This document shows positions 1 to 64,000 of a stretch of 64,000 bases of DNA, piece by piece. The notes under the pieces are model-generated. The model worked only from the letters and a program-made list of their open reading frames with translations, had not been told where the DNA came from and searched no databases. How positions within the stretch are numbered: position 1 is the stretch's first letter; each line of letters opens with the position of its first letter. The stretch is taken from contig CAVVTN010000002.1 of assembly GCA_963751115.1 (NCBI GenBank), positions 58,197-122,196 on the forward strand. Direction: 5' to 3'. The DNA is from an uncultured Candidatus Altimarinota bacterium. GTDB lineage: Bacteria; Patescibacteriota; Gracilibacteria; BD1-5; UBA2023. A program made the translations under genes and the position numbers.

Positions 1-2
1 TT

Positions 3-209
3 GCTGGAAGTAAAGACAAGATTTTCGGAGGGCTTGGTGAACATGAGATTATCCTCGCTATCCAGAAAAAATACGCTGTGGAATTAGAGAAAAAACACAT
101 TCTCCTCCCAGAAGGACACAAACTCAAACAAGTCGGGGTTACAGATATCAAAATCCACCTCTGAAGCGATGTTAATATCAAGATGCATATTGAGATAAAA
201 AGCAAGTAA
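3..209 (+). CDS. rplI: 50S ribosomal protein L9, C-terminal part (5' end outside window)
   Basis: Frame 3 reads AGSKDKIFGGLGEHEIILAIQKKYAVELEKKHILLPEGHKLKQVGVTDIKIHL-G(TGA)-SDVNIKMHIEIKSK, then TAA at 207-209. Fits the L9 C-domain pattern. Confidence 0.75.
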
Positions 210-407
210 TCATGGAATGGAGTGTTGTCATTTCGACCGAAACGCAGTGTAGTGGAGAAATCCCTTTTAACTACCACATTTGAAGCAATATTTTCTTGAT
301 ATAGATGAAATATCCTGTAATTTCTTTTAGAATAGTTTCGTAATATTGATCTAAAGAGATCCCTCGGCTTCGCTCGGGATGACAAATACTTTTAATTTTT
401 CTGTTTT

Positions 408-803
408 ATGTCCATCCTCGCCATCGACTACGGAACCAAGAAAATCGGACTTGCGATAGAGATAGAATGAATCGCTCTTCCACTCTCTATTATTCCTGCT
501 AAAGAAGCTTTTTCTCGTCTCCCAAAGATTGTCAAGGAACGGTGTATTGATAGGGTTCTCATCGGGATTGCGAATCATATGGATGGCACAACCTCAGAAC
601 AAGCACTTCGCACTCGTGAATTCGGGAAAAAACTCAAAAATATTCTCCCGAAAGATATACAATATATAGAATGGGATGAACGATTGACAAGCTTCGAAGC
701 GAAAAATGCGGTAGATCCTTTCGGAAAAGATCCGAGGAAATTGATCGATGATATAGCCGCAGGAATATTATTGCAGAGTTATTTAGATGCGATGAAATCG
801 TAA
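408..803 (+). CDS. ruvX: Holliday junction resolvase-like protein RuvX/YqgF
   Basis: ATG at 408. MSILAIDYGTKKIGLAIEIE-G(TGA)-IALP... continues in frame into track ORF 579..803 (MDGT...WDERLTS...). Confidence 0.85.
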
Positions 804-831
804 AACTGAAATAATTTAATTTTTAATTTTT

Positions 832-1512
832 TTGCTCGTGCACCTCTGATTTATCATGGACGGAAATCGTCGATGGGCTAAAAAACACACTATCAAAACC
901 TTTCTCGGTCATCAGGAATGACGAATCCGTCTCGAGGAAATGGTAGAACTTTGTTATAATGGAAAGGTAGCATACTGCAGTTTCTGGGCACTTGCCAAGA
1001 AAAATATAGAGAATAGAAGTACCGAAGAACTCGCCTATCTCTACGATTTGCTCGTGAAAAGCATTCAGAGTCTCCTCCCAAAACTCCTCGAAAAAAGTAT
1101 CAAATTTGAATGGGTGGGAAATCCAGATATACTTCCACCACATATCGTCAAAGTCCTCGATGATGCCAGAAAAGAAGCAGAGAATGGAACGAAAATGACC
1201 CTTATTTTGGCAATCGGATATGGTGGACAGGATGAAATTATCCGTGGGATGAAGAATTTCGTAAAAAATGGTGGCGATATAAATTCGCTCGATGAAACCA
1301 CTTTGCTTCCTTTTCTGGACACAGGACGATTTCCTCCACCAGATTTGATTGTACGAACGGGTGGCGATACGAGACATTCTGGATATTTCCTCTATACGAG
1401 TGAATATAGTGAATATTATTTCACCGATACACTCTGGCCCGATTTCAAAGAAAGAGAATTCTACAAAGCCCTCGAAACCCTCAAATGAGCCCGACGTATG
1501 TTTGGAAAATAA
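832..1512 (+). CDS. uppS: Undecaprenyl diphosphate synthase
   Basis: Track ORF 940..1488 extends upstream through TGA codons (..FIMDGNRRWAKKH..GHQE-G-RIRL) and downstream (ETLK-G-ARRMFGK, TAA 1510-1512). Start codon (TTG 832 or GTG 838) is uncertain. Confidence 0.8.
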
Positions 1513-1525
1513 TTTTTTATAATTT

Positions 1526-1984
1526 ATGGCTTCACTTACTATCTCACTTCACGTCAATAAAAAAGCCTTGTTCGATTACGAAATCGTGCAGGGATACGAA
1601 GCGTGAATAAAATTGACCGGACCAGAAGTGAAAAGCGTACGAGCAAAACAGTGTAATCTGAAAGGAAGTTATATAAGTCTCGCTTCAGGACGCCCTGTTC
1701 TCAAAGGACTCCACATCTCCCCTTATGAACATTTGCCTCATAAACTCGGGATCGATCCATCGGCGGACCGAGAAATATTTCTCCACAAGAAAACCATCGA
1801 TTACCTCACAGGGAAACTCAAGGAAAAAGGATTTTCACTCATTCCTACAGAAGTATATTCCAAAGGAAATCTGATCAAGATATCGGTCGCACTGGCCCGA
1901 GGACGAAAAGTTTTCGAGAAAAAACAAGTATTGAAAGAGCGAGATGTGAATCGAGATATGGAACGAGAAATCGGAAGATACTAA
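1526..1984 (+). CDS. smpB: SsrA-binding protein SmpB
   Basis: ATG at 1526. MASLTISLHVNKKALFDYEIVQGYEA-G(TGA)-IKLTGPEVKSVR joins track ORF 1613..1984 in frame. Confidence 0.9.
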
Positions 1985-2150
1985 AATTCCAAGATGATTT
2001 CACTATATTTTTCGAAAGAGCGAGGACTGTTTGAACACTTCTGATTTTAGACGTGAGTTCCGCAGGAAGTGAGAAAAGATATATTAAAATCATGAAAACA
2101 AGAGAGTATACCAAAAAGGATTCAGCAAGAATCCTTTTTTGAACTTCTTT

Positions 2151-3473
2151 TTATAAAAAATGCTCCGATACTCGTATCTTTTCTTCTGAAACTTCGATGG
2201 TATTGCGAATATGTGGAACGAGAAATGAAGACGGAACTATATGGATATTCACTTTCTGCAACAATTTTCTGAGAATACAAACTTGGAAATATTTGCAAGA
2301 TACAGCAAGATACATAATCGGGTTTTTCGAACGAATAACATTCAAAAACGCTCAAAGACTCGGATTTTTTGGAATCATATCTTCACTTTCCATCTGTGAA
2401 GGAAATGGCGAGAGGAGTCCAAGATCATGATAGGTTACCAGTGAAAAAATACCAGATTTGTTTACTTCTCCAATTACGAGTGGACCGAGAAATCGGCTCA
2501 CACTATGGAGCCATATAACATCTGGCTGAAAATCTCGGATTTTTTTTCGAATCCCTCGAGCAGATGTAACATTACAAAGAGAATATACCAGTCAGAGGAG
2601 TCGAAGAAATTTCGTCCATTTCCCTTTCTGTAACTCCCATCCGAAAATCTCGACTTCATATCCGTGTTGTCGAAGAACTCGTGCGATGGTTTGTACATGT
2701 GTCTCGATACCACCAAGGATTGTCACATAATCACTCGCGAGCAATATTTTTTTCGTATCTTTCGGGAACATATTTCGTACCTGTTCCACCCATCGTTCTT
2801 CGGTATAACTATCGGCGATATGTCGAGATTGGTGAGAGAGTAGTGCCCAATCAGATTCTGTCCTAGTATTTTCGGACGTACTATTCGAAGTATATGTATC
2901 TGAAACTTCTAGGATTTTACTGACAAGTGTTTCTACGTTTTTTGCATCGTTTGTCGAAAATGGGATGGCGAGTTCTGGAAGTATAAAAGGGATGAGTCCT
3001 CATTTTCAAAATCCTATCACGGGAACTCCTTCCGAGAGTGATTCCAAAGCTGAGAGTCCGAAAGTTTCCAAGAATCTTGATGGCATCAGAGTGAAGTGAG
3101 AGACTTCCAATATATCCCGTATAGTTCCCTGTGCCTGCCATCCGAAGAAATAAATCTTGAAATCCTCTCATTCAGATCCCTCACTCCCAACCCCTCTCCC
3201 AAAGGAGAGAGGGGAGTTACTCAGAAGTTCCATAGTATCAAAAATCTCATCCTCTGAGAACTTCGAGCAGTCCTCAAAGAATGGACTTCCTGCAAAAGTT
3301 TCGAAGAATTCTTTTTTCAAATCACCTTCCCCAAATAGGAAGAAATTCCCAGGAAGTTCCCCAGTTTTTTGCACTATTTCTGAAAGCGCTCCGATAATCA
3401 AATCGAAACCTTTTTCTCTCGCGAGTCGTCAGAAGAAGAGGAAGTTCATAGAAAGATTTTCTAAAAAGTACAT
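2151..3473 (-). CDS. GT4-family glycosyltransferase ORF with domains in reversed order (C-terminal Glycos_transf_1-like half first, then N-terminal Glyco_trans_4-like half)
   Basis: One table-25 frame has no TAA/TAG from 3473 to 2151. It reads MYFLENLSMNFLFFGRLAREKGFDLIIGAL...IYFFGWQAQGT..MPSRFLETFGLSALESLSEGVPVIGFGKGGL...SYTEERWVEQVRNMFPKDTKKILLASDYVTILGGIETHVQTIARVLRQHGYEVEIFG...HFL, stop TAA. It joins track ORFs 3168..3401, 2592..2789 and 2151..2345. Confidence 0.65.
3174..3215. repeat. GC-rich palindromic element (ccctcac..cccctctcccaaaggagagagggg type) inserted in frame in the glycosyltransferase ORF
   Basis: Encodes SPLSFGRGVGSEG inside the ORF. Related copies lie at about 35628-35735, 39385-39410, 39713-39766 and 40975-41012. 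Confidence 0.6.
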
Positions 3474-3575
3474 AGTACACAGTAGACTATGTACTATGTA
3501 CTTTTTTGCAAGTGATTTTTATGGTTTTTTGAAAATAAACAAGTGTTCGTGCATAATGAGGAGGAAATTGTATTT

Positions 3576-4538
3576 CTACAATTTAACTATAAAATATTTA
3601 TCAATTTCTCTAAGCCATTCATCACTTTCTAATATATTTTTACTTGGATTATAAATAATTTCAGGAATGTAATCTCTTTCAGAAATTCTCTGTCTATCTA
3701 CAAGGTACAGCATATAATTATCTCGTTTAATTTTTGCCACATTCATCTCATTTTTAGACCAGTAAAAGGATTTTTTTTAAGAAAAAGATTTAACTTCAAT
3801 GAATCTATCTGAAGTAACAGAATCTATAGAATTATAAGACAAAATATCAAATCATGCGGAGACATCATAATGCGATATTTGGACAATATTTTTAAGTCAT
3901 GAAAGGCGTTCTTTTTCAAATTCTAAAACAAATATTTCTGCCTCTTCTCAATGTAGCTGATCTAAATCCAACCGATTTTTTAATTCTTCTAAAGTCATTT
4001 TTTTCTTAGCATCAATAATTATATTTGAATCTCAGATAATAGGTTGATGAATAGGATTAATTAAGAATCTATAGGGATTATCCTTGTTAATAATCAATAC
4101 AGATAAATCTATAAGTAATTGTTTAAAACTCGAATACTTAAAATCAAATGCGTCATTGGAAAGTTCAAGTTTTGATTCAACTATATTATACGAAAGATAA
4201 TCTGGCGAAAATATTGGCAACAAATCCAGCTTTAATTCCCTATTTTGAAAAATGATTTTTACTAAACTCTTTTTCAGTTCATTGATATCGGTAATGTATA
4301 AAAGAAATAACGATTCTTTTGATACATACAAATATCATCATGACTGAATAAAAACTCAGAGTCGTAAAAATAATTCAACTCAACCATCAAAAACAGTCCT
4401 TGAATCAATTTGTCGATTATAAAAATGGGATGTAAGATCTGGCTGACTCCACCGTTCTATGGTGCAGAAAAGATGAAGTAACTCGACAAAGTACAATGGA
4501 GTTCCGAGATTCTTGTATACCTTAAGATTTTCGAGCAT
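3576..4538 (-). pseudogene. DUF3883-like (restriction-endonuclease-like) protein, interrupted by an in-frame TAA at 3777-3779
   Basis: ATG at 4538 overlaps the SNF2 gene 3' end. It contains track ORF 4032..4331 and continues ..HYDVSA-G-FDILSYNSIDSVTSDRFIEVKSFS-TAA-KKSFYWSKNEMNVAKIKRDNYMLYLVDRQ...FIVKL, TAG at 3576-3578. The motif pattern fits DUF3883. Confidence 0.55.
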
Positions 4539-6471
4539 ATTTCTTTAGGAGTTCTTTTATAATATCTGATTCATCTGATTCATTTAATCTAAAAAATAAA
4601 GGAATATCGGCATCAATAAGTTTTTCCATTCGTTTTATTTTTTCATTTAATTTATCATTAATAATTTCATCTATAGTATCTCTCGTAATGAGATAGTAAT
4701 ATGTTGTTTTTTGATTTGGAGGAAGTCAATATCTATGAATCCGATCCTTTGATTGAAGAAAATTGGAACAATTATAATCTCTTTCCAAATAAATTGCATT
4801 ATGACATCATTCGTGCAATGAAATTGATTCTGCCACTGAGAAAGGATTCGCAATAACTACGGAAAAGTCTTTATTTTCTGGATTATTAAATTTTCAGACA
4901 ATCTCTTCTCTCTCACTCATGGGAACTTCTCATATTAAAAGTTTGGATTTTATTCATTCTGATTCAAGATAATCTTTCAATCATTTAGCATTTTGAACAA
5001 ATATAGTCCAAATAATCACCTTTCCATTAGTTGGTAATATGTCCGTTCTAATAATATCCAATGTCTTTGAAAATTTAGGAGGAGTATGATTATTTAAGTA
5101 TGTTGTAATTTTATTCCTTATTGCTGAGTCATTTTGAAATTCTTCTGGAAGGTTTTTATAATCTTCTTCATATTCTTCTTCATTTAAGCTTTCTTTAATG
5201 GTAGAATTGAGTAATCATGGATTAATAGCAGCCTGTCTCAGTCTTATTAACTTGGCTTTATTTAGGAGATCTTTCAAAGTTCATCAGGCATTCTCTTTAA
5301 ATGAATTGATGAACTTTATGGCAATAAAATCATAGATTTCACGCTGAGTATCATCCATTGTAATAAATTCTAATTTTTCAGATATACCTGGTAATTTTAG
5401 GTCAGATTTTTTAATTCTGATAAAATAAGGAGAAATATTTTTTATAAATTCTTTTACCCTTAAACTTTCATCGTCGGAATTTTTCGTCATTTCCTCAAGT
5501 TGTTGGAGGTGGATTTTTAATATCTCTGGATACTTGAATGGATAAATAAATTTATACAAGTTAAAAAGATCTTCGTACCCATTTGGTATTGGAGTTCAAG
5601 TAAGGATAACTCTTGAAATAGCATCTTTTGAAATCTCGGTGGCAGAAGTTCACCATATTCAACGGGAATTCTTTATTCTATGAGCTTCATCAACTATAAC
5701 CATAGTTTTGTTTTTCTTGAGAAAATCGCGAATTTCTTTTTCAAGAGCATTGACGTATCAATGGTTAATAAGAGTAAGTTCTGATGGATTTCCAGAATAT
5801 AAATGCTGTATCTTTTGATTTTTAGAAATTTCTTGATTTCCAGAAAGTCTCGTTGATGTAATATTTATTCAATGACATTTGAAGTATTGCTCTTCCCATG
5901 GTGAAAAGGATGACAATGGTCAAATAACTAATATTTTATCAACATGCCTTGGGTCTGAGACTGGGAGATTCTTTAGATAGGTATATGCCGCATATACGAT
6001 TGTTGTTTTCCCTGCTCATGGAACAGCAAAATTACAACTATTCTGTGCAAATGTCATATGGAAAGCGGAAAGCATCTGTAAGTCATATAGTTTTCGGCTC
6101 ATATTTCTACCTAGAACTTCTTGAAAATCAGCAAACATTTCTACGAGTTCGGGATTATCTTTAAACTCATTATCTCTAATTTTTTGAGCATTCTCAGAGA
6201 ATTTTCAAAAATTATCCAATTCTCTTTGGTAGTCAGAAAAAACCTCCTTGATTTTATCAGAAATTTCAAAACGAATTTCGAATTTCTTAAGAATAGCTTC
6301 AATATCTCTCAAGACGTTAACTCTCTCTCCTTGATTAAATCAAATAATGAAACTATCAGTAGATACTATCGGATTTAACCTCCTAAGAGATAAGAGAAAT
6401 CTCTTATCTCTGGATAATCCTTCTGTATCGCAAGAAAGAATAAATGAAGAATCGCTTATATCTAAGAGCAT
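4522..6471 (-). CDS. SNF2-family helicase (about 649 aa)
   Basis: Table-25 ORF in frame with track ORF 5284..5559. Motif I is FAVP-G(TGA)-AGKT, motif II is VDEAHRIKN, motif III is LT-G-TPIPNG, and the C-lobe reads SLHE-G-CHNAIYLERDYN..FLQSKDRIHRY-G. TAA at 4522-4524. Confidence 0.85.
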
Positions 6472-6487
6472 AGTAATTAATTTAATA

Positions 6488-7861
6488 TTAAGCTCCTAAA
6501 CTTTTCTTAATTTCATAAGTAAGATGATGGATTTCCTTTACTTTTTCAAGAACTTTCTCTTTTCAATCACCCAATGCTCCAAAATTTATGCGATTTAAAT
6601 CATCAATCATATCACCAAGCAATATAACTGGAGATTTTTTCCCAAGTAATTTTCTAGTTAATTTATCTATTTCTTCCAATTGAGTTAAAGCTTGTGAATC
6701 AATAGGTTTATTCAAATCTATCGCACTAATCTTGTTTAATGCTCAGGATGTTAACTCATATGGCCTATCTTTTGAATCACGATCTCAAATATATGTAAGA
6801 TGAGTATTGAAATTATTTTCTAAAAAAACATAAGCATTCTCTTTGAATTTAGAATCTCTATCATTCAAATGTGCTTCTAAATTATTAGATGATTTATCTA
6901 TAAAGAGTTCCTGATCTTGAAATACCTTTATTCATTCAAAATGTTTTTTTGAAAAAGATTCCCAAATATTTTTGTCTCAAAATAAATGACTTGTTTTGTG
7001 TCAATTGGCTAATTTCCTAAATTTTTTATCTTCAGTCCCAAATTTAATACGAATATAATCAAAAGCAATAAACTTGAGATCATCAACATCATTGTCGGAA
7101 TAGCCATCAAATCATTTTAGACTCGCTCATCAATATAAATTCTGTAACCATCAATGAAGACTAATAAATAAATCCTCTTGTCACTCCATTAATTGAGTAT
7201 ATATTCAGTCATATTCTAAATATTCCAGATACTCATCCATTAATTCTTTTATCTCAACTAATTGTTTAATCTTTCAATCAGTTTCCCCCATCCATATAGC
7301 AATATCATTGGTAGATACTCATCTTTTCGTAAGATTCCAAGCTTTTAAATATTTTTCAATTGGATTATAATCCAATTTTCTATCTTCTCACATCTGATGT
7401 CTAGTTTCAAATTCTTCAATGGAGTTCCTATCATCCTCTAATGTAACTGGAAGAATAATGGCCTTGAAGAATTTCTGCCCTGCCCTATTAAGAAGCATTG
7501 CTCGACGATTTCAGTCTATAATAATACCATCTTTAGTAATGATTCACACTTTTTCTTGTCAAATCTTTATGAGACTTGCTAATGTATCTTTATTTCTATT
7601 TTCTTTAGATTCCCATAATAGTTTCTCAATCAATATTTTTCATTCCTCTTGCTCAACATCTATAGAGCAACCCTGTGTTTCAAGGGATAATGTACGACTT
7701 AATATTCTTCAGTTATATTTATTATAAATCAAAAACTCCAAAGGAATCTTATACACATCAAACGATACCAAATCATCTTGCCAAAGAATATCTTGTTTTC
7801 AATATGGATTTCCTTGATTAATAATAGCCTGTATTTTCTGAATGCGTGTTTCCTGATTCAT
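6488..7861 (-). CDS. ParB/Srx-like N-terminal domain protein with a long helical C-terminal region (about 457 aa)
   Basis: ATG at 7861, 10 nt after the methyltransferase stop. It reads ..IPLEFLIYNKYN-G-RILS...I-G-QEKV-G-IITKDGIIID-G-NRRAMLLNR.. (ParB-type DGNRR core). About 25 in-frame TGA codons; TAA at 6488-6490. Length is a multiple of 3. Confidence 0.65.
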
Positions 7862-7871
7862 AAAAGTAAAA

Positions 7872-9563
7872 TTAAAGAAATAATTTACCTAAGCTATATA
7901 TCACATATAATTGCCCTACTGGCACCTGACTTTTTGGGATTATGCCATTACTAAAAATCAAATCCTCTTTTTCTTCTCTTCTTTGAATAAATTCATTAAT
8001 CTTTTTCAAAATATTTATTGGATTTCTTGAATCCTCTAAATTCACATCCTGCTCATAGTATTTTTGTAATTCAGCTTCATTTCTAATACAAAGGGTATCT
8101 AAATATTTTAAATAATCAACTTTAAATTCAGCAAAGCCTTTTATTCCATCTTCTATATATTTTTCTATAATCTTATAGTTTTCCCTATCTATAACTATCT
8201 GACTGAATCAAGCTCAGGTTCAGAAAAACATCTGAATATACCACTTCTTCCCATAACCCTCTTTTCAGTCAATATAATTCATAAGTTCAACCGTAATATT
8301 TCCTGATTTATATGGATGCCTTCTGAATCTTGCATTCACATTCTTTCTTTTTGGTTTATCGAACTTCATTTCATTGAAAGTGTTGAGTTTAATTTTAACT
8401 TCCTTATATCCATTGTCGAGAGATGAAAAGTCTATTTTTTCTATACTTGGCAATCTAAGTTCTTTTCTAATAACCCTTGCTAGGGCTGCGCTGAGATGTG
8501 GAGATACAGCGTTTCATACCTGCCTCCACTTACTTGACTCGGTTCAGGTAAATTGGTAAGTAATTGGGAATCCCATGAGTGATGCTATTTCACGAATCGT
8601 CGGAAGACGGTACTCTCCATTTCATTTTCTATTATACTCCGATTTATATATAAGAGATTCCCTAGTTTTTGCTGAACGGGTAGCCATTATTGTTCTACAT
8701 GGTTTATCCTTATTCTCAGGAAAAGACATTCTACCCATGAAAGAATGGTTTTGTTTCAGATATTGTGCCTCTTCCCATTCGATAGTATAAAGTCAGGTAT
8801 CATAAAAATGGTCAGTAAATTTCTCACCGATAATTTTTAGGTTTTTATAATTGGGGTCAGTAAATTCAGACTCCATTACATCTTTTTCTGTCATATTCGG
8901 TAATGGTAGTAGGTCACGTATATTTCATGAGGTAATATATATCTCATGGGTCTTTTTTGGAGTTAAAAATTTTTGTGTTTCACACCATTCTCAGCATATA
9001 AATCGTTTTCTGCTTTGTGGTGCACCATAATCTCAAGAATTAAGAATACCTCAGTTATCTTTAACTATAAGAGCTGTGTCATCTGGTTTTTTTCAAATTG
9101 TTTTTGCCCACTTTGAAAGATTTAATCTTTCAAATGAATACTCTTCCTCAACAAACTTTTGGGAATTTGGAACATTCTCCATATACCAGACTTTTAGTTT
9201 TGAATCCGTTTTGTATTTTTTTACAGCAATTACACGAAGAAAAGACTCAATAAGTTTCAATCAGTGAGTTTTATCAGCTTTTCAAGATTTATTAGAGGAA
9301 GAAAATGAGATACAAGGAGGACTTCAAATTATACAAGTTGTATCTTCTAGTTTTTCTATCTCGGATATATCTTCGGAGTCTTCGGACCAAAAATCAAGTA
9401 CACTTTTAACAGAATCACTCAATCAGTGATTCAAATTATGTGTATCTATGGCTGGTTGCCAATAATCAATTCATCGAACAATCTTAAATCATTGTTGTCT
9501 AAATCATTCCGAAAAACCTCCAGCTCAACAAAAAAAATCAATTACTGTTAACTTATTTTTCAT
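7872..9563 (-). CDS. dcm: DNA (cytosine-5) methyltransferase with an approximately 190 aa C-terminal extension
   Basis: ATG at 9563. Motif I is VIDFFC-G(TGA)-AGGFSE-G-F, motif IV is I-G-SPPCISFS, then ENV, QSRKRF and V-G-NAVSP. In frame with track ORF 8265..8453. TAA at 7872-7874. Confidence 0.9.
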
Positions 9564-9640
9564 GAATCCTTAATGTAAAATATTACCAATAAATGAAAGT
9601 ATATCTATTTTCTAAATGGATCAAACTTTTTTATAAAACT

Positions 9641-10910
9641 CTATTTCTTCCTCTTCCCCACAAAAACTCCCAACATCAAGAATAAAATCAGAGATATATA
9701 TACGGATTCGAAACTATGCAAGAAGAGGTTCATCGTCAGAACGGCGACAAAGGCAGCGAAAAATGCGGGAGAAAGTGGGAATATCATCCAGGCAATCATC
9801 CCCATAATCGCACAAAAGAGGACGAACGCGACGATTCCTCATTCCACCAATTGCTGGATATACCAACTCTCGGGAATGTAATAATCCTCGGTATTTTCTA
9901 TCTTCCCTCCATATATCGGCGTATCGGCGAGTTTCACGACATAGCGATAGGCAGGTCCCGCAGTTCCCAGTCCTTGTCCCATGGGATGTTCTCGAAATCG
10001 CTCAATTCCAGTCAATGCCCGATCAAAATGCCCTTTGGACGAACTCGTCCGCATAATAATCTGGTCGATATTTCCCTCGTAACGAATGTAGAAAAGTCCA
10101 GAAATAGTCGCGAGAAAAACGATAATATACATACTTTCTTTTCGGTATTTATGTCAAATGGTTTTGAGAGAAAAAGCGATCAAAATGAGAAATCCCATAA
10201 TAATTCCTATGATAGAACTACGCGAGTAGGTGAGAAAAATGAGTCCAAAAAGTACCATAATCCATATTCCTATGAGGAAATGATGGGCTTTCTTGGTTCG
10301 AAAATAGTGCACCAAAAGTCCGATATAGATGATGATAAAATAGGCAGCAGGATTCGGTCCGTCAAAAATCCCTTGGAATCTTTTGATTCGAGCTCCATCG
10401 ATTCCATGGTAGATGGGCGGTGTTCCCCCGAAACTCCAGTTCGAGAGATTGGGAGAAAATCCAAAATGCAGGAGAATGGTTTCATGGAAGACGAAACGCA
10501 CCAAAATCCCAGCAGCAAGAGCCATACTTGCGGAGAGGAGAAATATCTTCAAGTATTGTGCCACTGTTCCCCGCAGGAGAGTGCTTCCGTGTTTTGCGAT
10601 GAGGAATGCGATGAGGAATTCGAAATCGTACCGTCCACCATACACGAGTGAAGCGAGTCCGAGTCCATTTACCAGTGTGATAATGACTAAGTATCCGATA
10701 TACGATCCGATCAGATAATCGAGGATATCGAACTTGGGGAATATTTTCTGCTTCCAAAAATCCCATAGCAAGAAGCACAAGAAGGGCGATGAGAAATATT
10801 TCCTTGAAGAAACTAATTCCCGGAATCCCGAGTTTATTCCCAAGAAAAACCGTTCCAAGAACGCTCCAAGGAAGAAGAATGAGAAGAATGCGGAAAATAC
10901 GGTCAAACAT
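9641..10910 (-). CDS. O-antigen ligase/polymerase-like (Wzy_C family) membrane protein; one +1 frame change near 10736-10739
   Basis: The N-terminus lies in the frame of track ORF 10482..10910 (MFDRIFRILLILLPWSVLG..). The frame then switches at a CCCC run to the frame of 10154..10906 and continues through TGA into 9839..10132 and on to TAG at 9641-9643. Confidence 0.7.
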
Positions 10911-11064
10911 AATAGAGAATGTGAGTAAATAGGATTTTAATTTCGATGTTCATATGGTCTTGGAATTTTCTGTATAACCACTGACTTCATATGGACAAGA
11001 AATAAAAACCTATTTGCGAGCCCAATAATAATGAATCAATAAAAAAATTTGAAGATTAATTTTC

Positions 11065-11203
11065 TGAAAATTTGAAAGAACGATAATATTCGTATGAAAA
11101 CTACGGACCGGAGTGAACTGTACGACTTACAGAGAAGCTATTTAGCTCCCCTCGTGGGCAAGCGAAACGGAGATTTAAGCTGCAAAGAACGAAGTTTTTC
11201 AGA
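11065..11203. repeat. Intergenic repeat family copy R1 (hairpin gtac..gtac, then ..cggagatttaa..aaagaacNaagtttttcaga)
   Basis: Shares its core with copies at about 30362-30460, 30834-30920 and 31855-31957. Confidence 0.5.
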
Positions 11204-11298
11204 TATCTTCCTTTTTTCTTGCGAATTGTATGAAATTCTATACAATACGCAAACGAAAAAACATTTTCCATTTTTATTATTTTCATTCTTCCCAATAT

Positions 11299-11532
11299 AT
11301 GACACAAATCGATCCAAAAAAAGTTGCAGACACGGTTGCTGCACTCAAAAGAAAACCCATTGTTTCCAGCGCTTGTATCGGATGTAGCGCCTGTGTTGCT
11401 ATCTCTGGCGATGTATTTGAACTCAATGATGACGGATATTCCATCGTTATGGATATCGAGGATTACGAAGGAAAAGATGTCGATGACAGTATCGTCGCTT
11501 GTCCCGTAAGTGCCATAAGTTGGTCAAAATAA
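11299..11532 (+). CDS. Small 4Fe-4S ferredoxin
   Basis: Internal ATG of track ORF 11230..11532. MTQIDPKK...ACIGCSACVAISGDVFELNDDGYS...DDSIVACPVSAISW. Confidence 0.75.
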   Translation: MTQIDPKKVADTVAALKRKPIVSSACIGCSACVAISGDVFELNDDGYSIVMDIEDYEGKDVDDSIVACPVSAISWSK

Positions 11533-11553
11533 TTTTATAACTATTTTAAAAAT

Positions 11554-11889
11554 ATGAATACACTAAAATCTTCTAAAGTAGAGAATCTTAGTCTCTATAG
11601 TCAAGCAGTATTACATTTTTCTCCTTTGGGAAAGATGATAGAAAGAAGGTCAAATATCTGAAGAATACTCTCTATTGATGAGCTTTCATTGGTATTTACA
11701 GAAGTTGCTCGTAATGAATGTCCTACAGAAATAGGTCTCTTTCAAAAAAATTATCTTACCCTTTCTGACACAGATAAAGAAATATTTATACAAGAAAATA
11801 TCACACCATTACAAGAAAATTTCTGTCTCTTAAGAACACAAGAAAAATTTCTTAAAAGATTAGAACAGTGACTCGCAAGAAGAGGATAA
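11554..11889 (+). CDS. Hypothetical protein (111 aa)
   Basis: ATG at 11554 reads through TGA into track ORF 11689..11871, then ..LEQ-G-LARRG and TAA. Confidence 0.45.
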
Positions 11890-11894
11890 ACTTT

Positions 11895-11936
11895 AAAAAA
11901 ATATCCCCAATTCATAAATGAATTGGGGATATTTTA
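11895..11936. terminator. Bidirectional hairpin terminator between convergent genes
   Basis: Sequence aaaaaa-atatccccaattcat-aaa-tgaattggggatat-tttt. Confidence 0.6.
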
Positions 11937-11944
11937 AAGTAAAA

Positions 11945-12847
11945 CTATGATTTCAGGATATCTTCATGGATACTATGAACCGCAAGACAACCTTCGGCAG
12001 CACTCATAATTGTTTGTTGGAATTTATTGGAAGCAGTGGTGATATCCCCAGCAGCATAGAGTCCCGGAACATTCGTTTGCTGACGAGCATCTACGACGAT
12101 ATATCCTGCACTATCTTTTGTCGGATTCAAACCATCGATAATCGCTGTCTCTGGCTGATTCCCGATTGCTACGAAAATCCCATCTACTGCCAGCTCATTT
12201 CCCGTATTGAGGATCAATTTTTCCACTCCGAATCCTCATTCGATAGAAGTCACGCTCGTTTCAAAATGTACCTGAATATTGGAATGTTTTGCAAGTTGAT
12301 CTATCCACACCGTCTCCGCACGAAATTCGTTTCCCCGAACGAGAATATGAACTTCCTTGCATATTTCTGCAAGATAGAGCGCTTCGGTGATAGCAGTATT
12401 TCCCCCACCAACCAGAGCGATATTTCGATTTCGGAAAAACATCCCATCGCAGGTTGCACAATAGGAAACTCCGGCACCGAGGAACTTCTCTTCTCATGGA
12501 ACTCCCAGTTTTCGGTATTTATTCCCGATGGCGAGAAGTACATATTTCGCCTCGAGAGTTTTCCCACTCGCTGTTTTGACAGTGAAAATATTTCCCGATT
12601 TTGTCACACTCGAAACCTCATCTTGGATGAGTTCTGAACCAGCCAAAACCGCATGTTCCGTAAAACGGTCCATAATCTCTCGACCGGTTGCCGAGATAGT
12701 TCCTGGATAATTTTCTACTTTGTGAGAAGTTGCCAAAGCTCCGCCCGGCATCGCTCCGATAATGCAATTATTGAGTTTGTAACGAGAAGCGTACATTCCT
12801 GCTGGAAGTCCTGCGGAACCAGCTCAGATGATAATAAGATCGTACAT
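11945..12847 (-). CDS. trxB: Thioredoxin reductase
   Basis: MYDLIII-G(TGA)-AGSAGL (FAD GxGxxG motif). Track ORFs 12494..12796, 12236..12442 and 11945..12226 are all in one frame, joined by TGA. CATC redox motif present. TAG stop. Confidence 0.9.
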
Positions 12848-12874
12848 AAAAGTGATTGATTATAAATCTAAAAA

Positions 12875-13447
12875 TTATTCTTTATTCTCCATCTCCTGCT
12901 CTCTGTGATTTCGCTTCGCCTTATTCTCCTGAATCACATTACGAATGATACTCGCACTATCTATGGGAGACGGAGCAAAGTGCATAATGAAATTGGAATT
13001 CTCGGAAGCAGTATGCATAGAAACGGTTCCATAATTGAAGAGATTTTCGAAAAGTCCTTTTGTCTGAGCATTTACCTCTTTGACATCTTCGAGGGAACAT
13101 TCTGAAATCGTTCGGTTGAGAAATGACAATTGCTCTATTCCACGAATTCTCTGGTCAGTTATGACGAACAAATCGAGTTCATTATTTGCCCAAGTAACAT
13201 AGAGAAACAAGAGGTAAATAGACCAGTATAAAATCAGAAAAACGGAAAAGAAGGTATTCGGAATAAACGAGAAAACAGTGTTTTGATATGCAAGAAGTAT
13301 AATGGATGAAAATACCAAAAAGAACGCAGAAAATCCAAGATAGAGATATACTATCCAATGACGCTTCAGAACGAGTTTTATTTCTTCATCGGGACGGAAA
13401 GTATTTCGGAGTCCAGACAAATTCATTCCGTGAATATTGAGAGACAT
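12875..13447 (-). CDS. Membrane protein with two TM helices and a bacterial PH-like (YdbT/DUF304-like) domain
   Basis: Intact track ORF ending in TAA. Similar in architecture to 16540..17076. Confidence 0.6.
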   Translation of the reverse strand: MSLNIHGMNLSGLRNTFRPDEEIKLVLKRHWIVYLYLGFSAFFLVFSSIILLAYQNTVFSFIPNTFFSVFLILYWSIYLLFLYVTWANNELDLFVITDQRIRGIEQLSFLNRTISECSLEDVKEVNAQTKGLFENLFNYGTVSMHTASENSNFIMHFAPSPIDSASIIRNVIQENKAKRNHREQEMENKE

Positions 13448-13459
13448 AAAATATGAAGA

Positions 13460-14029
13460 TTAGGTGATATTTGGTTTTTTTATATACAATGGGCTTATTT
13501 TCTCTTGAGGATTCTCAAAGAGAAAGTTTTTACAACACATCTCATATTTCAGGTCCGATTGTATGGAAATTGTATCGTTTGTAAAATCATTTGCATCGCC
13601 CATTCAGAAATAGTTTCCTGCAGGAATATCAGAAAGAGCAATAAGTGCTGGGGAATTTTCTACATCTTTTTGAATGAGGTATTCTCCACGATTCGCCCGA
13701 AGAAGTATCGGGAATGTCCATCCTGAAAGTATTCCCATTTGAAAATAATCAATACTGTAGAGCGGAATATGGTGCACAAATGAAAGTGTATTTATCGTGA
13801 GCGTAATAATCCGCATCGCCGTAAAACTTCCCGGACCATTCACGACAATCACTCACTTAAGATTGGTGTATTTCAGCTTATTTTCCGTCAAAAATTCTTG
13901 CAGAGAAATAAGAAAATATTCTGATTCTCTACCTCGAAGTTCCAGAGATTTTTGCGAAATAATATGCCTCTCAGAATCGAAAAGAATATAGGTTGCAGGG
14001 AGAGAAATGGTTTCTATGAAAAGATACAT
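13460..14029 (-). CDS. tsaB: tRNA t6A modification protein TsaB (YeaZ)
   Basis: ATG at 14029. ..YTNLK-G-VIVVNGPGSFTAMRI.. contains track ORF 13604..13852, then reads through TGA to TAA at 13460-13462. Confidence 0.75.
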
Positions 14030-14103
14030 AGGAATAATGAGTTTAATGAAAATTTAAATAAAAATAGGTTTTATTGAAAGATTATAAGAATACAGAACAC
14101 ATT

Positions 14104-15194
14104 TTACAAAGCTCTATAACTTCCGTCGATAGTAATCTCCACTGTTCCATACACTTCCATCATAGAGAGTTTCCCAGCAATCAGTACTGCATCCATTTCA
14201 TAACTGATCAGCTATGGCAGGATATATCGAGTGATTCATTTGCAAGCAGTTCATAAATAGATGCCTCGATCGGGTCGTCAAATTTTGGAAGAGTGGGAAG
14301 TTTTTCATCTTTTGCGAGAATAGTCACCGGACCATATTCTGAGAGAATATCACTCGCACTCATGGTGAGTTTTGCTTGTCAATCTCGTATCAGACTATTG
14401 GTTCCGATACTCGTTGCCTTCGTAATATCGCCAGGAATCGCAAATACATCTCGTCCAAAATCGAGAGAGAGTCGAGCAGTAATGAACGTTCCAGATTTTT
14501 CAGCAGATTCGGTCACGAGCGTTCCTCGAGAAATACCTGCAACGATTTCGTTACGAATAGGAAAATTGTATGGTTCTGGAAGTGTTCCGAGTGGAAATGG
14601 TGATACAAGAGCTCCGCCAGATGTGAGAATTTGATTGAATAATTCTTTGTTCTCTTTTGGATAGCACCGATCGATTCCCGTTCCAAAAACCGAGAGAGTA
14701 TATCCGTTATTTTCAAGCGTGATTTTGTGTCCGATGGAATCCACTCCATACGCTCCTCCAGAAACTATTCCATATCATTCTCGTACGAGATCTGGGATAA
14801 TAGTTGCGAGTGTCGTTCGTGAATAAGAGGTACTTTTTCGTGAACCGATAACAGAAAGGAGATTTGTATGTGTCGGTAATATTCCTCGCACATAGAGAAA
14901 ATACGGACAAACGGGAGTTTGCAAGAGAAGTTCTGGGTAGAGCGGATTATGCAGAGTAATGATCTGAATGTTAAGTTTTTCTATGAGTTCAGTAATTCTG
15001 GCAGTATCCAGTTTCTGCTTCTTCTCCAAAACCGTCTGGATTTTTTCTTCTTTGAATCCTAATTTTTGAAGAAATGAATAATCAATCTGATTATAAAAAT
15101 CTTCATAGTTTTCGTCATTCTCAAAAATCCGAGCAAGAGCTTTTTGAGAAAAACCGATGGAGTGAAGGAAAACAAGCGGGAGAAAAGAGTTCAT
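14104..15194 (-). CDS. dprA: DNA processing protein DprA/Smf; frame change(s) near 14205-14225
   Basis: Track ORFs 14775..15194 and 14379..14744 are joined by TGA (..DLVRE-G-YGIVSGGAYGVDS..). The C-terminal winged-helix part (LISYEMDAVLIAGKLSMMEVYGTVEITIDGSYRAL, TAA) lies in another frame. Confidence 0.8.
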
Positions 15195-15218
15195 ATGTAT
15201 GAGAAATAGAGAATATGC

Positions 15219-16166
15219 CTATAACTTCAGCAAAATATTCGGACCAAAATATACACGGGAATTCTTTTTTTCCAAATGAAGTTTCCCAAGATCTTTCTGA
15301 GTATAATTTCCCTTATCTCCGATGAATCGAATTATTTCAGCGATTCCTCCTTCCGAGAGTCCAATAGTTCCATTATTTGCCTGTGCATACAAGTATCGAA
15401 TAATCTCTTTTTGGAGAAAAGATGGTTGTAGAAAAAAATCTTCTCCCAAAAAAGTGGTTTCTCCTCTCAAAAATATCACCACTTGTGCGTCGATAAAACC
15501 TCCGAGTTCATTCATATATTTCATAAAAGAAGCAAGATTTTTTCGATATTCTGGATTGATACGTTCAAATTCACTGATGATATTGAGTCGGAGGTGATTT
15601 CGAAGATATATATCATCGGCATTCGTAGAATCAAGTCGAAATGGGATATTTTCTGTCTCCAATTTTCGGAGAATATCGAGTTTGGAAAACTGTCAAAATG
15701 GTCGAAGAATATAGCCATTTTGTTCTGGAATTCCCATGAGTCCATGGATCTTGGATCCCCGAATCAAATTAAACATCAGTGTTTCTATATTGTCATCAAG
15801 ATGGTGCGCGGTCAAGATATATTTTGCACTATATTGCAATCGTACTTGTTCGAGAAAAGCATATCGCTCAATACGAGCCGTTTCCTCGATTCCTTTTTTC
15901 GATTCCTGAGCAAGGCTGGATATATCCTTGCTTGTACTCACAAAAACAAGATGGTTCTTCTCACAAAAATCGCGAAGGAAATCTTCATCTCCATCACTCT
16001 CAGTTCCTCGAAGACAATGATTAAAATGAGCAACAATTATTGCTTCTTTGGCTTGAGTTTTCAGAACTTCCGCCAGTAAATACATACTGTCTGGACCTCA
16101 TGAACACGCGATAATAAGAATATCCTCAGGGAGGATATCGTATTTTTGGAAGAAGTTTTTGAGCAT
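15219..16166 (-). CDS. tilS: tRNA(Ile)-lysidine synthase
   Basis: MLKNFFQKYDILPEDILIIACS-G(TGA)-GPDSMYLL gives the SGGxDS PP-loop. It joins track ORFs 15693..16085 and 15219..15662 in frame. TAG stop. Confidence 0.85.
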
Positions 16167-16193
16167 ATAGGGAGTAGATATAAATGAATGTAA

Positions 16194-16514
16194 TTATCGC
16201 AGGTCTTTTTCTTGATTGAGTTTCCTCACAAATTCTAAGAACTTATCATCGGGGGCAACTTTATTAAGCATTATTTTATTACATTTGACACACTGATGCT
16301 GGATCATATATCCTTTATTCTTCCGATAATCTATATCCATCGGTTGCATCTTTCCATGACATAAAGAAGCCCGATCGCCTGGGTGTACATCGTCAACATG
16401 TTTCGAACAAAGACAAAGAGGACAATGATTCCGAGCAGAACCTTCAGGATGTGGAGTGATAGATGTGTGACAATATTCACATTCAAAAGATTCATTGTAC
16501 ATTATAAAAGTCAT
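16194..16514 (-). CDS. RNHCP-domain zinc-binding protein
   Basis: Intact track ORF with ..GSARNHCPLCLCSKH.. and further CxxC pairs. TAA stop. Confidence 0.65.
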   Translation of the reverse strand: MTFIMYNESFECEYCHTSITPHPEGSARNHCPLCLCSKHVDDVHPGDRASLCHGKMQPMDIDYRKNKGYMIQHQCVKCNKIMLNKVAPDDKFLEFVRKLNQEKDLR

Positions 16515-16539
16515 ATTTTATGGACGAAAATCAGTAAAA

Positions 16540-17076
16540 TTAGTTTCTCAGAAAACGGATTTCTTGTCATCATTGATTGATATACGTGGTATTTTCACGA
16601 AGTATTTGCCATACTTCATAGGGCTTTGGTATAAAATGTATCACTTTTACTTCGTCTTTTTGTTGTTCGATAATGAGATGTCCAAATCCAAACACATTTG
16701 CTAAAAGACCATGTCGTTCCACATCTATCTTCATAACTTTTGAAAGGTCCATTATCTCAAGATCTTCCTGAAGTATCAGAGAATTATTAATGATAATAAT
16801 TCTATCTCTTACGATAATCATCAATCGATTATAATAGCCTATGATTCCCAATATGAGTTGAATAAATCCATAATTTACCAAGAGAAAAATAATAGGGAAA
16901 AATATGTAGTTAATAAGATCGGCTGTATTTTTATTGAGCTCTTCCTTGTAGATCAAAAGAGCAATAAAGAGAGCTCCTGCTATCAATAATAAAAAAAGGA
17001 ATTTTGCTACAATATAAAGAAAATATATTGCATGTTTTGTGATGATGGTATAGTTTTCTTCCGAAAGGATAGTCAT
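16540..17076 (-). CDS. Membrane protein with bacterial PH-like domain (paralogue-like of 12875..13447)
   Basis: Track ORF 16570..17076 extends through two TGA codons to TAA at 16540-16542. Confidence 0.55.
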
Positions 17077-17085
17077 GTAAATAAA

Positions 17086-17322
17086 CTATAAAAGAGTAAG
17101 GACAATTACTACAGAAAGAGTGAATAAAAAAGCAAAAATGAGGCGTGTAATGATTTTGAGTTTGCGAGCAATCATGTTAAGTCCATCCTCTCAAACAGGA
17201 TATAGCTTCTCAATATGTCGTCTGTGAATATAATTAAGGCGTATTTCAAAAAAAACTACCACACAAATAAAGAAAAGAGTGTAAATACTGAGAATGATAA
17301 TTTGTGTTTGAGTGATAGGCAT
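17086..17322 (-). CDS. Small membrane protein (78 aa), hypothetical
   Basis: ATG at 17322. MPITQTQIIILSIYTLFFICVVVFFEIRL..-G-..LIFAFLFTLSVVIVLTLL, TAG at 17086-17088. Missed by the track because of an internal TGA. Confidence 0.4.
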
Positions 17323-17450
17323 ATTTCTCTCGTTAAATAATGAGATACAATGTCGAATTGTCTACAGTATAATGATATTCATATTTTTGCAATACCAATT
17401 GATATATGATACTATCTCTGTAGTTATATTCATATTTACAAACATTTCCC

Positions 17451-18758
17451 ATGTCGATACAAAGCGAAGAAGACTTCAAGAAAATAAAAGCTGCACTTAT
17501 AAAGGAAAATGCATGATTTCATTCTGCGAAATTTCAGGAGCTCGAAGAATTTGTGCGAGCTGCTCTTGCAAAGCAGGATTCCGATACAGCACTTATACTG
17601 ATTACTAAATGATCTCTTTCTCTTGGTGGGTCTGATATTCACTATGACATCAAGGTTACTTCTGTCGATGTACGACTCCGAATCGATGGAAATCTCGTAA
17701 CGGTTTTTAGCCTCAGTACCACAGAATATAAACTTGTTTTGGAGCGACTCAAGTACAAATCGAATATGAAACTCAATCTGACACAGATTCCACAGGATGG
17801 GAAATATCGCATCGAAACGGAAGGTGATCGTATAGACGTCCGTGTCTCCACACTGCCTGTGAAACTTGGCGAAAATGTCGTATGTCGAATACTCGACTCT
17901 ACCAACTCTATTCCTGCCATGAGCGAACTCGGATTTATGTGGACATCCAAACGACAAATTGAAAAAAGTACCGAGAAAAAAAGTGGTATGATCCTTGTAA
18001 CCGGACCAACAGGAAGTGGTAAAACAACCACTCTCTATTCGATACTTTCGACACTGAATACTCCTGAAAAGAAGGTTATCACCCTCGAAGATCCTATCGA
18101 ATATGAGCTCGAAGGAGTTGTACAGTCTGAAGTAAATGAGAAAAATAATTATACCTACGCAAGTGGACTCAAAGCACTTCTTCGTCAGGATCCCGATGTT
18201 ATTATGATTGGAGAAATACGCGATCTCGAGACGGCAGATATTGCTGCTCAAGCCTCTCTCACGGGACATCTCGTACTTTCTACGCTTCATACCAAGAGTG
18301 CATCAGAAACCATCGAACGTCTCACTAATATGGGACTTCCTCCATATATTCTTGCTTCTGCTATTGATATAATCATAGCTCAACGGCTCGTGCGAAAGAT
18401 TTGCAAACACTGTTCAGAATCCTATGAAGCAACGCCTGACGAAAACAATATCATCTCATGGATGATGAAAGACATAGGAATCGAGGCAGTTTCTAAAGCT
18501 AAGAAAAATGGCTTTACACTCCATCATGGAAAAGGATGTGAACATTGTGGATATACTGGATTCAAAGGACGAGTCGGAATATTCGAAGTACTCCATTTCT
18601 CCAGTGAAATTCGTACGCTTATTCGCAATGGAGCAAGTCCAGCAGAGATTCTCGAAAAAGGACGAGAACAAGATCTCGTTCTTATGAGAGAGGACGGAGT
18701 ACTTAAAGCAATGCGCGGAAAAACTACACTCGAGGAACTCTTCAGCGTGGTTGATTAG
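17451..18758 (+). CDS. GspE/PilB-family secretion or pilus-assembly ATPase (short form)
   Basis: ATG at 17451 reads through two TGA codons into track ORF 17739..18758. Walker A is VTGPTGSGKTTT. A C-terminal CxxC..CxxC zinc motif is present. Confidence 0.85.
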
Positions 18759-18775
18759 AGGAATATAATTTAAAA

Positions 18776-18812
18776 ATATCCCATTTCTCTCAAGAAATGG
18801 GATATTTTATTT
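18776..18812 (+). terminator. Rho-independent terminator after the PilB-like gene
   Basis: Hairpin atatcccatttct-ctca-agaaatgggatat followed by tttatttt. Confidence 0.6.
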
Positions 18813-18819
18813 TCTTCAC

Positions 18820-18895
18820 TGGAGCCAACGATGGAACTCGAATCCACGACCTCATCATTACCAATGATGCGCTCTACCAACTGAGCTACGCCGGC
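18820..18895 (-). tRNA. tRNA-Thr (anticodon GGU), CCA encoded
   Basis: The reverse complement is GCCGGCGTAGCTCAGTTGGTAGAGCGCATCATTGGTAATGATGAGGTCGTGGATTCGAGTTCCATCGTTGGCTCCA. It folds as a cloverleaf with a 7-bp acceptor stem, a TTGGTAA anticodon loop and a GGTTCGA-like T-loop. Confidence 0.85.
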
Positions 18896-18902
18896 TTATA
18901 TA

Positions 18903-19964
18903 TTAAATAAGCTCGCCTATTATATGGTCAATGAGAAAAATTCAAGTCGAAGTTGGAAAAACCCTATTTCCTCGTATTTCAATAAGTTCGTCTGTTTTCA
19001 ATTTTTCTACTTTTTGTACATCAGAAAATTCACTGAGTAATACTCCAGAAGTCCTCATCCCAAACATTATCCGTTCGATACGGAGCGATTCTTCATTGAG
19101 TAATTCCTCTTGTCTTTCTCATTTATAATATCCAGAAAATGAAGAACTATTTGTAAATCTTTCACCCTCTATATAACTCGCAGCTGAGAGTCAAAAGCCT
19201 CGATAGTTAGAATGATTCCAATATGATTGATTATGTCTGGATTCAAAACCTGGTTGTGCAAAATTGGAAAGTTCGTACCGATAAAATCCTTTTTCTTGAA
19301 GATATTGCATTCCAGCAAGATATTCCGAACGAATAATCTCTTCGCTTGGCAAATACGGTTTCCAATCCACAGGATAATTTTCATCTTCGAGCATATACAT
19401 GCTCGCATGTTTTGGAATTATACTGAGAGAATATCTGCTCGAAATCAGAAACCATTTGACCTACGAGAAGTATGTGGAAGTCCTGCGATAAAATCGATGG
19501 AAATATTTCCGAATAGGACCATTTGCAAGAAAATCCAATGCATGGAAAATCGCCTTGTTGGAATCTGCTCGCCCCACCATTTGAGAGCTTTTTCATTCAA
19601 AGTCTGAATCCCAAGACTCAATCGATTCACTCAAAGTTTTGAAAGAGCATGTAAGATATTCACTCGTAATATCTTCAGGGTTCGATTCCAGAGTAATCTC
19701 AGATATTTTCTCGAAACCTCTCTGTCTATGGAAAATATCCAAAATTTCCGCCAATTGTTTGCCCGTCAGAATAGAAGGAGTACCGCCACCGAAATAAATA
19801 GTTTCAATAGTATTTCCTGGATTCTCCATAAAAAACTCTTCTATTTCCCTTTTCAAAGCATCAATATAAATCCGAACCTTGAGTTCATTAAATTTGGGAG
19901 TCAGTGCAAAATGACAATACTGACACTTCTGACGACAAAAGGGAATGTGAATATAGAAAAACAT
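18903..19964 (-). CDS. hemW: Radical SAM protein HemW/HemN-like; about five frame changes between about 19400 and 19640
   Basis: The N-terminus HIPFCRQKCQYCHF (CxxxCxxC) is in track ORF 19593..19964. Conserved segments then alternate between frames (GVNRLSLGIQTLNEKALKWWG / RADSNKAIFHALDFLANGPI / NISIDFIAGLPHTS / ..SDFEQIFSQYNSKTCEH / YMLEDENYP..). The C-terminus reads through TGA to TAA at 18903-18905. Confidence 0.7.
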
Positions 19965-19965
19965 T

Positions 19966-20587
19966 TTAATACGCGCTCAAAACTACTTTTATTTGATCAT
20001 ATACCGTCTCGACATCTCGAGAAGCATCAATCGTATAAACCTTTTTGCCTTCCTGCGCCCAATTTGCCAAAAGTGGAAGCGTATTTTCATAGAAAATCTC
20101 GATTCGTTTTGCAACAGCGTCTGGCGTATCATCGGGTCTTTTGATGAGTTTCTGACCAGTAAATGGACTGAATTACTCCGATAAAATCTGCCTGAAAACT
20201 TTCTCCCGTAGAGGGATCAATCTTTCGTCCAGCAAGTCGTTCAATTGCCTGTTCTCGTTTGAGATCTAGAAATACCACAAAATATCCAGGAAATACGGCA
20301 TCAAAAAGAGCTTTTTGTGTACTCGATCGTGGAATTCCATCGAAGAGAATCTTATCGCTTCCGTGTGTATCACGGTAGTGTTCTAACATACAGTTATGAG
20401 ATCATCGGGAATCAAGTTTCCCTTGCTCCATACAAGTCTTCACTTCGCCCGAACGAGGATGATTAAGTTCTGAAAATTTTCGAAGCTTTTGTCCCATCTC
20501 AAAAAAGTTATAACCATATTCTGTGGCTATTTTACGAGCTTGGGTTCCTTTACCAGAACCCTGGATTCAGACGAGGAGGATATTCAT
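19966..20587 (-). CDS. adk: Adenylate kinase; three frame changes (about 20385-20425 twice, about 20160-20175 once)
   Basis: MNILLV-G(TGA)-IQGSGKGTQARKIA is the P-loop. The segment ..GKLIPDDLITV.. sits out of frame. The C-terminal PFTGQKLIKRPDDTPDAVAKRIEIFYENTLPLL...VVLSAY (TAA) is in another frame from track ORF 20129..20389. Confidence 0.8.
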
Positions 20588-20632
20588 AAGCAAAATTATA
20601 AGGAGGTAGAGAATTATTTTTAAATTATTTAA

Positions 20633-21008
20633 ATTCTTCTTTCGGGTAGTAAGCCGGATTCTGTGTCTCGACATACATCTATCTCGTAGTACGGTCGCCC
20701 GTACTCTCTAGCGAGGTATACTTGACTCTCGACCGAGATCGTCATAGAGAATCAAAGTACCATTCCTCTTGCACCGTATAGGGTTTGCCACATAATTATT
20801 CCGAAGAATAATTACATCCGCCTGAAGCGGACTTTTCACCTTTCATCTGCCGAAACAGATTAGTATCGTCTCTGTGGTACTATCCGTACTCCTGGTTTTA
20901 GATATATACAGGAGCCGCAGACGTTATCTGCTATACTATCTCAGTAGTGTCCGGACTTTCCTCTGAGGGTTTTAAATCCTCGGCGTATGTCCCTCCGAAA
21001 GAAGAGGC
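20633..21008 (-). ncRNA. rnpB: RNase P RNA (bacterial type), about 375 nt
   Basis: On the minus strand it contains GAGGAAAGTCCGGAC (the P4/CR-I strand) near the 5' end and ACAGAATCCGGCTTAC (CR-V) near the 3' end. The ends pair as P1 (tcttctttcgg with ccgaaagaaga). No ORF in the region. Confidence 0.8.
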
Positions 21009-21064
21009 TGGCATTATACAGAGCCAGAGAGATTTACAAAATGTTTCTTGAAAAATAAAAAAAA

Positions 21065-21472
21065 TTATTTCATCCCCTCGTCCATCGCAACATTGGAGAG
21101 TCTATCTGCTTCCTTATTATATTCACGACGCACATGAGTAAATTGTATTTTCCCTTTCCAATTGCCGAGAAGTCATTGAATTTCTAGGAAAATAATCTTA
21201 AGTTCAGGATTTTTAATTTTAAAATTACCAGAAAGTTGTTCTATAACGAGATTACTATCCATTCGGAGTTCTATCTCGATCGCGCCGAGTTCTATCCCTC
21301 GGCGAATTCCGTACAACGCTCCTTGATATTCTGCCTGATTATTGGTCGCAATTCCGAGATATTTATGTCGTCGTTCGATAGCCTTTCCATTTTCATCCGT
21401 TATAAAAACCCCGATACCCGCAGGACCAGGATTGAATCGTGCTCAACCGTCAGTATAGATTATGAATTTCAT
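21065..21472 (-). CDS. rnhA: Ribonuclease HI-like protein
   Basis: MKFIIYTDG-G(TGA)-ARFNPGPAGIGVFI..ATNNQAEYQGALYGI..THVRREYNKEADRLSN. 135 aa, TAA stop. Confidence 0.85.
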
Positions 21473-21502
21473 AGGAAAATTTTTGAGAGTAAAGATAATG
21501 AT

Positions 21503-22903
21503 TTATTTCCAGAAGAGATTATCGGTCCAGTCATTTTGGAAAATAATCGTATCCTGCGATTTCAGAACTACGGAAAGTGCTGAGTGTGCTGCGAGAGTAT
21601 TTGGATAGATGAGAATATTTTTTTCCTGAAATCCAGCCTTTTTCAATCCCTCATAAATATCTCGGGCCGCAGGATTATCGATGAGTAAAACTATATCGAA
21701 AACTTCGGCAAGCTGCCGTCATATCTCTAGATGAATTTCTCTCGAGCGATTTCCGAGTTCCACCAATCCAGGTGTGAGATAGATTTTACGTCCTGTTGTT
21801 TTGGTATTACGAAAAAGTTCTACTATCGCTTTCACTCCTTCAGGATTTCCGTTAAAACTATCATCTACGATACGAATATTGGTTTCTGGATGAGAGATAA
21901 CTTCCAGTCGATGTTCCACAAAAGGAAGACTTGTAACCGTCTGTATAATAACTTCATTTGGTATATTAAACGAACGAGCAATCTTATAAGCGATGATAAT
22001 GGGAGTGATAATATGAGCTCAGAGTAGTGGTGTTTGAAATACAAATCCATTGTATTCAAACTTCATCCCAGAAAATTCTGGGAGACATTCTATATTTGTT
22101 ACTGATTCCCGTGCCATATCTCGATACTGAACAGGAAGACTTTTGCGATTTTCATACCCCATTTTTACATACATATTTCGAGTATCCAGAAAACATTTTC
22201 CATCCACTTTTGTATTCTCTGGTAGTTCATAAATAGTATCGATAATGGTTTCTATAGAGCCAAATCGCTCCAAATGTTGTTCGGTAATACCGGTGATAAT
22301 TCCAATATTCGGATGAATAATATCACAGAGTTCCCGAACATCTCACTGATAATGTTCCCCGAGTTCAATAATCGCCACCCGATGGTCACTCGTCAAACCC
22401 GCGAGAATATCGTGACTAATTCCCAATGGTGTATTATGTGTACCCGATGGCGAAAAAGTCTCTAGTGAACTCGAGAGGATATGAGAAAGAATATGTTTCT
22501 GTGTGGTTTTTCCATAACTTCCTGCGATTCCGACGATCACAAGATCTGGAAATTGTTCTAAGTGGTTTTTTGCCCGAGAAACAATTCGTCTCTTGAGGAA
22601 TCAATCTATTGGCTTCAGGAGAATACAAGACAAAGCAATATATATGGGAAATACCAATACGAGTATTATAAAAATAATTACTTGTATAAGTAGCTCTTGG
22701 GGGAATAAAAGACTGAATAAAGAAAGTGTCCAAAGTAATCATCCGAGCAATGCGACTCCTTGTATCTTAGTAGTCCAAAGAATTTTCTGACGACTATTTT
22801 TCGAGAAGATAAATGTCGGGTGTTTATAGATAAATACTAAAAAATCCCAAAGGTGATAGCCTTCGAGTTGGAGAGCAAAGAGAATATTGGTGATGATATA
22901 CAT
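21503..22903 (-). CDS. MurF-like Mur ligase with a hydrophobic N-terminal extension
   Basis: Track ORFs 22739..22975, 22343..22540, 22019..22273 and 21719..21919 share one frame and are joined by TGA. Motifs are GIAGSYGKTT and DDSFNGNP..TPGLVELG. ATG at 22903 was chosen because the upstream TTG overlaps the hydrolase gene. Confidence 0.7.
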
Positions 22904-22910
22904 AGATGTT

Positions 22911-23678
22911 TTACAGAGAATGACTAAATTTTTGAATAGATTCAAATACTTCCTGTGGAAATTCTTGAAAGACAAAATGTGTTCCTAAAGGATACGTAAT
23001 AAGTTCCGAATGTGAAATTTTTCATTTCATAGTTTGAGCATCAGAAAGCGGGGTTTCTGTATCCTGCTCTCCCCAAATAAGGAGAGTCTTGGTTTGTATA
23101 TTTGGCAACAATAACTCTAGATCTTCATCGATAATTTTCCGAAAGGTATCTGCCATAAATCCTGCGTTCAAATAATCTGGAGATCCAAACTGCCGTCTCA
23201 GAAAAGACCGCACTCTTTGCATATATGATTTCGCCAAGATGGGTCGCACTATATTTGTGATATGAGTTCTCAGTACTGATACTCTTGGTCGTATACCCGC
23301 GCTTCCGATAAGTACCATTCCAGAAAAAAGATTCTTATGTGTTGCGGCAAGCTTAATAATAATACGTCCTCCAAATGAGTGGCCGATAACTATTGGAGTT
23401 ACTACTCCTATTTTCGAGAGAAACGTTTGTACAAAATCGGCATAATCTCAAATATCCCATGCCTCTTTTGGATACAAGGTCCCACCAAATCCTGGAAGGT
23501 CCAGAGTTATATAGGGGATATTACTTTGTTCACAAAGAGTAAAAATATCTCGAAATGAATCCATATTTTGCCCCCAACCATGCAAGAAAAGAAGCGTTTT
23601 TGTAGGTAAAATAGAACCATATATTCCATAGGATATATCGATACCATTTACGAGAATGTGTTTTTTCGTAAGAGACAT
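22911..23678 (-). CDS. Alpha/beta hydrolase fold protein
   Basis: Track ORFs 23448..23678 and 23022..23318 are joined via TGA (..LHGWGQN...VIGHSFGGRI..), then read through TGA to TAA at 22911-22913. Confidence 0.7.
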
Positions 23679-23691
23679 GACAAAAATAGTA

Positions 23692-24849
23692 TTACTTTTT
23701 TACAAAACTCAGCGTATAGTCAAGTATAGTAGATACAAAATCGATATTTTGATTTTGTTGATTATTGCGATCAATAGCTGTTTGGATCAAATTATTGAGA
23801 AATTCTGCTTGTGAGAAACCACTCCTCTCCCAGAGGTGCATCTGAAGTGCCCCAGGAATGGAATTTACTTCATTCACATAAATCTTATCCGCCGCACTAT
23901 CGTAGAGATAGTCGATTCGCGGAGCCCCTCCTTCACAGAAAAAAGCGGTAAATATTTGCTTGCTCATCTCTCCAATTTGCGTAGCACATACTTCAGAAAT
24001 AGGTGCTGGCGTGATAACTTTTTCTTCGAGTCCTTGCATCGTCCCGCCATTTTCTCCTGTATATTTTTCATCGAACGAAAGAAAATTCCCATTCGTAACT
24101 GGTTGTTGTATGAAGGAAACGATGATGTTCTCTTCCTGTTTCATAACACACTGAAGAAGCTCCGTTGGATTTACAACACCCTCTTCTACCAAAATATCTG
24201 AATCATAATGAAAAGCGAGCTCGATGGCCTGTATGAGTTCTGTTTCATTAGTAACACGACTCACTCCGATAGAAGATCCAAGATTTGCTGGTTTAACAAA
24301 AAGAGGATAAGAAAATTCTCTATCAAAAAGTGTATAATCTATAGTGTCACCTATGTGAAAAGCTTTATATTTGGTGATGGGCAATCCGATTGACTGAAAC
24401 ATCCCTTTCATGGCAATCTTATTAAGAGAAAGTGCCATTCAGAGAACCGATGGTGAAACATATGGTACTTTGAGCATTTCACAAAGTCCCTGAATCGTTC
24501 CATCTTCCCCATTTTTCCCATGAAGTACAGGGAAAATCACATCGAGTATTATCTCTTTTGGTCGAGAAAATATATTCCTTCGTCCTGTTGAGAGATGGAG
24601 TTTTCCAGGTTTCGAGAAATCTATATTACAAGGTACAATTTCCTCAATATTATTTCGACGATACTCCGTAATACCTTTCAGATCTTTGAGTCGATTGTCC
24701 GAAATCCAGTGACCCTCACTATCTATATAAATGGGATGCACATTATATAAGCCTATCTTCTCTAGCCATACCATAACCGCATAGGCGCTGGCAATAGAAA
24801 CCTCGTGTTCCGCTGAACGACTCCCGAAAACAACTCCGATATTAATCAT
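23692..24849 (-). CDS. ddl: D-alanine--D-alanine ligase
   Basis: Track ORFs 24439..24849 and 23692..24438 are contiguous, separated only by TGA (..PYVSPSVL-G-MALSLNK..). Confidence 0.9.
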
Positions 24850-24859
24850 AGTGTACAGA

Positions 24860-25381
24860 TTATAAATGAGTAGAAAATATAGAATGAATATGAGAAATAA
24901 GACTCTCCAGATTTCCTGAATTATCTATGTGAATAACGGAGGAGTCGACTGGCACTTGAAAAGAATCTTTGAGAGTACAATATATAGAATAGTCCGCGTC
25001 GCTCACATCATCTCGGCGAGCATCCAATCGTGTTTTGATACTTTCGTCCACATCGCAAGTTACGAGAACAAATACGGTTTCGTATCCTCATACTTCTGCG
25101 AGTTCTTTCACTTCTTGCCGTCGGTATTCATGTCCAAAAACTGCATCCCAAACGATTATTTTCCCTTCTCACATAGCATCTCTCGCACGAATTACACAGG
25201 TTTCCCAAACTTTCTGAGAAGCTATTTTACTATACTCGGGAACAGGAAATAATTCTTTCCGAATCCCATCTGCCGATATGTGAAGAGTTTCCTCTTTTGG
25301 AAGCATATTCAAGAGGTACTTCGCTACCGTCGTCTTCCCACTTCCCGGCAAACCAAATACGATGTAAAGAGTTTTGTTCAT
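24860..25381 (-). CDS. P-loop kinase/ATPase (AAA_33-like)
   Basis: MNKTLYIVFGLPGSGKTT. Track ORFs 25169..25381 and 24860..25051 are in one frame, joined through two TGA codons. Confidence 0.6.
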
Positions 25382-25440
25382 GAAAAATATTAGAAAAAAT
25401 AACTCTTCATTCTAGAATTTTCTTGGCACGGTTTTTAAAA

Positions 25441-25577
25441 TGACGATTTCCCGCAACTGGGATTTTCAAAGGGAAAACTGTTTGAGAACGACGATAAACA
25501 GTTTATTTTCCTGCCACCAGACGAGTTTTTTCCCTTTGAAAGGTTTTGGTACTTTTCTCGACAAAAGTATATATTCA
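25441..25577. repeat. Approximately 135-nt structured repeat, copy 1 (downstream of atpG)
   Basis: About 85 percent identical to 27164-27297. It has a long-range stem tcaaagggaaaac/gttttttccctttga and a terminal hairpin tactttt..aaaagta. Confidence 0.6.
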
Positions 25578-25627
25578 TCTCTATGAAACCAAGGAAGATT
25601 TCTCACATTCGTTCGAAATGACATTTA

Positions 25628-26542
25628 TTATTCCTTCATACTCTCCACTCCGCTTACAATCTCCGATACTTCCTTGGTAATACTTGCCTGACGAGCCTTA
25701 TTATAACTCAAAGTCAGTGCAGAAACTTTTTTAGTAGCACTATCTTTCGCGTTCTTCATAGCAACCATACGAGATGAGTGCTCAGATGCTTTGGACTCGA
25801 GGAGGATCTCATAGAGGAGCATACTGAGAATCATCGGGATAACTTCGTTGACGATAGTTTCCGTGTCTGGCTCAATAGTATATTGTTCCACCGTTACGAG
25901 ATCGCTGGTATTTTGTCCGACAATTTCACTCAAAAATGAAACGATATCCGTTCGATCGAGTGGGAGAAATTGCTTCACTACCGCTTTTTGATTGATGGCT
26001 GAGATATAATAACTATGTACGACTTTTACTGCATCGTAGTTGAGTTTCTCGTGTGCTTGTTTGGTGAAAAGTTCACGGAGCATAGAACTGATAGATTTCA
26101 CGTCTCCGATTTCTATCGTGTCTTTCATAGAATCAGAAAAATCCGCAACGAGATTTCCACCAGTACGGAGGATAAATTCACGAGCCTTTTTCCCGATAGT
26201 AATATAGTCAATCGTCATATCTGGGTGGTCTTTTCGGTACTGCGCTACTTTTTTAAAAGTATTTACATTGTACCCACCGCAAAGTCCTTTATTGGAAGAG
26301 ATAACAACAAGAAGTTCTCGTGAAGTTGCATGAGAATGTCCCCCAATAGAAGGAATATCCCGAAGGGAATCGCTGACATTGGCAAATATTCGAAGTGCAG
26401 CGAGAGCAAAGGGACGACTCAAAAGTACTCATTCCTGAGCTTTCTTCATCTTCACTGTCGAGATGAGTTCCATCGCACGAGTAATCTTCTTCGTGTTCGT
26501 AACCGACTTGATACGAGCTTTGATTTCTTTACCGGAAGCCAT
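25628..26542 (-). CDS. atpG: ATP synthase F1 gamma subunit
   Basis: [38 protein letters not shown](TGA)-VLLSRPF joins track ORF 25628..26422. Confidence 0.9.
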
Positions 26543-26581
26543 AGATTGAGAACTTAGAATTTAGAAACTTAGATTAATTTT

Positions 26582-27139
26582 TTAGATGACTATTTCTTTT
26601 GGCTTAACAAACACAAGAAATCAGATAAATATTATATTCACGACTGGAATAAGTAAAAGAAAGAGAAGCTTTCGAGATATTCCAAGTGTATTAACACGCC
26701 TGAATGAATCTATGAAGCAGGCATATATAGGTAATAATGATAAAATATATGCAAAATATAGTATACTACTATGATAGTGATCTGTAAAATTCATTGTAAT
26801 ACTAGCCAAATTCATCCATCATGTCAGTGTCAGATTTATAGCAATTGAAGTTAAAAATGCTGTTGGTAATAAGTATAATAAAACTCCACTTAGACTATAA
26901 CCAATAATATCTTTGATATACTCTTTTCTATCACATAAACCTTCTCATAAGAAATCACTCTTTTGCCACTTAGTCGTAATAAATAATTTATATGCTCAAT
27001 AAATTAGCGGTCCTCCGATAACAATATATACCATAATATTTGTAGAGAGACTAAATTTCACTCCCGCACCAATTATATCTTGAATAAAAAGAAGTACTAT
27101 ATAGAGAAAGATGGTAATTTTAAAAAGTTTCCAAGACAT
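26582..27139 (-). CDS. DUF805-like membrane protein (inserted between atpA and atpG)
   Basis: ATG at 27139 reads through several TGA codons into track ORF 26621..26815 (..RRVNTLGISRKLLFLLLIPVVNIIF..), ending at TAA 26582-26584. AT-rich. Confidence 0.6.
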
Positions 27140-27163
27140 ATTTAGGTATTATAGAATATTTAA

Positions 27164-27297
27164 TGACGATTTCCCAAAATGGGGTTTTCAGGGGGAAAAC
27201 TGTCTGAGGCCGATGACATGTAGTTTATTTACTGCCACCCGACGAGTTTTTTCCCCTTGAAAGCTTTTGGTACTTTTGACTACAAAAGTATATACTA
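27164..27297. repeat. Approximately 135-nt structured repeat, copy 2 (abuts the atpA stop codon)
   Basis: See copy 1. The stem here is tcagggggaaaac/gttttttccccttga, showing paired changes relative to copy 1. Confidence 0.6.
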
Positions 27298-28798
27298 ATA
27301 CATCTTCTTCAAACTTTCCAAAACTCCATTGAGTTTTGTTTTACTCTCATCGTTCAAATCCTTTGTTTCCATAATACTTGCAAGAATAGCCCCCTCTTCT
27401 TCGAGTGCTGCATAGAAATCTTTTTCAAATCTCTTGATATCTTCAACGGCGATGCTGTCAAGATATCCATTGGTTCCTGCATAGATAATACAAGTCTGCT
27501 TCTGAAATGGAACAGGAGAATACACATTTTGTTTCAAGATTTCTACCATACGTTTTCCTCGTTCGAGTGCATTTCGTGTATCTTCGTCGAGGTCAGAAGC
27601 AAATTGAGAGAACGCCTCCAATTCACGATACTGAGCAAGAGAAAGTTTCAAAGTTCCGGCAACTCGTTTCATAGCCTTCGTCTGAGCAGAACCTCCGACA
27701 CGAGAAACAGAAAGTCCTACGTTAATCGCTGGTTTAATACCCGCATTGAAAAGATTGGACTCGAGAAATATCTGACCATCGGTGATAGAAATAACATTTG
27801 TTGGAACATAGGCAGAAACGTCTCCTCCCTGAGTTTCGATAATAGGAAGTGCCGTCATAGAACCAGCTCCAAGAGCATCGCTCAATTTTGCAGAACGCTC
27901 CAAAAGACGAGAGTGAAGGTAAAATACATCTCCAGGGTACGCCTCTCGTCCTGGCGGACGACGAAGAAGAAGGGCCATTTCACGGTAGGCATTCGCATGT
28001 TTTGTGAGATCATCGTAGATGATGAGTGAATGTTGTCCGTTGAGCATGAAATATTCTCCAACCGCACAACCTGAGTACGGAGCAAGCCATTGCATAGCAG
28101 CAGGACTCGATGCACCAGCAGCAACGATAGTTGTGTATTCCATAGCACCAGAACGACGAAGTTCTTCGGCAATCGCAACCACCTTAGAATCTTTTTGTCC
28201 GATGGCAACGTAGATACACTTCACATTCTGTCCTTTTTGGTTGAGAATGGTATCGATCGCAATCTGAGTTTTTCCGGTCTGACGGTCTCCGATGATAAGT
28301 TCTCGTTGTCCTCGTCCGATTGGTACGAGTGCATCGATAGCTTTGATACCTGTTGCCATAGGCTCATGAACCGATTTACGACTCATAACTCCTGTCGCAA
28401 CTCGTTCTGTTGGATAGAACTCCGTAGAAACAATTGGACCAAGTCCATCGAGTGGATTTCCAAGTGGATCGATAACACGACCGAGAAGTCCATTTCCAAC
28501 GGGAACTTCGAGAGTTCGACCTGTCGTTTTCGCGATCATCCCTTCCTTGATGGTTTCAACTCCAGAAAGTACTACGACACCGACGAAGTTCTCCTCGAGG
28601 TTCATGGCAACCCCACGAGCTCCTGGATTCGAATTCGACAACTTCGTTGTAGGCAACTTCGCGAAGTCCTACGACTTTCGCGATACCATCCCCGAGGGAA
28701 ATAACTTCTCCCGAATTGACTCGTTCAGGAGATAAATCGGTCGAATCGATTTTCGCCTCGATTTCACGAATAAGAGAGTCGATGAGTTGTGTAGACAT
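27295..28798 (-). CDS. atpA: ATP synthase F1 alpha subunit; one +1 frame change near 28616-28640
   Basis: The N-terminus [17 protein letters not shown]...AYNEVVEFE (track ORF 28556..28798) continues in the frame of 27295..28656 as ..[19 protein letters not shown].. Walker A is GDRQTGKT. Confidence 0.9.
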
Positions 28799-28830
28799 AA
28801 TAGGAAAATTAAAAGTGAATAATTAAGAAT

Positions 28831-29247
28831 TTAGATTATTTCAATTTCAGTAATTTCAAGTGGATCAGGTCAAAATCTATTTGATCCAATGACTCATTTG
28901 AAGAAAAATACGTAGATAAGAAAGAAAAAACCAACTATTGGTATATATCATAAAATGACCAACCACCCAGTTTTATCTAAATCATGCAATCTTTTGATTC
29001 TTAGAAATATAGATCAAACGAAAAATATCACAATTAACCATGCTATACTGATAAACATTAATCAATTGGCAAATAATGTAACATCTAATGAATTGACTTT
29101 CAAGATCCATCAAATAATGGAATTTATCAAGAAAATAAGAAACAGTCATAAAGACCCAACTCAGATTAGTTTAAGTTGTTCTATTATATGTTTCTTTCTG
29201 TTATATCTCCCTTTTGAAGAAAACAATTCTTTGAAATATTCTTTCAT
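28831..29247 (-). CDS. DUF805 membrane protein (inserted between atpH and atpA)
   Basis: MKEYFKELFSSKGRYNRKKHIIEQL...IKRLHDLDKTGWLVIL-G-YIPIVGFFFLIYVFFFK-G-VIGSNRF-G-PDP.. with nine in-frame TGA codons. TAA at 28831-28833. Confidence 0.7.
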
Positions 29248-29270
29248 ATTACAGAAAAATTAAGAAAATA

Positions 29271-29616
29271 CTATCTCTTCAACCGATTCTCCACCTCCTG
29301 GAACGATATATCCATCATGTCATCTCCCGAGAAGATTCGGATTCCTCCGCGGATTGTATTATTTTGTTTCCATTCGATGGATTTCGTATCAATCGTTTCT
29401 CCGAAGTGGCGCGTATAGGCAGAAATCGCTATCGATTCGAGAGATTTTTTATTCTTCTTCACCGAAGTATTCCACTCGATATGTCTTGATTCCTGATTGC
29501 GAGCGTGCAAAAAGAGCACGACCACGCTTACCCACGAATTTTTCGAGAGCACGGTACGATTTCAGACTCTTGAGAAGAGTCGTGAGTTCCGTTTTAGAAT
29601 GAGTAGAAAAGTCCAT
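29271..29616 (-). CDS. atpH: ATP synthase F1 delta subunit (short); one +1 frame change near 29505-29535; start uncertain (alternative ATG at 29772)
   Basis: The C-terminal ..NNTIRGGIRIFSGDDMMDISFQEVENRLKR (track ORF 29271..29552) fits an OSCP/delta C-terminus. The upstream part MDFSTHSKTELTTLLKSLKSYRALEKFVGKRG lies in the frame of 29449..29772. Confidence 0.55.
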
Positions 29617-29805
29617 AAATAAGTCTGTAAAGTTTATAAAGTCTGTAAAGTCAAAAGTTGTGTTTTTGTCATCCTGAACTTGTTTCAGGATCTTCCTTGT
29701 ATTTTCTTGAAGTTTCTTATGATTGGAAGATCCCACATATTTTTCGGAACGAATTTTGTGTCTCCTTAACATACAAGACCGAAAAATTCTGGGATGACAA
29801 TATTG

Positions 29806-30282
29806 TTATTCCTTCATAGCTTGTTTGATAAAATCAGCATTTGCTCCATTTTTTCCGAAGAGCTTTTCATTCAGAGAAAGTGCGATAGAAAGGATACGAT
29901 CCTTCATCGCGCCTTCCATTTGCTTTCGTTCGTTGGCGATATCGAGCTCCGCTTTTGCTTTCATTGCCATAATTTCCTCGTTTGCACGAGCAATCATAAT
30001 ACTCGTTTCTTTCTTCGCAAGAGTTTCCGCTTGAGTTTTCATAGCAAGTGCGTCTCGACGAGCGTGCTCGAGGATATCGTGTACCATCTTATCGGCATCC
30101 GCTTTTTGAGCTTCCATATCTTTTGCGAGCGTATCGATATTTGCCTGCTTTGCCTGTTGTACGTCGAGGTAAGAAATGAGTGGTTTAAAAACGAACTTTT
30201 GAAGTACGTAAAAAATGATCGCAAAGTTTACGACCTGCACGAGCATTACCTTCCAATCGACGAATTGTACGAGTTGATCCAT
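29806..30282 (-). CDS. atpF: ATP synthase F0 subunit b
   Basis: Intact track ORF with an N-terminal TM helix followed by a long charged helix. Confidence 0.85.
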   Translation of the reverse strand: MDQLVQFVDWKVMLVQVVNFAIIFYVLQKFVFKPLISYLDVQQAKQANIDTLAKDMEAQKADADKMVHDILEHARRDALAMKTQAETLAKKETSIMIARANEEIMAMKAKAELDIANERKQMEGAMKDRILSIALSLNEKLFGKNGANADFIKQAMKE

Positions 30283-30361
30283 GAGAATTGAGTTCTAAAG
30301 TTTATAAAGTCCGTACAGTTAGATGGATTCAGATTTTATGAAAGAATGAGGAAAGTTCAAG

Positions 30362-30460
30362 GAAAATTGACGCCATAGCGCCCCCCTTGAGGGGTTACCG
30401 TGTGTGAACCGTACAACTTGTACGATGAACGAGGCACGGAGATTTAACAAAGAAATTTTC
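30362..30460. repeat. Intergenic repeat family copy R2 (atpE-atpF spacer)
   Basis: Sequence gaaaattga..ccgtacaacttgtacgatgaacgaggcacggagatttaacaaagaa. Confidence 0.5.
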
Positions 30461-30480
30461 CATTATTTCATAAAATCTCC

Positions 30481-30693
30481 CTATTTAATTACGAATGCCA
30501 TCGCAATACCGAAAATTGCCAATGCCTCGATAACTCCAAGAAATAGGAACATTTCGATAACAAGAGATTTCTTTGCATTGGGATTTCGTCCAATTGCTTC
30601 CATAGCTCCTTTACCAACGAGTCCAAGTCCGATACCAGAACCGATAAGTCCAAGTCCGATTACGATTGCCATAGCAAGTGCGTGTAATTCCAT
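30481..30693 (-). CDS. atpE: ATP synthase F0 subunit c
   Basis: Intact track ORF with the motif ..GRNPNAKKSLVIEMFLFLGVIEALAIFG.. Confidence 0.9.
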   Translation of the reverse strand: MELHALAMAIVIGLGLIGSGIGLGLVGKGAMEAIGRNPNAKKSLVIEMFLFLGVIEALAIFGIAMAFVIK

Positions 30694-30833
30694 AAGAGAA
30701 AAAAATTAATAATAAGTAGGTTAATATAGGAGCTGTTAGCTTCTAATCTTTGACGTTTTCCGAAGAAAAAATCAAGAATCAGATACTAAAATATAAGAAT
30801 TTCCAGAGATGGGAAAGAATGAGAGAATTCGAA

Positions 30834-30920
30834 TGAAAATTGAGTACTGAAGCGAGGTGTACTGTTTAGTACGATGAGCGAAGCACGGAAATTTAAGTGC
30901 GAAGTCTGAAATTATTTCCC
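30834..30920. repeat. Intergenic repeat family copy R3 (atpB-atpE spacer)
   Basis: Sequence gaaaattgag..gtactgtttagtacgatgagcgaagcacggaaatttaag. Confidence 0.5.
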
Positions 30921-30927
30921 ATCTCGT

Positions 30928-31722
30928 CTAGTGGTGGACTTCTTGCGATTCCTTGAAATACACGAGCATCAAAATAGTAAATATAAAACCCTGAAACAAT
31001 GCGACGAATATTTCATACAAAAAGAATGGAATCGGCCCAAAAATAGGAAAATGCAAAAATTCTGCACTCAAAAAGGTAATTACGGAGATGAGGATAATTC
31101 CTGCGAAGATATTTCCAAACAATCGGAATGAGAGTGAGAGAATACGAGAAAGTTCAGAAATCAAGTGAATCCATCCAAAGAGCATATTTCCAAATCGTGC
31201 GCCGATGCTCGCTCCGCGAAAATTACAGATATATCCGCTGAAGTGGAGCCAAGTTCCTTTGGTTCGTGTGTGGTAAAATTGTGCGAGTCCAATCGTGAAA
31301 AGTGCCAGAACGAGTGTCGTGGAAAGGTCCGAAGTAATCGGTCGAAGATAATGAGTAATACCTGGATCAAACGCCCCAATAACTTCTAAGACGAGACCGA
31401 AAAGATTTGCGAAAATAACAAACATAGCAACTGTTGCCACGATGAAAAAATTCTTTCGTGCAAAATCTTCATTGTCCAGAACGGAATTAAATCCAGAACG
31501 CATCAATGATACGAGTTCCTGAAAAAACATACGGAGTCTTCCAAAATATCCTTTGCGAATAGAACGATTCACGAAAAAAACAATCGTGAAAAGAATTGCC
31601 ATAAAAATCCACATAGAAAGAAGTGTCGTTGTCACAAAACCAAAAACCGGCTCTCCTCGGAGGGTCGGAATATGTGGTCCAGTATGAACTTCGGTGGTAG
31701 TAACTAGCTCAGTTTCACTCAT
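30928..31722 (-). CDS. atpB: ATP synthase F0 subunit a
   Basis: Track ORF 30928..31836. The internal ATG (MSETELVTTTEVH..) is taken as the start. Motif ..LSLSFRLFGNIFAGIILI.. Confidence 0.85.
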   Translation of the reverse strand: MSETELVTTTEVHTGPHIPTLRGEPVFGFVTTTLLSMWIFMAILFTIVFFVNRSIRKGYFGRLRMFFQELVSLMRSGFNSVLDNEDFARKNFFIVATVAMFVIFANLFGLVLEVIGAFDPGITHYLRPITSDLSTTLVLALFTIGLAQFYHTRTKGTWLHFSGYICNFRGASIGARFGNMLFGWIHLISELSRILSLSFRLFGNIFAGIILISVITFLSAEFLHFPIFGPIPFFLYEIFVALFQGFIFTILMLVYFKESQEVHH

Positions 31723-31854
31723 AAAAAGATGGGTGTATAGAATGGGTAAAATCGCGGAAAGTATAGAGAAAATGAAAGAAAAAGCAAATGGAAATCCTTT
31801 AAATACTATAAAATTTGACTTACTATAAAAAATCAAATTCTATAAGTCTCTCAA

Positions 31855-31957
31855 AAGCGAAGTAATTTGAGTGTAAATCGAGCAGCGGAATGAATCGTAC
31901 AAATGTACGAAGAATGAGCAAGCGGAGATTTAAACTCAAAGAACAAGTTTTTCAGAG
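31855..31957. repeat. Intergenic repeat family copy R4 (upstream of atpB)
   Basis: Sequence ..gaatcgtacaaatgtacgaagaatgagcaagcggagatttaaactcaaagaacaagtttttcaga. Confidence 0.5.
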
Positions 31958-31962
31958 ACTTA

Positions 31963-32193
31963 TTATCTTCTTCTACTATAGACCTCCTTTACCGAACTCT
32001 CCGTCCCCAGAGAGATGTGTTTTCCTTTACAAATAGGACATTCATAGAGATATTTATCGGGATTGAGTCGCACAGCATCGACATTTTTCTGACAATCACG
32101 GCAGTAAAAAGTAACTCCGCCACGCTCTTGAGAAAACTCTTCTTTTCTCTTCTCAAAAGTTGGGATATTTACGAGATCATTATAGGTAGCCAT
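31963..32193 (-). CDS. Small zinc-ribbon protein
   Basis: Internal ATG of track ORF 31963..32277. MATYNDLV...FYCRDCQK...YECPICKGK. Confidence 0.5.
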   Translation of the reverse strand: MATYNDLVNIPTFEKRKEEFSQERGGVTFYCRDCQKNVDAVRLNPDKYLYECPICKGKHISLGTESSVKEVYSRRR

Positions 32194-32203
32194 AAATCTA
32201 AGG

Positions 32204-32638
32204 TTAAAGAATATTATTCTGCGTATATTCAAAGGGTTTTTCATTTCAATCAAACTTGAATTCTTTTTCTCAGTCATTGGAAAGTTTTGACTCTTGTCAT
32301 TGTATAATCAATATCTTTTCTTTTTCTCAAATTTTATTTGCAATAAAAACAAATAACAATAGTAATGAAGCTATTATTATAAAAATAAATCCACCACCTG
32401 TTTCACTCATTCTCAACCAAAATTTTTGAACATCTGTTGTATGTAAATTATTTATATCTGTATAACATGGACCTCTGGAGTACTTCGGACAAGTTAATGG
32501 GAGTTGATAATATTCCATTAAAACATTATCATTTATTTGAGAATTAATAAAACTATTTCATATAGTTGTACCAACGGTAGTACAGAAAATAAATAAAACA
32601 ATCCAAAATATTGCTTTTAAATAGCTACTTGGAACCAT
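32204..32638 (-). CDS. Hypothetical membrane protein (144 aa)
   Basis: ATG at 32638 (MVPSSYLKAIFWIVLFIFCTT..) reads in frame through TGA into track ORF 32327..32518 and on to TAA at 32204-32206. Confidence 0.4.
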
Positions 32639-32664
32639 ATCTATGTAATTTTAGAAAATACTTT

Positions 32665-33771
32665 CTAAAAGATTTTACTCAAGAATCCCTCATCTGCAAC
32701 TTCGATTTTCTTTTCCTTGGCTATTTCGTGATAAAGTTCTCGTTCTTTTTTACTTGGATGCGTTGGAATCTTTATATTAATTGTTATGAACAAATCTCCT
32801 TTTTGATCTTTGGAAATATGTTTCACGCCATCTCCTTTGAACTTGAGAACTTCGCCATGCTGAGTTCCTGCCTTGATTTCCAAAGTTCGTTCTCCGAGTA
32901 CTGGGATTTTGATAACTTTCTTGGTTCCGAGAACCACTTCTACAGGATCGATTTCGAGGGTATAGTAGAGATTCATATCTTCTCTCGTCAGTCCGTCGAT
33001 ACTATCTGGAATACTGAATGAGATATAGAGATCTCCAGATTTTGACCCGATTCCATCATTTCCTTCTCCTCGAACTTTTATCGTCATCCCATCATCGATT
33101 CCAGCGGGGATATCGATTTCTTTCTCAGTTTTAATAGTTTCACGCCGTTCTCCGCGACAAGTCGTACATTTATCCGTGATAATCTTCCCAGTCCCCTGAC
33201 ATACATCACAAATTCCTGTTTGTTCCATAACCCCAAAGATAGTCTGAGTACGTCTGCGAACCTGTCCAGCCCCGCGACACTGTGAACATTCTTTCGGTTC
33301 GGTTCCCTTTTTTGCTCCTGTTCCCGTACACTCGGTACAAACCACCTTCCGACTATAGGAAATATTCTTCTTGAGTCAGCTCATAGCTTCTGCGAAATCC
33401 AGTTTCACACGAATCTCGATATCCTCACCTTCTATACCGCCAGATCGACGGCGAGTTCCACCCGCTTGAGTACCACCAAAAAAAGACTCGAAAATATCCG
33501 AGAAATCCATATTGGTATGAAATCCACCAGTGCCACTACCAAATCCCCCTCCCATATCATTCGTCCCGAATCGGTCATATTGAGCCCGTTTTTGTGGATC
33601 AGAGAGGGTTGCATAGGCTTCATTCACTTCTTTGAAAAGAGTTTCTTTTTCCTTATCGCCACCATGTCGATCAGGGTGTACCTCCATCGCTTTTTTGCGA
33701 TACGCTCGTTTAAGCTCCTCTGCACTCACATCGCGAGAAACTTCGAGGATAGAGTAGAATTCGTATGCCAT
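32665..33771 (-). CDS. dnaJ: Chaperone DnaJ
   Basis: Track ORFs 33376..33771 (J-domain, HPD) and 32665..33345 (four CxxCxG zinc repeats) are in one frame, joined by TGA. Confidence 0.9.
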
Positions 33772-33923
33772 AAATAGTTATTAATTGTTAGTTATTAGGC
33801 TTTAGAAAATAAAACGTCGTCATTGCGATACCCTCAAGGGGTACCCCGGGAGCGACAGCGACGTAGTAATCTCTAAGAGAGTTATTTTTATGGAAAGTAT
33901 TGTATGGAAAAATGAAAAAATGC

Positions 33924-33960
33924 AATCAAAAAAGAGGAGATTATCCATTTGTCTCCTCTT
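33924..33960 (-). terminator. Rho-independent terminator
   Basis: On the minus strand: aagaggaga-caaatggataa-tctcctctt followed by ttttttg. Confidence 0.55.
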
Positions 33961-33971
33961 TATCTGGTCTC

Positions 33972-34919
33972 TTATTTTTTCTCTCAAACCAACCCTTGGT
34001 AATACTCAGGAAAATACCGCATAATTCCATACAGAACTTCATTCGGATCTCTCGCAACCAACTGACATACCACAAGAAACATATTTTCGAGATCCGCCTC
34101 TTTGATGACAAAATCGTTTTTAAATGTTCCGAGGTTTCCTATCTGCACCACCCCATCAGGGTCGCTAACATAGAAAGAGAGCTGTTTCTTCTCTCGGTCC
34201 AATATCGGAAAACATAACTTCCTATTTGCAAGAGAAAAATATATCTCATTATTGATACCAGTCGGTATTGTTTCAAAGAGAATATCATCACGACCATAAT
34301 TATATAAACCAAATTTATAAGCACCTCCTCATGCTTCATAGGGGACCATTTCCACTCCTCATTTCCAAGGATTTCCTCCGCTGAAAAACGCTTTTTGCCA
34401 ATCCCATTTTCCAAGAGTATTCCCTCCCATCGGATCGATGGATCGAACATAGAGAAGGAGGCTGGTAATAAGCTGGTGCACGCTCTGATAAAAAGAAAGA
34501 TACCCCTGTACTTCCGTATCAGTGTCCGTACAAAAAACAATAGTGTCTCCATGGATGCTGACATCATAACTAAATACCCTCTCGGTATCGGCACTTCTCC
34601 ATATTCTCATTCCAGAACGATCTCGAAGAATCTCAGAAAGATAGAAAGAGCCTATTTGCTTCTCTCTTTCCAAAGTAACTTCCGAAAGATTCAAAACTTC
34701 CAACACCCGTTTACCAACATATTCAGGATACTGGAGAACAACCTCTCTTTCGGAGCCTGGAAAATAGGGATATAAATTCTCTGGCAGACAGTCAGCAATC
34801 TTTTGATGATAGGAACCGATAACATCTACAAGTTCTCTTCGTTTTTTCCCATCAAAAAGCTCAGGATAGTCACTCTGAAGCACTAAATATTCTGCCGAGC
34901 TGAGAAACTTTTCTGACAT
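33972..34919 (-). CDS. Hypothetical protein (315 aa)
   Basis: Track ORFs 34359..34919 and 33984..34202 are in one frame, joined by TGA-containing sequence. TAA at 33972-33974. Confidence 0.5.
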
Positions 34920-34985
34920 AAAAACAGTATTTTACAGAAACTATTATTCAATATAGTTATATCCATAAAATACTGACTGTCAAAT

Positions 34986-35588
34986 CTAAAACAATCTCAT
35001 CACCCTTGTCTCCTCCAATTGTATTGCTCCACGCTTCACGAGTTCTCCAAATGCTCGGGTGGTTGCTTCCACATCGACCATCGCATTGTGGGCTCCTTCG
35101 AACCATTCTCCGAAGAGGTGTTTGTAGAGCTCAGAGAGTTTCGGTGGTTTAAAGGAAAATCCTCGACCCTGAAGTTTGCAATAATCGGTCGAACCTCGCA
35201 TGGTACATACTCGCTTGATTGGTTGATAATCTCATTCTCTCCTGAGGCGTTTTAGTTCAGAACGAATCACTTCCTCATCGTATTCTATATTATGCCCCAC
35301 GACGATATCGGTCGTGTTGAGATATCGGAGAATCTTGTCCATTACTTCCTCGATATACGGAGCATTTTCCACATCCCGATCATAGATACCATGAACCTGC
35401 GAAGCTGCAAAAGGTATAGCTATTCGTGGCTTTACCATAATATCTACTCGCTCTAGTTCGGTGAAACCATTTTCCTTATCTACTTCTCCGAGAATTCCTG
35501 CAAACTGCACCACATATGGCTGCTCATCCAGATGTCCATTTCGAACGGTGAGTCCCGTTGTTTCTGTATCGAAAATAAATGCTTTCAT
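34986..35588 (-). CDS. DEDDh 3'-5' exonuclease (DnaQ/epsilon-like)
   Basis: MKAFIFDTETTGL..VVGHNIEYDE..-G-..GAHNAMVDVEAT. Track ORFs 35232..35588 and 34986..35201 are joined by TGA. Confidence 0.8.
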
Positions 35589-35627
35589 GTGATATAGTTA
35601 TAATTTATAAAACAAAAGAAGTGAGGA

Positions 35628-35735
35628 CTTTAAAGGCCCTCACTCCAACTCTCTCCCAAAGGGAGAGAGGGTAAAAAAGAAAAGCAATTTTTCTCCCTTC
35701 TCCCCCTGGGAGAAGGGTCGGGGATGAGGGCTTTC
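35628..35735. repeat. Two GC-rich palindromic elements in inverted orientation
   Basis: Sequence gccctcactccaactctctcccaaagggagagagggt ... ctcccttctccccctgggagaagggtcggggatgagggc. Confidence 0.6.
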
Positions 35736-35736
35736 T

Positions 35737-37058
35737 TTAAAAAAACTTTTTGTAATCATAGCTCTTCAACTCCGTATCCACTCGACGAATAAGTTCGAGA
35801 ACTACTCCAACAACGATGATAAGTCCTGCTCCAGAGATAAGGAAATCTATCTGACCTCCAGCACCTGAAGTATCGAGAATCTGAACAAGTCCATTCAAGT
35901 TTTGACATAAGGTAGGGGAATACTGCAATAAGTGCAAGAAATGATCCTCCGTAGAGATTCAAATGAAGAGAAGTTTTCTCAAGATATTCTGCTGTTTCTC
36001 GTCCTGGACGAACTCCTGGAATATACCCACCACGCTTCTGAATACTTTCTGCAACTTCTTCCGTATTAAATACTATGGAAATATAGAAGAATGAAAATCC
36101 GAGAACGAGAAGGAAGTAAACTCCAATATAGAGCCAGCTTGGATTATTCATAGAAAAATATTCGAGAAGGAATTGTCCAATCTTTGCAGATGTTCCTGCT
36201 CCACGATTGGAGAGAACTTGTCCGATAAGAGCCGGGAAAGTTACGATGGAAACAGCGAAGATAATAGGTATCATCCCTGCTTGATTAACACGAATAGGAA
36301 AGTACGATTTTTCATCTCGTCCTGTTCGAGTATAAATAAGAGGGATTTTTCTAAAACCTTCTGTAAACTTAATGATGATGTATATAACTCCAAGAGTCAT
36401 AATCGCAAGAATCAAGAGAAGTGTATAGTTCTGAACAGAAATATATTGTCATAATATGAGAAGGAACTCCCGCAAGAACTCCGGCGAAGATAATCATAGA
36501 TGCTCCGTTTCCGATTCCTGATTCATTAATAATTTCACCAAGCCACATAAGTAAAAGTGTTCCAGCGGTAATGAAGAGCATAGCAGGAAGAACTACTCCC
36601 CAAAAGTTTGTCACGTCCATAATCTTTCCTCCACCACCAACGAGAGTATTAAGAAGGATAATCATCCCGTAACTCTGCGCAAATGCAAGAGGAACGGTTA
36701 CCCATCGCGTATAGTTATTGATCTTCTTTTGTCCTTGTTCTCCTTCTTTCTTCAGAGCCTCGAGTTGTGGTACGATAACTGCTAGAAGCTGCATGATAAT
36801 AACCGCATTAATATAGGGAGCAAGTCCCATAAGAGCGATTGAAAAATGTTCAAGTCCTCCACCCATGAGGGAACTAAAAAATGCAAGTCCTTGATTGGCA
36901 GCAAGGAAATCCTTAATAGAAAGAAGTGCAGTCGTATTCACTCCAGGAACTGGAACAATAGAAAGGAACTTATAAAGAACAATGATACTAAGTGTTACAA
37001 GGATCTTATTTTTTACATCGGAAGATTTCCAGATACGAGAAATATTTTTGAGAATCAT
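35737..37058 (-). CDS. secY: Preprotein translocase SecY; two +1 frame changes (about 36448-36462 and about 35903-35912)
   Basis: Three consecutive track ORFs in three frames (36369..37058, 35756..36415, 35737..35937) together give a full-length SecY. Confidence 0.9.
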
Positions 37059-37204
37059 AAGGTATATTGATAGAGATAAAAAGGTGTATAGAACGGGGAG
37101 GATTGTATGAAAAAGTACGGTTTAGTCAAATTAAGATTTCGGTAAAAGAAAAATCCCATCTACCAGACTAAAATCTTTTGGTACATGAGATATATCTCTT
37201 CTTG

Positions 37205-37849
37205 CTAATTTTTCGGTTGTATCGCTCATCGTTGATCACTTTCCATCTTTTTCATCATCTCTTTCTCTTTTTCGCATTGGTCTTTAAGACCATATTTCTC
37301 GACGAGAGCACAATCTTTCATCTCTGGTTTTCTCTGTATCGGAGTGGTTCCAGAAGTGCTTAGTGAAATCGGGCGAGGAATGCGATCCAGAACGAAATCG
37401 AGACGACACCGATCTTGTTCATTTTTATCAGAAGAGAATCCATCACAAAGAGTTATATCTCCACTGGAAGCGAGTTGTTTCATGATTTGATTCTGTGCTT
37501 GTTGTTTTGGTATCTCTGATTTTTGTTGGACACAGAGTTTTTGTTGTTCTCGGGAGAGAAGTTTTCGACAGTTAAATGCGAGTCGTTCAGTATCTGAAAG
37601 GTTCATATAGTGAGTAAACACATCGTTTGCTTGGGCATCTTCACAATTGGTCCGCTTCATAGATCATACGGGGAAAGTCGAACAATTCGATGAAATATCT
37701 ATACTTCCTGAGTGAGTACTCGGTATAGAAAAGTCAGAAAGTTGTAATGGTCGTTCGAGTGTATACCCAGAAAGTCGCACTATTATAATAATGAAGATGA
37801 TAACCCCCAAAGTTGAGAGAACTCCGAGAAAGAAAGGTTTTTGTGACAT
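37205..37849 (-). CDS. Membrane-anchored Cys-rich hypothetical protein
   Basis: Track ORFs 37664..37849 (TM helix) and 37226..37660 are joined by TGA, then run to TAG at 37205-37207. Confidence 0.45.
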
Positions 37850-38123
37850 AATAAAAAAATTAAGTGTTAAGAATTAATATATAGGAGTTTTTGTTATTCC
37901 GAGTGAAGCCGAAGTCATTGACTCCCTCTGGTAGGGTGAATCGCTTTAAATCAGCACATTTGAAACAAAATGACGATAAATCACTACAAAAAAAGAATTT
38001 ATGCCTATCTTTATAATAAGTGTCATATTCTTGATCAAAAGGGATACCTCGACTTCATTGCATTTCGTTCGGTATGACACAGGTATCTGTTTGTAAGGTG
38101 AGTTATTTTAAAATCGTATGATT

Positions 38124-38477
38124 TTAGTGGGGCTTCCCCACATATTTTTCCCACCCGACCAATTGTCGGGATATCATCTCGATCCGCTCGTTTATCCGAA
38201 CAAATGAGGCGAGTGGAATCTGGTGAAGATCGTGGGTGACACGGAGAAATATTCGAAGTGTCTCACAGTGTTCACGGGCGATTTTTATATGTGGAAGTCT
38301 CGATTCAAATGACCCGTTGGCTCGATAAATCTCGCGAAGTATCGCCATGGTCTCTGACTTCATCTCTTGACCGATCGTGTACTTATACTCGCGAGTCATA
38401 CCGCGAGTAAACTCGAAAATCGAGACCAAGAGGTCGTATGTTTCTTTGTAAACCGCAAGTTCGGAGGCAAGTCACAT
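38124..38477 (-). CDS. avd: DGR accessory variability determinant (Avd-like four-helix bundle protein)
   Basis: M-G(TGA)-LASELAVYKETYDLLVSIFEFTRGMTREYKYTIGQEM...ANG...LRIFLRVTHDLHQI...QLVGWEKY. It lies immediately after the VR-bearing gene. Confidence 0.8.
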
Positions 38478-38519
38478 TTAGCGAGGAAAGAGTCAAAGAG
38501 ATAAAGAGTCAAGCTATTT

Positions 38520-39338
38520 TTACGAGTTCTTAACACATCGGACATACATAGGAAAGTAGTAGTTGTAGATGTGCCATTGTAGTCGTAGCAGTCCGCACTG
38601 AACGTCCCATTACAATGTACCACCCGTAGCTGGGAGAATAGGCGAGGTAGTAGATGTTGGCGGCGATGGTGTAGTACGCGGCGGGGTACTGGACCAAACA
38701 AAACGACTTGCGGTAAAAGTCATACCAAGCACCCGGGCATATTCCATCTCACTCGAAGTAGGAATCCGCCAAGTACCTGTGGGAGTGAGAGTATTACAAT
38801 AAGAGGCAGCCGCAGAATAAGTAGTTGGTCAAGTATCGGTTGTCTGCCAAGCGATTCCTCCGTAAGTAACCGTGTTGGGTGGAGCAGCGGGAGTGGTAGT
38901 CGGAGCATCGGAAGTACAAGAGAGAGTCGATCCATTGGATGTACACCACTTGCCAGCAGTGAGGGTTCCGATTTGTGATGTCGTAGTAGCATTGGCGACA
39001 TTAAAGTTTGAAGGATTCCATACATAGTAATTAGAACCGTCATTACTTCACCATAACCAAGTTGGTTGTCAGCTTTGTCATGCCCAATTAAAGGGTTTTG
39101 CTGTTATTCATGACCAAGGAGCAGTATCCGCATTCGTAGCAATCTTCACTTTTCCTGTCGTATCCGTTGCATAATTCCCTGATTGGAGTATACGATTAAA
39201 AATCGTAGCGAATTTTCCACCAGCCGTTTCTCATTGCGGTGGAGCTGATGGGTAGGTGAGGGCATAAGCGACAAATACCCCGATCACGAGAAAAAAAGAT
39301 ATAAAATGAAATGTGAATGTTTTGAGAAATTGTTTCAT
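38520..39338 (-). CDS. DGR target protein (signal/TM N-terminus; DUF1566/C-type-lectin-like C-terminus carrying the VR). As assembled, the VR contains frame-disrupting indels and a TAA at 38610-38612
   Basis: MKQFLKTFTFHFISFFLVIGVFVAYA...GIAWQTTDT-G-PTTYSAAASYCNTLTPTGTWRIPTSSEMEYARVLGMTFTASRFVWSSTP.. The expected end ..PMYVRCVKNS with TAA at 38520-38522 is back in the starting frame. Confidence 0.7.
38531..38698 (-). repeat. DGR variable repeat (VR)
   Basis: Homologous to 40763-40928. The boundaries tgtttggtccagtacccc and cctatgtatgtccgatgtgttaagaac are identical. Differences fall almost only at TR adenines. Confidence 0.8.
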
Positions 39339-39373
39339 AAAAGGGAAAAATAAAAAGATAAAAAAATAGATTA

Positions 39374-40737
39374 TTAAACCCCTCCCGACCTCCCCTTCTC
39401 AGGGGAGGAGTAAATATTATCTCCACCTGACAAGGCTCGCGAAGACAGTCCTCTAGAGGAGGGATTAAAAGGGTTTCTTATAGTAGGTGGACTACATCAC
39501 GATTTCACGATACGAACCTTTCGATAGAGTCGATCTGTTTTGAAAAACTGTTTCATACCCCGAGAGAGCCACTTTTCCAGCATCGTTTTTCTGAGACGAA
39601 AAGTATCAAAATTCCCCATATACCCAAGGTAAGAATTGATACGAGAACGTGATTTTTTGAGATATTCCTGATTCAAATCTCATGGAGCCCTCACTTTTCT
39701 ATTCTCTCCTCACACAACCCTCACCCCCAACCCCTCTCCCAAAGGAGAGAGGGGAGTAAGAGATAAACATTGTGTCGCTATTTCCTCCAGAATTTCATGA
39801 AAATTTCCTTTGATACGGTTACGAATATACGTCCGATAGGGTTTTATATACCCACCAATGAAGTCGATACCATCCGATACCCGTCGAAATTCGATTTTCT
39901 GAGGGTGAAGAGAAAGTTTAAGTATATCGGATAGGAATCCGGAGATCTCCGGAATGAGCGATTCGAGGTGTTCTCGTGATGGACTCATAAATATCATATC
40001 ATCCACATATCGTCCATAGTAATGAACCTTGAGTTTCTCTTTTACGAACTGATCAAATATATGCATATACAGATTGGCAAATACTTGACTTGAGAGGTTT
40101 CCAATCGGAAGTCCCACGCCTGACGATGCATGAAAGAGACTTTTTTCGTGAGGGATATTTTCCCAATTGGATCTCGTACCCTTGATGACGCAGTTTTTGG
40201 TCGGATCATTTCTGACGATTTGTTCACAAAGGGAAAAGAGAAGCGGTATCTCGTCTCTTTTGAGGTATCGAGCATCAATCATATCATGAAGAGTACGAAG
40301 GAGAATATTATGATCTGATATGCATGAAAAATCCTGAGATATCCAATTTGAGTATCCATGCTTCTTGTGTATAGTTTTCTGATACACTTCTCATAAATCA
40401 CTCAACTCTATCGATTCCGAAAAAAGTTCCACGTCCCACTCGACAGGCATAACTATCATGAATCAAAGAAGGTTCTATAATAGGATAGTAAGCGATTAAC
40501 AACCAGATGATGGACAATCCTATCACGAAAATCCGCAGCAAATATCTCACGCTTCACAGGTTTATCAACCACAAAGGCAATACTCCGATTGATTTCATAC
40601 TTTCAGGAAATGATATCTTCGTAAAGTTGAATAACATTCGACTCATAGTTAAGTTCAAATTTGAGTGCATTTGTCGTATTTCGTTTATTTTTGCGACATT
40701 GGAAATAGGCAGTAAAAATATCTTCGCAGGTTATCAT
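39374..40737 (-). CDS. DGR reverse transcriptase; two +1 frame changes (about 40495-40510 and about 40320-40338)
   Basis: MITCEDIFTAYFQCRKNKRNTTNALKFELNYESNVIQLYEDIIS-G-KYEI..FRDRIVHH / ..YYPIIEPSLIHDSYACRVGRGT.. / ..GLPIGNLSSQVFANLYM..YGRYVDDMIF..INSYLGYMGNF. It reads through TGA at 39710 to TAA at 39374-39376. Confidence 0.85.
39713..39766. repeat. GC-rich palindromic element inside the RT ORF
   Basis: Sequence ccctcacccccaacccctctcccaaaggagagagggg encodes LSLTPLSPLGEGLGVRVV in frame. A second hairpin (cctcccct-tctc-aggggagg) lies at about 39388-39408. Confidence 0.6.
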
Positions 40738-40762
40738 AGAGAATGAGATAGATAGGGTTCTT

Positions 40763-40928
40763 AACACATCGGACATACATAGGATTGTTGTTGTTGATGT
40801 TGCCATTGTTGTCGTTACAGTTCGCACTGTTCGTCCCATTACAATTGTTCCACCCGTTGCTGGGAGAATAGGCGTTGTAGTTGTTGTTGGCGATGGTGTT
40901 GTTCGCGTTCGGGGTACTGGACCAAACA
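40763..40928 (-). repeat. DGR template repeat (TR)
   Basis: In the VR-equivalent frame it reads VWSSTPNANNTIANNNYNAYSPSNGWNNCNGTNSANCNDNNGNINNNNPMYVRCVKN (AAC/AAT-rich). It ends about 25 nt upstream of the RT start. Confidence 0.8.
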
Positions 40929-41239
40929 TAGAGAAGTCGTATATTCGTGTTATATTTCCACTTTATACCACTTATTTATCCCTCTCTTTTATAAGGAGAG
41001 GTTAGGTGAGGTTTTAAAATGGAGATATCACCTTGTTACTATTCCGAGAGATTCTCGAAACCGACTGCCAACTCGATCTGGCTCACTTATAGATTTTTCT
41101 ATAGAGAAAAGATTTATAATTCTGGCCAGTATCATATTCTCTTTAATTTCCCACGAAGAGAATCTTTTTTCATAATCCTATCACGAAAAAAGACCCCTAA
41201 AATAGGAGTCCAATCGAAGAGAATACAAAGAAATCACTA

Positions 41240-41360
41240 GCTGGTTGCTGGTTGCTGGTTGCTGGTTGCTGGTTGCTGGTTGCTGGTTGCTGGTTGCTGG
41301 TTGCTGGTTGCTGGTTGCTGGTTGCTGGTTGCTGGTTGCTGGTTGCTGGTTGCTGGTTGC
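41240..41360. repeat. Perfect heptanucleotide tandem repeat (gctggtt), about 17 copies
   Basis: Read directly from the sequence. It is open in several frames on both strands purely because of its periodicity. Confidence 0.9.
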
Positions 41361-41510
41361 TATGGGCATAATAGGGAATTTAAATGATTGTCAAGGAGGA
41401 TTGGAGAGAATTATAGTAAGAAATCAGGAAATTCAAAAAGATTTTTGGAGATAAGACTAGAAAGTAAAAAATCCCCTCTCATTTCTGAAAGGGAATTTTT
41501 GATGAAAATA

Positions 41511-41967
41511 TTAGAGAAGTTCTACGGTTCCTCCAGCTGCAGTCACTTTTTCCTGAGCCTGAGCAGAAGCCTTATGGATACGAATCGTTACACTTGATGT
41601 AATTTCTCCATTTCCAAGAAGTTTAATAAGTGCTCCAATATTTGGGATAATACCCTTTTTTGTAAGTACTTCGCTATCGATAGTAGTCACACCTTCTGTA
41701 GCAAGTTTCTGAAGAGTAGAAACATTTACTATAGAAAATACATTTGGTGCATATGCAGTAAAACCACGTTTCTTAGGCATACGTCTGAAGAGAGGAGTTT
41801 GTCCTCCTTCAAAGGCTGCATTGAATTTACCACGACCTGTTCGAGAATTCTGTCCACCATTTCCACGACCAGAAGTACCTCCTTTTCCAGAAGACAACTC
41901 CTCGACCTACTCGCATGCGAGGTTTACGAGAATTTGGAGCAGACTCTATAGTATTGTGAGAGAGCAT
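41511..41967 (-). CDS. rplO: 50S ribosomal protein L15; one +1 frame change near 41897-41905
   Basis: MLSHNTIESAPNSRKPRMRVGRG is in one frame. SSGKGGTSGRGNGGQNSRTG..FEGGQTPLFRRMPKKRGF is in track ORF 41511..41897. Confidence 0.85.
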
Positions 41968-42011
41968 AATATACGTTGTTAATTAATTAGTGAATGTAAA
42001 AATAGAAACTA

Positions 42012-42662
42012 TTATTCTGCTTTTTTTGCCTTTGGAGCAGCAGGAGCTTTTTTTGTAGCTACTTTTGGAGTTTCTACTTTCGGAGCAACTACTTCTTCTT
42101 CCGTAGTGACTACAACAGGAGTTTTTGGAGTAATTTTTACTTTTTTAAGAGAAGCAAGTGCCTTCATAGTAACACGAGCATTGGTAATAGAGTTATTACC
42201 TCCACGTTGTTTTGCGAGGATATCTTTGATACCAGCAACCGCAAATACCTTACGTGCAGCACCTCCAGCGATAAGCCCCGTTCCTTTTGAAGCAGGATGA
42301 ATGAAGATATTTGCAGCTTTATAACTTGCAGTCAAATCATGAGCAATTGTTCCATCAACAATATTGAATGTAAGAAGATTTTTCTTAGCATCACGAACCG
42401 CCTTTTCAATAGCAACAACTACTTCTCCAGCTTTTCCCATACCAAAACCAACTGTTCCTTTTCCATTACCGATAATAACAGAAGCTCGGAAACGAAGTTG
42501 ACGACCTCCGGCAGTTACTCGAGTAACTCGATCGATACCGAGAAGTTCTTCTTGGAATTCTTTTTGAACATCCTTGAATCCCCCTCCGCGTTTATCATCT
42601 CGCGCTGGTTTATTATCTCTTTGAGTTTTTACTGGTGCAGTAGTATTAGTTGTATCAGCCAT
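42012..42662 (-). CDS. rpsE: 30S ribosomal protein S5
   Basis: Intact track ORF with a Lys/Ala/Pro-rich C-terminal tail. Confidence 0.9.
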   Translation of the reverse strand: MADTTNTTAPVKTQRDNKPARDDKRGGGFKDVQKEFQEELLGIDRVTRVTAGGRQLRFRASVIIGNGKGTVGFGMGKAGEVVVAIEKAVRDAKKNLLTFNIVDGTIAHDLTASYKAANIFIHPASKGTGLIAGGAARKVFAVAGIKDILAKQRGGNNSITNARVTMKALASLKKVKITPKTPVVVTTEEEVVAPKVETPKVATKKAPAAPKAKKAE

Positions 42663-42683
42663 ACAAATGGGAAAAATGAATAA

Positions 42684-43025
42684 TTAAAATTGAAGTCCTC
42701 CGGAACGTGCCCCTTCGGCAAGTTTCTTTACTCGACCAGCATAGAGAAAACCTCCGCGATCAAATACACAGGCAGTAATACCAAGTGAGAGTGCTTTTTT
42801 TGCGAGTTCTTCACCCACTTTTGTTGCACATTCTTGCTTTGTACCAGTTGTGATTTTCATATCACTTGCAGCACAAAGAGTCTTTGCAGCAGTATCGTCT
42901 ATCATTTGTGCATAGATAGATGTATTGCTTCGAAACACAGCGAGACGTGGACGAAGAGCAGTACCAATGATAGTTGCTCGTACACGAACCTGACGTCGTT
43001 TGCGTTTCATAACCTTTTCTAACAT
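42684..43025 (-). CDS. rplR: 50S ribosomal protein L18
   Basis: Intact track ORF. Confidence 0.9.
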   Translation of the reverse strand: MLEKVMKRKRRQVRVRATIIGTALRPRLAVFRSNTSIYAQMIDDTAAKTLCAASDMKITTGTKQECATKVGEELAKKALSLGITACVFDRGGFLYAGRVKKLAEGARSGGLQF

Positions 43026-43069
43026 AGGATGTGAATTACTAAAAAATTAAAGAGAATCTCTTGACTATA

Positions 43070-43624
43070 TTATTTCTTACCTCCAGTCTTACCAGCTTTT
43101 CGACGTACATGTTCTCCAACGTATCGGATACCTTTCCCTTTATAAGGTTCAGGTTTTTTGATAGATCGAACCAGTGCCGTATAGTAACCGACCTGTTGTT
43201 TATCAATTCCAGAAATATGAATAACATTCTTTTCTTTTTCATCTACAGAGATAGTAATCCCTTGCGGAGCAGGAAGATCTACTTTATGAGAGAATCCAAC
43301 CGCAAGAACGAGTTTAGTAGGTCCAGCAACTTCAAATTTGTAACCAACCCCTTGAATCTCAAGAGATTTTTTGTACCCCTCAGATACTCCTACTACCATA
43401 TTGGCAACAAGTGCTCGAGTAAGTCCCCACATTGCTTTTTCTTTGCTAGATTCTTGATCTTTAATAGATACTACAAGAGTATTATCTATTTGTTCGAGAG
43501 AAGTACAGTCTTGAAGAATATACTTAAGCTCTCCTTTTGGTCCAGAGACGGTAATATTTTTTCCGTCTACCTTCGCAGTCACTCCTGTTGGAAGTGTTAT
43601 GGGAAGTTTTCAAATTCGAGACAT
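43070..43624 (-). CDS. rplF: 50S ribosomal protein L6
   Basis: MSRI-G(TGA)-KLPITLPTGV joins track ORF 43070..43582. Confidence 0.9.
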
Positions 43625-43655
43625 AAAATAGTTGTTAATAATTAGTTATAATTTC

Positions 43656-44042
43656 TTAATATACTTCACAGAGAAGTTCTCCTCCTGTTCCAAGAACATG
43701 TGCCTCATATCCAGTAATAACACCTTTTGGAGTAGAGAGTATATAGATACCATGTCCATTTCGTGATTTACGAACATCTGCGGACTTGATATAAATTCTC
43801 TGTCCTGGTCGACTAATACGATGAAAAGAAGGAAGATATTTTGTTTTACGAACATCATTGAGGTGTACAATAATTTCTCGTTTGTTTTCGCTTACAGTGT
43901 AAGACACGATATAAGCATTCTTCTTGAGAATTGAAATAATCTGTTCTTTCAATGCAGAGTAAGGGATACTTACAACTGCAAGTCGTGCAAGATATCCATT
44001 TCGGACTCTCGTGAGCAAATCTGCAATTGGATCATTGATCAT
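43656..44042 (-). CDS. rpsH: 30S ribosomal protein S8
   Basis: Internal ATG (MINDPIADLLTRVRNG) of track ORF 43656..44105. Confidence 0.9.
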   Translation of the reverse strand: MINDPIADLLTRVRNGYLARLAVVSIPYSALKEQIISILKKNAYIVSYTVSENKREIIVHLNDVRKTKYLPSFHRISRPGQRIYIKSADVRKSRNGHGIYILSTPKGVITGYEAHVLGTGGELLCEVY

Positions 44043-44098
44043 AGTAACAATTAAGTTAAAAATATTATAGTTAGTAGAAGTGTTAATCTCGCAAAAGA

Positions 44099-44323
44099 TT
44101 ACCAACTTGATTTACGTACGCCCATTAACTCACCGGCATTTGCACGTTCACGTATACAGATACGGCACATGTTAAATTTCCCCATGTATCCACGAGATCG
44201 TCCACATATTGCGCATCGATGGTAGAGTCGTGTAGAAAACTTAATAGTTTTACCTGATTCAAAAAGACGAATTGCCTTTGCTTGAGCTTTGCTGCATTTC
44301 ACTTCTAAAGCCTTTCTTGCCAT
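44099..44323 (-). CDS. rpsN: 30S ribosomal protein S14 (zinc-binding type)
   Basis: MARKALEVK...[23 protein letters not shown] within track ORF 44099..44446. Confidence 0.85.
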
Positions 44324-44354
44324 AGTAGGAGAGTAATTGATAATAAAAATAGGT

Positions 44355-44894
44355 TTATTTTGTGAATGGGAATCCAATTGCATCGAGAAGAACACGAGTA
44401 TGATTCTTTTCTTGAGCCTTAAACTTAATAGTAATTTGAAGACCATGTGTCTTTACAACATCGAGCTGAGGAACTTCTGGGAAAATAGTATGTTCCTTGA
44501 TACCGAAGTTGAAATTTCCTTTTTCATCGAAAGATTTTCCAGAAATACCACGAAAATCTCGAACTCGAGGAAGGATAATCTGAATAAGTTTCTCTAGAAA
44601 GAAAAACATTCGTTCTCCTCGAAGAGTAACAGTCATACCAACGGGCATTCCAATCTTGAGTTTAAAATTAGAAATTGCTTGCTTGGAATTGATAACCTGA
44701 GGTGCTTGACCGGCGATAAGAGCAAGATCATTTTTAAGACTAGAATAGTCTTTATGACCGCTTGCTATATAACTTCCGATACCCATATTGAGAACGATTT
44801 TCTCAATTCGAGGAACTTCCATAGGATTTTCGATGCCAAGGGCTTTTTGCACCTGTGGAAGGATAACTTTATTGTAGTGTTCTTTGAAAGACAT
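44355..44894 (-). CDS. rplE: 50S ribosomal protein L5
   Basis: Intact track ORF. Confidence 0.9.
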
Positions 44895-44919
44895 AATATT
44901 GAAAATAATGAGATGAGAA

Positions 44920-45231
44920 CTAGAGAGTTTTTCCAGATTTTTTTGCTACACGAACCTTTTTATTCCCTTCCATCTTCATACCAATACGAGTTGGTTTGTT
45001 GGTTTCTGGGTCAAGGATCATAACATTGGAAGATTGAATAGGTTTTTCGATTTTGATAATCTGACCAGGAGTTGTTCCTTGTTTTTTAATATGACAAGTA
45101 GCGATATTAATACCCTCAACAACCAATCGGTTATCTTCGGAATTTGTAGCAAGGACTGTTCCTTGTTTCCCTTTATCTTTACCGGCCATTACTTGTACCT
45201 TGTCTCCTTTACGGATTCTCATAGGATGCAA
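44920..45231 (-). CDS. rplX: 50S ribosomal protein L24
   Basis: Intact track ORF (KGDKVQVMAGKDKGKQG). Confidence 0.9.
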   Translation of the reverse strand: MHPMRIRKGDKVQVMAGKDKGKQGTVLATNSEDNRLVVEGINIATCHIKKQGTTPGQIIKIEKPIQSSNVMILDPETNKPTRIGMKMEGNKKVRVAKKSGKTL

Positions 45232-45264
45232 ACTAATAATAAATAAAATAACGATTCGATTTCC

Positions 45265-45633
45265 TTAAATAACTTCTGGAGCAAGACTGAGGATTTTTTG
45301 AAATCCTTTTGCCTTAAGTTCTCTGAATACTGGACCAAATACACGAGTTCCTTTTGGTTCGTTGTTATCATTTATAATAACACAACCATTGTCATCGGAA
45401 CGAACGTAGGTACCATCTTCTCGTCGAATGAGGAATGAAGTACGTACGACAACAGCTCTCACTACTGTTTTTTTCTTGATGTTTCCGTTTGGAAGTGCTT
45501 TTTTAACAGATCCAACAATGATGTCACCAACGGATGCATAACGTCTCTTTGAACCACCAAGAACCTTGATGCAAAGAAGCTCTTTTGCTCCAGTATTGTC
45601 AACAACAACGAGTCTACTTTCTGCTTGTATCAT
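45265..45633 (-). CDS. rplN: 50S ribosomal protein L14
   Basis: Intact track ORF. Confidence 0.9.
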
Positions 45634-45688
45634 ACTAAATAGTTATTAGTTATTAGGTGCGAGTTTTAAAATTTCTCGGAAATATATA

Positions 45689-45916
45689 TTACGCTTCAGT
45701 AATAACTTTCCAACGTTTCATCTTACTGAGTGGTCGAGTTTCCTCGATCGTAACAGTTTGTCCAACGACTGAGCTATTTGCCTCATCATGAGCATAAAAC
45801 TTTGAAGAGTCTTTATAGCGTTTCTTATATTTTGGATGAATCTTGTAAGAATCAACGGTAACAACGATGGTTTTATCCATTTTTGTACTAGTGACAATAC
45901 CAGTTTTAGTTCTCAT
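45689..45916 (-). CDS. rpsQ: 30S ribosomal protein S17
   Basis: Intact track ORF. Confidence 0.9.
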
Positions 45917-45942
45917 TGTAAAAAGTGTTAAAAATGTAGTAA

Positions 45943-46143
45943 TTAGATACGTGCTTTCATCATCTGAAGTTTCGCAAGATATTTTTTTTGATCTCCGAGA
46001 ACATGAGATTGTTTTAATTCATTTGCTCGATGTTTCATATTGAGAAGAAATAATTCTTTTTCGGCACTTATGATTTCTTTTGTAAAATCAGCAGCATCAA
46101 GTGATTCGAGTGTCGTAACATCTTTCTGTGATTGTTTTTTCAT
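45943..46143 (-). CDS. rpmC: 50S ribosomal protein L29
   Basis: Intact track ORF. Confidence 0.85.
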
Positions 46144-46161
46144 AAAAATTTTTAAAGGGAA

Positions 46162-46563
46162 TTAAACGAGAATTTTCGTCTTTACAGGAAGTTTGTATGA
46201 AGCTCATTCAAAAGCCTCTCTTGCAACCTCTGGAGATACTCATGACATTTCAAAGAGTATTCGTCCCGGTCTTACAGGAGCTCGGTACATTTCTGGACTT
46301 CCCTTTCCTCATCCCATCGGAGTTTCCAATGCTTTCTTGGTATATGGACGATCTGGGAAAACACGAATCCAGAGTTTTCCTCATTTTTTCAGAAATCGGA
46401 TAATAGAACGTCTTGCTGCCTCGATTTGTCGAGAAGTGAGAAATCCTGCCTCTACCGTTTTCACGGCATAGTCTCCGAAAGCAATTTCAGATCCTCTTGT
46501 AGCAACCCCCTTAAGGACTCCACGTTGAGATTTCCGATATTTGATTTTCTTCGGCTGTAACAT
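46162..46563 (-). CDS. rplP: 50S ribosomal protein L16
   Basis: Track ORF 46381..46563 continues through four TGA codons (..LKK-G-GKLWIRVFPD..PMG-G-GKGSPE..) to TAA at 46162-46164. Confidence 0.9.
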
Positions 46564-46615
46564 ACGTTAATATGGTAAATAAGTATAGAGATATTGTCGA
46601 AAAGTCAACAGTTTT

Positions 46616-47248
46616 TTATTTTTTATAGATATCACCTTTGTATATCCAAACCTTGAGTCCAATTACTCCGTAAACGGTATTAGCTCTTTCCATAGCATAA
46701 TCAATATCAGCCCGAATAGTCTGACGAGGAATAGCTCCTTCTTTATATGTTTCTACACGAGCGATTTCTGCTCCATTGAGACGACCACCAAGTATAACCT
46801 TGATTCCAAGACCTCCTTTTTCCATTGTTTTAGAAATAGCGTTCTTGATAACACGACGATACGGAAGTTTCTTTTCAATCTGTCGAGCGATAGAATCAGC
46901 TACGAGAGATGCGGAAAGTTCTGGTTTTTTTACCTCTTTTACATCGATGGTAAATTTTCCAGGAAAACGAGCAGCAATGTCTTTTTCAAGACGTTCCTTA
47001 TTCTCATCATTCTTTCCAAGAACCAATGCGGTTTTGGCAGTATAGATGGTAATATTCGTTTCTGAGTTCGTATGACTAAAGAAGATATTTCCGACAGGAA
47101 TTCCAGTAAGGAATTTCTGAACAAAGATACGGAGTTGAACATCAGAAGAGATCTTTTGACCGTAATCTTTTTTGTCATAGTATCCAGTACTCTTCCAAGT
47201 CTTGATGTATCCTATACGGAATGCGAGGGGGCTAACTTTGTGTCCCAT
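46616..47248 (-). CDS. rpsC: 30S ribosomal protein S3
   Basis: Intact track ORF. Confidence 0.9.
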   Translation of the reverse strand: MGHKVSPLAFRIGYIKTWKSTGYYDKKDYGQKISSDVQLRIFVQKFLTGIPVGNIFFSHTNSETNITIYTAKTALVLGKNDENKERLEKDIAARFPGKFTIDVKEVKKPELSASLVADSIARQIEKKLPYRRVIKNAISKTMEKGGLGIKVILGGRLNGAEIARVETYKEGAIPRQTIRADIDYAMERANTVYGVIGLKVWIYKGDIYKK

Positions 47249-47277
47249 AATGCGTAAGCAAATTATGAAAATAAGAA

Positions 47278-47604
47278 TTATTTAACTCGAAGTTCGAGAG
47301 TGACGTTTGATGTTCTCTTCAAAATCGGATGTGATCGTCCACGGGAAATTGGATTTCCACGCTTATAGACGATACCCTTTGTGACACTCACTGATCAGAT
47401 AGTCAGACCTGCGAGCTCTTGCATATCATTGTGTATCGCATTAGCGATAGCACTTGCAAGAACCTTGTGCATAAGGAATCCTCCTTTGTTTGGCATAAAT
47501 CGTAAGATATCGAGTGCTTTTTTTGCCTCCATACCTCGAACAATTTTAGCTATAACATTGAGCTTTTTGTCGGATATTCGAATATTGTTTGCAATTGCTT
47601 TCAT
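47278..47604 (-). CDS. rplV: 50S ribosomal protein L22
   Basis: Track ORF 47395..47604 continues through TGA to TAA at 47278-47280. Confidence 0.9.
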
Positions 47605-47631
47605 AGAGAAAAATTGAATGAAAAATAACTA

Positions 47632-47895
47632 TTATTTATTTCCAGAGTGTCCAATAAATTTTCGAGTAAATGAGAATTCTCCGAGTTTATGTCCTACCAT
47701 GTCTTCAGTAACGAAAACAGGAGTATGAACTTTTCCGTTGTGAACACCGAAAGTGTGCCCAACGAATTCTGGAGTAACTGTACAAGCTCGTGACCAAGTC
47801 TTGATAACAGTTTTCTTTCCTGACTCATTCAAACGTTCCACCTTTTGTACGAGGCGAGCATCTATATATGGTCATTTTTTAAGACTACGTGTCAT
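47632..47895 (-). CDS. rpsS: 30S ribosomal protein S19
   Basis: MTRSLKK-G(TGA at 47872-47874)[16 protein letters not shown] joins track ORF 47632..47841. The canonical motif is SLKKGPF. Confidence 0.9.
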
Positions 47896-47946
47896 AGTAT
47901 TGACGGATTAAATGAAGTTAAATATGTTCTAATTATAATGTTATGA

Positions 47947-48792
47947 CTATCTAAGAAGTTTTCCTCGGCGAGTTCTTACTACCCATCGATCAGTAGTAGT
48001 TCGACGTCGAGTCTTGACTCCACGAGCTGGTTTCCCCCAAGGGGTTTTTGGACCATTTCGTTGTCCGAGAGACTGATGTCATTCTCCACCTCCATGTGGA
48101 TGATCAACAGCATTCATGGACATACCAAGAACCGTTGGTCGGATACCCATCCAACGAGAACGACCCGCTTTACCGATAACAATTTGATTGTGGTCAGTAT
48201 TGGAAACAACTCCGATAGTTGCGTAACATTTCTTGTGTACTCGACGGATTTCTCCAGAAGGAAGTTTTACTTGAGTATATTCTCCTTCTTGAGAAACGAT
48301 AGTAGCAGAAGCTCCAGCAGAACGAACACTGGAAGCTCCAGCATTAACAATAAGTTCTACATTGTAAACAGAAAGTCCTGTTGGAATATTTCCAATCGCG
48401 AGACGATTTCCACTTGCTGGTTTTGCATTATCAGCAGTAATAATCATATCACCTACTTTCATCTCTTTATGAGCAAGAATATATCGACGTTCTCCATCTA
48501 CGTAACAGATAAGTGCAATATATCCAGTTCGAAATGGATCATACTCAATAGTTTCTACTTTTGCGGGAACATCGAGCTTATCAGTGAAGAAGAAGTCTAT
48601 CTTTCGATACAATTTCTTATGTCCACCACCCTGATGACGAACAGTAATACGACCTGCACTATTACGACCTGCTTGACTTTTTGCACCACGAGTAAGAGCT
48701 TTATGTGGTTCACTTGTCGTGAGTTCCTCGAACGTGTATCCAGTCATCTGTCGACGTCCTGGGGTAGTTGGTTTAAATTTCTTGATTGCCAT
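47947..48792 (-). CDS. rplB: 50S ribosomal protein L2
   Basis: Track ORF 48079..48792 continues ..HPHGGGE-G(TGA)-HQSLGQRNGPKTPWGKPARGVKTRR... to TAG at 47947-47949. Confidence 0.9.
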
Positions 48793-48842
48793 AATGGAAA
48801 ATTAAAATTTGAAGTTAAAGGTTGAAAGTTTTCCTTTCTGCT

Positions 48843-49136
48843 TTATTCCTTAATCTTTTGAAGATCAGCGATTCTCTGTCCTTTCTTAAGAGTAACGAGC
48901 GCTTTAAGACGACTCTTTCTCTTTACTTGAACTCCATGTTTACTATTTCGGAATTTCTCACGAGTAGTAATCATATTCACCTTTGCAACTTGAACTCCGT
49001 AGAGACGTTCAAATGCGATACGAATATCTACCTTCGTAGATTCAGGAGATATTATAACAGTGTAAACTCCTTCGAGCTCGAGTCGTTGACTCTTTTCTGT
49101 TATAACAGGTCTTTTAATAATAGTATAAACTGACAT
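48843..49136 (-). CDS. rplW: 50S ribosomal protein L23
   Basis: Intact track ORF. Confidence 0.9.
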   Translation of the reverse strand: MSVYTIIKRPVITEKSQRLELEGVYTVIISPESTKVDIRIAFERLYGVQVAKVNMITTREKFRNSKHGVQVKRKSRLKALVTLKKGQRIADLQKIKE

Positions 49137-49156
49137 AGCGAAGAAATTATTGGTAA

Positions 49157-49777
49157 TTACAAGTACATGGAGTAGAGTTTCTCGATCGATGCTTTTGTGA
49201 AAACAAGGTTATTATATTTGAGGAGATCCATAGGATTTAAGTAATTAACTCCAATGAATTTTACCGTTGGGATATTTCGACCTGCAACGAATGCTCCAGT
49301 ATCTTCTGGACAAACAGCGAAGACTCCAGATGTTACATTCATCTTGGTAACAAGATCAATCATACTCTTTGTCTTCATAACGTCTGTAGCAAAAGATTCT
49401 ACAATCTTGATACCATTTTCACCTGCTTTCGCTGAAAGGAGAGAGAAAAGAGCAGCACGACGTTCTTTTTTATTCATACGAATTGTAAAGTTTCTGTCTT
49501 TTGTAGGACCAAATGCGGCACCCCCACCTCGACGAACTGGAGAACGAGCATCACCCACACGGGCACTACCAGTTCCTTTTTGTTTGTAGAGTTTACGAGT
49601 GGATCCTTTTACTTCTGCACGAGTTTTTGCGTGAGCAATAGCGATACGTGCATTAGAACGCTGAAGTCGAAGAAGTCGGTGAATAAGTCCCATCTGAACT
49701 TCTCTTCCGAAAAGTTCGTCTTTAAGGCTCATCTTCCCATTTTCTTTTCCTTCTTGTGTGTAGAGAACTGCTTCCAT
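49157..49777 (-). CDS. rplD: 50S ribosomal protein L4
   Basis: Intact track ORF. Confidence 0.9.
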   Translation of the reverse strand: MEAVLYTQEGKENGKMSLKDELFGREVQMGLIHRLLRLQRSNARIAIAHAKTRAEVKGSTRKLYKQKGTGSARVGDARSPVRRGGGAAFGPTKDRNFTIRMNKKERRAALFSLLSAKAGENGIKIVESFATDVMKTKSMIDLVTKMNVTSGVFAVCPEDTGAFVAGRNIPTVKFIGVNYLNPMDLLKYNNLVFTKASIEKLYSMYL

Positions 49778-49790
49778 GGATACGATACAA

Positions 49791-50345
49791 TTAGAAATCT
49801 AAAACTACGAGTGAATTACGAGCTCCTGGAACTGGTCCATGAAGAGCGATAACATTAACATTCTTATTAACCAATTCGATACGGATCTTTTTAAGAGTAA
49901 TCTTATCAAGTCCCATATGTCCGTGCATTTTCTGTCCTGGTTTTGTTCGACGTGGTTTACGACAACCAATAGAACCAAGTGCTCGGTGGAATTTTGATCA
50001 GTGTCCCGCAGGTCCTCCAGCAAAGTTATGACGTTTCATGGCTCCGGCAAAACCTTTACCTTTAGAGATTCCAGATACTGTTACCAATTCAATACCGTCA
50101 AGGATATCGAGTGATACAGTATCACCAACCTTCAAGTCAGCCATAGCACCAGTGAATGAGACTTCTCTCATATGGGAAAGCTTTCCGTCAGTTGCCTCAA
50201 GAACGAGTGCTTCATAACCATCAGTATCGATAGTTTTGATTTGTACTACTTTAATTTCTGGGATTTTAACAAGCGTTACTGCGACCATTGCACCACCTTT
50301 GATGATACGAGTCATTTCAAGCTTTTTCCCGATAAGTCCAGCCAT
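49791..50345 (-). CDS. rplC: 50S ribosomal protein L3
   Basis: Track ORF 49998..50345 continues ..GGPAGH-G(TGA)-SKFHRALGSIGCRKPRRTKPGQKMHGHMG.. to TAA at 49791-49793. Confidence 0.9.
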
Positions 50346-51151
50346 CTGAATATAAAAAGTTACAAAAACTATAATATGTTACTGCATATAAAAGTGCCAG
50401 AATCTTCATGAATAAGGAATGAATCCTTAAGGTAATGAAGATAGAACTTTTATAAGATTTCTCGTTTATTATGCATTGGAGAGGTTGTTATTTCTGTACA
50501 ACATCATGCTTCATGAATTTGAAAGTGGGGGTATTCTATGGAAAAAGGATTCTATGTCAAAAGATTTTTTGAGATTTGAGAGAATTTGAGTAGAAAAAAT
50601 ATTTTCCCGAAGGATTCCAATGTGGAGATAGGATATTTTTTGAATGTCAATTATTTTAGTAGTGCAGCAACATAGTCTTTTGTTCCCAAATAAATGGAAT
50701 TAAATTTTTCGGGAGTATCAGGTGCGAGATTAGATATGTCTGTGCTTTCAGGAGTTTTAGGCAAATGCAAATACTACTGGTAATCCTAGCCTATACTCGG
50801 AAAAACTTGCGAATAAGGAAGGTTCCGCTTTTCCCGACCTCGGAAACAAATGCCAGTTAGTCCTGAGTCGTCATCGGTAATTGACATAAATCCTCAAGAT
50901 AATCATTTGATGTTGGATAAAATTTCGTAGTATATTTTACCAGTTTCGTCGGTAATCTCTCCGAGATTCTGTTCCTACTCTTGTTACAGTACCCTTCATT
51001 TGAGGTTCCATATTCTCAAGACCGCCTTCTAATTATTCTCCTGCCATAGTAGTTAAGATAAAAAATAAAAGTTCCAGATTAATAATATCACAAAAAATCA
51101 TATTTTACAAAAAATAACACCTCTTTTAAAACATTCTCTAAAAATCTTTTT

Positions 51152-51238
51152 TATTTCCTTACAACACCTTTCCTAATTCTCCAATATGCCCAACTTCTAC
51201 AAGTTTCACAGTAGCTCCTTTTTTGAGCTTGATTACTA
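51152..51238 (-). repeat. Orphan duplicate of the radA 3' end
   Basis: About 85 percent identical to 51761-47. On the minus strand it would encode [24 protein letters not shown] plus a stop, compared with [24 protein letters not shown] in radA. Confidence 0.7.
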
Positions 51239-51256
51239 TATCAAAAATCAATAATC

Positions 51257-51517
51257 CTATTTATAGACATCTCATCTGCTTCATATTTTGATGACACAGA
51301 TTATTAACTCGCTATGTTCTATTTTGTAAATTACCCGGTACTTTCAGACGCGGAGTCTGTATCTTTTATCTTCTTTTGGAGAGAGTATTTTGATGTCGAG
51401 TAACTCTTCTCTTCCGATAGCTAAAAGAGTCAGTTTTTCTTCGACTTCTATTTGTAATTTTGTGGGAAGGTTCAAAAACTCTTTTGTCGCTGTTTTCTTG
51501 AAGACGATTTTATACAT
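51257..51517 (-). CDS. RelE/ParE-family toxin
   Basis: MYKIVFKKTATKEFLNLPTKLQIEVEEKLTLL...KEDKRYRLRV-G(TGA)-KYRVIYKIEHSELIICVIKI-G-SR-G-DVYK, TAG at 51257-51259. Confidence 0.8.
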
Positions 51518-51662
51518 TCGATAATTTTTTACTGATATGAATGTATTTTTTAATATCCTCAAAATCAAAACTCTCTTCAGATTCACGAGCCTGGAGATCA
51601 AGTAACTCTTCATCTGAGATGGTTTCTACTGGAAGATTTTTTGTTAAACGAGAGAGATTCAT
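51510..51662 (-). CDS. Putative antitoxin (50 aa)
   Basis: MNLSRLTKNLPVETISDEELLDLQARESEESFDFEDIKKYIHISKKLSNV. Its stop overlaps the toxin ATG (a-atg-ta-taa arrangement). Confidence 0.5.
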   Translation of the reverse strand: MNLSRLTKNLPVETISDEELLDLQARESEESFDFEDIKKYIHISKKLSNV

Positions 51663-51770
51663 AGATGGAATATTAAAGATGTAACTTCACGCAAGTATAT
51701 GTAAGATGCTTATAAAATCAAAAAGTTTTTAATACATGAAATAAGTATTCTGAGATGCTTATTTCTTATT

Positions 51771-53229
51771 TTACAATACTTTCCCCAATTCTCCGATATG
51801 CCCCACTTCTATGAGTTTCACATTAGCTCCTTTTTTGAGCTTGATTCCAGCATTCTTTGGGAGGATGATTTCGGAGAATCCCAATTTGATTGCTTCGTCA
51901 ACACGTTTTTGGAGTCCGAATATATTCTTGATAATCCCAGTCAGGGAAATCTCCCCGAGGAATATCCTCTTCCCGAGTGGGGTATTTTTCTTGGAAGAGA
52001 TAATCGCTGCAACAGTTGCGAGATCGATTCCTGGCTCGGAGATAGATAATCCTCTGGCAACATTGACATAGACGTCGTAACTCTCCAACTTCGTGTCGCT
52101 CCACTTAGAAAGTACCGCGATAAGGAGATCAACTTTCCCAGAAGGAATTCCGCGAGCCGATCGCTTTGGGTAACCAAACTTGGTATAGGTCGAAAGAGCT
52201 TCTATCTCGATAACAATCGGGCGATTTCCTTCGAGAGTGATCCCGAGAGCCGAGCCAGAGAGATGTTCATTTTCCTTGTCGACAAATTCGAGACCCGGAT
52301 TCGGGATATCGATGAGTCCATTTTCTGTCATGCGAAAAAGTCCAATCTCATCGGTCGGACCGAAACGGTTCTTGAGAGCTCGGAGTATGCGATAGTCCTC
52401 ATATTTACTTCCTTCGAGAAAAAGCACTGTATCGACGAGATGTTCCAGAATCTTCGGACCAGAAATCGTTCCTTCCTTCGTCACATGTCCGATAAGGATA
52501 ATAGAACGACCCGTTCGTTTGGAGAATTCCATAAAAACCTCAGTCACGTACCGAATCTGTCCGATACTTCCCGATTGCGAACCGATATCGAGCGAAGAAA
52601 TCATACTCACGGAATCTATGACGATAAGTCCAGAACTATCTTTTTCTAAAGTTTCGAGAATATCTTCTAGCGTATTCGCGGTGAAAATATGAATATGTTC
52701 GTTGGCGATGCCAAGGCGATGTGCTCGATCAGAAATCTGGTGGATATTTTCCTCAGCAGAAACATATACTGCCGTACGCACAGTAGAAATTTCAGAAACC
52801 TCTCAAAAGCGAAGAGATTTGTGCGAAAGATGAGTATCTGAATCGAGTCGTAATAGATTCTACGGCGAATGAAGAAACGGAGTCTTGAACTCAAAGGTCG
52901 AGTTTTTCAGAGGTTTTTCCTGCAAACCAGTCGGTGATTTGAAGTGCCAGCGTCGATTTTCCAATTCCTGGCTCTCCAGAGAGGAGAATAAGACTTCCGG
53001 GGGTTAATCCATCACCGAGTACTGTATTGAGTTCATTACTTCGAAGTTGTACTTTGTGATAGATTCTTGTGCTTCGAGTATTTGAAATACTTTTTGCTCT
53101 TTTCCACTCGTTTGTTTTTTGCTTTTAGAGAGAATCAGTTTCCTCTTCCAAAGTACTCCACTCTCCACAACTTGGACATTTCCCTTGCCATTTTTGACTG
53201 GTGGCACCACATTCACGACATCGATACAT
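51771..53229 (-). CDS. radA: DNA repair protein RadA/Sms; several frame changes and an in-frame TAA (53125-53127) in the 5' third
   Basis: The zinc finger [24 protein letters not shown], Walker [14 protein letters not shown] and the Lon-like C-terminus (track ORF 51771..52781) are all present, but they are distributed over different frames upstream of about 52790. Confidence 0.8.
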
Positions 53230-53272
53230 ACAAGTGAAATTAAAGATTATTCAAATACTATATTTCTTGCCT

Positions 53273-53384
53273 TGTCATTGCGAACAGAGTGAAGCAATCC
53301 AGATTAGATTTTCCTCTTTTTAAAAATAGGTGCTATCGCAGAAGTATCCTGGATTGCTTCGTCGTTCCTCCTCGCAATGACAGA
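53273..53384. repeat. Inverted pair of GTCATTGCGA...GAAGCAATCCAG elements
   Basis: gtcattgcgaacagagtgaagcaatccag and ctggattgcttcgtcgttcctcctcgcaatgac flank an approximately 45-nt spacer. Confidence 0.6.
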
Positions 53385-53416
53385 TGATTCTTATGTATGT
53401 CAGCGAAGGATTTCTA

Positions 53417-54355
53417 CTATCCTTTTAAAACGAAGAAGTTAAACAGAGCATAGCTGGCTACAAGGAGGAGGATACCAATAAGAGCATATTTGATAATGGA
53501 TTTTGCTTTCTTGAGCTTTTCATCATCTCCACCGCCCGTAAGTACGAGAAATCCTGCATAGATGATGAGAATAACGGTAATCAATCCGATGAATCCATTG
53601 AAATAATTTACCAGTTTCGTCATAATCTGCACGGTTGCACCAAGATTCGGAGCACTGACCTGGCATATTCCAAAAAGTCCACCACTACACTGTGCATCTC
53701 CATAAATACTCGATACAAGGACACGAGGAACTTTAATAAGGATAAATCCAATAATTGCAAAAATAATCGTTTGTTTCCCTTTTTTGATTTTGTCATCTGC
53801 TCCACCAGCAGTTATAATTAAATAGAATGCATAAAATGCCATCGCAAGAAAAGCGAATGAAGCAAGAAGTTCGAGCATTCGAACAAACGGATAGACAACC
53901 TTTTCTAGAAAATCAAACGCCGTCACTCCCGTCACCTGTCTGTCGAAAAGTGTCGATATAATAACATACGATATTTGCATCATAACAATCCCGATCGATG
54001 CATATATAATTCCTAATCGCCATTTTTTCATATCTTCCTCACTTCCATCCGAGAAGATTATTTTAAATACCATGATGAAAAGGTATACAACCGCGAGAAG
54101 TGTTACGACATTTTTCAAATCTCGTGCGATGGTTATCATAAGGTACTTTGCTCCTTTTTCTCCCGTCAAATCTCCTCCAAAAAAATACGAACCAAATCCT
54201 CATTTAAAAGAATCTATATACCCCTCTCGGATAGTTCCATTGGTGGCGTCATAATTGACATTCAGGTCACGAGTCGTTGGTTCCGCAAAAGTGGTACCGA
54301 AAATATTCAGAGTCGTAAGAACAAGAAAAAGAGCGATGATTCGAGAAAGTTTCAT
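53417..54355 (-). CDS. Secreted membrane protein with two tandem T4SS-pilin-like (TrbC/VirB2-type) modules
   Basis: ATG at 54355 with signal peptide MKLSRIIALFLVLTTLNIFG, reading through TGA into track ORF 53417..54169. The pattern ..TAGGADDKIKKGKQTIIFAIIGFILI.. recurs as ..TGGGDDEKLKKAKSIIKYALIGILLL.. Confidence 0.55.
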
Positions 54356-54385
54356 AAGAAAAATGTATAGAAAATATTATTATTG

Positions 54386-54427
54386 GAGAGTATATACAAA
54401 AATCACCCGCAGGCAAGCTGAGGGTGA
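54386..54427 (-). terminator. Terminator hairpin after fic (copy 1 of a duplicated 42-bp block)
   Basis: Sequence gagagtatatacaaaaatcacccgcaggcaagctgagggtga. On the minus strand the hairpin is followed by a T-run. Confidence 0.55.
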
Positions 54428-54436
54428 TTTTTTGCA

Positions 54437-55219
54437 CTAATATTTATAAATCTCTTTACTTTCTACCAATTCAAGCTCTTCATTTTTAAATTCTAAAAAA
54501 TTAGAATGCATAAAGTTTATATATTCATCTCGGTTTTCATCTGCTTTTTCTATACTATTAATATAATCTTGTCGATTCTTGAAGAATACAATATTCACAT
54601 TATTCAGTGCAAAAAGAAACCAGAGATTCTGAAGGAGTCTTGCAGTTCTTCCATTTCCATCGACAAACGGGTGAATTTTCACAAAATCCAAATGGAGCAA
54701 ATACCCGTATTCTAATACCTTTTCATAATCCTTGATATCAATATTTTCAGAAAGGATACGATATTTTTCAACAAATTGTTGCATCAATCCTGGAACTTTT
54801 TCATATCTTGGTAGGATGGTTCTAGAAAAAGCGATTCTTACATTTTGACTTCGGTATATTCCAGCGTTTTCTGTGTGTATGTTTTGAAGGATGAAAGAAT
54901 GAATCTTGAGAATAGTTTCCTCAGTAAAAAGAGAAGAAAAGCTCTTGGGAGACTGTTCAAATCACCCCGTCAAACCGAAGATATAGTCGAATGCATTTCT
55001 ATGATTAATGACTTCAAAATGCTCGACAAGGGAATGTCTTGGGATAGTTTCCCCGCGGAGAACCAGACTTGTTTCTCGTTCTGAAAGTGTCGTTCCTTCT
55101 ATAGCATTGGAATTGTAGTTATACTTCACGTCCAAAAAATCCTTGAGCGATTGAGACATAACATCATCCAATGGGAAACAGGACTGGAGTGCTTTGATTT
55201 TGGCTATAAGTTCAAACAT
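54437..55219 (-). CDS. fic: Fic/DOC family protein
   Basis: Track ORFs 54962..55219 and 54437..54787 are in one frame, joined by TGA. The Fic motif is HPFVDGNGRTAR. Confidence 0.85.
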
Positions 55220-55242
55220 ATAGAGATTGATTATGAATTACA

Positions 55243-55284
55243 GAGAGTATATACAAAAATCACCCGCAGGCAAGCTGAGGGTGA
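55243..55284 (-). terminator. Terminator hairpin after the SLH-protein gene (copy 2 of the duplicated block)
   Basis: Identical 42-bp block to 54386-54427. Confidence 0.55.
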
Positions 55285-55310
55285 AAATTAAATCCCAAAT
55301 ATAATACTAT

Positions 55311-56870
55311 TTATTGTATCTGACTTGCTAATATTTTAGAAATCTCTGCACGTGTAATATTATCTTTTGGTCGAAAAATAAGTTTGTTATCAACTACTTG
55401 CCCGGAGATAATTTTTTGATCTTTCGCTGCTTCGATATATTTTACGAATCATGAATCGGGCGTTACATCGGAAAATGATGTAGTGGTGAATTTGCTCGTA
55501 TCAAGTTTCAATGATAGAGCAAGTATCTTCATCGCTTCCTCACGAGTAATCGTATCGTTTGGTCGGAATGTCTGAAGTGTAACATTGATGAGATTATTCT
55601 TCACTGCATATGCAATATAAGGTGCATACCAAGATGATTCGGACACATCTGAAAATGGTGTAGTCTTAGAAATATTAGTTATATCACCACCGATCGTTCC
55701 TATTATCATTTTCAAAAATTCTGCTCTGGTAGTATTATTATTTGGATTAAATTTTTCACTATTATTAACCACTCATTTAAGTGACAATTTGACGATATAA
55801 TCGTATGCCCAGTTATTTTGGATATCAATAAATAGTAACTCGGAAGTTGTTTTTGGAAGATTCGATGTTGTTTTCTTTTTTGGAATATTCTTATGTATTA
55901 TCTTTTCTGGTATCGTATTATCATTCACAACATTTTCTCATGAAGTAACCACAGAGACTCCTGATCATGTACATTTCCCATCGGTATTGGATCCAGAATT
56001 ATCACCATTTGGACAGGAATCTGCAAGAGTAATCATTCATCCACCTCAACCACCACCTCATCCTCAGGATGATATTGGAGTAACTTTTGTTGTAACAGTA
56101 TAAGTATCAGAAAATCCACATCCACCACCTCATCCTCAAGCTCCTCCTCCTCCTCATCATCCTCACCCACCACTACCAGTAACTAATGAGGGACATGTAT
56201 AAGTAACTAATAGGACTGCATTTACTGCAGTCAAATATATAGCAGATGAAGTAACTTTTACTTTCACGGTATCTCCACTATTAATACTCCCTCCCGAAGC
56301 GGTGTACATTCCGCCATTAATCGCATATTGCCCACCAGAAATATTTATCATTGCTGGCACATTCATTCCTGTAATTGTGACAGTATTGGATTCATAAATA
56401 TTTGAAAGTTCCGCATTTGATATATCTACGAAAGTAAATGTATTTGGAACGGTATGAGTCACGATACTTATATCGTAGCGACAAACCGCCGAGATAAATA
56501 TAATTGCCGATTTAACGGGACAATTTGCTCATCGATTCGTGTCATCAATATTATCTACACCGATATTAAAAGTATTCCCTAGATATACCACTTGCATGCT
56601 CAGATTTCCTGTAAATGACTGGAGTGTCGGAGTGATTTCTGTAGCGCCGACTCCACCAAACTGACCATCTTTCGTTGTGGTATATTGCAGAAGTACTGTA
56701 TTGTTCGAATCTAGAAATTTCACTACTGCTCAAGCAGGGATATTTGTTTGTCCATCTTTCAATGTTCCCCAGATAGACATAGGAAAGGAAGGAAATCCAG
56801 AAGCGGCAAAAGCATTCTGTATCTGCAGCAAAGAGATGAAGATACAGAGAAGGAGAATATATTTTCTCAT
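55311..56870 (-). CDS. Secreted cell-surface protein with C-terminal SLH domains and poly-Gly linkers
   Basis: ATG at 56870 (MRKYILLLCIFISLLQIQNAFA). Track ORFs 56529..56723, 56163..56462 and 55449..55772 share one frame. The SLH repeats read FSDV..WYAPYIAYAV..FRPNDTITREEA. TAA at 55311-55313. Confidence 0.75.
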
Positions 56871-56906
56871 AAAATGTGGAAGTTAGTAAGGATTATAAGG
56901 AGGTAA

Positions 56907-59282
56907 TTATTTAACAGAAGTGAGTGGGAATGTTTCAATATTCAGAGGATAATTTGCAGCGTCCAGAGTACCAGTAGTAAGGCTCGTAAGACTCACCGAC
57001 CATGCCTCGTTCGTAGAAGGATTAAGTGTAAGACCTTGGACTTTTACTACATAAGTAGCGGAAGTACCAGCACTTACGATACCAAATGAGTTGAATGAAA
57101 CAACGACATCAGCGCCATTATTGGTGAGACCAGTAACCTGACCAACGAGTTGATTCGTATTCTTCGTATAAACGCCAAGTGTAGCATTAGCATATCAACC
57201 AGTGCCATATGCACCGATCATAGTTTTGAAGCTCGCCCCAGAAAGAGTTACTTGATTTTGACCAAAGGCATACACAGTAAACTCCATTGCATTTGTAGGT
57301 AATGCTTTAGCTATAGGAGTAGTTTGAATAACTTTCAATGTATTGGTAGCGATATCATGAGAAGCACCAAGAACATCCGATCCAGTCATAACACCAACTG
57401 TATTACTAGTTATTCCAACAATATCAGAACCAGCAACAGCAACATTAGCAACAACTCCATTTACATTAGTAGTAGCATTAACATCAGCAAGTACATAAAA
57501 TATCAGCGATTGATTGATACCTACCGTTGTTCCATAAGCAAAATTTAGGTTGGAAAATGTTGCACCTGTTGCAGAAACTATGGAAGCATATGAAATAACT
57601 GTGCCAGCAGAATCTGCGAGACTGATATTTGAAAGAGCATCAAGGTTTGCACCAGTAAGAACGATATCTTTTAGTTTTATTGCATCATTAGATGCGGTAA
57701 CTCTAAAAGAAGTAATTTTCTGATTCGCAGAACCAGCTAAAAGAAGAGATTTATTTACTACATCACCTCCACTAGCTGGAGCAAGAGCACCAACTGCAGA
57801 AGCGATATTGAATGTAGCTCCAGTAAGAGAAGTTGAAGTAGTTGAAGCAATATAAGCAGAAGTAAGACTATCAACTGCAGTATATATAATAGATGCAACA
57901 TTGAAGCTACCAGAAGTAGTAACATTAGAGAAGTCAGCCTTAATCATGATATCTACAGCCTGAGTTGTAGAAACAATGGAGTTAAATCCAGTAAAGTTTG
58001 CAGTCTCAGCAATAAGTGATTTAGTACTTACCGCAACACCATTTACATAAAGCGTAAGAGAAGTGTTTCCTCCAGTGTATGAAAGAGCATTTCCTGCAGT
58101 AGTAGCAGAAAAATTACTAAGAGCAATAGGATTTCCTTGTGTAGAAGAGAATCGAGCTGCATATACAGTAACACCCTTAGCACCAGCAGCAAGAGGAGTA
58201 GTTCCAAGACCATCAGTACGAGTTACATTAAGAATAGTAGGAAGAGCAGGAACCATTGTAAATAGTTGACCAGCTGGTTTTTGCATCGCCGTTGCAGATC
58301 AGAGATTATTCAGAGTTACCTGAATGGTACCAGTACTAAATGTACTATTAAAATCAGCAACAAGTTGAATGTTTATTCCATCAGGAATGTTAACTACAGG
58401 ACTATTAGGTGGTTGAGGTTGTGGTACTAATATATTGAGTCCAGTAAAATCAAGAGTAGATCCAGTAATGGTTTTTGTTGCTACAGCAATACCACTCACA
58501 TAAAGTGTAACAGATACATTCCCTTGATATGATCCAGTGGCAGCAATATTAAAAGACATATCTGAGATGCTTACAGGATTACTTCCAGTTGAAGAAAGAC
58601 CCATCTGATAGAGAAATTGATTAGAGGATCATTCTACTATATTGGTATCTATACTGTAAATACCCTGAGATATATTTACACTCCCCGTCGTAGTATACAC
58701 TTGATCTTGGCTTCCTCCATATATTCCACTCGATTGAGAAAACACCGCATAGGCTTCTCCGAGTTCTGGTTGTGCAATATTTGCATTTCCCGTAGTGGTA
58801 CTAAAGCTGGAATTTATCCCATTCGTCAGATTTACACCACCCGTCGTTCGAGTGAAATCCACTGACATACTCGCATTTGAACCAATACCTCCAAAAGGAG
58901 TAATATCCGTACTAATACCGACGAAATTCCAACCAGCAGAAAGAGTTTTCTGAAAAAGCATATCTGACGGTGCAAGATTGGTCGCATAATCTAGATTTAC
59001 CTGTACACTTCCTGTATTGGTATTATTTATTACGAATCATTCTAGTGGTCGAATATTTGCGATATTTGCCTGAACAGATGTCCATGTATTATTTCCAAGT
59101 GAGTAGAAAAAAAGTCCTGCACCACTTCCATTGGAGAATGAGAGAGCCGAAAGAACTTTTGGTGTGGAAAAAGTATTCCACCCTGGTTGAAGGGTAATAA
59201 TCTTGCTTGCAGCAAAAGTAGTAGATACTGATAAAAATATCATCGCAACAAAAAAAGCTACGATATAAAAAAATTTCTTCAT
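56907..59282 (-). CDS. Large secreted Thr/Ser/Asn/Gly-rich surface protein (about 791 aa)
   Basis: ATG at 59282 (MKKFFYIVAFFVAMIFLSVSTTFA). Track ORFs 59037..59357, 58629..58961, 58299..58604 and 57195..58286 are all in one frame, joined by TGA. TAA at 56907-56909. Confidence 0.65.
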
Positions 59283-59312
59283 AGGAAAGAAAAAATAAGA
59301 AGATAAAAAAAA

Positions 59313-59353
59313 CGATACATTTCTGACGAAAGTGTATCGTTTTTTTTTTTTTT
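59313..59353. terminator. Hairpin plus T-run terminator
   Basis: Hairpin cgatacatttc-tgac-gaaagtgtatcg, followed by about 14 T and preceded by an A-run. Confidence 0.6.
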
Positions 59354-59384
59354 GCAAATAGAAAGTCTTGACGGCGAAGCGTTT

Positions 59385-62310
59385 TTACTTCACAATTCCC
59401 AATCTTGCCTCAATTTCCATATCAACATATTCTTTCTTACGTCCGTACATCTTGCGAGAATACTCTTTGATGACCTTCGCAACTTCTGGATTTTTATAGT
59501 GATTATCCCAAATGGTTTTCATATCGAATGGACGAGTCGTCGCATTGTCGATATTGAGTTTACAATAGGTCGTAAAGTTGGCGATTCCGATAATATCCTG
59601 TTGGGAAAGGAGTGGAGCATATTCTTTTTCGAGGTATTCTGCATCTTCCGCACCGACTTTAAAGGACATAATCGTTCCGGCATTCCCGAATACTGCATCT
59701 TTGATGGAAGGTTTTCCATCTTTGGACTTGGATCCTCCAATCTGTGCGATATATTGGTGGGCCATAATAAGTGCCAGATGGTATTTACGAGCTTCAGACA
59801 AGATTTCCCCAAATGTATCAGTGGCGAAGTTCTGAAATTCGTCGACATAGAGAAAGAAATCCTTTCGTTCATCTTCGGGGGTATCCGCACGACTCATCGC
59901 CGCCATATTGATCTTGGAGACAAATATGAGACCGAGAAGCTGTGCATTGAGATCCCCAATCATACCCTTGGAAAGATTGACCATAAGAACTTTTTGATCG
60001 TCCATAACACGACGAAGATTGAAGGCAGATTTTGGCTGACCGATGATATTACGAATCGTTGTATTGGTGATAAATGGACCAAATTTCGAACTGAAATATG
60101 GAATCATTTCTTGTTTCTCACGATCTCCCGTATTGGCATATTCATGTTCCCAAAAAGCTTTTACAACGGGATTTTGCACTTTAGAAGTCTTGTATTTCAT
60201 AAATGCATCATCGACGAAAAGTCGTGGTACATCGATGAGCGTTCCTCCTTCGTCTTCGTCATCCATCAGTGTCAAACAACCATTTCGGAAATAGTGCTGA
60301 ATACGTGGACCAAATATTTCTTCGTTAAATATCTTGATAAATATAGAAGTCGCATCGAGTGCGGCACGATCTTTTTCAATCGCTCGAAGAGCTGGATCAG
60401 TGGCGATAATCTCCAGCATATTGAGTCCCATTGGACGCTCATGATCCGCAGGATTAAATACGATAACATCCTTCGCTCGTTCCTTTGGAGTAAAGGCGAT
60501 AACATCCTCCACGAGATCTCCATGTGGGTCGATAATACACAGTCCGTCTCCATTCCAGAGATCTTGACGTGCCATATATCCGACGAATACAGATTTTCCT
60601 CATCCTGATTTTCCGATGATATAATGATGTCGACCTCGGTCTTTTCGTGTGAAATAAATAGGACTTTTAATATTTCGATATTCATTCCATCCCATGAGAA
60701 CCCCATCGGTAAATACGGGAAATCCTGCAATTTTACGTTGTTGTAGTTCTTGTTTTGGAGTTTTTCCTGTATCCACTGGCTTTCCTTTGTTATCTCCTTC
60801 TGTTTGTATAAGAACAGCTTCACCCGTAATAGTGACGAAATTACGATCCTACATCACGAATGAGATTCCAATTATCATCCACTTTTAGATAACTTCCATC
60901 TTCTGTTAAGACATTTCCGTGTTTATCACGAATATAGTCCATGAGCATGGTTGGGATTTTTGGTGTTCGAAGATTATTTGGTGGCGTCAGCATCTTATAT
61001 TCTAGCCATTTAATAATCGGCGATTTGTTATAGTTGATATCGGGAAAATGATACAGGGTCGAAAGTTCATCGGTTGAAAACATACTCTTGGTCTGCAAAA
61101 GTCCAACAAGACGAAGTTTAAAGGCCAAGTATCGAATCGGCGTAAAGAAGAATGCAAACATATTCTCAAGAATCTGTGGATTATCGAGCTTATTATTGTA
61201 TTCATCCGTAAAAATATTCATGGAAGAAATAAGATTGTACAATCCTGATTCTGCACTCTGTGGAGTATCTGAAGCAACGAGTATACGGATAGATGCTTGA
61301 AATCCTGGCTGTCCTGCGGATTCTCCAACCATCTTCTGAGCTTCCTGTTCAGCTTGGTTGAAAATTTTGTACGAATCTCCAGAAGAGGCTCCAGGAGCTC
61401 CGGAATCTCCACCCGTTGGTTCATTGTTAATGAGACGCTGGGCAATCCAATAAAGTGGAGAAAGAACAGACTGAATAATAGTCATGAATAATCCTCCTTT
61501 TGCTCCTTTTTTGTATGATCCCTTTGCTACCTCACTCGCTGCTTTTTTTGCCTTACGATTCCAGGAAGAACCGACTGGTTTGATAATCATCTGAAATACG
61601 GCATGATCTGTTTTTTTCAAATTACCGATATTATTCGTCAAACTCGACAGTGGATCATCTTCGAAATATTTGTAGGTTTTAATCGGATAGATATCGTCAT
61701 TCGCCTTACTAATAGAAGCGGCACGCAAAGTGTATCCTGACTGGCTTAATATCTCCGTATTCTTCCTTGGAAATGATTTTCACTTCTGCATCGGGATAGT
61801 TCGAAGTAATTTGCTGGGAAATAAGTGTCACATATTCACCGTAGGTCACCGCATAAAAAGACACTTGTCCTTTGTCATAAACAAGTTCGAGGGATATTTT
61901 CGCATGATCAAATATCAAATCAAGGAAAGTTTCCATAAGTGTTGCCTCGGAAATCTTATGAATACCTTTATAAAAGATAGACATAATTCCCGTTTTTTCT
62001 TTGAAATCTTTCTTGGTTTCTTTTTCCTTGTCGAGCTTAGAATCGGCACGAGGAAGAGTAACGCGCATAAATACCAACTTTCGAGCTGCATATATTTCAT
62101 ATACCAAACGGATAAGTTTGAGGAAAAGGAAAAAATGCAAGAAATGCTAAGAAGAAAATATCCTATCCCAGAAAAAAAAGTTCCATACCAAGTCGGAGCA
62201 TTTGCTGCACTATTTGCAACCGCTGCGGAAGTTTGCGTCGGAACCGAACCAATAGAAACACCATTAATCTTCGCGAGTACAGTTGGAATAAGAGAAAAGT
62301 CGAGATTCAT
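59385..62310 (-). CDS. Type IV secretion coupling-protein-like ATPase (VirD4/TraG/TraD family) with a membrane N-terminus; about three frame changes (about 62125-62140, 61715-61745, 60835-60850)
   Basis: Track ORFs 61915..62310, 61709..62140, 60841..61728 and 59385..60575 form one colinear protein. Walker A is IIGKSG-G(TGA at 60600-60602)-GKS. Other motifs are DPHGDL and YVDEFQNF. Confidence 0.7.
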
Positions 62311-62438
62311 AGAATGAATAAGAAAAGAAAAATACTATTACTTTTGCAGCAATAGTATCCGATTTAGGCGAAAAACGCAAACGAGAGAGTATTTTCTCGT
62401 TTACAAATCGTGAGAAATATGGGGAAATCAAAAATATA

Positions 62439-63744
62439 TTAGAACTTCACTGAAAAAATACTTCCTTTCCCTGTTTCACTTTCCACAGAAATTGTATGTC
62501 CAAGTTTTTCAACGATTGTTTTTACGAGAAAAAGTCCGAGTCCATGTCCATTTTGAACACTCCAAGAAGAATCTACACGATACAATCGATCCCATATTTT
62601 ATCGATATTTTCTTTGACAATACCAATTCCCGTATCTCGCACAGAAAATCCTTTTTTATTGAGGGTAATTTCAATTTCTCCCAGTATTAGTGTAGTTGAA
62701 AGCATTCTTAATAAGGTTTGATACAATCATCTGAAAAAGAGATCTATTCGTATTAAAGATTATATTTTTGTCTATATTTCTCATGCACGCGAAGTCCTTT
62801 TTCATGAAAAATCTTTTCTATTTCAGTAATATTATCTTCAAAAAGTTCGGAGACATTTATCTTCTCTTTTTTGATATCTTCTTTTTCGATACGTGCAATA
62901 GTCAGAAGTGTTCCGATCATAGTATCCAGAAAATAAATCTGACTTCGTATATTATCAAATCATGTCTGATAATCTCCACTCTTGAGCGCACAATCTATTT
63001 CTGAATGGATGACCATAAGAGGAGTTTTGAACTCATGTGCCGCATCTATACTAAATTGTCGCAATACTTCCGTTTGAGATTGTATTTTCTTGAAAGCCTC
63101 GGCAAGTGTTTCTGCAACGATGACAAACTCATCATCTTTCGGACCAGTGAGTGGAAATTCTGGAAGAGAAAAATCTGTTTGAAAAGAACGAATATATCGA
63201 ATAATTTTCCCAAGTGGTCTAAGAGAAGCTTTGGTAAATAAAAACGAAACGAGTGTGATAATGAGAAAAAAAACAAGACTCAATAAAAGAGAGATTTTCA
63301 GTAAAGAGCAAATTGTCCATTAACATGTTCTGTGACATCATAAGGTAATCCGACCGTTCCTATATTACGAAAAGGAAAGGTATATTGCATATACCATTTA
63401 TCTTTATCTTTATAAAATCAGAGAATATTTGGCTTGCTTGCATTCCATTTTGGTGAGATAAAAGATGCTCATTCGGTTGTTTGAATCATTCCTCCTTCTG
63501 CCATAATTCTATTATATAATGGCATCAGTGCTTCAGTGCCAGTTATCCCAGCTCCATTTTGTGTTTTCAAAATCAAAACAGTAAGTTCTTCTGTTTTATC
63601 AATGACTTCATTTCTCTCGTCGAGACGCCAGTTGTAAAAATAATATGCATTCAATATGATAACAAACACCAATAAAAGGACACTGGAAAAAAGAGTGAAT
63701 ATGATAGCAGTTCTTGTGGATGTCTTGAATCGGGAAGAGAGCAT
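62439..63744 (-). CDS. Sensor histidine kinase; about three frame changes
   Basis: A TM and sensor part (63469..63744), HAMP plus H-box DAAHEFKTPL (62960..63283), an N-box ..SNLIKNA.. and the HATPase segment DTGIGI..GHGLGL (62439..62726) lie in different frames. Confidence 0.8.
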
Positions 63745-63749
63745 AGATT

Positions 63750-64000
63750 TTATGATTTTGGAAGAGTAAAAACATATCCATATCCTTTGATAGTTTGGAT
63801 AATATCGGGGGAAAGTTTCTTGCGTATATTGGAAATATAAACATCGAGTTTATCGCTCTCAAAAAGAGATTCTCCTCACCAGATATGGTCAATAATATCG
63901 GTTCGTGAAACTGCGATTCCTTCGTGTGTAATGAGATATTCTAAAATCTGAAATTCTTTCAAAGGGATATGAATAATTTCACCACCTTTTTCCACTTCTC
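63750..64000 (-). CDS. OmpR/PhoB-type response regulator, C-terminal part (5' end outside window)
   Basis: The minus strand reads ..EVEKGGEIIHIPLKEFQILEYLITHEGIAVSRTDIIDHIW-G-GESLFESDKLDVYISNIRKKL..GYGYVF. TAA at 63750-63752. Confidence 0.8.

What the first reader, a model, noticed from the sequence alone, without database searches (positions are those of the whole stretch)
1..64000. UGA is decoded as glycine (translation table 25): a Gracilibacteria/Absconditabacteria-type CPR genome
In-frame TGA falls exactly on invariant glycines in unrelated proteins:
- rpsS SLKK-G-P (47872-47874)
- rplF SRI-G-K (43610-43612)
- trxB FAD motif III-G-AGSAG (12824-12826)
- tilS PP-loop S-G-GPDS (16098-16100)
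- dcm motif I FC-G-AGG (9525-9527) and motif IV G-SPPC
- rplB GGGE-G-H (48079-48081)
- rplP MG-G-GKG
- T4CP Walker A GKSG-G-GKS (60600-60602)

Every gene I re-joined ends in TAA or TAG. The ribosomal cluster lacks rpmD (L30) between rpsE and rplO, which is typical of CPR. The consequence is that the standard-code ORF track splits most genes, and any standard annotation of this contig would look like mass pseudogenisation.
Basis: partly seen in the sequence, partly recalled or inferred. Interest (0 to 1): 0.7.

Follow-up and report, generated by a model that had tools for sequence, protein, structure and literature searches.

The report
UGA-as-glycine code in a Gracilibacteria genome

Summary
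All cited coordinates hold in-frame TGA codons on the minus strand. Treating TGA as sense raises ORFs of at least 400 aa from 2 to 16, whereas the TAA-sense and TAG-sense controls give 3 and 2. Pfam domains run end to end across TGAs, and 48 of 73 genes carry at least one TGA.

Against 79 standard-code genomes plus E. coli, TGA sites align to Gly-majority columns at 16 of 25 sites (background 9.8%, P = 7e-11). No site aligns to Trp or Cys, and Gly beats every other amino acid by at least 22 nats. Solved structures confirm the motif glycines in TrxB, TilS, Dcm and SNF2. Close relatives exchange TGA with GGN at 18 of 27 differing sites.

All other codons are standard, including CGA and CGG as Arg, so this is plain table 25 and not the Absconditabacteria variant. 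The nearest relatives are all Candidatus Gracilibacteria, and L30 is absent.

tRNA-Gly(UCA) and RF2 cannot be checked in this window. About seven genes are also broken by frameshifts that the code does not explain. This is known biology and of low novelty.

The parts
1..64000 (.). Chromosomal segment of a Ca. Gracilibacteria bacterium, decoded with UGA = Gly. 73 genes were called with TAA/TAG as the only stops, containing 181 in-frame TGA in 17,285 codons.
41511..50345 (-). Ribosomal protein cluster rplC-rplD-rplW-rplB-rpsS-rplV-rpsC-rplP-rpmC-rpsQ-rplN-rplX-rplE-rpsN-rpsH-rplF-rplR-rpsE-rplO, with 9 in-frame TGA. No rpsJ homologue was found upstream.
41898..42011 (-). 114-nt rpsE-rplO spacer where rpmD (L30) would lie. 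No L30 is present.
47872..47874 (-). TGA in rpsS (SLKK-x-P). Gly in 66/66 standard-code orthologues.
48079..48081 (-). TGA in rplB (HPHGGGE-x-H). Gly in all 63 ungapped standard-code alignments (two further alignments are gapped there). In public databases the same site appears as G (102 entries), W (15) or a truncation (3).
43610..43612 (-). TGA in rplF (SRI-x-K). Gly in 70/71 orthologues.
46240..46242 (-). TGA in rplP at an invariant Gly column (69/69).
46309..46311 (-). TGA in rplP 'MG-x-GKG'. Lys in 60/70 standard-code orthologues and GGT (Gly) in the Gracilibacteria relative, so this is a lineage-specific Gly, not an invariant one.
46204..46206 (-). TGA in rplP where other bacteria have Leu (65/69). 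It is conserved as TGA in the closest relatives.
12824..12826 (-). TGA in trxB at the first Gly of the FAD GxGxxG motif.
16098..16100 (-). TGA in the tilS PP-loop SGGxDS. Gly in 3/3 solved TilS structures.
9525..9527 (-). TGA in Dcm motif I (F-x-G-x-G). Gly in the PDB methyltransferases.
9324..9326 (-). TGA in Dcm motif IV (G-PPC). Gly in the PDB methyltransferases. Coordinates derived from codon 80 of gene 7872-9563.
60600..60602 (-). TGA in the T4CP Walker A (GKSG-x-GKS). It aligns to Thr in TrwB, a variable position, so it is uninformative about the code.
3777..9563 (-). AT-rich (30% GC) four-gene defence-type island: a protein with a NOV_C-like nuclease domain, an SNF2 helicase, one unknown protein and a type II C5-methyltransferase. 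TGA makes up 63% of Gly codons (68 TGA against 40 GGN).
55990..56176 (-). Gly-rich linkers in the SLH-domain surface protein, with TGA codons interleaved among GGN (…GGT GGG TGA GGA TGA TGA GGA GGA…). Coordinates are approximate.

Best explanation
The window is a piece of the chromosome of an uncultured Candidatus Gracilibacteria (BD1-5-type, CPR/Patescibacteria) bacterium that uses NCBI translation table 25. UGA is an ordinary sense codon for glycine, UAA and UAG are the only terminators, and every other codon has its standard meaning.

Shown here: UGA is sense, it means Gly, it does not mean Trp, Cys or Sec, it is not used as a terminator in the genes that can be checked, and the organism groups with Gracilibacteria.

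Inferred from published work on this clade and not visible in the window: decoding is done by a tRNA-Gly with anticodon UCA, and release factor 2 has been lost, so UGA is no longer recognised as a stop.

UGA use is uneven. It is rare in ribosomal and ATP-synthase genes (4-5% of Gly codons), about 12% elsewhere, and the majority Gly codon (63%) in an AT-rich island. This fits AT mutational pressure (UGA is the most AT-rich Gly codon) together with avoidance in highly expressed genes.
For: - **ORF structure.** TGA-as-sense raises ORFs of at least 400 aa from 2 to 16, while the TAA-sense and TAG-sense controls give 3 and 2.
- **Domain continuity.** Full-length Pfam domains span TGAs, e.g. DNA_methylase 2-323/324 with 21 TGA in the gene, and SNF2, Pyr_redox_2, PP-loop and ribosomal domains.
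- **Codon matrix.** TGA gives a Gly majority at 16/25 sites, against GGN 72-88% Gly and TGG 58% Trp. No TGA site is Trp or Cys.
- **Statistics.** P = 6.6e-11, and Gly is the best of the 20 amino acids by 22.4 nats.
- **Other codons.** All are standard; CGA is Arg at 66/116 sites and CGG is Arg at two invariant sites.
- **PDB alignments.** Motif glycines in TrxB, Dcm, SNF2 motifs III, IV and VI and the TilS PP-loop.
- **Relatives.** 18 of 27 sites that differ are TGA/GGN exchanges and none involves TGG.
- **Internal evidence.** TGA lies inside poly-Gly tracts, and the island proteins are 2.1% Gly without TGA but 5.6% with it.
- **Not a terminator.** TGA positions are uniform along genes (KS p = 0.70), and validated C-termini end at TAA/TAG.
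- **Taxonomy.** The best GTDB hit and every named L2/L14 homologue are Ca. Gracilibacteria, apart from early 'gcode 4' ACD bins and one 'Patescibacteria group' entry.
- **Literature.** UGA = Gly with tRNA-Gly(UCA) and RF2 loss in this clade (PMC8629427, PMC4032931, bioRxiv 10.64898/2026.05.24.727570).
Against: No tRNA-Gly(UCA) is in the window; it holds only tRNA-Thr(GGT). Presence or absence of prfB cannot be assessed.

About a third of aligned TGA sites are not Gly in distant references, for example L16 Lys and Leu, TilS Leu/Tyr, and several SNF2 positions. The rate is only slightly above that of true GGN codons, and the sites are Gly or TGA in close relatives where that could be checked.

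Some genomes labelled Gracilibacteria in NCBI use the standard code (PMC8629427), so the name alone proves nothing. The code call here rests on the sequence evidence.

At least 12 frameshifts in about 7 genes show that the sequence is not error-free.
Confidence: 0.95

Rival explanations
1. UGA is read as tryptophan (translation table 4), as in Mycoplasmatales and several insect endosymbionts.
For: Some public translations of relatives' L2 carry W at these sites ('HPHWGWEWH'), and early ACD bins are labelled 'gcode 4'. That reflects the table chosen by annotators, not evidence about decoding.
Against: None of the 25 aligned TGA sites has a Trp majority. The log-likelihood for Trp is 45 nats worse than for Gly. 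No TGA/TGG exchanges occur between relatives. TGA sits on universally invariant glycines.
Confidence: 0.005
2. The code is standard, and the in-frame TGAs are real stops in a decaying, pseudogene-rich genome or are sequencing errors.
For: The window does contain genuinely broken genes: frameshifts in secY, radA, adk, hemW, a histidine kinase and the DGR RT.
Against: There are 181 TGA but zero TAA/TAG inside the same frames. Essential ribosomal genes carry TGA at invariant Gly. TGA codons are conserved at the same sites in relatives from other samples. Homology continues on both sides of every TGA tested.
Confidence: 0.005
3. UGA is dual-use: Gly inside genes, but also a context-dependent terminator at some gene ends, as in some protists.
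For: This cannot be excluded for genes without good homologues. Three genes have their last TGA within 5 codons of the TAA/TAG stop.
Against: TGA positions are uniform along genes (KS p = 0.70). All 18 ribosomal segments and most other validated proteins align to within 0-18 residues of a TAA/TAG stop, with no TGA in the tail. No such mechanism has been reported for this clade.
Confidence: 0.03
4. The organism is an Absconditabacteria (SR1)-type bacterium with the extended code in which CGA and CGG are also read as Trp.
For: The UGA = Gly reassignment and the absence of L30 are shared. One CGG site aligns to Trp in a single E. coli comparison.
Against: CGA is abundant (151 per 10,000 codons) and aligns to Arg at 66/116 sites. 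CGG aligns to Arg at two sites that are invariant in 68-69 references. None of the 120 best L2 homologues is named Absconditabacteria.
Confidence: 0.01

Closest known systems
NCBI translation table 25 as described for Gracilibacteria / BD1-5 (Rinke et al. 2013; Hanke et al. 2014, PMC4032931, with proteomic support; Codetta screen PMC8629427)
   Same: UGA is a Gly sense codon and TAA/TAG are the only stops. GC is moderately low at 38%. It is a CPR lineage lacking L30. The nearest homologues are named Ca. Gracilibacteria, including CG2_30_37_12.
   Different: Nothing essential differs; this is another genome of the same kind. The tRNA-Gly(UCA) and RF2-loss hallmarks could not be seen in this 64-kb window.
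Absconditabacteria (SR1) code (Campbell et al. 2013, plus the CGA/CGG-to-Trp reassignment reported in PMC8629427)
   Same: UGA is reassigned to Gly, and it is a sister CPR lineage.
   Different: Here CGA and CGG remain Arg and CGA is a common codon. Homologues are Gracilibacteria, not SR1.
Translation table 4 (Mycoplasmatales, Hodgkinia, Zinderia and others)
   Same: UGA is a sense codon, the genome is reduced, and a standard-code caller fragments the genes.
   Different: The amino acid is Gly, not Trp.

Membership tests
Translation table 25 (UGA = Gly) | UGA occurs in frame inside conserved protein-coding genes, i.e. it is a sense codon | tested here: met
   181 in-frame TGA in 48 of 73 genes. 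Pfam domains and orthologue alignments are continuous across them.
Translation table 25 (UGA = Gly) | UGA aligns to glycine columns of orthologues from standard-code organisms | tested here: met
   16/25 sites have a Gly majority (P = 6.6e-11), and Gly is the best of 20 amino acids by 22.4 nats. PDB motif glycines in TrxB, TilS, Dcm and SNF2.
Translation table 25 (UGA = Gly) | UAA and UAG remain the terminators, and UGA is not used to terminate | tested here: met
   56 TAA and 17 TAG stops. Validated C-termini end at them, and TGA positions are uniform along genes.
Translation table 25 (UGA = Gly) | All other codons keep their standard meaning | tested here: met
   60 of the 61 standard sense codons have the standard residue as their majority. 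AGG has only 2 sites and is uninformative.
Translation table 25 (UGA = Gly) | The genome encodes a tRNA with anticodon UCA and Gly identity elements | not testable with these tools
   The window holds only tRNA-Thr(GGT). No tRNAs were found in the relatives' loci fetched.
Translation table 25 (UGA = Gly) | Release factor 2 (prfB) is absent from the genome | not testable with these tools
   No RF domain appears among the window's genes, but 64 kb says nothing about the whole genome.
Translation table 4 (UGA = Trp) | UGA aligns to tryptophan columns | tested here: not met
   0/25 sites. The Trp likelihood is 45 nats worse than Gly.
Selenocysteine recoding | UGA lies at Cys/Sec columns of a few selenoprotein families | tested here: not met
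   0/25 Cys-majority sites, and 181 TGA are spread over 48 unrelated genes.
Absconditabacteria extended code | CGA and CGG are rare and align to Trp | tested here: not met
   CGA occurs at 151 per 10,000 codons and is Arg at 66/116 sites. CGG is Arg at two invariant sites.
Candidatus Gracilibacteria (CPR / Patescibacteria) | Ribosomal proteins are closest to named Gracilibacteria genomes | tested here: met
   The L14 best GTDB hit is a Gracilibacteria MAG at 82% identity, with the next hits at 69% or less. All named hits among the top 120 for L2 are Gracilibacteria or early 'gcode 4' ACD bins, plus one 'Patescibacteria group' entry. Members of the 90%-identity clusters include CG2_30_37_12.
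Candidatus Gracilibacteria (CPR / Patescibacteria) | Ribosomal protein L30 is absent, a trait typical of CPR | tested here: met
   The rpsE-rplO gap is 114 nt and no homologue exists in the window or in relative L002. 58 of 64 standard-code loci do have L30, so the trait is suggestive rather than exclusive (bioRxiv 10.1101/2022.01.07.475337).
Candidatus Gracilibacteria (CPR / Patescibacteria) | Placement by 16S rRNA or a concatenated-marker tree | not tested
   There is no rRNA gene in the window and no tree was built.

The most novel reading that the evidence does not exclude
UGA usage is sharply partitioned. It is nearly absent from highly expressed ribosomal and ATP-synthase genes but is the majority glycine codon (63%) in an AT-rich defence island whose proteins have almost no homologues in 5.8 billion public proteins. 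This may be more than mutational bias. The island could come from a private mobile gene pool that circulates only among UGA = Gly organisms and their phages, which would be a natural 'genetic firewall' (each gene carries 8-21 would-be stops in any standard-code host). Alternatively, UGA could be a slow, tRNA-limited codon that throttles expression of such genes.
Probability: 0.2. Interest if true: 0.45.

Novelty: already known. Interest (0 to 1): 0.2.

Why it matters
The biology is textbook: table 25 was defined in 2013, and Codetta and gTranslate detect it routinely.

The practical point is real, though. The public gene call for this very contig holds ribosomal protein L2 cut off at the UGA. 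Relatives' L2 entries in databases carry Trp in place of the universal HPHGGGEG glycines or are truncated. Genes rich in UGA, such as the defence island, are effectively invisible to protein databases.

Anyone annotating or mining this contig must use table 25. They should also expect some residual frameshift breaks that the code does not repair.

Tried and rejected
- **Greedy ORF choice.** Picking the longest ORFs under TGA = sense selected antisense ORFs in the ribosomal cluster. I replaced it with a self-trained codon-usage caller.
- **Contaminated codon comparisons.** The first comparisons with relatives were contaminated by antisense ORFs and by off-frame ORFs on the same strand, which produced spurious TGA/CGA pairs. 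I redid the analysis using only homology-validated frames.
- **E. coli TilS.** It was too divergent to align at the E-value used, so I used the PDB TilS structures instead.
- **tRNA-Gly(UCA).** I searched the window and 7 related loci and found none. Extending beyond the window was judged not worthwhile, since about 18 kb of a megabase-scale genome gives only a 1-2% chance of including the gene.
- **Island origin.** Searching with the four concatenated island proteins gave a single weak SNF2 hit at 25% identity, so the origin could not be traced. PADLOC finds type II methyltransferase and ZorD/DrmD-like helicase similarities but no complete named system.
- **Non-Gly TGA sites.** I considered that TGA at hydrophobic positions (L16, TilS, SNF2) might hint at a second meaning. 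I rejected this because the non-Gly rate is close to that of true GGN codons, and those SNF2 alignments are at roughly 20% identity.


Full report
**Observation.** The window is 64 kb at 38% GC. If TGA is treated as sense, ORFs of at least 400 aa rise from 2 to 16 and the longest ORF from 453 to 816 aa. Making TAA or TAG sense instead gives only 3 and 2 such ORFs. A self-trained codon-usage gene caller that uses only TAA/TAG as stops finds 73 genes covering 81% of the window, with 181 in-frame TGA in 17,285 codons. 48 of the 73 genes carry at least one TGA. Scanned with TGA written as X, these genes give full-length Pfam matches that run across the TGAs: DNA_methylase 2-323/324 with 21 TGA in the gene, SNF2, Pyr_redox_2 1-290/291, PP-loop 2-181/182, T2SSE, Mur ligase, DprA and 19 ribosomal protein families.

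**What UGA encodes.** I fetched 79 ribosomal-protein loci from standard-code GTDB genomes and ten E. coli K-12 regions holding orthologues of the window's housekeeping genes. For all 5,875 aligned codons I tabulated which reference residue aligns to each window codon.
- TGA has a Gly majority at 16 of 25 sites (64%). True Gly codons give GGA 76%, GGT 78%, GGC 88% and GGG 72%, and TGG gives Trp at 58%.
- No TGA site has a Trp or Cys majority.
- Only 9.8% of all aligned sites are Gly-majority, so the binomial P is 6.6e-11.
- In an empirical likelihood over all 20 amino acids, Gly wins by 22.4 nats over Asn, with Trp 45 nats and Cys 51 nats worse.
- Every other codon with usable counts keeps its standard meaning. 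CGA is Arg at 66/116 sites and is common at 151 per 10,000 codons. CGG is Arg at two sites that are invariant in 68-69 references. This matters because Absconditabacteria, and some Gracilibacteria, are reported to read CGA/CGG as Trp (PMC8629427). This genome does not.

**Independent structural references.** Alignments to solved structures place TGA on catalytic-motif glycines:
- TrxB GxGxxG and 'VPGE'.
- Dcm motif I, motif IV 'GGPPC' and motif X 'QxGNAV'.
- SNF2 motif III 'LTGTP', motif IV 'DG' and motif VI 'HRIGQ'.
- The TilS PP-loop SGGxDS in 3/3 structures.

**Evolutionary and internal evidence.** I compared the window with two Gracilibacteria relatives, L097 at 87.6% and L002 at 63.6% amino-acid identity, using homology-validated frames only. 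Of the 27 orthologous sites where one genome has TGA and the other a different codon, 18 are GGN and none is TGG. In a surface protein, TGA codons are interleaved with GGN in poly-Gly linkers (…GGT GGG TGA GGA TGA TGA GGA GGA…). The four island proteins would be 2.1% Gly without TGA but 5.6% with it. In-frame TGAs are uniformly distributed along genes (KS p = 0.70). Homology-validated C-termini run to within 0-10 residues of a TAA/TAG stop for the ribosomal proteins, with no TGA in the tail. There is therefore no sign that UGA also terminates.

Six of the eight examples are genuine invariant glycines. Two are not. The rplP 'MG-G-GKG' site (46309-46311) is Lys in 60 of 70 standard-code orthologues, and it is GGT (Gly) only in the Gracilibacteria relative. 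The T4CP Walker-A site aligns to Thr in TrwB, a variable position. A further rplP TGA (46204-46206) sits where other bacteria have Leu but is a conserved TGA in the closest relatives. TilS X158 aligns to Leu/Tyr. These cases do not weaken the assignment, because true GGN codons show a similar minority of non-Gly columns.

**Who it is.** The best GTDB match for L14 is a Ca. Gracilibacteria MAG at 82% identity, and everything else is at 69% or less. Every named protein among the 120 best L2 homologues is Ca. Gracilibacteria, apart from early 'uncultured bacterium (gcode 4)' ACD bins and one 'Patescibacteria group' entry. Clusters at 90% identity include Ca. Gracilibacteria bacterium CG2_30_37_12, and a close relative comes from a groundwater metagenome. 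L30 is absent: the rpsE-rplO gap is 114 nt and no homologue is found. That is typical of CPR (bioRxiv 10.1101/2022.01.07.475337), but by the same test L30 is also missing from 6 of 64 standard-code loci, so it is supportive rather than diagnostic. According to a recent preprint, the table-25 lineages form GTDB class JAEDAM01 (orders BD1-5 and Absconditabacterales), and some genomes that NCBI labels Gracilibacteria use table 11 (10.64898/2026.05.24.727570; PMC8629427). The name alone therefore does not establish the code. The sequence evidence does.

**Consequence for annotation.**
- The exact 237-aa L2 fragment ending '…HPHGGGE', stopped at the TGA, is in the public collection on a 124,912-nt NCBI/ENA contig that also carries this exact L14. 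Full-length Gly or Trp versions are not there.
- Among 120 relatives' L2 entries, 102 have Gly at this column, 15 have Trp ('HPHWGWEWH', a table-4 translation) and 3 are truncated at or just before it.
- Standard-code calls on related contigs miss L16 and S19, shorten L6 by 14 residues and fragment UvrA.

**Mechanism.** Shown here: UGA is a Gly sense codon and TAA/TAG terminate. Inferred from the literature on this clade: a tRNA-Gly(UCA) decodes UGA and RF2 has been lost (PMC8629427; 10.64898/2026.05.24.727570; proteomic support for BD1-5 in PMC4032931). The window holds only tRNA-Thr(GGT) and RNase P RNA, and no tRNA was found in the relatives' loci. The tRNA/RF2 test is therefore open and is the decisive next step.

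**Caveat: not all breaks are due to the code.** SecY matches its orthologue in three successive frames. RadA, adenylate kinase, HemW, a histidine kinase and the DGR reverse transcriptase are likewise split by frameshifts. That makes at least 12 frameshifts in about 7 genes. The ribosomal and ATP-synthase genes are clean. Because essential genes are hit repeatedly, indel errors in the assembly are the likeliest cause, but this was not tested.

**Uneven UGA use.** TGA makes up 4% of Gly codons in the ribosomal cluster, 5% in the ATP-synthase operon and 12% in other genes. It makes up 63% in a 30%-GC four-gene island at 3777-9563, which holds a protein with a NOV_C-like nuclease domain, an SNF2 helicase, one unknown protein and a type II C5-methyltransferase. 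Across genes, the TGA fraction falls as GC rises (Spearman rho = -0.34, p = 0.007). That fits AT pressure favouring the most AT-rich Gly codon. The island proteins have essentially no close homologues in 5.8 billion proteins, so the island's origin could not be traced.

**Verdict.** The biology has been known since 2013. Interest is low except as an annotation warning.

Noticed in passing
window 38127-40902 (minus strand): A complete diversity-generating retroelement is inserted between rplO and secY. It comprises a template repeat (40757-40902), a reverse transcriptase (about 39374-40780, RVT_1), a target gene with the variable repeat at its 3' end (38526-38672) and a bAvd accessory gene (38127-38477, 46.9 bits against a cutoff of 40). 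17 of 19 TR/VR substitutions are at template adenines, and the TR frame is AAC-rich. The VR also has three 1-nt deletions relative to the TR, so the target ORF is frame-broken in this assembly. The relative L002 has rplO directly followed by secY, so the DGR is an insertion.
   Followed up: partly
window 41240-41361: A perfect heptanucleotide microsatellite, (GCTGGTT) x 17.4 copies at 100% identity, lies between the DGR template repeat and rplO. The 7-nt unit is not a multiple of three, which makes it a candidate slippage or phase-variable tract.
   Followed up: no
window 35743-37067; 51771-53319; 19844-20707; 18903-19982; 62439-63283; about 40450: Frameshifts that table 25 does not repair. 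SecY is in three frames (two shifts, near 36430 and 35920). RadA is in three pieces. Adenylate kinase is in two. HemW is in at least three. A histidine kinase has two shifts near 62750 and 62700. The DGR RT has one. In total there are at least 12 frameshifts in about 7 genes, while the ribosomal and ATP-synthase genes are intact. They are probably assembly indel errors, but this was not tested.
   Followed up: partly
window 3777-9563 (minus strand): A 30%-GC island of four genes: a 253-aa protein with a NOV_C/PD-T4-1-like nuclease end, an SNF2 helicase (ZorD/DrmD-like), a 457-aa protein with no family hit, and a 563-aa type II C5-methyltransferase with a roughly 190-aa C-terminal extension. 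TGA is the majority Gly codon here. A search of 5.8 billion proteins returned only one weak hit. No complete named defence system is recognised.
   Followed up: partly
window 2151-3473 (minus strand): A single 440-aa ORF has the glycosyltransferase domains in permuted order: Glycos_transf_1, normally the C-terminal domain, at residues 106-190, before Glyco_transf_4, normally the N-terminal domain, at 254-435. There is no stop or TGA between them, and the flanks have no room for the missing halves. It could be a circular permutation, a remnant of a tandem duplication, or a misassembly.
   Followed up: no
window 20634-21002 (minus strand): A bacterial class A RNase P RNA (179.6 bits, full-length model match) explains part of a region with no called gene. 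tRNA-Thr(GGT) at 18820-18895 is the only tRNA in the window.
   Followed up: yes
window 50345-51770: No rpsJ (S10) homologue lies upstream of rplC, where it sits in E. coli and most bacteria. The 1.4 kb between rplC and radA holds only short unassigned ORFs.
   Followed up: partly
window 53417-62310 (minus strand): A cell-surface or DNA-transfer-like cluster: a protein with a T4SS-pilin domain, a Fic protein, an SLH-domain protein with Gly-rich linkers, an 816-aa protein with no family hit, a VirD4/TrwB-like coupling ATPase and a 489-aa unknown protein. A PilB-type ATPase lies separately at 17451-18758.
   Followed up: no
relatives' L2 proteins P0053, P0060, P0079 and others: Public database entries for Gracilibacteria L2 carry Trp at universally conserved glycines ('HPHWGWEWH'). 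This is a legacy of translating these genomes with table 4. Other entries are truncated at the TGA.
   Followed up: yes

Follow-up and report, generated by a model that had tools for sequence, protein, structure and literature searches.

Does a compact, AT-rich island in the genome of an uncultured Candidatus Altimarinota bacterium encode an anti-phage system, and if so, does this copy still work? The island combines a C5-cytosine methylase, a ParB-like protein, an SNF2-family ATPase and a protein with a nuclease domain, a set that an earlier note on this DNA had proposed as a candidate non-canonical, modification-linked defence system. Here, we analyze the island within a window of 64,000 nucleotides (contig CAVVTN010000002.1, positions 58,197 to 122,196), and conclude, with a probability of roughly 0.62, that it is a horizontally acquired, AbiR-like and methylation-gated ParB-SNF2 defence cassette that came from a TGA=Gly lineage of lower GC content and is inactivated in its effector here.

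With TGA read as sense, the island consists of four tightly packed open reading frames on the minus strand (7872-9563, 6488-7861, 4522-6471 and a fourth that starts at 4538), with 10 and 16 nt between the first three and a 17-nt overlap between the last two, exactly the co-directional arrangement described earlier; read with table 11, it breaks into short ORFs. The features of the island and its flanks are:

9641-10936, minus strand: Wzy_C O-antigen ligase, flanking gene
7872-9563, minus strand: C5-cytosine DNA methyltransferase, 563 aa under code 25 (PF00145, motifs, PADLOC)
6488-7861, minus strand: ParB/Srx-fold protein, 457 aa (predicted structure, DGNRR, hhalign)
4522-6471, minus strand: SNF2-family ATPase/translocase, 649 aa (PF00176 and PF00271, motifs, PADLOC)
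3777-4538, minus strand: 5' part of the fourth gene, 253 codons plus TAA (NOV_C PF13020, N-domain conservation)
3777-3779, minus strand: premature in-frame TAA at codon 254 of the fourth gene (sequence, recoded relatives)
3576-3776, minus strand: in-frame 3' remnant of the fourth gene, 66 codons plus TAG at 3576-3578 (conserved residues)
3474-3502, minus strand: terminator-like hairpin and T-run, ~75 nt past the final stop codon of the operon
2151-3473, minus strand: GT4/GT1 glycosyltransferase, flanking gene

The flanks had been called an O-antigen-ligase-like gene and a glycosyltransferase, and both can now be assigned to families. The terminator-like hairpin is enclosed by an inverted repeat (I1, 3458-3511) with 26-nt arms that are 88% complementary. 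As previously noted, no integrase adjoins the island and no meaningful direct repeats flank it. The AT-richness remarked on earlier is also real: the island has a GC content of 29.9% against 38.4% in the rest of the window, where the lowest non-overlapping 6-kb window reaches 36.6%.

The four genes contain 68 in-frame TGA codons (3.5 per 100 codons, versus 1.0 elsewhere), and TGA supplies 55-80% of their glycine codons, versus mostly 0-25% in host genes. TGA is glycine in the island genes, where these codons align to conserved glycines: in the ParB-like gene, 13 of 21 TGAs fall at majority-glycine columns (7 invariant) and none at tryptophan, and in the methylase gene TGA occupies invariant glycine positions of the motifs. 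Three relatives of the cassette are likewise recoded (L058, L062 and L089). Composition and these recoded relatives together show that the island was acquired horizontally from a different lineage that also reads TGA as glycine and has a lower GC content, in line with the code-25 origin that the earlier note had deduced.

The methylase matches PF00145 in Pfam (E 4.9e-37, residues 6-366) and the MTase_II, DruM and DrmMII models in PADLOC. Its motifs FCGAGG, GSPPC, ENV, QSRKR and GNAV are intact, and the Pfam match is followed by the C-terminal extension of ~190 aa that had been noticed in the sequence (residues ~372-563); this extension is family-specific, conserved across cassette loci (A5), and without a sequence match in the PDB. 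The SNF2 protein was also correctly recognized: it matches PF00176 (E 2.6e-25) and PF00271 (E 5.8e-8), retains Walker A (PGAGKT), DEAH, TGTP and motif VI, and carries a family-specific N-terminal region of ~140 aa. Its PADLOC matches (best 25 of 26 families) include ZorD, DrmD and DpdE. In the fourth protein, an N-terminal adaptor domain (residues ~1-190) and a linker helix precede a NOV_C PD-(D/E)xK nuclease domain, which matches PF13020 (NOV_C/DUF3883) at residues 200-282 (Pfam, E 5.8e-14) when the premature stop is read through.

The second protein had been identified by a ParB/Srx-type DGNRR core, a motif that, together with ETxxQMGED..YNPIEKY, is invariant across its family. It has no matches in Pfam, NCBIfam or PADLOC, no sequence-profile similarity to solved or canonical ParBs was found, and its homologues (over 2,140, with identity near 50%) are all annotated as hypothetical. 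The fold is seen in predicted structure: an AF2 model of a proxy for this protein (P0107, pLDDT 89) has as its best Foldseek matches in the PDB the CTPase-plus-HTH proteins ParB, Noc and KorB (E 5e-5 to 1e-3, probability 1.0), and hhalign relates the family to a Firmicute family annotated as ParB (probability 99.5%). The model thus supports a ParB/Noc/KorB-type fold, with an NTPase-like N-domain and an HTH region as in those CTP-dependent clamps, and with their GxxRR-type arginine motif (DGNRR) and a box-III-like acidic motif, both invariant. Unlike ParB, Noc and KorB, the protein has a distinct helical C-terminal half of ~200 aa, and the cassette lacks a ParA partner or parS site. Given this modelled fold, we propose that the protein may serve as a sensor or clamp, rather than as a nuclease, an NTP-depleting enzyme or a methylase cofactor.

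The four-gene set recurs in other genomes, contrary to one of the two refuting outcomes that the earlier note had named. Of 87 fetched loci, a number that includes a few duplicate copies of one contig, 68 carry the complete set with order and orientation unchanged, and in 86 the ParB-like gene is accompanied by the SNF2 gene. The family comprises 227 clusters at 50% identity (E<=1e-30), and a scan of 185,579 species genomes yields 184 relatives; hosts include CPR bacteria, Bacteroidota, Campylobacterota, Proteobacteria, Firmicutes, Acidobacteriota, Chloroflexota and one Methanolobus archaeon, among others. The SNF2 and fourth genes overlap by 14-26 nt in 64 of the 66 loci with distinct fourth genes, most frequently by 17 nt as in the window, and the two loci without this overlap are both MutH loci. 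The product at the fourth position varies: 58 of the 66 are NOV_C proteins, 6 are TIR/SEFIR proteins and 2 are MutH proteins. The NOV_C (A4) and TIR (A9) clades have homologous N-domains (hhalign probability 98.5%, E 1.6e-15); the longer MutH proteins, only ~15% identical to the NOV_C family in a joint alignment, stand apart from our claim of a shared N-terminal adaptor domain, which covers the NOV_C and TIR variants. Swappable effectors are a hallmark of defence systems, and this swapping of NOV_C and TIR on a shared N-domain, along with a resemblance to AbiR, further supports the proposed defence role.

Judged from a review's description and a probable homologue, lactococcal AbiR appears to be the closest characterised system. 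AbiR, a poorly understood system from the Lactococcus lactis plasmid pKR223, consists of ParB-like AbiRb, AbiRc (nuclease plus SNF2) and AbiRa; it depends on the m5C methylase M.LlaKR2I, in whose absence it is toxic, and it reduces the replication of phage DNA (PMC13064643). AbiR and the cassette both set a ParB-like gene beside an SNF2-family ATPase gene and add a nuclease domain, and where AbiR depends functionally on a C5-cytosine methylase, the cassette encodes one. A Lactiplantibacillus plasmid locus is probably of AbiR type: in line with the description of AbiR, it combines dcm and the gene of a Sau3AI-family restriction enzyme with a gene annotated as ParB and a PLD-SNF2 gene that overlaps it. 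This locus shares the order and gene overlap of the cassette's ParB-like and SNF2 genes; the N-domain of its ParB shares 32% identity with that of the window's ParB-like protein (E 8e-22; profile-profile probability 99.5%), with no alignment possible between the C-terminal halves, and its PLD-SNF2 protein is 30% identical to the window's SNF2 protein over 533 aa (E 3e-64). Two family members (L016 and L017), which encode a ParB-like protein, an SNF2 protein, a MutH-domain endonuclease and a Dcm, bridge both architectures by placing the cassette's ParB-SNF2 core beside a MutH-Dcm pair that looks like a restriction-modification system of the Sau3AI/LlaKR2I type. There are also differences. In AbiR, a PLD-type or ‘ATP-dependent endonuclease’ domain at the N-terminus of the SNF2 protein provides the nuclease, whereas the nuclease of the cassette is a separate protein with adaptor and NOV_C domains; AbiR has a sigma70-like AbiRa with no counterpart in the cassette; and AbiR borrows its methylase from an adjacent type II restriction-modification system, whereas the cassette operon is led by a dedicated Dcm with its unique C-terminal domain. 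The earlier view that this gene set is no named system therefore needs qualifying: no PADLOC model fits the whole cassette, but a characterised relative exists.

Other systems share parts of the cassette. The Hma/Type-1 BREX-related systems (HmaA, HmaB and HmaC) likewise combine an SNF2 motor, a NOV_C (DUF3883) PD-(D/E)xK domain and a DNA methylase (PMC11232893, PMC12839542, PMC3710099), and HmaA alone protects E. coli from T4, with both its helicase and nuclease domains needed (PMC11232893). HmaA, however, fuses SNF2 and NOV_C, which in the cassette belong to two translationally coupled genes, the nuclease having an extra adaptor domain; HmaB is a DUF1156 amino-methylase rather than a Dcm; the third component, HmaC, is a DUF499 AAA+ ATPase rather than a ParB-fold protein; and no Hma model is among the PADLOC matches listed, which for the SNF2 protein are the best 25 of 26 families. 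Dpd (DpdA transglycosylase, DpdB ParB-like ATPase, DpdE SNF2 helicase and others) provides a precedent, in a restriction-modification-like island, for a ParB-fold NTPase that acts alongside a DNA-modifying enzyme and SNF2-type helicases. The window's SNF2 protein matches DpdE models weakly (E 1e-10) and its ParB-like protein has no PADLOC match to the DpdB model; the cassette, unlike Dpd, has no DpdA/TGT or 7-deazaguanine genes, and its predicted modification is m5C. DISARM and Druantia type II also place a C5 methylase in an operon with large helicases, and the window's methylase matches DruM and DrmMII (E 1e-29) and its SNF2 protein DrmD (E 2e-15), yet the cassette lacks DrmA/DrmB (DUF1998), DrmC (PLD), DruE, DruF and DruG, and neither of those systems has a ParB-like protein or NOV_C. 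Finally, the NOV_C domain matches the PD-T4-1, PDC-S36 and TmtA models (E 1.6e-13, 1.8e-9 and 3.2e-12), which are single-protein systems or have other architectures, so that the likeness is confined to the ~90-aa nuclease domain.

These comparisons suggest a model for cassette action. By its intact catalytic motifs and the AbiR precedent, the Dcm-type methylase would mark host DNA. The ParB-fold protein, with its NTP-binding N-domain and HTH, may load onto or recognize unmarked DNA, as its fold suggests, and the SNF2 ATPase, whose motifs and obligate pairing point to joint action with it, would translocate along that DNA. The fourth protein, whose translation is probably coupled to that of the SNF2 gene, would be tethered through its conserved N-terminal domain and carry out the response: DNA cleavage by the PD-(D/E)xK nuclease in most systems and, in a minority, a TIR activity that is presumably NAD+ depletion.

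The same genes could instead serve a mobile element, as a module for attack or establishment that shields the element's incoming DNA from host restriction and attacks host DNA. Polyvalent proteins from phages and conjugative elements repeatedly join methylase, SNF2 and ParB domains, and DarB/DdrB-type proteins contain a similar methylase-SNF2 dyad and ParB domains (PMC5512222); the island's composition is foreign, and one homologous cassette lies at the edge of the predicted prophage Javan191. Full-length homologues are, however, found in only 2 of 2.9 million viral contigs, 2 of 50,697 phage records and none of 72,556 PLSDB plasmids, and cassette loci sit in chromosomes, including tiny CPR genomes, with mostly housekeeping neighbours in 63 loci, although the lack of a strong defence-island signal there counts against our own reading as well. 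The methylase is moreover of the C5-cytosine type, where that of DarB is an adenine methylase, and host immunity is where TIR and NOV_C effectors that share an adaptor are typically seen; we regard a mobile-element module as quite improbable. The plasmid counts bear equally on the idea, raised earlier as a possible refutation, that the ParB-like gene belongs to a prophage or plasmid partition or replication module with unrelated cargo as neighbours. NCBI does label the Firmicute sister family ‘ParB/RepB/Spo0J partition protein’, but neither the island nor the DNA next to it contains ParA, replication, integrase or structural genes, and the obligate SNF2 pairing and overlapping reading frames already contradict this idea, which we find scarcely credible.

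A housekeeping role in epigenetics, chromatin or repair, such as MutH-like methyl-directed strand incision, would involve no conflict at all. Such a role might be read from the MutH-domain endonucleases at the effector position in 2 loci, from the Vsr genes among the neighbours in 3 loci, Vsr being a repair partner of active Dcm enzymes, and from the part that ParB, Noc and KorB play in organising chromosomes or plasmids; the Vsr neighbours, though, also count in favour of our main reading. The patchy spread of the cassette across many phyla (184 of 185,579 species) at about 50% identity implies instead the horizontal transfer of an accessory module; TIR effectors are hard to square with repair, each MutH-type gene has a Dcm partner of its own, as in Sau3AI/LlaKR2I restriction-modification systems, and AbiR stops phages from replicating and becomes toxic when its methylase is missing. 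We consider a housekeeping role slightly less probable still than a mobile-element module, and favor anti-phage defence.

Whether the cassette is active here depends on its fourth gene. What had been described as one 320-aa DUF3883 protein does contain the NOV_C domain but is not a single ORF: the TAA at codon 254 leaves a predicted product of 253 aa and separates the ExK motif of NOV_C, encoded with the rest of D...ExK in the 5' part, from the WSxNE motif. The stop (TCT TAA AAA AAA TCC) lies at a column that is mostly glycine in homologues, and the recoded relatives L058, L062 and L089 each carry TGA (Gly) there, indicating that one G-to-A transition turned TGA into TAA and truncated the effector. 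The 3' remnant encodes the C-terminal half of NOV_C, with the WSxNE and YxLYLV motifs, and keeps every family-conserved residue, including W260, N263, E264, Y278, L279, P292 and W308; the interruption is therefore either recent or a sequence error. The sole independent contig (L088) is 100% identical, but its coverage stops short of the fourth gene. The TAA could thus be an assembly or sequencing error or a minority allele, or the nuclease halves could be made separately and reassemble, leaving the cassette active. The intact residues of the remnant, the single base that separates TAA from the relatives' TGA, the A8 run adjoining the stop, and an ATG within the remnant that starts a 56-aa ORF (3576-3746) would all fit an active cassette. 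Against it, the change is a substitution rather than a homopolymer-length error, and substitution errors are rare in consensus assemblies; TAA is the commonest genuine stop in the window; and a split NOV_C gene occurs in none of 66 homologous loci. We therefore regard an active cassette as a real but distinctly less likely alternative to effector inactivation.

We propose that this family is probably a widespread, so far unnamed four-gene anti-phage system. Since the stop falls within the effector's NOV_C domain and the other three genes are intact, the copy carried by this bacterium would most likely be restriction-dead yet methylation-proficient, a cassette in early decay.

Under the standard bacterial code (table 11), which is useless for ORF calling here, the interval 3576-9563 breaks up into dozens of short ORFs. 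With TGA read as sense, the long ORFs of the window add up to more than twice their former length, and the island resolves into four minus-strand genes.

Genes of the island and the terminator-like element that follows them
7872-9563, minus strand, methylase gene, 563 aa
6488-7861, minus strand, ParB-like gene, 457 aa
4522-6471, minus strand, SNF2 gene, 649 aa
start at 4538, minus strand, fourth gene, overlapping the SNF2 gene
3474-3502, terminator-like hairpin followed by a T-run, at the operon end

The genes are spaced exactly as the earlier note had described, with a 10-nt gap, a 16-nt gap and a 17-nt overlap. The hairpin and T-run probably terminate the operon; a promoter scan was uninformative, returning fewer matches than in shuffled sequence. 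TGA stands at invariant glycine positions in methylase motifs I, IV and X, in the SNF2 Walker A motif and in the DGNRR motif of the ParB-like protein, and 13 of the 21 TGA positions in the ParB-like gene fall in majority-glycine columns of the family (7 of them invariant), with 0 in tryptophan columns. Judged from these alignments, TGA is a glycine codon here and not a tryptophan codon, as in genetic code 25.

The window is chromosomal, carrying an RNase P RNA, a tRNA-Thr, RuvX, UppS, SmpB and a thioredoxin-reductase-like gene, and against this background the island is foreign by composition. Its GC content is 29.9%, whereas the remainder of the window stands at 38.4% and the lowest other 6-kb window at 36.6%; TGA occurs 3.5 times per 100 codons in the island and 1.0 elsewhere, and accounts for 55-80% of glycine codons in island genes versus mostly 0-25% in host genes. 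We found no integrase, tRNA junction or flanking repeats at the island, and a search around it for flanking direct repeats or att sites gave nothing convincing. An exact match to the left junction, sought in JGI metagenomes as a sign of an empty site, returned 0 matches, so the case for acquisition is a compositional one.

The glycosyltransferase ORF flanking the island (2151-3473, minus strand) has its domains reversed, with a GT1 C-terminal domain (106-191) before a GT4 N-terminal domain (254-435), which could reflect fusion of two partial genes, a rearrangement beside the island or a circular permutation. A small AT-rich ORF (51257-51613, minus strand; 33% GC) has TGA at 3 of its 4 glycine codons and a match to the ParE toxin family (E 1.4e-7); it may be what is left of a toxin-antitoxin system and a further acquired element. 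Three short minus-strand ORFs (26582-27139, 28831-29247 and 32204-32638), one of them encoding a DUF805 membrane protein, have 26-28% GC and use TGA for 33-62% of glycine codons, above the host norm and in two cases near the island's share. One and the same low-GC recoded gene pool may have supplied this host with several small insertions. An SLH-domain surface protein with long poly-glycine runs (55311-56870, minus strand) contains 15 in-frame TGA codons.

The first cassette gene encodes, by its sequence, a C5-cytosine DNA methyltransferase of the Dcm type: residues 6-366 match PF00145 (E 4.9e-37), and motifs I, IV (PC), VI (ENV), VIII (QxRxR), IX and X (GNAV) are all present under code 25. 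Its C-terminal domain of about 190 aa is kept throughout the cassette family. Vsr very-short-patch repair endonuclease genes adjoin three cassettes (neighbours at 63 loci, alignment A7), which fits an m5C methylase that is active in vivo. The third gene encodes an SNF2 ATPase with intact motifs. In the fourth protein an N-terminal domain (about 190 aa) is followed by a long helix and a NOV_C PD-(D/E)xK nuclease domain.

The ParB-like protein has no match in Pfam, NCBIfam or PADLOC. Its family numbers more than 2,140 clusters at 90% identity, about 50% identical across phyla and annotated throughout as hypothetical. Sequence-profile searches against the PDB gave chance matches only, both for this protein (whole and N-domain alone) and for the methylase C-terminal extension and the N-domain of the fourth protein. 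Structural comparison relied on standard-code homologues as proxies: P0107, which shares 49% identity with the window's ParB-like protein, and P0140, which stood in for the fourth protein. The AlphaFold model of P0107 (pLDDT 89, pTM 0.83) finds in Foldseek, as its top PDB matches, the CTPase N-domain and HTH of ParB, Noc, KorB and Spo0J (E 5e-5 to 1e-3, probability 1.0), and the matches also include sulfiredoxin and PadC. The DGNRR motif is invariant in 58 sequences of the family, as is an ETxxQMGED..YNPIEKY motif. At the level of the model, the product of the second gene has a ParB fold, with the alpha+beta N-domain and arginine-containing nucleotide-pocket motif of the ParB/Srx superfamily; its last ~200 residues are helical and novel. 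One member, P0244 (749 aa), carries a 292-residue N-terminal extension before the full-length match, which could be a fusion with the C-terminal domain of the upstream methylase or a gene-calling artefact. The model of the fourth protein yields weak winged-helix-like matches to its N-domain (E >= 0.017) and weak SPARDA-nuclease matches, which give the N-domain no firm fold.

The earlier note, whose account of gene layout and spacing stands, missed a stop codon: the fourth protein it gave as 320 aa is not encoded by a single ORF, since codon 254 is TAA (3777-3779). This codon lies 3 residues past the ExK motif of the NOV_C domain, and recognition of that domain (E 5.8e-14) depends on reading through the in-frame TAA. 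The 66 codons beyond it remain in frame and keep all conserved family residues, which argues that the lesion is recent. In homologues the aligned column is mostly glycine, and three relatives that also read TGA as glycine (L058, L062 and L089) have TGA at the aligned codon, so that the event is most simply a single TGA-to-TAA transition, a path to nonsense confined to recoded genomes. The TAA may instead be an assembly error or a polymorphism; the one independent contig from the same organism (L088) is 100% identical over 2,515 bp, a match that ends short of the fourth gene. With the effector truncated in this genome, methylation without restriction is the likely state of this copy. The event illustrates a liability of code 25, under which each TGA glycine codon is one transition away from a stop, in an AT-rich island that uses TGA for more than half of its glycines.

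Elsewhere the cassette is a conserved unit. Three homologue contexts show the same four genes at the same sizes, and a scan of one genome per species found relatives in 184 of 185,579 species. The 80 fetched loci span CPR/Patescibacteria, Bacteroidota, Campylobacterota, Proteobacteria, Firmicutes, Acidobacteriota, Chloroflexota, Verrucomicrobiota, Omnitrophota, Melainabacteria and one Methanolobus archaeon, and an exhaustive HMM search returned 227 clusters at 50% identity (E<=1e-30). In an 87-locus set that includes some duplicate copies of the same contig, all four genes occur in the same order at 68 loci and the ParB-like and SNF2 genes are paired at 86. At 64 of the 66 distinct fourth-gene loci the start of the fourth gene lies 14-26 nt inside the SNF2 gene, with 17 nt, the value in the window, the commonest overlap, and this conservation argues for translational coupling; departures from it are single overlaps of 35 nt and 44 nt and the two MutH loci, which have a short gap instead. 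Two relatives, L058 (648-5985, in a record labelled Candidatus Peribacteria) and L062 (OY782392.1, a Patescibacteria chromosome), have in-frame TGA in their cassette genes and are therefore also recoded. L058 has the closest methylase (66% identity), with about 2.3 kb inserted between its methylase and ParB-like genes.

The cassette is essentially cellular: a full-length copy occurs in 0 of 72,556 plasmids, 50,697 phage records contain 2 matches, and 2.9 million viral contigs contain 2 matches. One of the phage matches stands at the edge of a prophage predicted in S. equi, Streptococcus phage Javan191. This cassette relative occupies the very start of the record (1-6607) and comprises a BanI/DpnII-like endonuclease fragment, ParB-like, SNF2 and NOV_C genes and a divergent Dcm; it is probably either bordering host DNA or cargo of the prophage. 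The neighbours of the cassette are heterogeneous housekeeping genes, and the 148 neighbouring genes, which include Vsr three times and integrases twice, show no defence-island enrichment by guilt by association. The cassette thus behaves as a self-contained mobile insert rather than as a classical defence-island resident.

The fourth position shows the effector modularity of the family. Of 66 distinct fourth products, 58 end in NOV_C, 6 in TIR/SEFIR, and 2 are MutH-domain endonucleases. The NOV_C and TIR clades have homologous N-domains (hhalign probability 98.5%, E 1.6e-15, 184 columns), and Sulfurimonas CS5 has a TIR/SEFIR member that can be aligned directly within the N-domain of the NOV_C clade. 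Immune systems typically exchange toxic effector domains while the adaptor stays constant, a pattern that a role in repair or partition would hardly explain. Together with the resemblance to AbiR, a lactococcal abortive-infection system, this pattern supports the earlier reading of the island as a defence system. The MutH-domain proteins, which are longer (464-485 aa) and about 15% identical to the NOV_C family in a joint alignment, are a separate case, as adaptor homology was found for the NOV_C and TIR clades only. In L016 and L017 (11369-14066) the MutH-type enzyme is followed by its own, different Dcm, as in the Sau3AI and LlaKR2I restriction-modification pairs. These two loci and L013, all from Nomurabacteria/Paceibacterota, have the ParB-SNF2 core without the cassette's own methylase and NOV_C gene, and L013 has a Dcm on the opposite strand.

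The system as such is not in PADLOC 2.0, Pfam or NCBIfam, and we found no description of it in the searchable literature; the same gene set is not described in the Asgard mobile-element study or the Dnd reappraisal study. Though not catalogued as such, it has a characterised relative in AbiR. The abiR genes flank the LlaKR2I restriction-modification system and encode AbiRa (sigma70-like), AbiRb (ParB-like) and AbiRc (a nuclease domain with an SNF2 ATPase); AbiR requires the LlaKR2I methylase, is toxic without it, and lowers phage DNA replication by an unexplained mechanism (2026 review, PMC13064643). Our homologue search surfaced no protein named AbiR, and the comparison runs through a Lactiplantibacillus plasmid, probably of AbiR type, that fits the AbiR description: it encodes a Sau3AI-family endonuclease and dcm, a 421-aa ParB-annotated protein and an overlapping 883-aa PLD-SNF2 protein. 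The window cassette shares the ParB-like component, as compared with this plasmid protein and not with AbiRb itself (N-domain 32% identity, E 8e-22; hhalign profile-profile probability 99.5%), and its SNF2 protein is 30% identical to the plasmid protein over 533 aa (E 3e-64). The first gene of the window operon encodes a Dcm with the full set of catalytic motifs, which may serve self-protection as the C5-cytosine methylase does for AbiR. Unlike AbiRc, which joins SNF2 to an N-terminal restriction-endonuclease-like domain, the window SNF2 protein lacks the PLD/PbeA-N-like nuclease domain of its plasmid homologue, the nuclease being a separate NOV_C protein, and the island has no sigma70-like gene corresponding to AbiRa. 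AbiR is a better match than Hma, through a strong but indirect link, since it passes through a probable homologue; with both the fused nuclease-SNF2 and AbiRa missing, we file the cassette as a distinct variant of the same kind, and not as AbiR.

Hma, DISARM, Druantia, Dpd and ARMADA were rejected because their defining components are absent. Hma, a Type-1 BREX-related system, shares part of the logic: HmaA, a fused SNF2-NOV_C protein, protects alone against T4 (PMC11232893), and its partners are a DUF1156 methylase and a DUF499 ATPase (PMC11232893; PMC12839542). The pairing of motor and NOV_C is common to both, but the methylase type and the ParB protein differ. HmaA is one polypeptide, whereas the cassette encodes SNF2 and NOV_C in two genes that overlap by 17 nt in the window and also overlap in homologous loci; the methylase is of PF00145, with no DUF1156 (HmaB) or DUF499 (HmaC) match, and no Hma model is among the PADLOC matches listed. 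Similarity to DISARM is limited to generic DrmMII and DrmD matches and one weak DrmA match (E 9.5e-7) confined to the helicase C-terminal domain, and the island has no equivalent of DrmB (DUF1998) or DrmC (PLD). Dpd pairs the DpdA transglycosylase with DpdB, a ParB-like ATPase; the island has no DpdA-like gene, and the ParB-like protein matched no PADLOC model, DpdB included.

One tentative reading, to which we assign a probability of roughly one in four, is that the ParB-fold protein is an NTP-gated DNA clamp turned immune sensor. By analogy with AbiR and restriction-modification logic, the methylase would protect self DNA. The ParB-fold protein would bind NTP and DNA as a loader or sensor, loading on DNA without the m5C mark; it would then recruit or license the SNF2 protein, which, as suggested by HmaA, type I and III restriction-modification and ZorD, may translocate on DNA to deliver or activate the effector. 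Through the adaptor, a PD-(D/E)xK nuclease or TIR NADase would be switched on, with the methylase C-terminal domain and the N-domain of the fourth protein serving as putative docking modules. Alternatively, the ParB-fold protein may be a modification cofactor, as DpdB is for DpdA. If the clamp reading is true, it would define a new mechanistic class, 'clamp-and-motor' innate immunity, and would also explain the 25-year-old AbiR phenotype.

What makes the system interesting is how widely it occurs, the ParB fold at its core and the tractability of its orthologues; this interest is tempered by an effector inactivated in this copy and a function predicted from sequence and model. The family is large and strongly conserved, with at least 2,140 clusters at 90% identity and its 184 species genomes. 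As two of the four proteins, including the core ParB-like protein, have no Pfam, NCBIfam or PADLOC model over most of their length, the system escapes current defence-finding pipelines. It joins the ParB CTPase fold, a current topic in chromosome biology, to SNF2 motors and methylation-gated immunity, and the occurrence of NOV_C and TIR on one adaptor domain offers a natural experiment in signalling from the sensing module to its effectors. Culturable Flavobacterium, Chryseobacterium, Sulfurimonas, Paenibacillus and Bacillus carry standard-code orthologues, which provide a route to dissecting the unexplained mechanism of AbiR.

Follow-up and report, generated by a model that had tools for sequence, protein, structure and literature searches.

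A predicted DGR cassette between rplO and secY of an uncultured Gracilibacteria bacterium

In most bacteria the genes rplO and secY are neighbours within the spc operon. In the window (the whole 64-kb stretch of DNA that was analysed), the end of rplO (41511) and the start of secY (37058) are instead 4,452 nt apart, with all genes of interest on the minus strand. A preliminary description of the locus had reported a DGR and a Cys-rich membrane protein gene in about 4.4 kb between the two genes and on the same strand, in agreement with this measurement; the heptamer repeat, TR, reverse transcriptase (RT), VR-bearing target, avd and 214-aa protein that it listed were all located in the interval. 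It further proposed that the DGR lies within an operon and may be coupled to ribosomal transcription. Is the cassette part of a ribosomal operon, or cargo at the edge of one? We consider it probable that it is a cassette of ~4.3 kb that works as a canonical DGR, carried as boundary cargo with its own promoter, and that its frameshifts are assembly errors. The features of the region are as follows.

41967-41511, minus: rplO (L15), final gene of the ribosomal cluster (Pfam Ribosomal_L27A, 2.4e-18)
41466-41500, minus: intrinsic-terminator-like hairpin and T-tract directly after the rplO stop (-18.3 kcal/mol, z -3.5)
41436-41410, minus: promoter-like TTGAAT-15-TATAAT, pattern match upstream of the heptamer array
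41394-41368, minus: promoter-like TTGACA-15-TATTAT, pattern match upstream of the heptamer array
41240-41361, minus: heptamer array (AACCAGC)x17.4 (TRF, 100% matches, score 244)
41186-41211, minus: second terminator-like hairpin and T-tract, after the array (-13.7 kcal/mol, z -3.45)
40928-40757, minus: TR (repeat families D2, D3, D4 and D14, and alignments), touching the RT start codon
40737-39374, minus: DGR RT (stitched sequence against Pfam RVT_1, 6e-18)
39338-38520, minus: DGR target gene, with N-terminal hydrophobic anchor, tail-fibre-like motif and C-terminal DUF1566/Lcl_C-like domain
38700-38526, minus: VR, at the 3' end of the target
38477-38124, minus: avd, 117 aa (Pfam bAvd 6.5e-11; score 43.1 bits, cut-off 40)
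37891-38076, plus: conserved non-coding block of ~190 nt between avd and the Cys protein gene (blastn)
37849-37205, minus: orphan membrane-anchored protein, 214 aa, with N-terminal hydrophobic segment and 8 conserved Cys
37144-37190, minus: terminator-like hairpin and T-tract after the Cys protein gene (-20.6 kcal/mol, z -3.75)
37102-37129, minus: secY promoter-like TTGACT-N16-TACAAT, top minus-strand scan match (10/12)
37058-35737, minus: secY (stitched 439 aa against Pfam SecY, 3.5e-91)
35600-35740, minus: GC-rich double palindrome and terminator-like hairpin 3' of secY, outside the insert

Gene content of the cassette

Switching from translation table 11 to table 25 raises the summed length of ORFs of 100 aa or longer more than twofold, and UGA was therefore read as Gly. 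TGA codons occur in frame at conserved Gly positions of the RT and the target, and the second codon of avd is TGA (Gly). Because the cassette is written in code 25, it is part of this gene pool.

The stitched RT contains the motifs YVDD and IGNLSSQ and can be aligned from end to end with thousands of RTs of the DGR type. A search of 5.8e9 protein clusters returned 6,336 homologues at E<=1e-10 (coverage 93-100%), the top identity being just 53%. The adjacent TR has an Asn (AAC)-rich frame, which reads YVWSSTPNANNTIANNNYNAYSPSNGWNNCNGTNSANCNDNNGNINNNNPMYVRCVKNP. Although A occupies just 50 of the 141 TR positions, 17 of the 18 TR/VR substitutions fall at TR adenines (14 A>T, 2 A>C, 1 A>G). Avd also matched NCBIfam DivGenRetAVD (4.5e-9), under its cut-off. 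Judged by the TR/VR adenine pattern, the RT, Avd and the VR at the target 3' end, the cassette is a complete DGR. From what is known of the family, the RT and Avd would copy TR RNA into cDNA, misincorporating bases opposite adenines, and this cDNA would replace the VR. A cell-surface protein would thereby be diversified at the ligand-binding face of its DUF1566/C-type-lectin-like domain.

The C-terminal domain of the target closes with MYVRCVKNS. Lcl_C matches in the target and three relatives were weak (E 7e-4, 3e-4, 0.01 and 0.025), all under the gathering score. The AlphaFold model of the target had a pLDDT of 33, and the target gave no match to PDB sequences. The sub-threshold Lcl_C and FGE matches suggest that the domain may have a C-type-lectin-like fold.

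Related cassettes were found in two settings. In the closest relative, a sister cassette (L083/L084) with the order RT-target-avd-VapBC-cys and ~80% nt identity ends at the 5' end of the 16S rRNA gene, and the rplO-secY site of the same bin is empty (L001). A contig from an independent assembly (L085, Logan SRR25490547) is collinear with positions 38548-35736 of the window, and its SecY is 96.8% identical. Avd is 97% identical in amino acids in L085 and 92% in L083/L084. One of two extra codons in the window VR aligns also with the L083 sister VR; between the L083 and L084 assemblies, the sister VRs differ in a few codons (compare also P0208 and P0127).

The orphan protein is encoded by the final gene of the cassette and moves together with it: in L083/L084 the gene accompanies target-avd, and in L085 it accompanies avd-secY. 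It had no Pfam or NCBIfam match, and its homologues number 6 among 5.8e9 clusters, with 9 matches among 1.84e9 representatives. The membrane protein is thus present as described earlier, but "Cys-rich" is a modest description, since it has 8 Cys in 214 aa. The non-coding block upstream of its gene is inverted and moved in the sister cassette, and is missing from L085.

The boundary between rplO and secY

Synteny with relatives breaks off at 37132 and is back at ~41466-41496, delimiting a non-syntenic insert at ~37133-41465 by blastn. The comparison set comprised 80 related species-level loci. Spacers were taken from 67 species representatives, which do not amount to a population study; the rplO-secY spacer had a median of 131 nt and exceeded 400 nt in 13 of them, and the rpsE-rplO distance was never above ~520 nt. 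In the comparison across relatives that the preliminary description had suggested, the insert is absent or replaced by other cargo: a restriction-modification methylase with its specificity subunit (N6_Mtase with Methylase_S), an AbiEii toxin, pilin-like proteins such as a pilin/LamG protein, and unknowns, partly on the opposite strand (L012, L014). In L008, the genes beside secY are unrelated and lie on the opposite strand, and rplO is absent from the surrounding 7.8 kb.

The hairpin at 41466-41500 marks the left edge of this cargo site. A post-rplO hairpin of <=-10 kcal/mol with a T-rich tail is present in ~55 of 67 relatives. The layout of A-tract, GC stem and T-tract is kept in the lineage, the stem sequences vary, and a comparison of 10 close relatives revealed compensatory changes at 5 of 12 pairs. 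The secY promoter-like element marks the right edge. In the close relatives L001-L010 and L029, even those with other inserts, both hexamers and the 16-nt distance between them are retained, and the spacer has a few substitutions. The cassette lies exactly between the two. Because a terminator follows rplO in the relatives and a promoter-like element precedes secY in the close ones, rplO|secY in this lineage is, on these predicted signals, the boundary of two transcription units and not the interior of an operon. It appears to be a boundary that has repeatedly accepted foreign cargo, of which the cassette would be one case. The placement had been called unusual, and a DGR was indeed found there in 0 of the 80 loci; the site, however, is an operon boundary, and 13 of 67 relatives carry other cargo there. 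Given the boundary and the frequent accessory inserts, the DGR would be an ordinary element at a well-explained spot.

Two promoter-like sites at 41368-41436 were missed by a scan for 16-18-nt spacers because their spacers are 15 nt. We infer only that they are candidate cassette promoters, 15 nt being non-optimal. Transcription from the cassette's own promoter, with terminator-like hairpins insulating both sides, would most likely account for its expression. The heptamer array downstream is the sole long simple repeat in the 64 kb, and no such array was found in 86 fetched loci; it falls within a doubtful 62-aa ORF (41369-41181).

A DGR embedded in the spc operon, with read-through from the highly transcribed ribosomal genes coupling diversification to growth rate, would be consistent with the common strand of cassette, rplO and secY, with the 16S rRNA gene as a likewise highly expressed neighbour of the sister cassette, and with the lack of a strong 16-18-nt-spaced sigma-70-like promoter on the minus strand at 41465-40930. 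Intrinsic terminators can also leak. We nevertheless regard this as unlikely, because a canonical, lineage-conserved T-tract hairpin separates rplO from the cassette, a second, terminator-like hairpin follows at 41211-41186, a conserved promoter-like element serves secY alone, and relatives carry unrelated cargo at the same site, partly on the opposite strand. These signals, together with those of the cassette, do not support the coupling to ribosomal transcription that had been proposed; some read-through from rplO may still take place.

Of the GC-rich palindromes said to punctuate the insert, only two lie within it, at 39718-39758 in the RT and at 39389-39408. Two further ones lie after secY, outside the insert, where perfect hairpins occupy 35649-35669 and 35695-35717 (region 35600-35740 folds at -59.7 kcal/mol, z -5.2) and a terminator scan matched at 35646-35618. 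As stated earlier, secY is not followed by adk, map and infA. This reflects a lineage trait, since the gene after secY encodes an RNase T-like exonuclease in the window and in 39 of 80 relatives. The assignment of adk to a site ~15 kb away was not confirmed: NCBIfam gave no adenylate-kinase match for the sole P-loop kinase nearby (24860-25381), and apart from this kinase and RadA, no Adk-type P-loop motif was found in six code-25 frames.

Frameshifts in and around the cassette

The preliminary description had left unmentioned the single-base frameshifting indels of rplO, the RT, the VR and secY. As assembled, the RT occupies three frames, shifting by +1 near 40480 and again near 40335. The VR has three single-nt deletions (frames 2>1>0>2) and a stop codon inside. 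The flanking genes are also broken. A window-only 1-nt insertion at ~41894 splits rplO and is absent in L001, L009 and L010; relatives match rplO residues 1-151 in one HSP, and the window N-terminus is in another frame. Two window-only 1-nt insertions (36449 and 35898) put secY in three frames; they are absent in 5 relatives, and secY is unbroken (439 aa) in L085 and GTDB relatives. Two more window-only insertions, at 28624 and 29455, lie in genes outside the region. The RT frame shifts share the +1 direction with the window-only insertions. Around the insert, 6 indels fall in ~6 kb against 0 in 8.5 kb of adjoining ribosomal genes, a clustering that errors scattered evenly at random do not account for. 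Because window-only 1-nt insertions also break the essential secY (twice) and rplO, a technical origin is the simpler one, and errors in the assembly consensus are the most likely cause of the frameshifts in rplO, RT, VR and secY.

If the RT and VR frameshifts were real, the DGR would be a decaying, non-functional relic whose A-to-N differences record past activity. The two frame changes in the RT, the three in the VR and its internal stop codon point this way, as do the palindromic element inserted in the RT (39718-39758, adding ~20 aa in frame) and an RT ORF that overruns its usual C-terminus, reading through a TGA at 39499 where homologues stop. This reading is improbable in view of the similar insertions in secY, rplO and the two outside genes, and of the intact catalytic motifs and full-length similarity of the RT. 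Moreover, the palindrome lies in a loop where the Gracilibacteria homologue P0001 also has extra residues, and the three VR deletions all fall on TR adenines, as if the consensus caller had collapsed polymorphic sites.

That a chimeric or mis-scaffolded contig misjoined the cassette into the rplO-secY gap is highly improbable: the indels cluster around the region, homologous cassettes elsewhere lie on short contigs that break in the RT or VR, and the site of the closest bin is empty, but exact synteny resumes on both flanks, so two compensating misjoins would be needed, the insert sits exactly in the terminator/promoter gap used by other inserts, and the independent L085 contig repeats the order VR end-avd-cys-secY, which argues against the chimera that the preliminary description had itself raised.

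Resemblance to known systems

DGRs are reported to be abundant in CPR/Patescibacteria, small-genome episymbiont lineages (Paul et al. 2017, as relayed in PMC10221324). The cassette resembles these DGRs and the prototype of Bordetella phage BPP-1 in its RT with YVDD and IGxxxSQ, its predicted Avd four-helix-bundle accessory protein, its adenine-specific TR/VR differences, the VR at the C-terminus of a surface-exposed protein, and a target with DUF1566/C-type-lectin-like features. The window order is TR-RT-target-avd, whereas that of BPP-1 is mtd-avd-TR-brt and the canonical order, seen in the Gracilibacteria DGRs L081 and L082, is target-avd-TR-RT. Further differences from these systems are that the TR touches the RT start codon, a search for a VR-proximal hairpin found none, the leader carries a 17-copy heptamer array, and an orphan Cys membrane protein co-travels.

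Heptanucleotide repeats occur in the hmw promoters of Haemophilus influenzae, among simple-repeat contingency loci. The window array is likewise a long perfect 7-nt array that precedes a set of genes and closely follows a promoter-like element. None of the relatives examined has it, and the likeness is a resemblance only.

Integration and defence-island hotspots between core genes are found in E. coli, Pseudomonas and Vibrio. The present site differs in that its flanks are rplO and secY, its cargo is small (0.4-4.7 kb), and no integrase, target-site duplication, tRNA, att-like repeats or other mobility signature was found flanking the insert. It shares with the hotspots a fixed gap between core genes, which holds accessory modules that vary from genome to genome between syntenic neighbours.

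Gene content and genetic code of the rplO-secY interval

Every gene relevant to the finding lies on the minus strand, and the region is listed below in the order of transcription.

Genes and repeats of the rplO-secY region (window coordinates; TR, template repeat; VR, variable repeat)
42662-42012, minus strand: rpsE
41967-41511, minus strand: rplO (Pfam Ribosomal_L27A, 2.4e-18)
41361-41240, minus strand: heptamer array, (AACCAGC)x17.4, perfect
40928-40757, minus strand: TR
40737-39374, minus strand: reverse transcriptase, RT (Pfam RVT_1, 6e-18)
39338-38520, minus strand: target gene, with the VR at its 3' end
38700-38526, minus strand: VR, 3' end of the target gene
38477-38124, minus strand: avd (Pfam bAvd, 6.5e-11)
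37849-37205, minus strand: Cys protein, 214 aa; hydrophobic N-terminal segment, 8 Cys; no Pfam match
37058-35737, minus strand: secY (Pfam SecY, 3.5e-91)
35588-34986, minus strand: RNase T-like exonuclease (Pfam RNase_T, 1e-15)

The ORF map and the Pfam matches that back it agree with the coordinates and gene inventory of the preliminary description, which were therefore correct. Its observation that adk, map and infA do not follow secY is also true, and the same holds in relatives that carry the exonuclease at this place. The claim that adk lies 15 kb away found no support in profile and motif searches. Elsewhere in the window, a class A RNase P RNA (20634-21002) and a tRNA-Thr gene (18820-18895) are syntenic with relatives, for example the locus L014.

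Most window genes were fragmented under translation table 11. Counting only ORFs of 100 aa or longer, the total ORF length more than doubled under table 25, in which UGA encodes Gly, indicating that the window comes from a code-25 lineage. In-frame TGA codons occur at conserved glycines of both the RT and the target, and the cassette is thus written in the code of its host.

Several genes are broken by indels, which the preliminary description had overlooked. Single extra bases, absent from every relative compared, were found in rplO (near 41894), in the secY 5' UTR (37099), twice in secY (36449 and 35898), and in the genes at 28624 and 29455. The RT contains two frame changes, both +1, near 40480 and 40335, in a part that no relative covers. 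The VR contains three single-base deletions (38682, 38616 and 38573), all at TR adenines, which break its frame in the assembly, and two extra codons, one of which aligns with the VR of a sister cassette. Indels are denser near the insert; the neighbouring 8.5 kb of ribosomal genes contain none. Examination of the frameshift sites for a shared context (created TGA codons, homopolymers) gave no consistent pattern. Because essential genes (secY, rplO) are broken alike, the frameshifts look like assembly consensus errors and not decay; the deletions at adenines would be in keeping with consensus calling on a polymorphic VR. In radA (about 52600-53250, minus strand), an apparent break after the Walker A motif, comprising about 130 nt and a frame change, could stem from a further indel or from a small insertion.

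A divergent diversity-generating retroelement

The RT sequence, stitched across its broken frames, recovered 6,336 homologues at E ≤ 1e-10, aligned over 93-100% of its length and including RTs that adjoin bAvd genes; the best identity was only 53%. The alignment shows 'GRYVDD' and 'IGNLSSQ', corresponding to the catalytic YxDD and IGxxxSQ motifs. The IGxxxSQ motif is specific to RTs of diversity-generating retroelements (DGRs); in the assembly, the gene is spread over three frames. NCBIfam models for group II, retron and Drt RTs all scored far below their cut-offs. At 39499 the RT frame runs through a TGA exactly at the end point of homologous RTs, and reading this codon in code 25 gives a 41-residue extension into a GC-rich hairpin.

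The TR/VR alignment spans about 170 nt. In its variable part, TR adenines account for 17 of the 18 substitutions (14 A>T, 2 A>C, 1 A>G), adenine making up 50 of the 141 aligned TR positions. Translation of the TR gives an Asn-rich frame of the kind usual in DGR templates, and a 27-nt 3' block, CCTATGTATGTCCGATGTGTTAAGAAC, is identical in TR and VR with its adenines unchanged, resembling an IMH region. Exactly one TR and one VR are present in the 64-kb window, a search of which for a second VR found none. The target gene terminates at 38520 (protein C-terminus ...MYVRCVKNS), and the VR makes up its final ~60 codons. Folding revealed no stable hairpin downstream of the VR (z +0.8), a feature that is not universal among DGRs. 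Avd scored 43.1 bits against Pfam bAvd, above the gathering score of 40, and 36.6 bits against NCBIfam DivGenRetAVD, under the cut-off of 80.

The element is a genuine DGR of the CPR type, although a divergent one. A passage of PMC10221324 citing Paul et al. 2017 reports DGRs as abundant in CPR bacteria, and the present one adds a divergent example, its RT sharing no more than 53% identity with any public sequence. The gene order is unusual, and an orphan membrane protein, the Cys protein, travels with the element. DGRs located elsewhere in the genomes of two Gracilibacteria relatives (L005 and L006) have the canonical order target-avd-RT.

The target matched Lcl_C (DUF1566) at E 7e-4, and its homologues in three relatives at E 3e-4, 0.01 and 0.025; one relative's target also matched FGE-sulfatase at E 5e-4. 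As all these matches are below the gathering scores, a C-type-lectin-like fold of the C-terminus is only probable. A PDB sequence search with the target gave no match, and a single-sequence AlphaFold2 model (without alignment) of the target homologue P0127 was unusable (pLDDT 33); homologues of the VR domain were too scarce for an informative alignment. A target motif, PWSGITAKPFNWAGQSGQPTWLWGSNDGSNYYVWNPSNFNV (about 39110-38990), has the look of a shuffled module: it recurs in many unrelated proteins, including some with the tail-fibre chaperone domain Peptidase_S74, and the sister target lacks it.

GC-rich palindromes, described earlier as punctuating the insert, are present, but only two lie inside it, the other two being located after secY. 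One is an element of about 40 nt that occurs in two copies (3178-3218 and 39718-39758) sharing an identical core, CCCTCTCCCAAAGGAGAGAGG (at 3192-3212 in the first copy). Each copy falls within an ORF of the minus strand, the first in one of 440 aa and the second in the RT, into a variable loop of which the element is inserted in frame, adding about 20 residues. It is a small dispersed repeat. The second palindrome within the insert is a hairpin between the RT and the target. An exact 16-nt repeat, TTTTCGTGATAGGATT (minus strand; 41174-41189 and 40516-40531), links the leader upstream of the TR to the FRDRIV-coding part of the RT, and could be a relic of RT duplication or due to chance.

Insert limits and transcription signals

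For comparison, 80 loci of relatives were taken from a scan of GTDB species genomes with stitched SecY (47-97% identity), their labels being mostly Gracilibacteria or Patescibacteria. In blastn against the closest relatives, the window is collinear up to 37132 and again from about 41466-41496, and in L001, the closest genome on the ribosomal side (95% nt identity), the rplO-secY gap is only ~140 nt; the non-syntenic insert thus measures about 4.33 kb (37133-41465). Comparison of the interval across related genomes, as the preliminary description had proposed, gave a median spacer of 131 nt among the 67 relatives with both genes placed. No match to the window RT, target, Avd or Cys protein was obtained by tblastn against the 80 loci, so that, set against the species representatives, a DGR at rplO-secY is peculiar to this genome.

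The preliminary description had also named breaks at the insert edges, as left by a chimeric contig, as the observation that would overturn it. A Logan contig from an independent run (L085, SRR25490547) is collinear with window 38548-35736, covering the end of the VR, avd (97% aa identity), the Cys protein (69%) and an intact 439-aa SecY (96.8%). With the right-hand junction confirmed independently there and synteny restored on both flanks, a chimeric assembly is very unlikely.

The insert and its edges contain the following predicted signals.

Terminator-like and promoter-like features (window coordinates)
41500-41466, minus strand: terminator-like hairpin after rplO (-18.3 kcal/mol, z -3.5)
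41436-41410 and 41394-41368, minus strand: two promoter-like sites (spacers of 15 nt) immediately preceding the heptamer array
41211-41186, minus strand: terminator-like hairpin after the array (z about -3.5 to -3.8)
37190-37144, minus strand: terminator-like hairpin after the Cys-protein gene (z about -3.5 to -3.8)

All close relatives have, immediately after the rplO stop codon, an A-tract, then a GC-rich stem-loop and then a T-tract; the stem sequences vary between genomes while the pairing is kept. Of the 12 pairs of this hairpin, 5 show compensatory changes in an RNAalifold analysis of 10 close relatives, and a scan found a hairpin of -10 kcal/mol or lower with a T-rich tail after rplO in about 55 of the 67 loci. 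The top minus-strand promoter-like match in the region, TTGACT-N16-TACAAT, lies about 75 nt upstream of secY and is kept in L001-L010 and L029, with only a few substitutions, in the spacer. The T-tract on one side and the -35 hexamer on the other flank the inserts of the window and of L003, L010 and L029. In L008 (SecY 93% identity), secY and the promoter-like element adjoin unrelated opposite-strand genes, and rplO is absent within 7.8 kb of secY. No RNA family above noise was found in an Rfam search of the insert.

The DGR had been proposed to be embedded in the ribosomal operon and possibly coupled to its transcription. Against this stand the terminator-like hairpin after rplO and the promoter-like element belonging to secY. 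Co-transcription of rplO and secY free of intervening signals, as in an spc operon with an internal secY, does not appear to apply here. The terminator- and promoter-like signals flanking and within the cassette argue for rplO, the cassette and secY being insulated transcription units, and coupling of the cassette to ribosomal-operon transcription would be possible only via terminator read-through. As judged from sequence, the Gracilibacteria ribosomal-protein cluster appears to end at rplO, with secY under a promoter-like element of its own, which matters for annotation and for the use of the cluster as a synteny marker. The DGR is probably not wired into the ribosomal operon; it lies at an apparent operon boundary that is used repeatedly for accessory genes.

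A recurrent cargo site and a transferable cassette

Spacers longer than 400 nt, up to 4.6 kb, were found in 13 of the 67 relatives and contain differing cargo; the rpsE-to-rplO distance is at most about 520 nt in all relatives measured.

Cargo between rplO and secY in relatives (coordinates of the respective loci)
L037: N6 DNA methylase with HsdR_N domain, type I specificity subunit, lipoprotein
L038: AbiEii toxin and partner ORF
L042: pilin-like LamG protein
L018: secreted protein
L003, L010, L029: function-unknown proteins, 234-838 aa
L012, 4253-6159, and L014, 7725-10001: segment of GC 53-56% with a conserved opposite-strand ORF of ~550 aa, code 25

The GC-rich segment of L012 and L014 looks foreign, and an Rfam search of these inserts gave no match. 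One intergenic position with syntenic core flanks thus carries unrelated gene sets across genomes, as in a variable cargo site, and the position of the DGR is explained by a lineage-specific operon boundary used in this way. No recombinase or integrase gene was found in the insert, and no att-like repeat, flanking direct repeat or target-site duplication was seen at its junctions. Neither a DGR at rplO-secY nor an rplO-secY hotspot is described in the literature searched.

Two leads are less ordinary: the hotspot as such and the heptamer array in the leader of the cassette. The rplO/secY gap is a handy place to search for mobile defence and surface-variation modules in hard-to-study episymbionts. 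We consider it improbable that the full combination holds, namely that the gap is a lineage-wide Gracilibacteria hotspot, that the DGR is phase-variable via a hypermutable heptamer array, and that the Cys protein partners the target. If it did, the hotspot would take up defence and surface-variation modules, here a mobile DGR cassette; the array would switch or tune DGR expression from the leader; and the Cys protein would function in partnership with the variable surface protein.

The Cys-protein family is very small, with 6 homologues among 5.8e9 clusters and 9 matches among 1.84e9 representatives. A homologue of 73% identity is encoded on a 3.6-kb contig of Gracilibacteria CG2_30_37_12 (L083; L084 is its ENA re-assembly). 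This sister cassette carries the RT C-terminus, target, avd, VapB/PIN and Cys protein, with ~80% nt identity to the window, and the contig ends inside the 5' end of a 16S rRNA gene (AGAGTTTGATCATAGCTCAG, L083 3526-3577). The rplO-secY site in the same bin is empty (L001). Given this second location and the empty site, the cassette behaves as a unit that can be transferred, Cys gene included. The VRs of L083 and L084 differ in a few codons, which suggests that diversification may be ongoing in the sister cassette. A scan of viral contigs found nothing, and a scan of JGI metagenomes with Avd found one uninformative 1.1-kb locus.

The sister cassette ends ~300 nt upstream of the 16S rRNA 5' end, so that it too adjoins a highly expressed locus of the translation machinery. 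Between avd and the Cys-protein gene, the window contains a conserved non-coding block of ~190 nt (37891-38076). In the sister cassette this block is inverted and located between the RT and the target (L083 465-652, L084 443-630), and L085 lacks it; a small element with a mobile or regulatory role could be involved.
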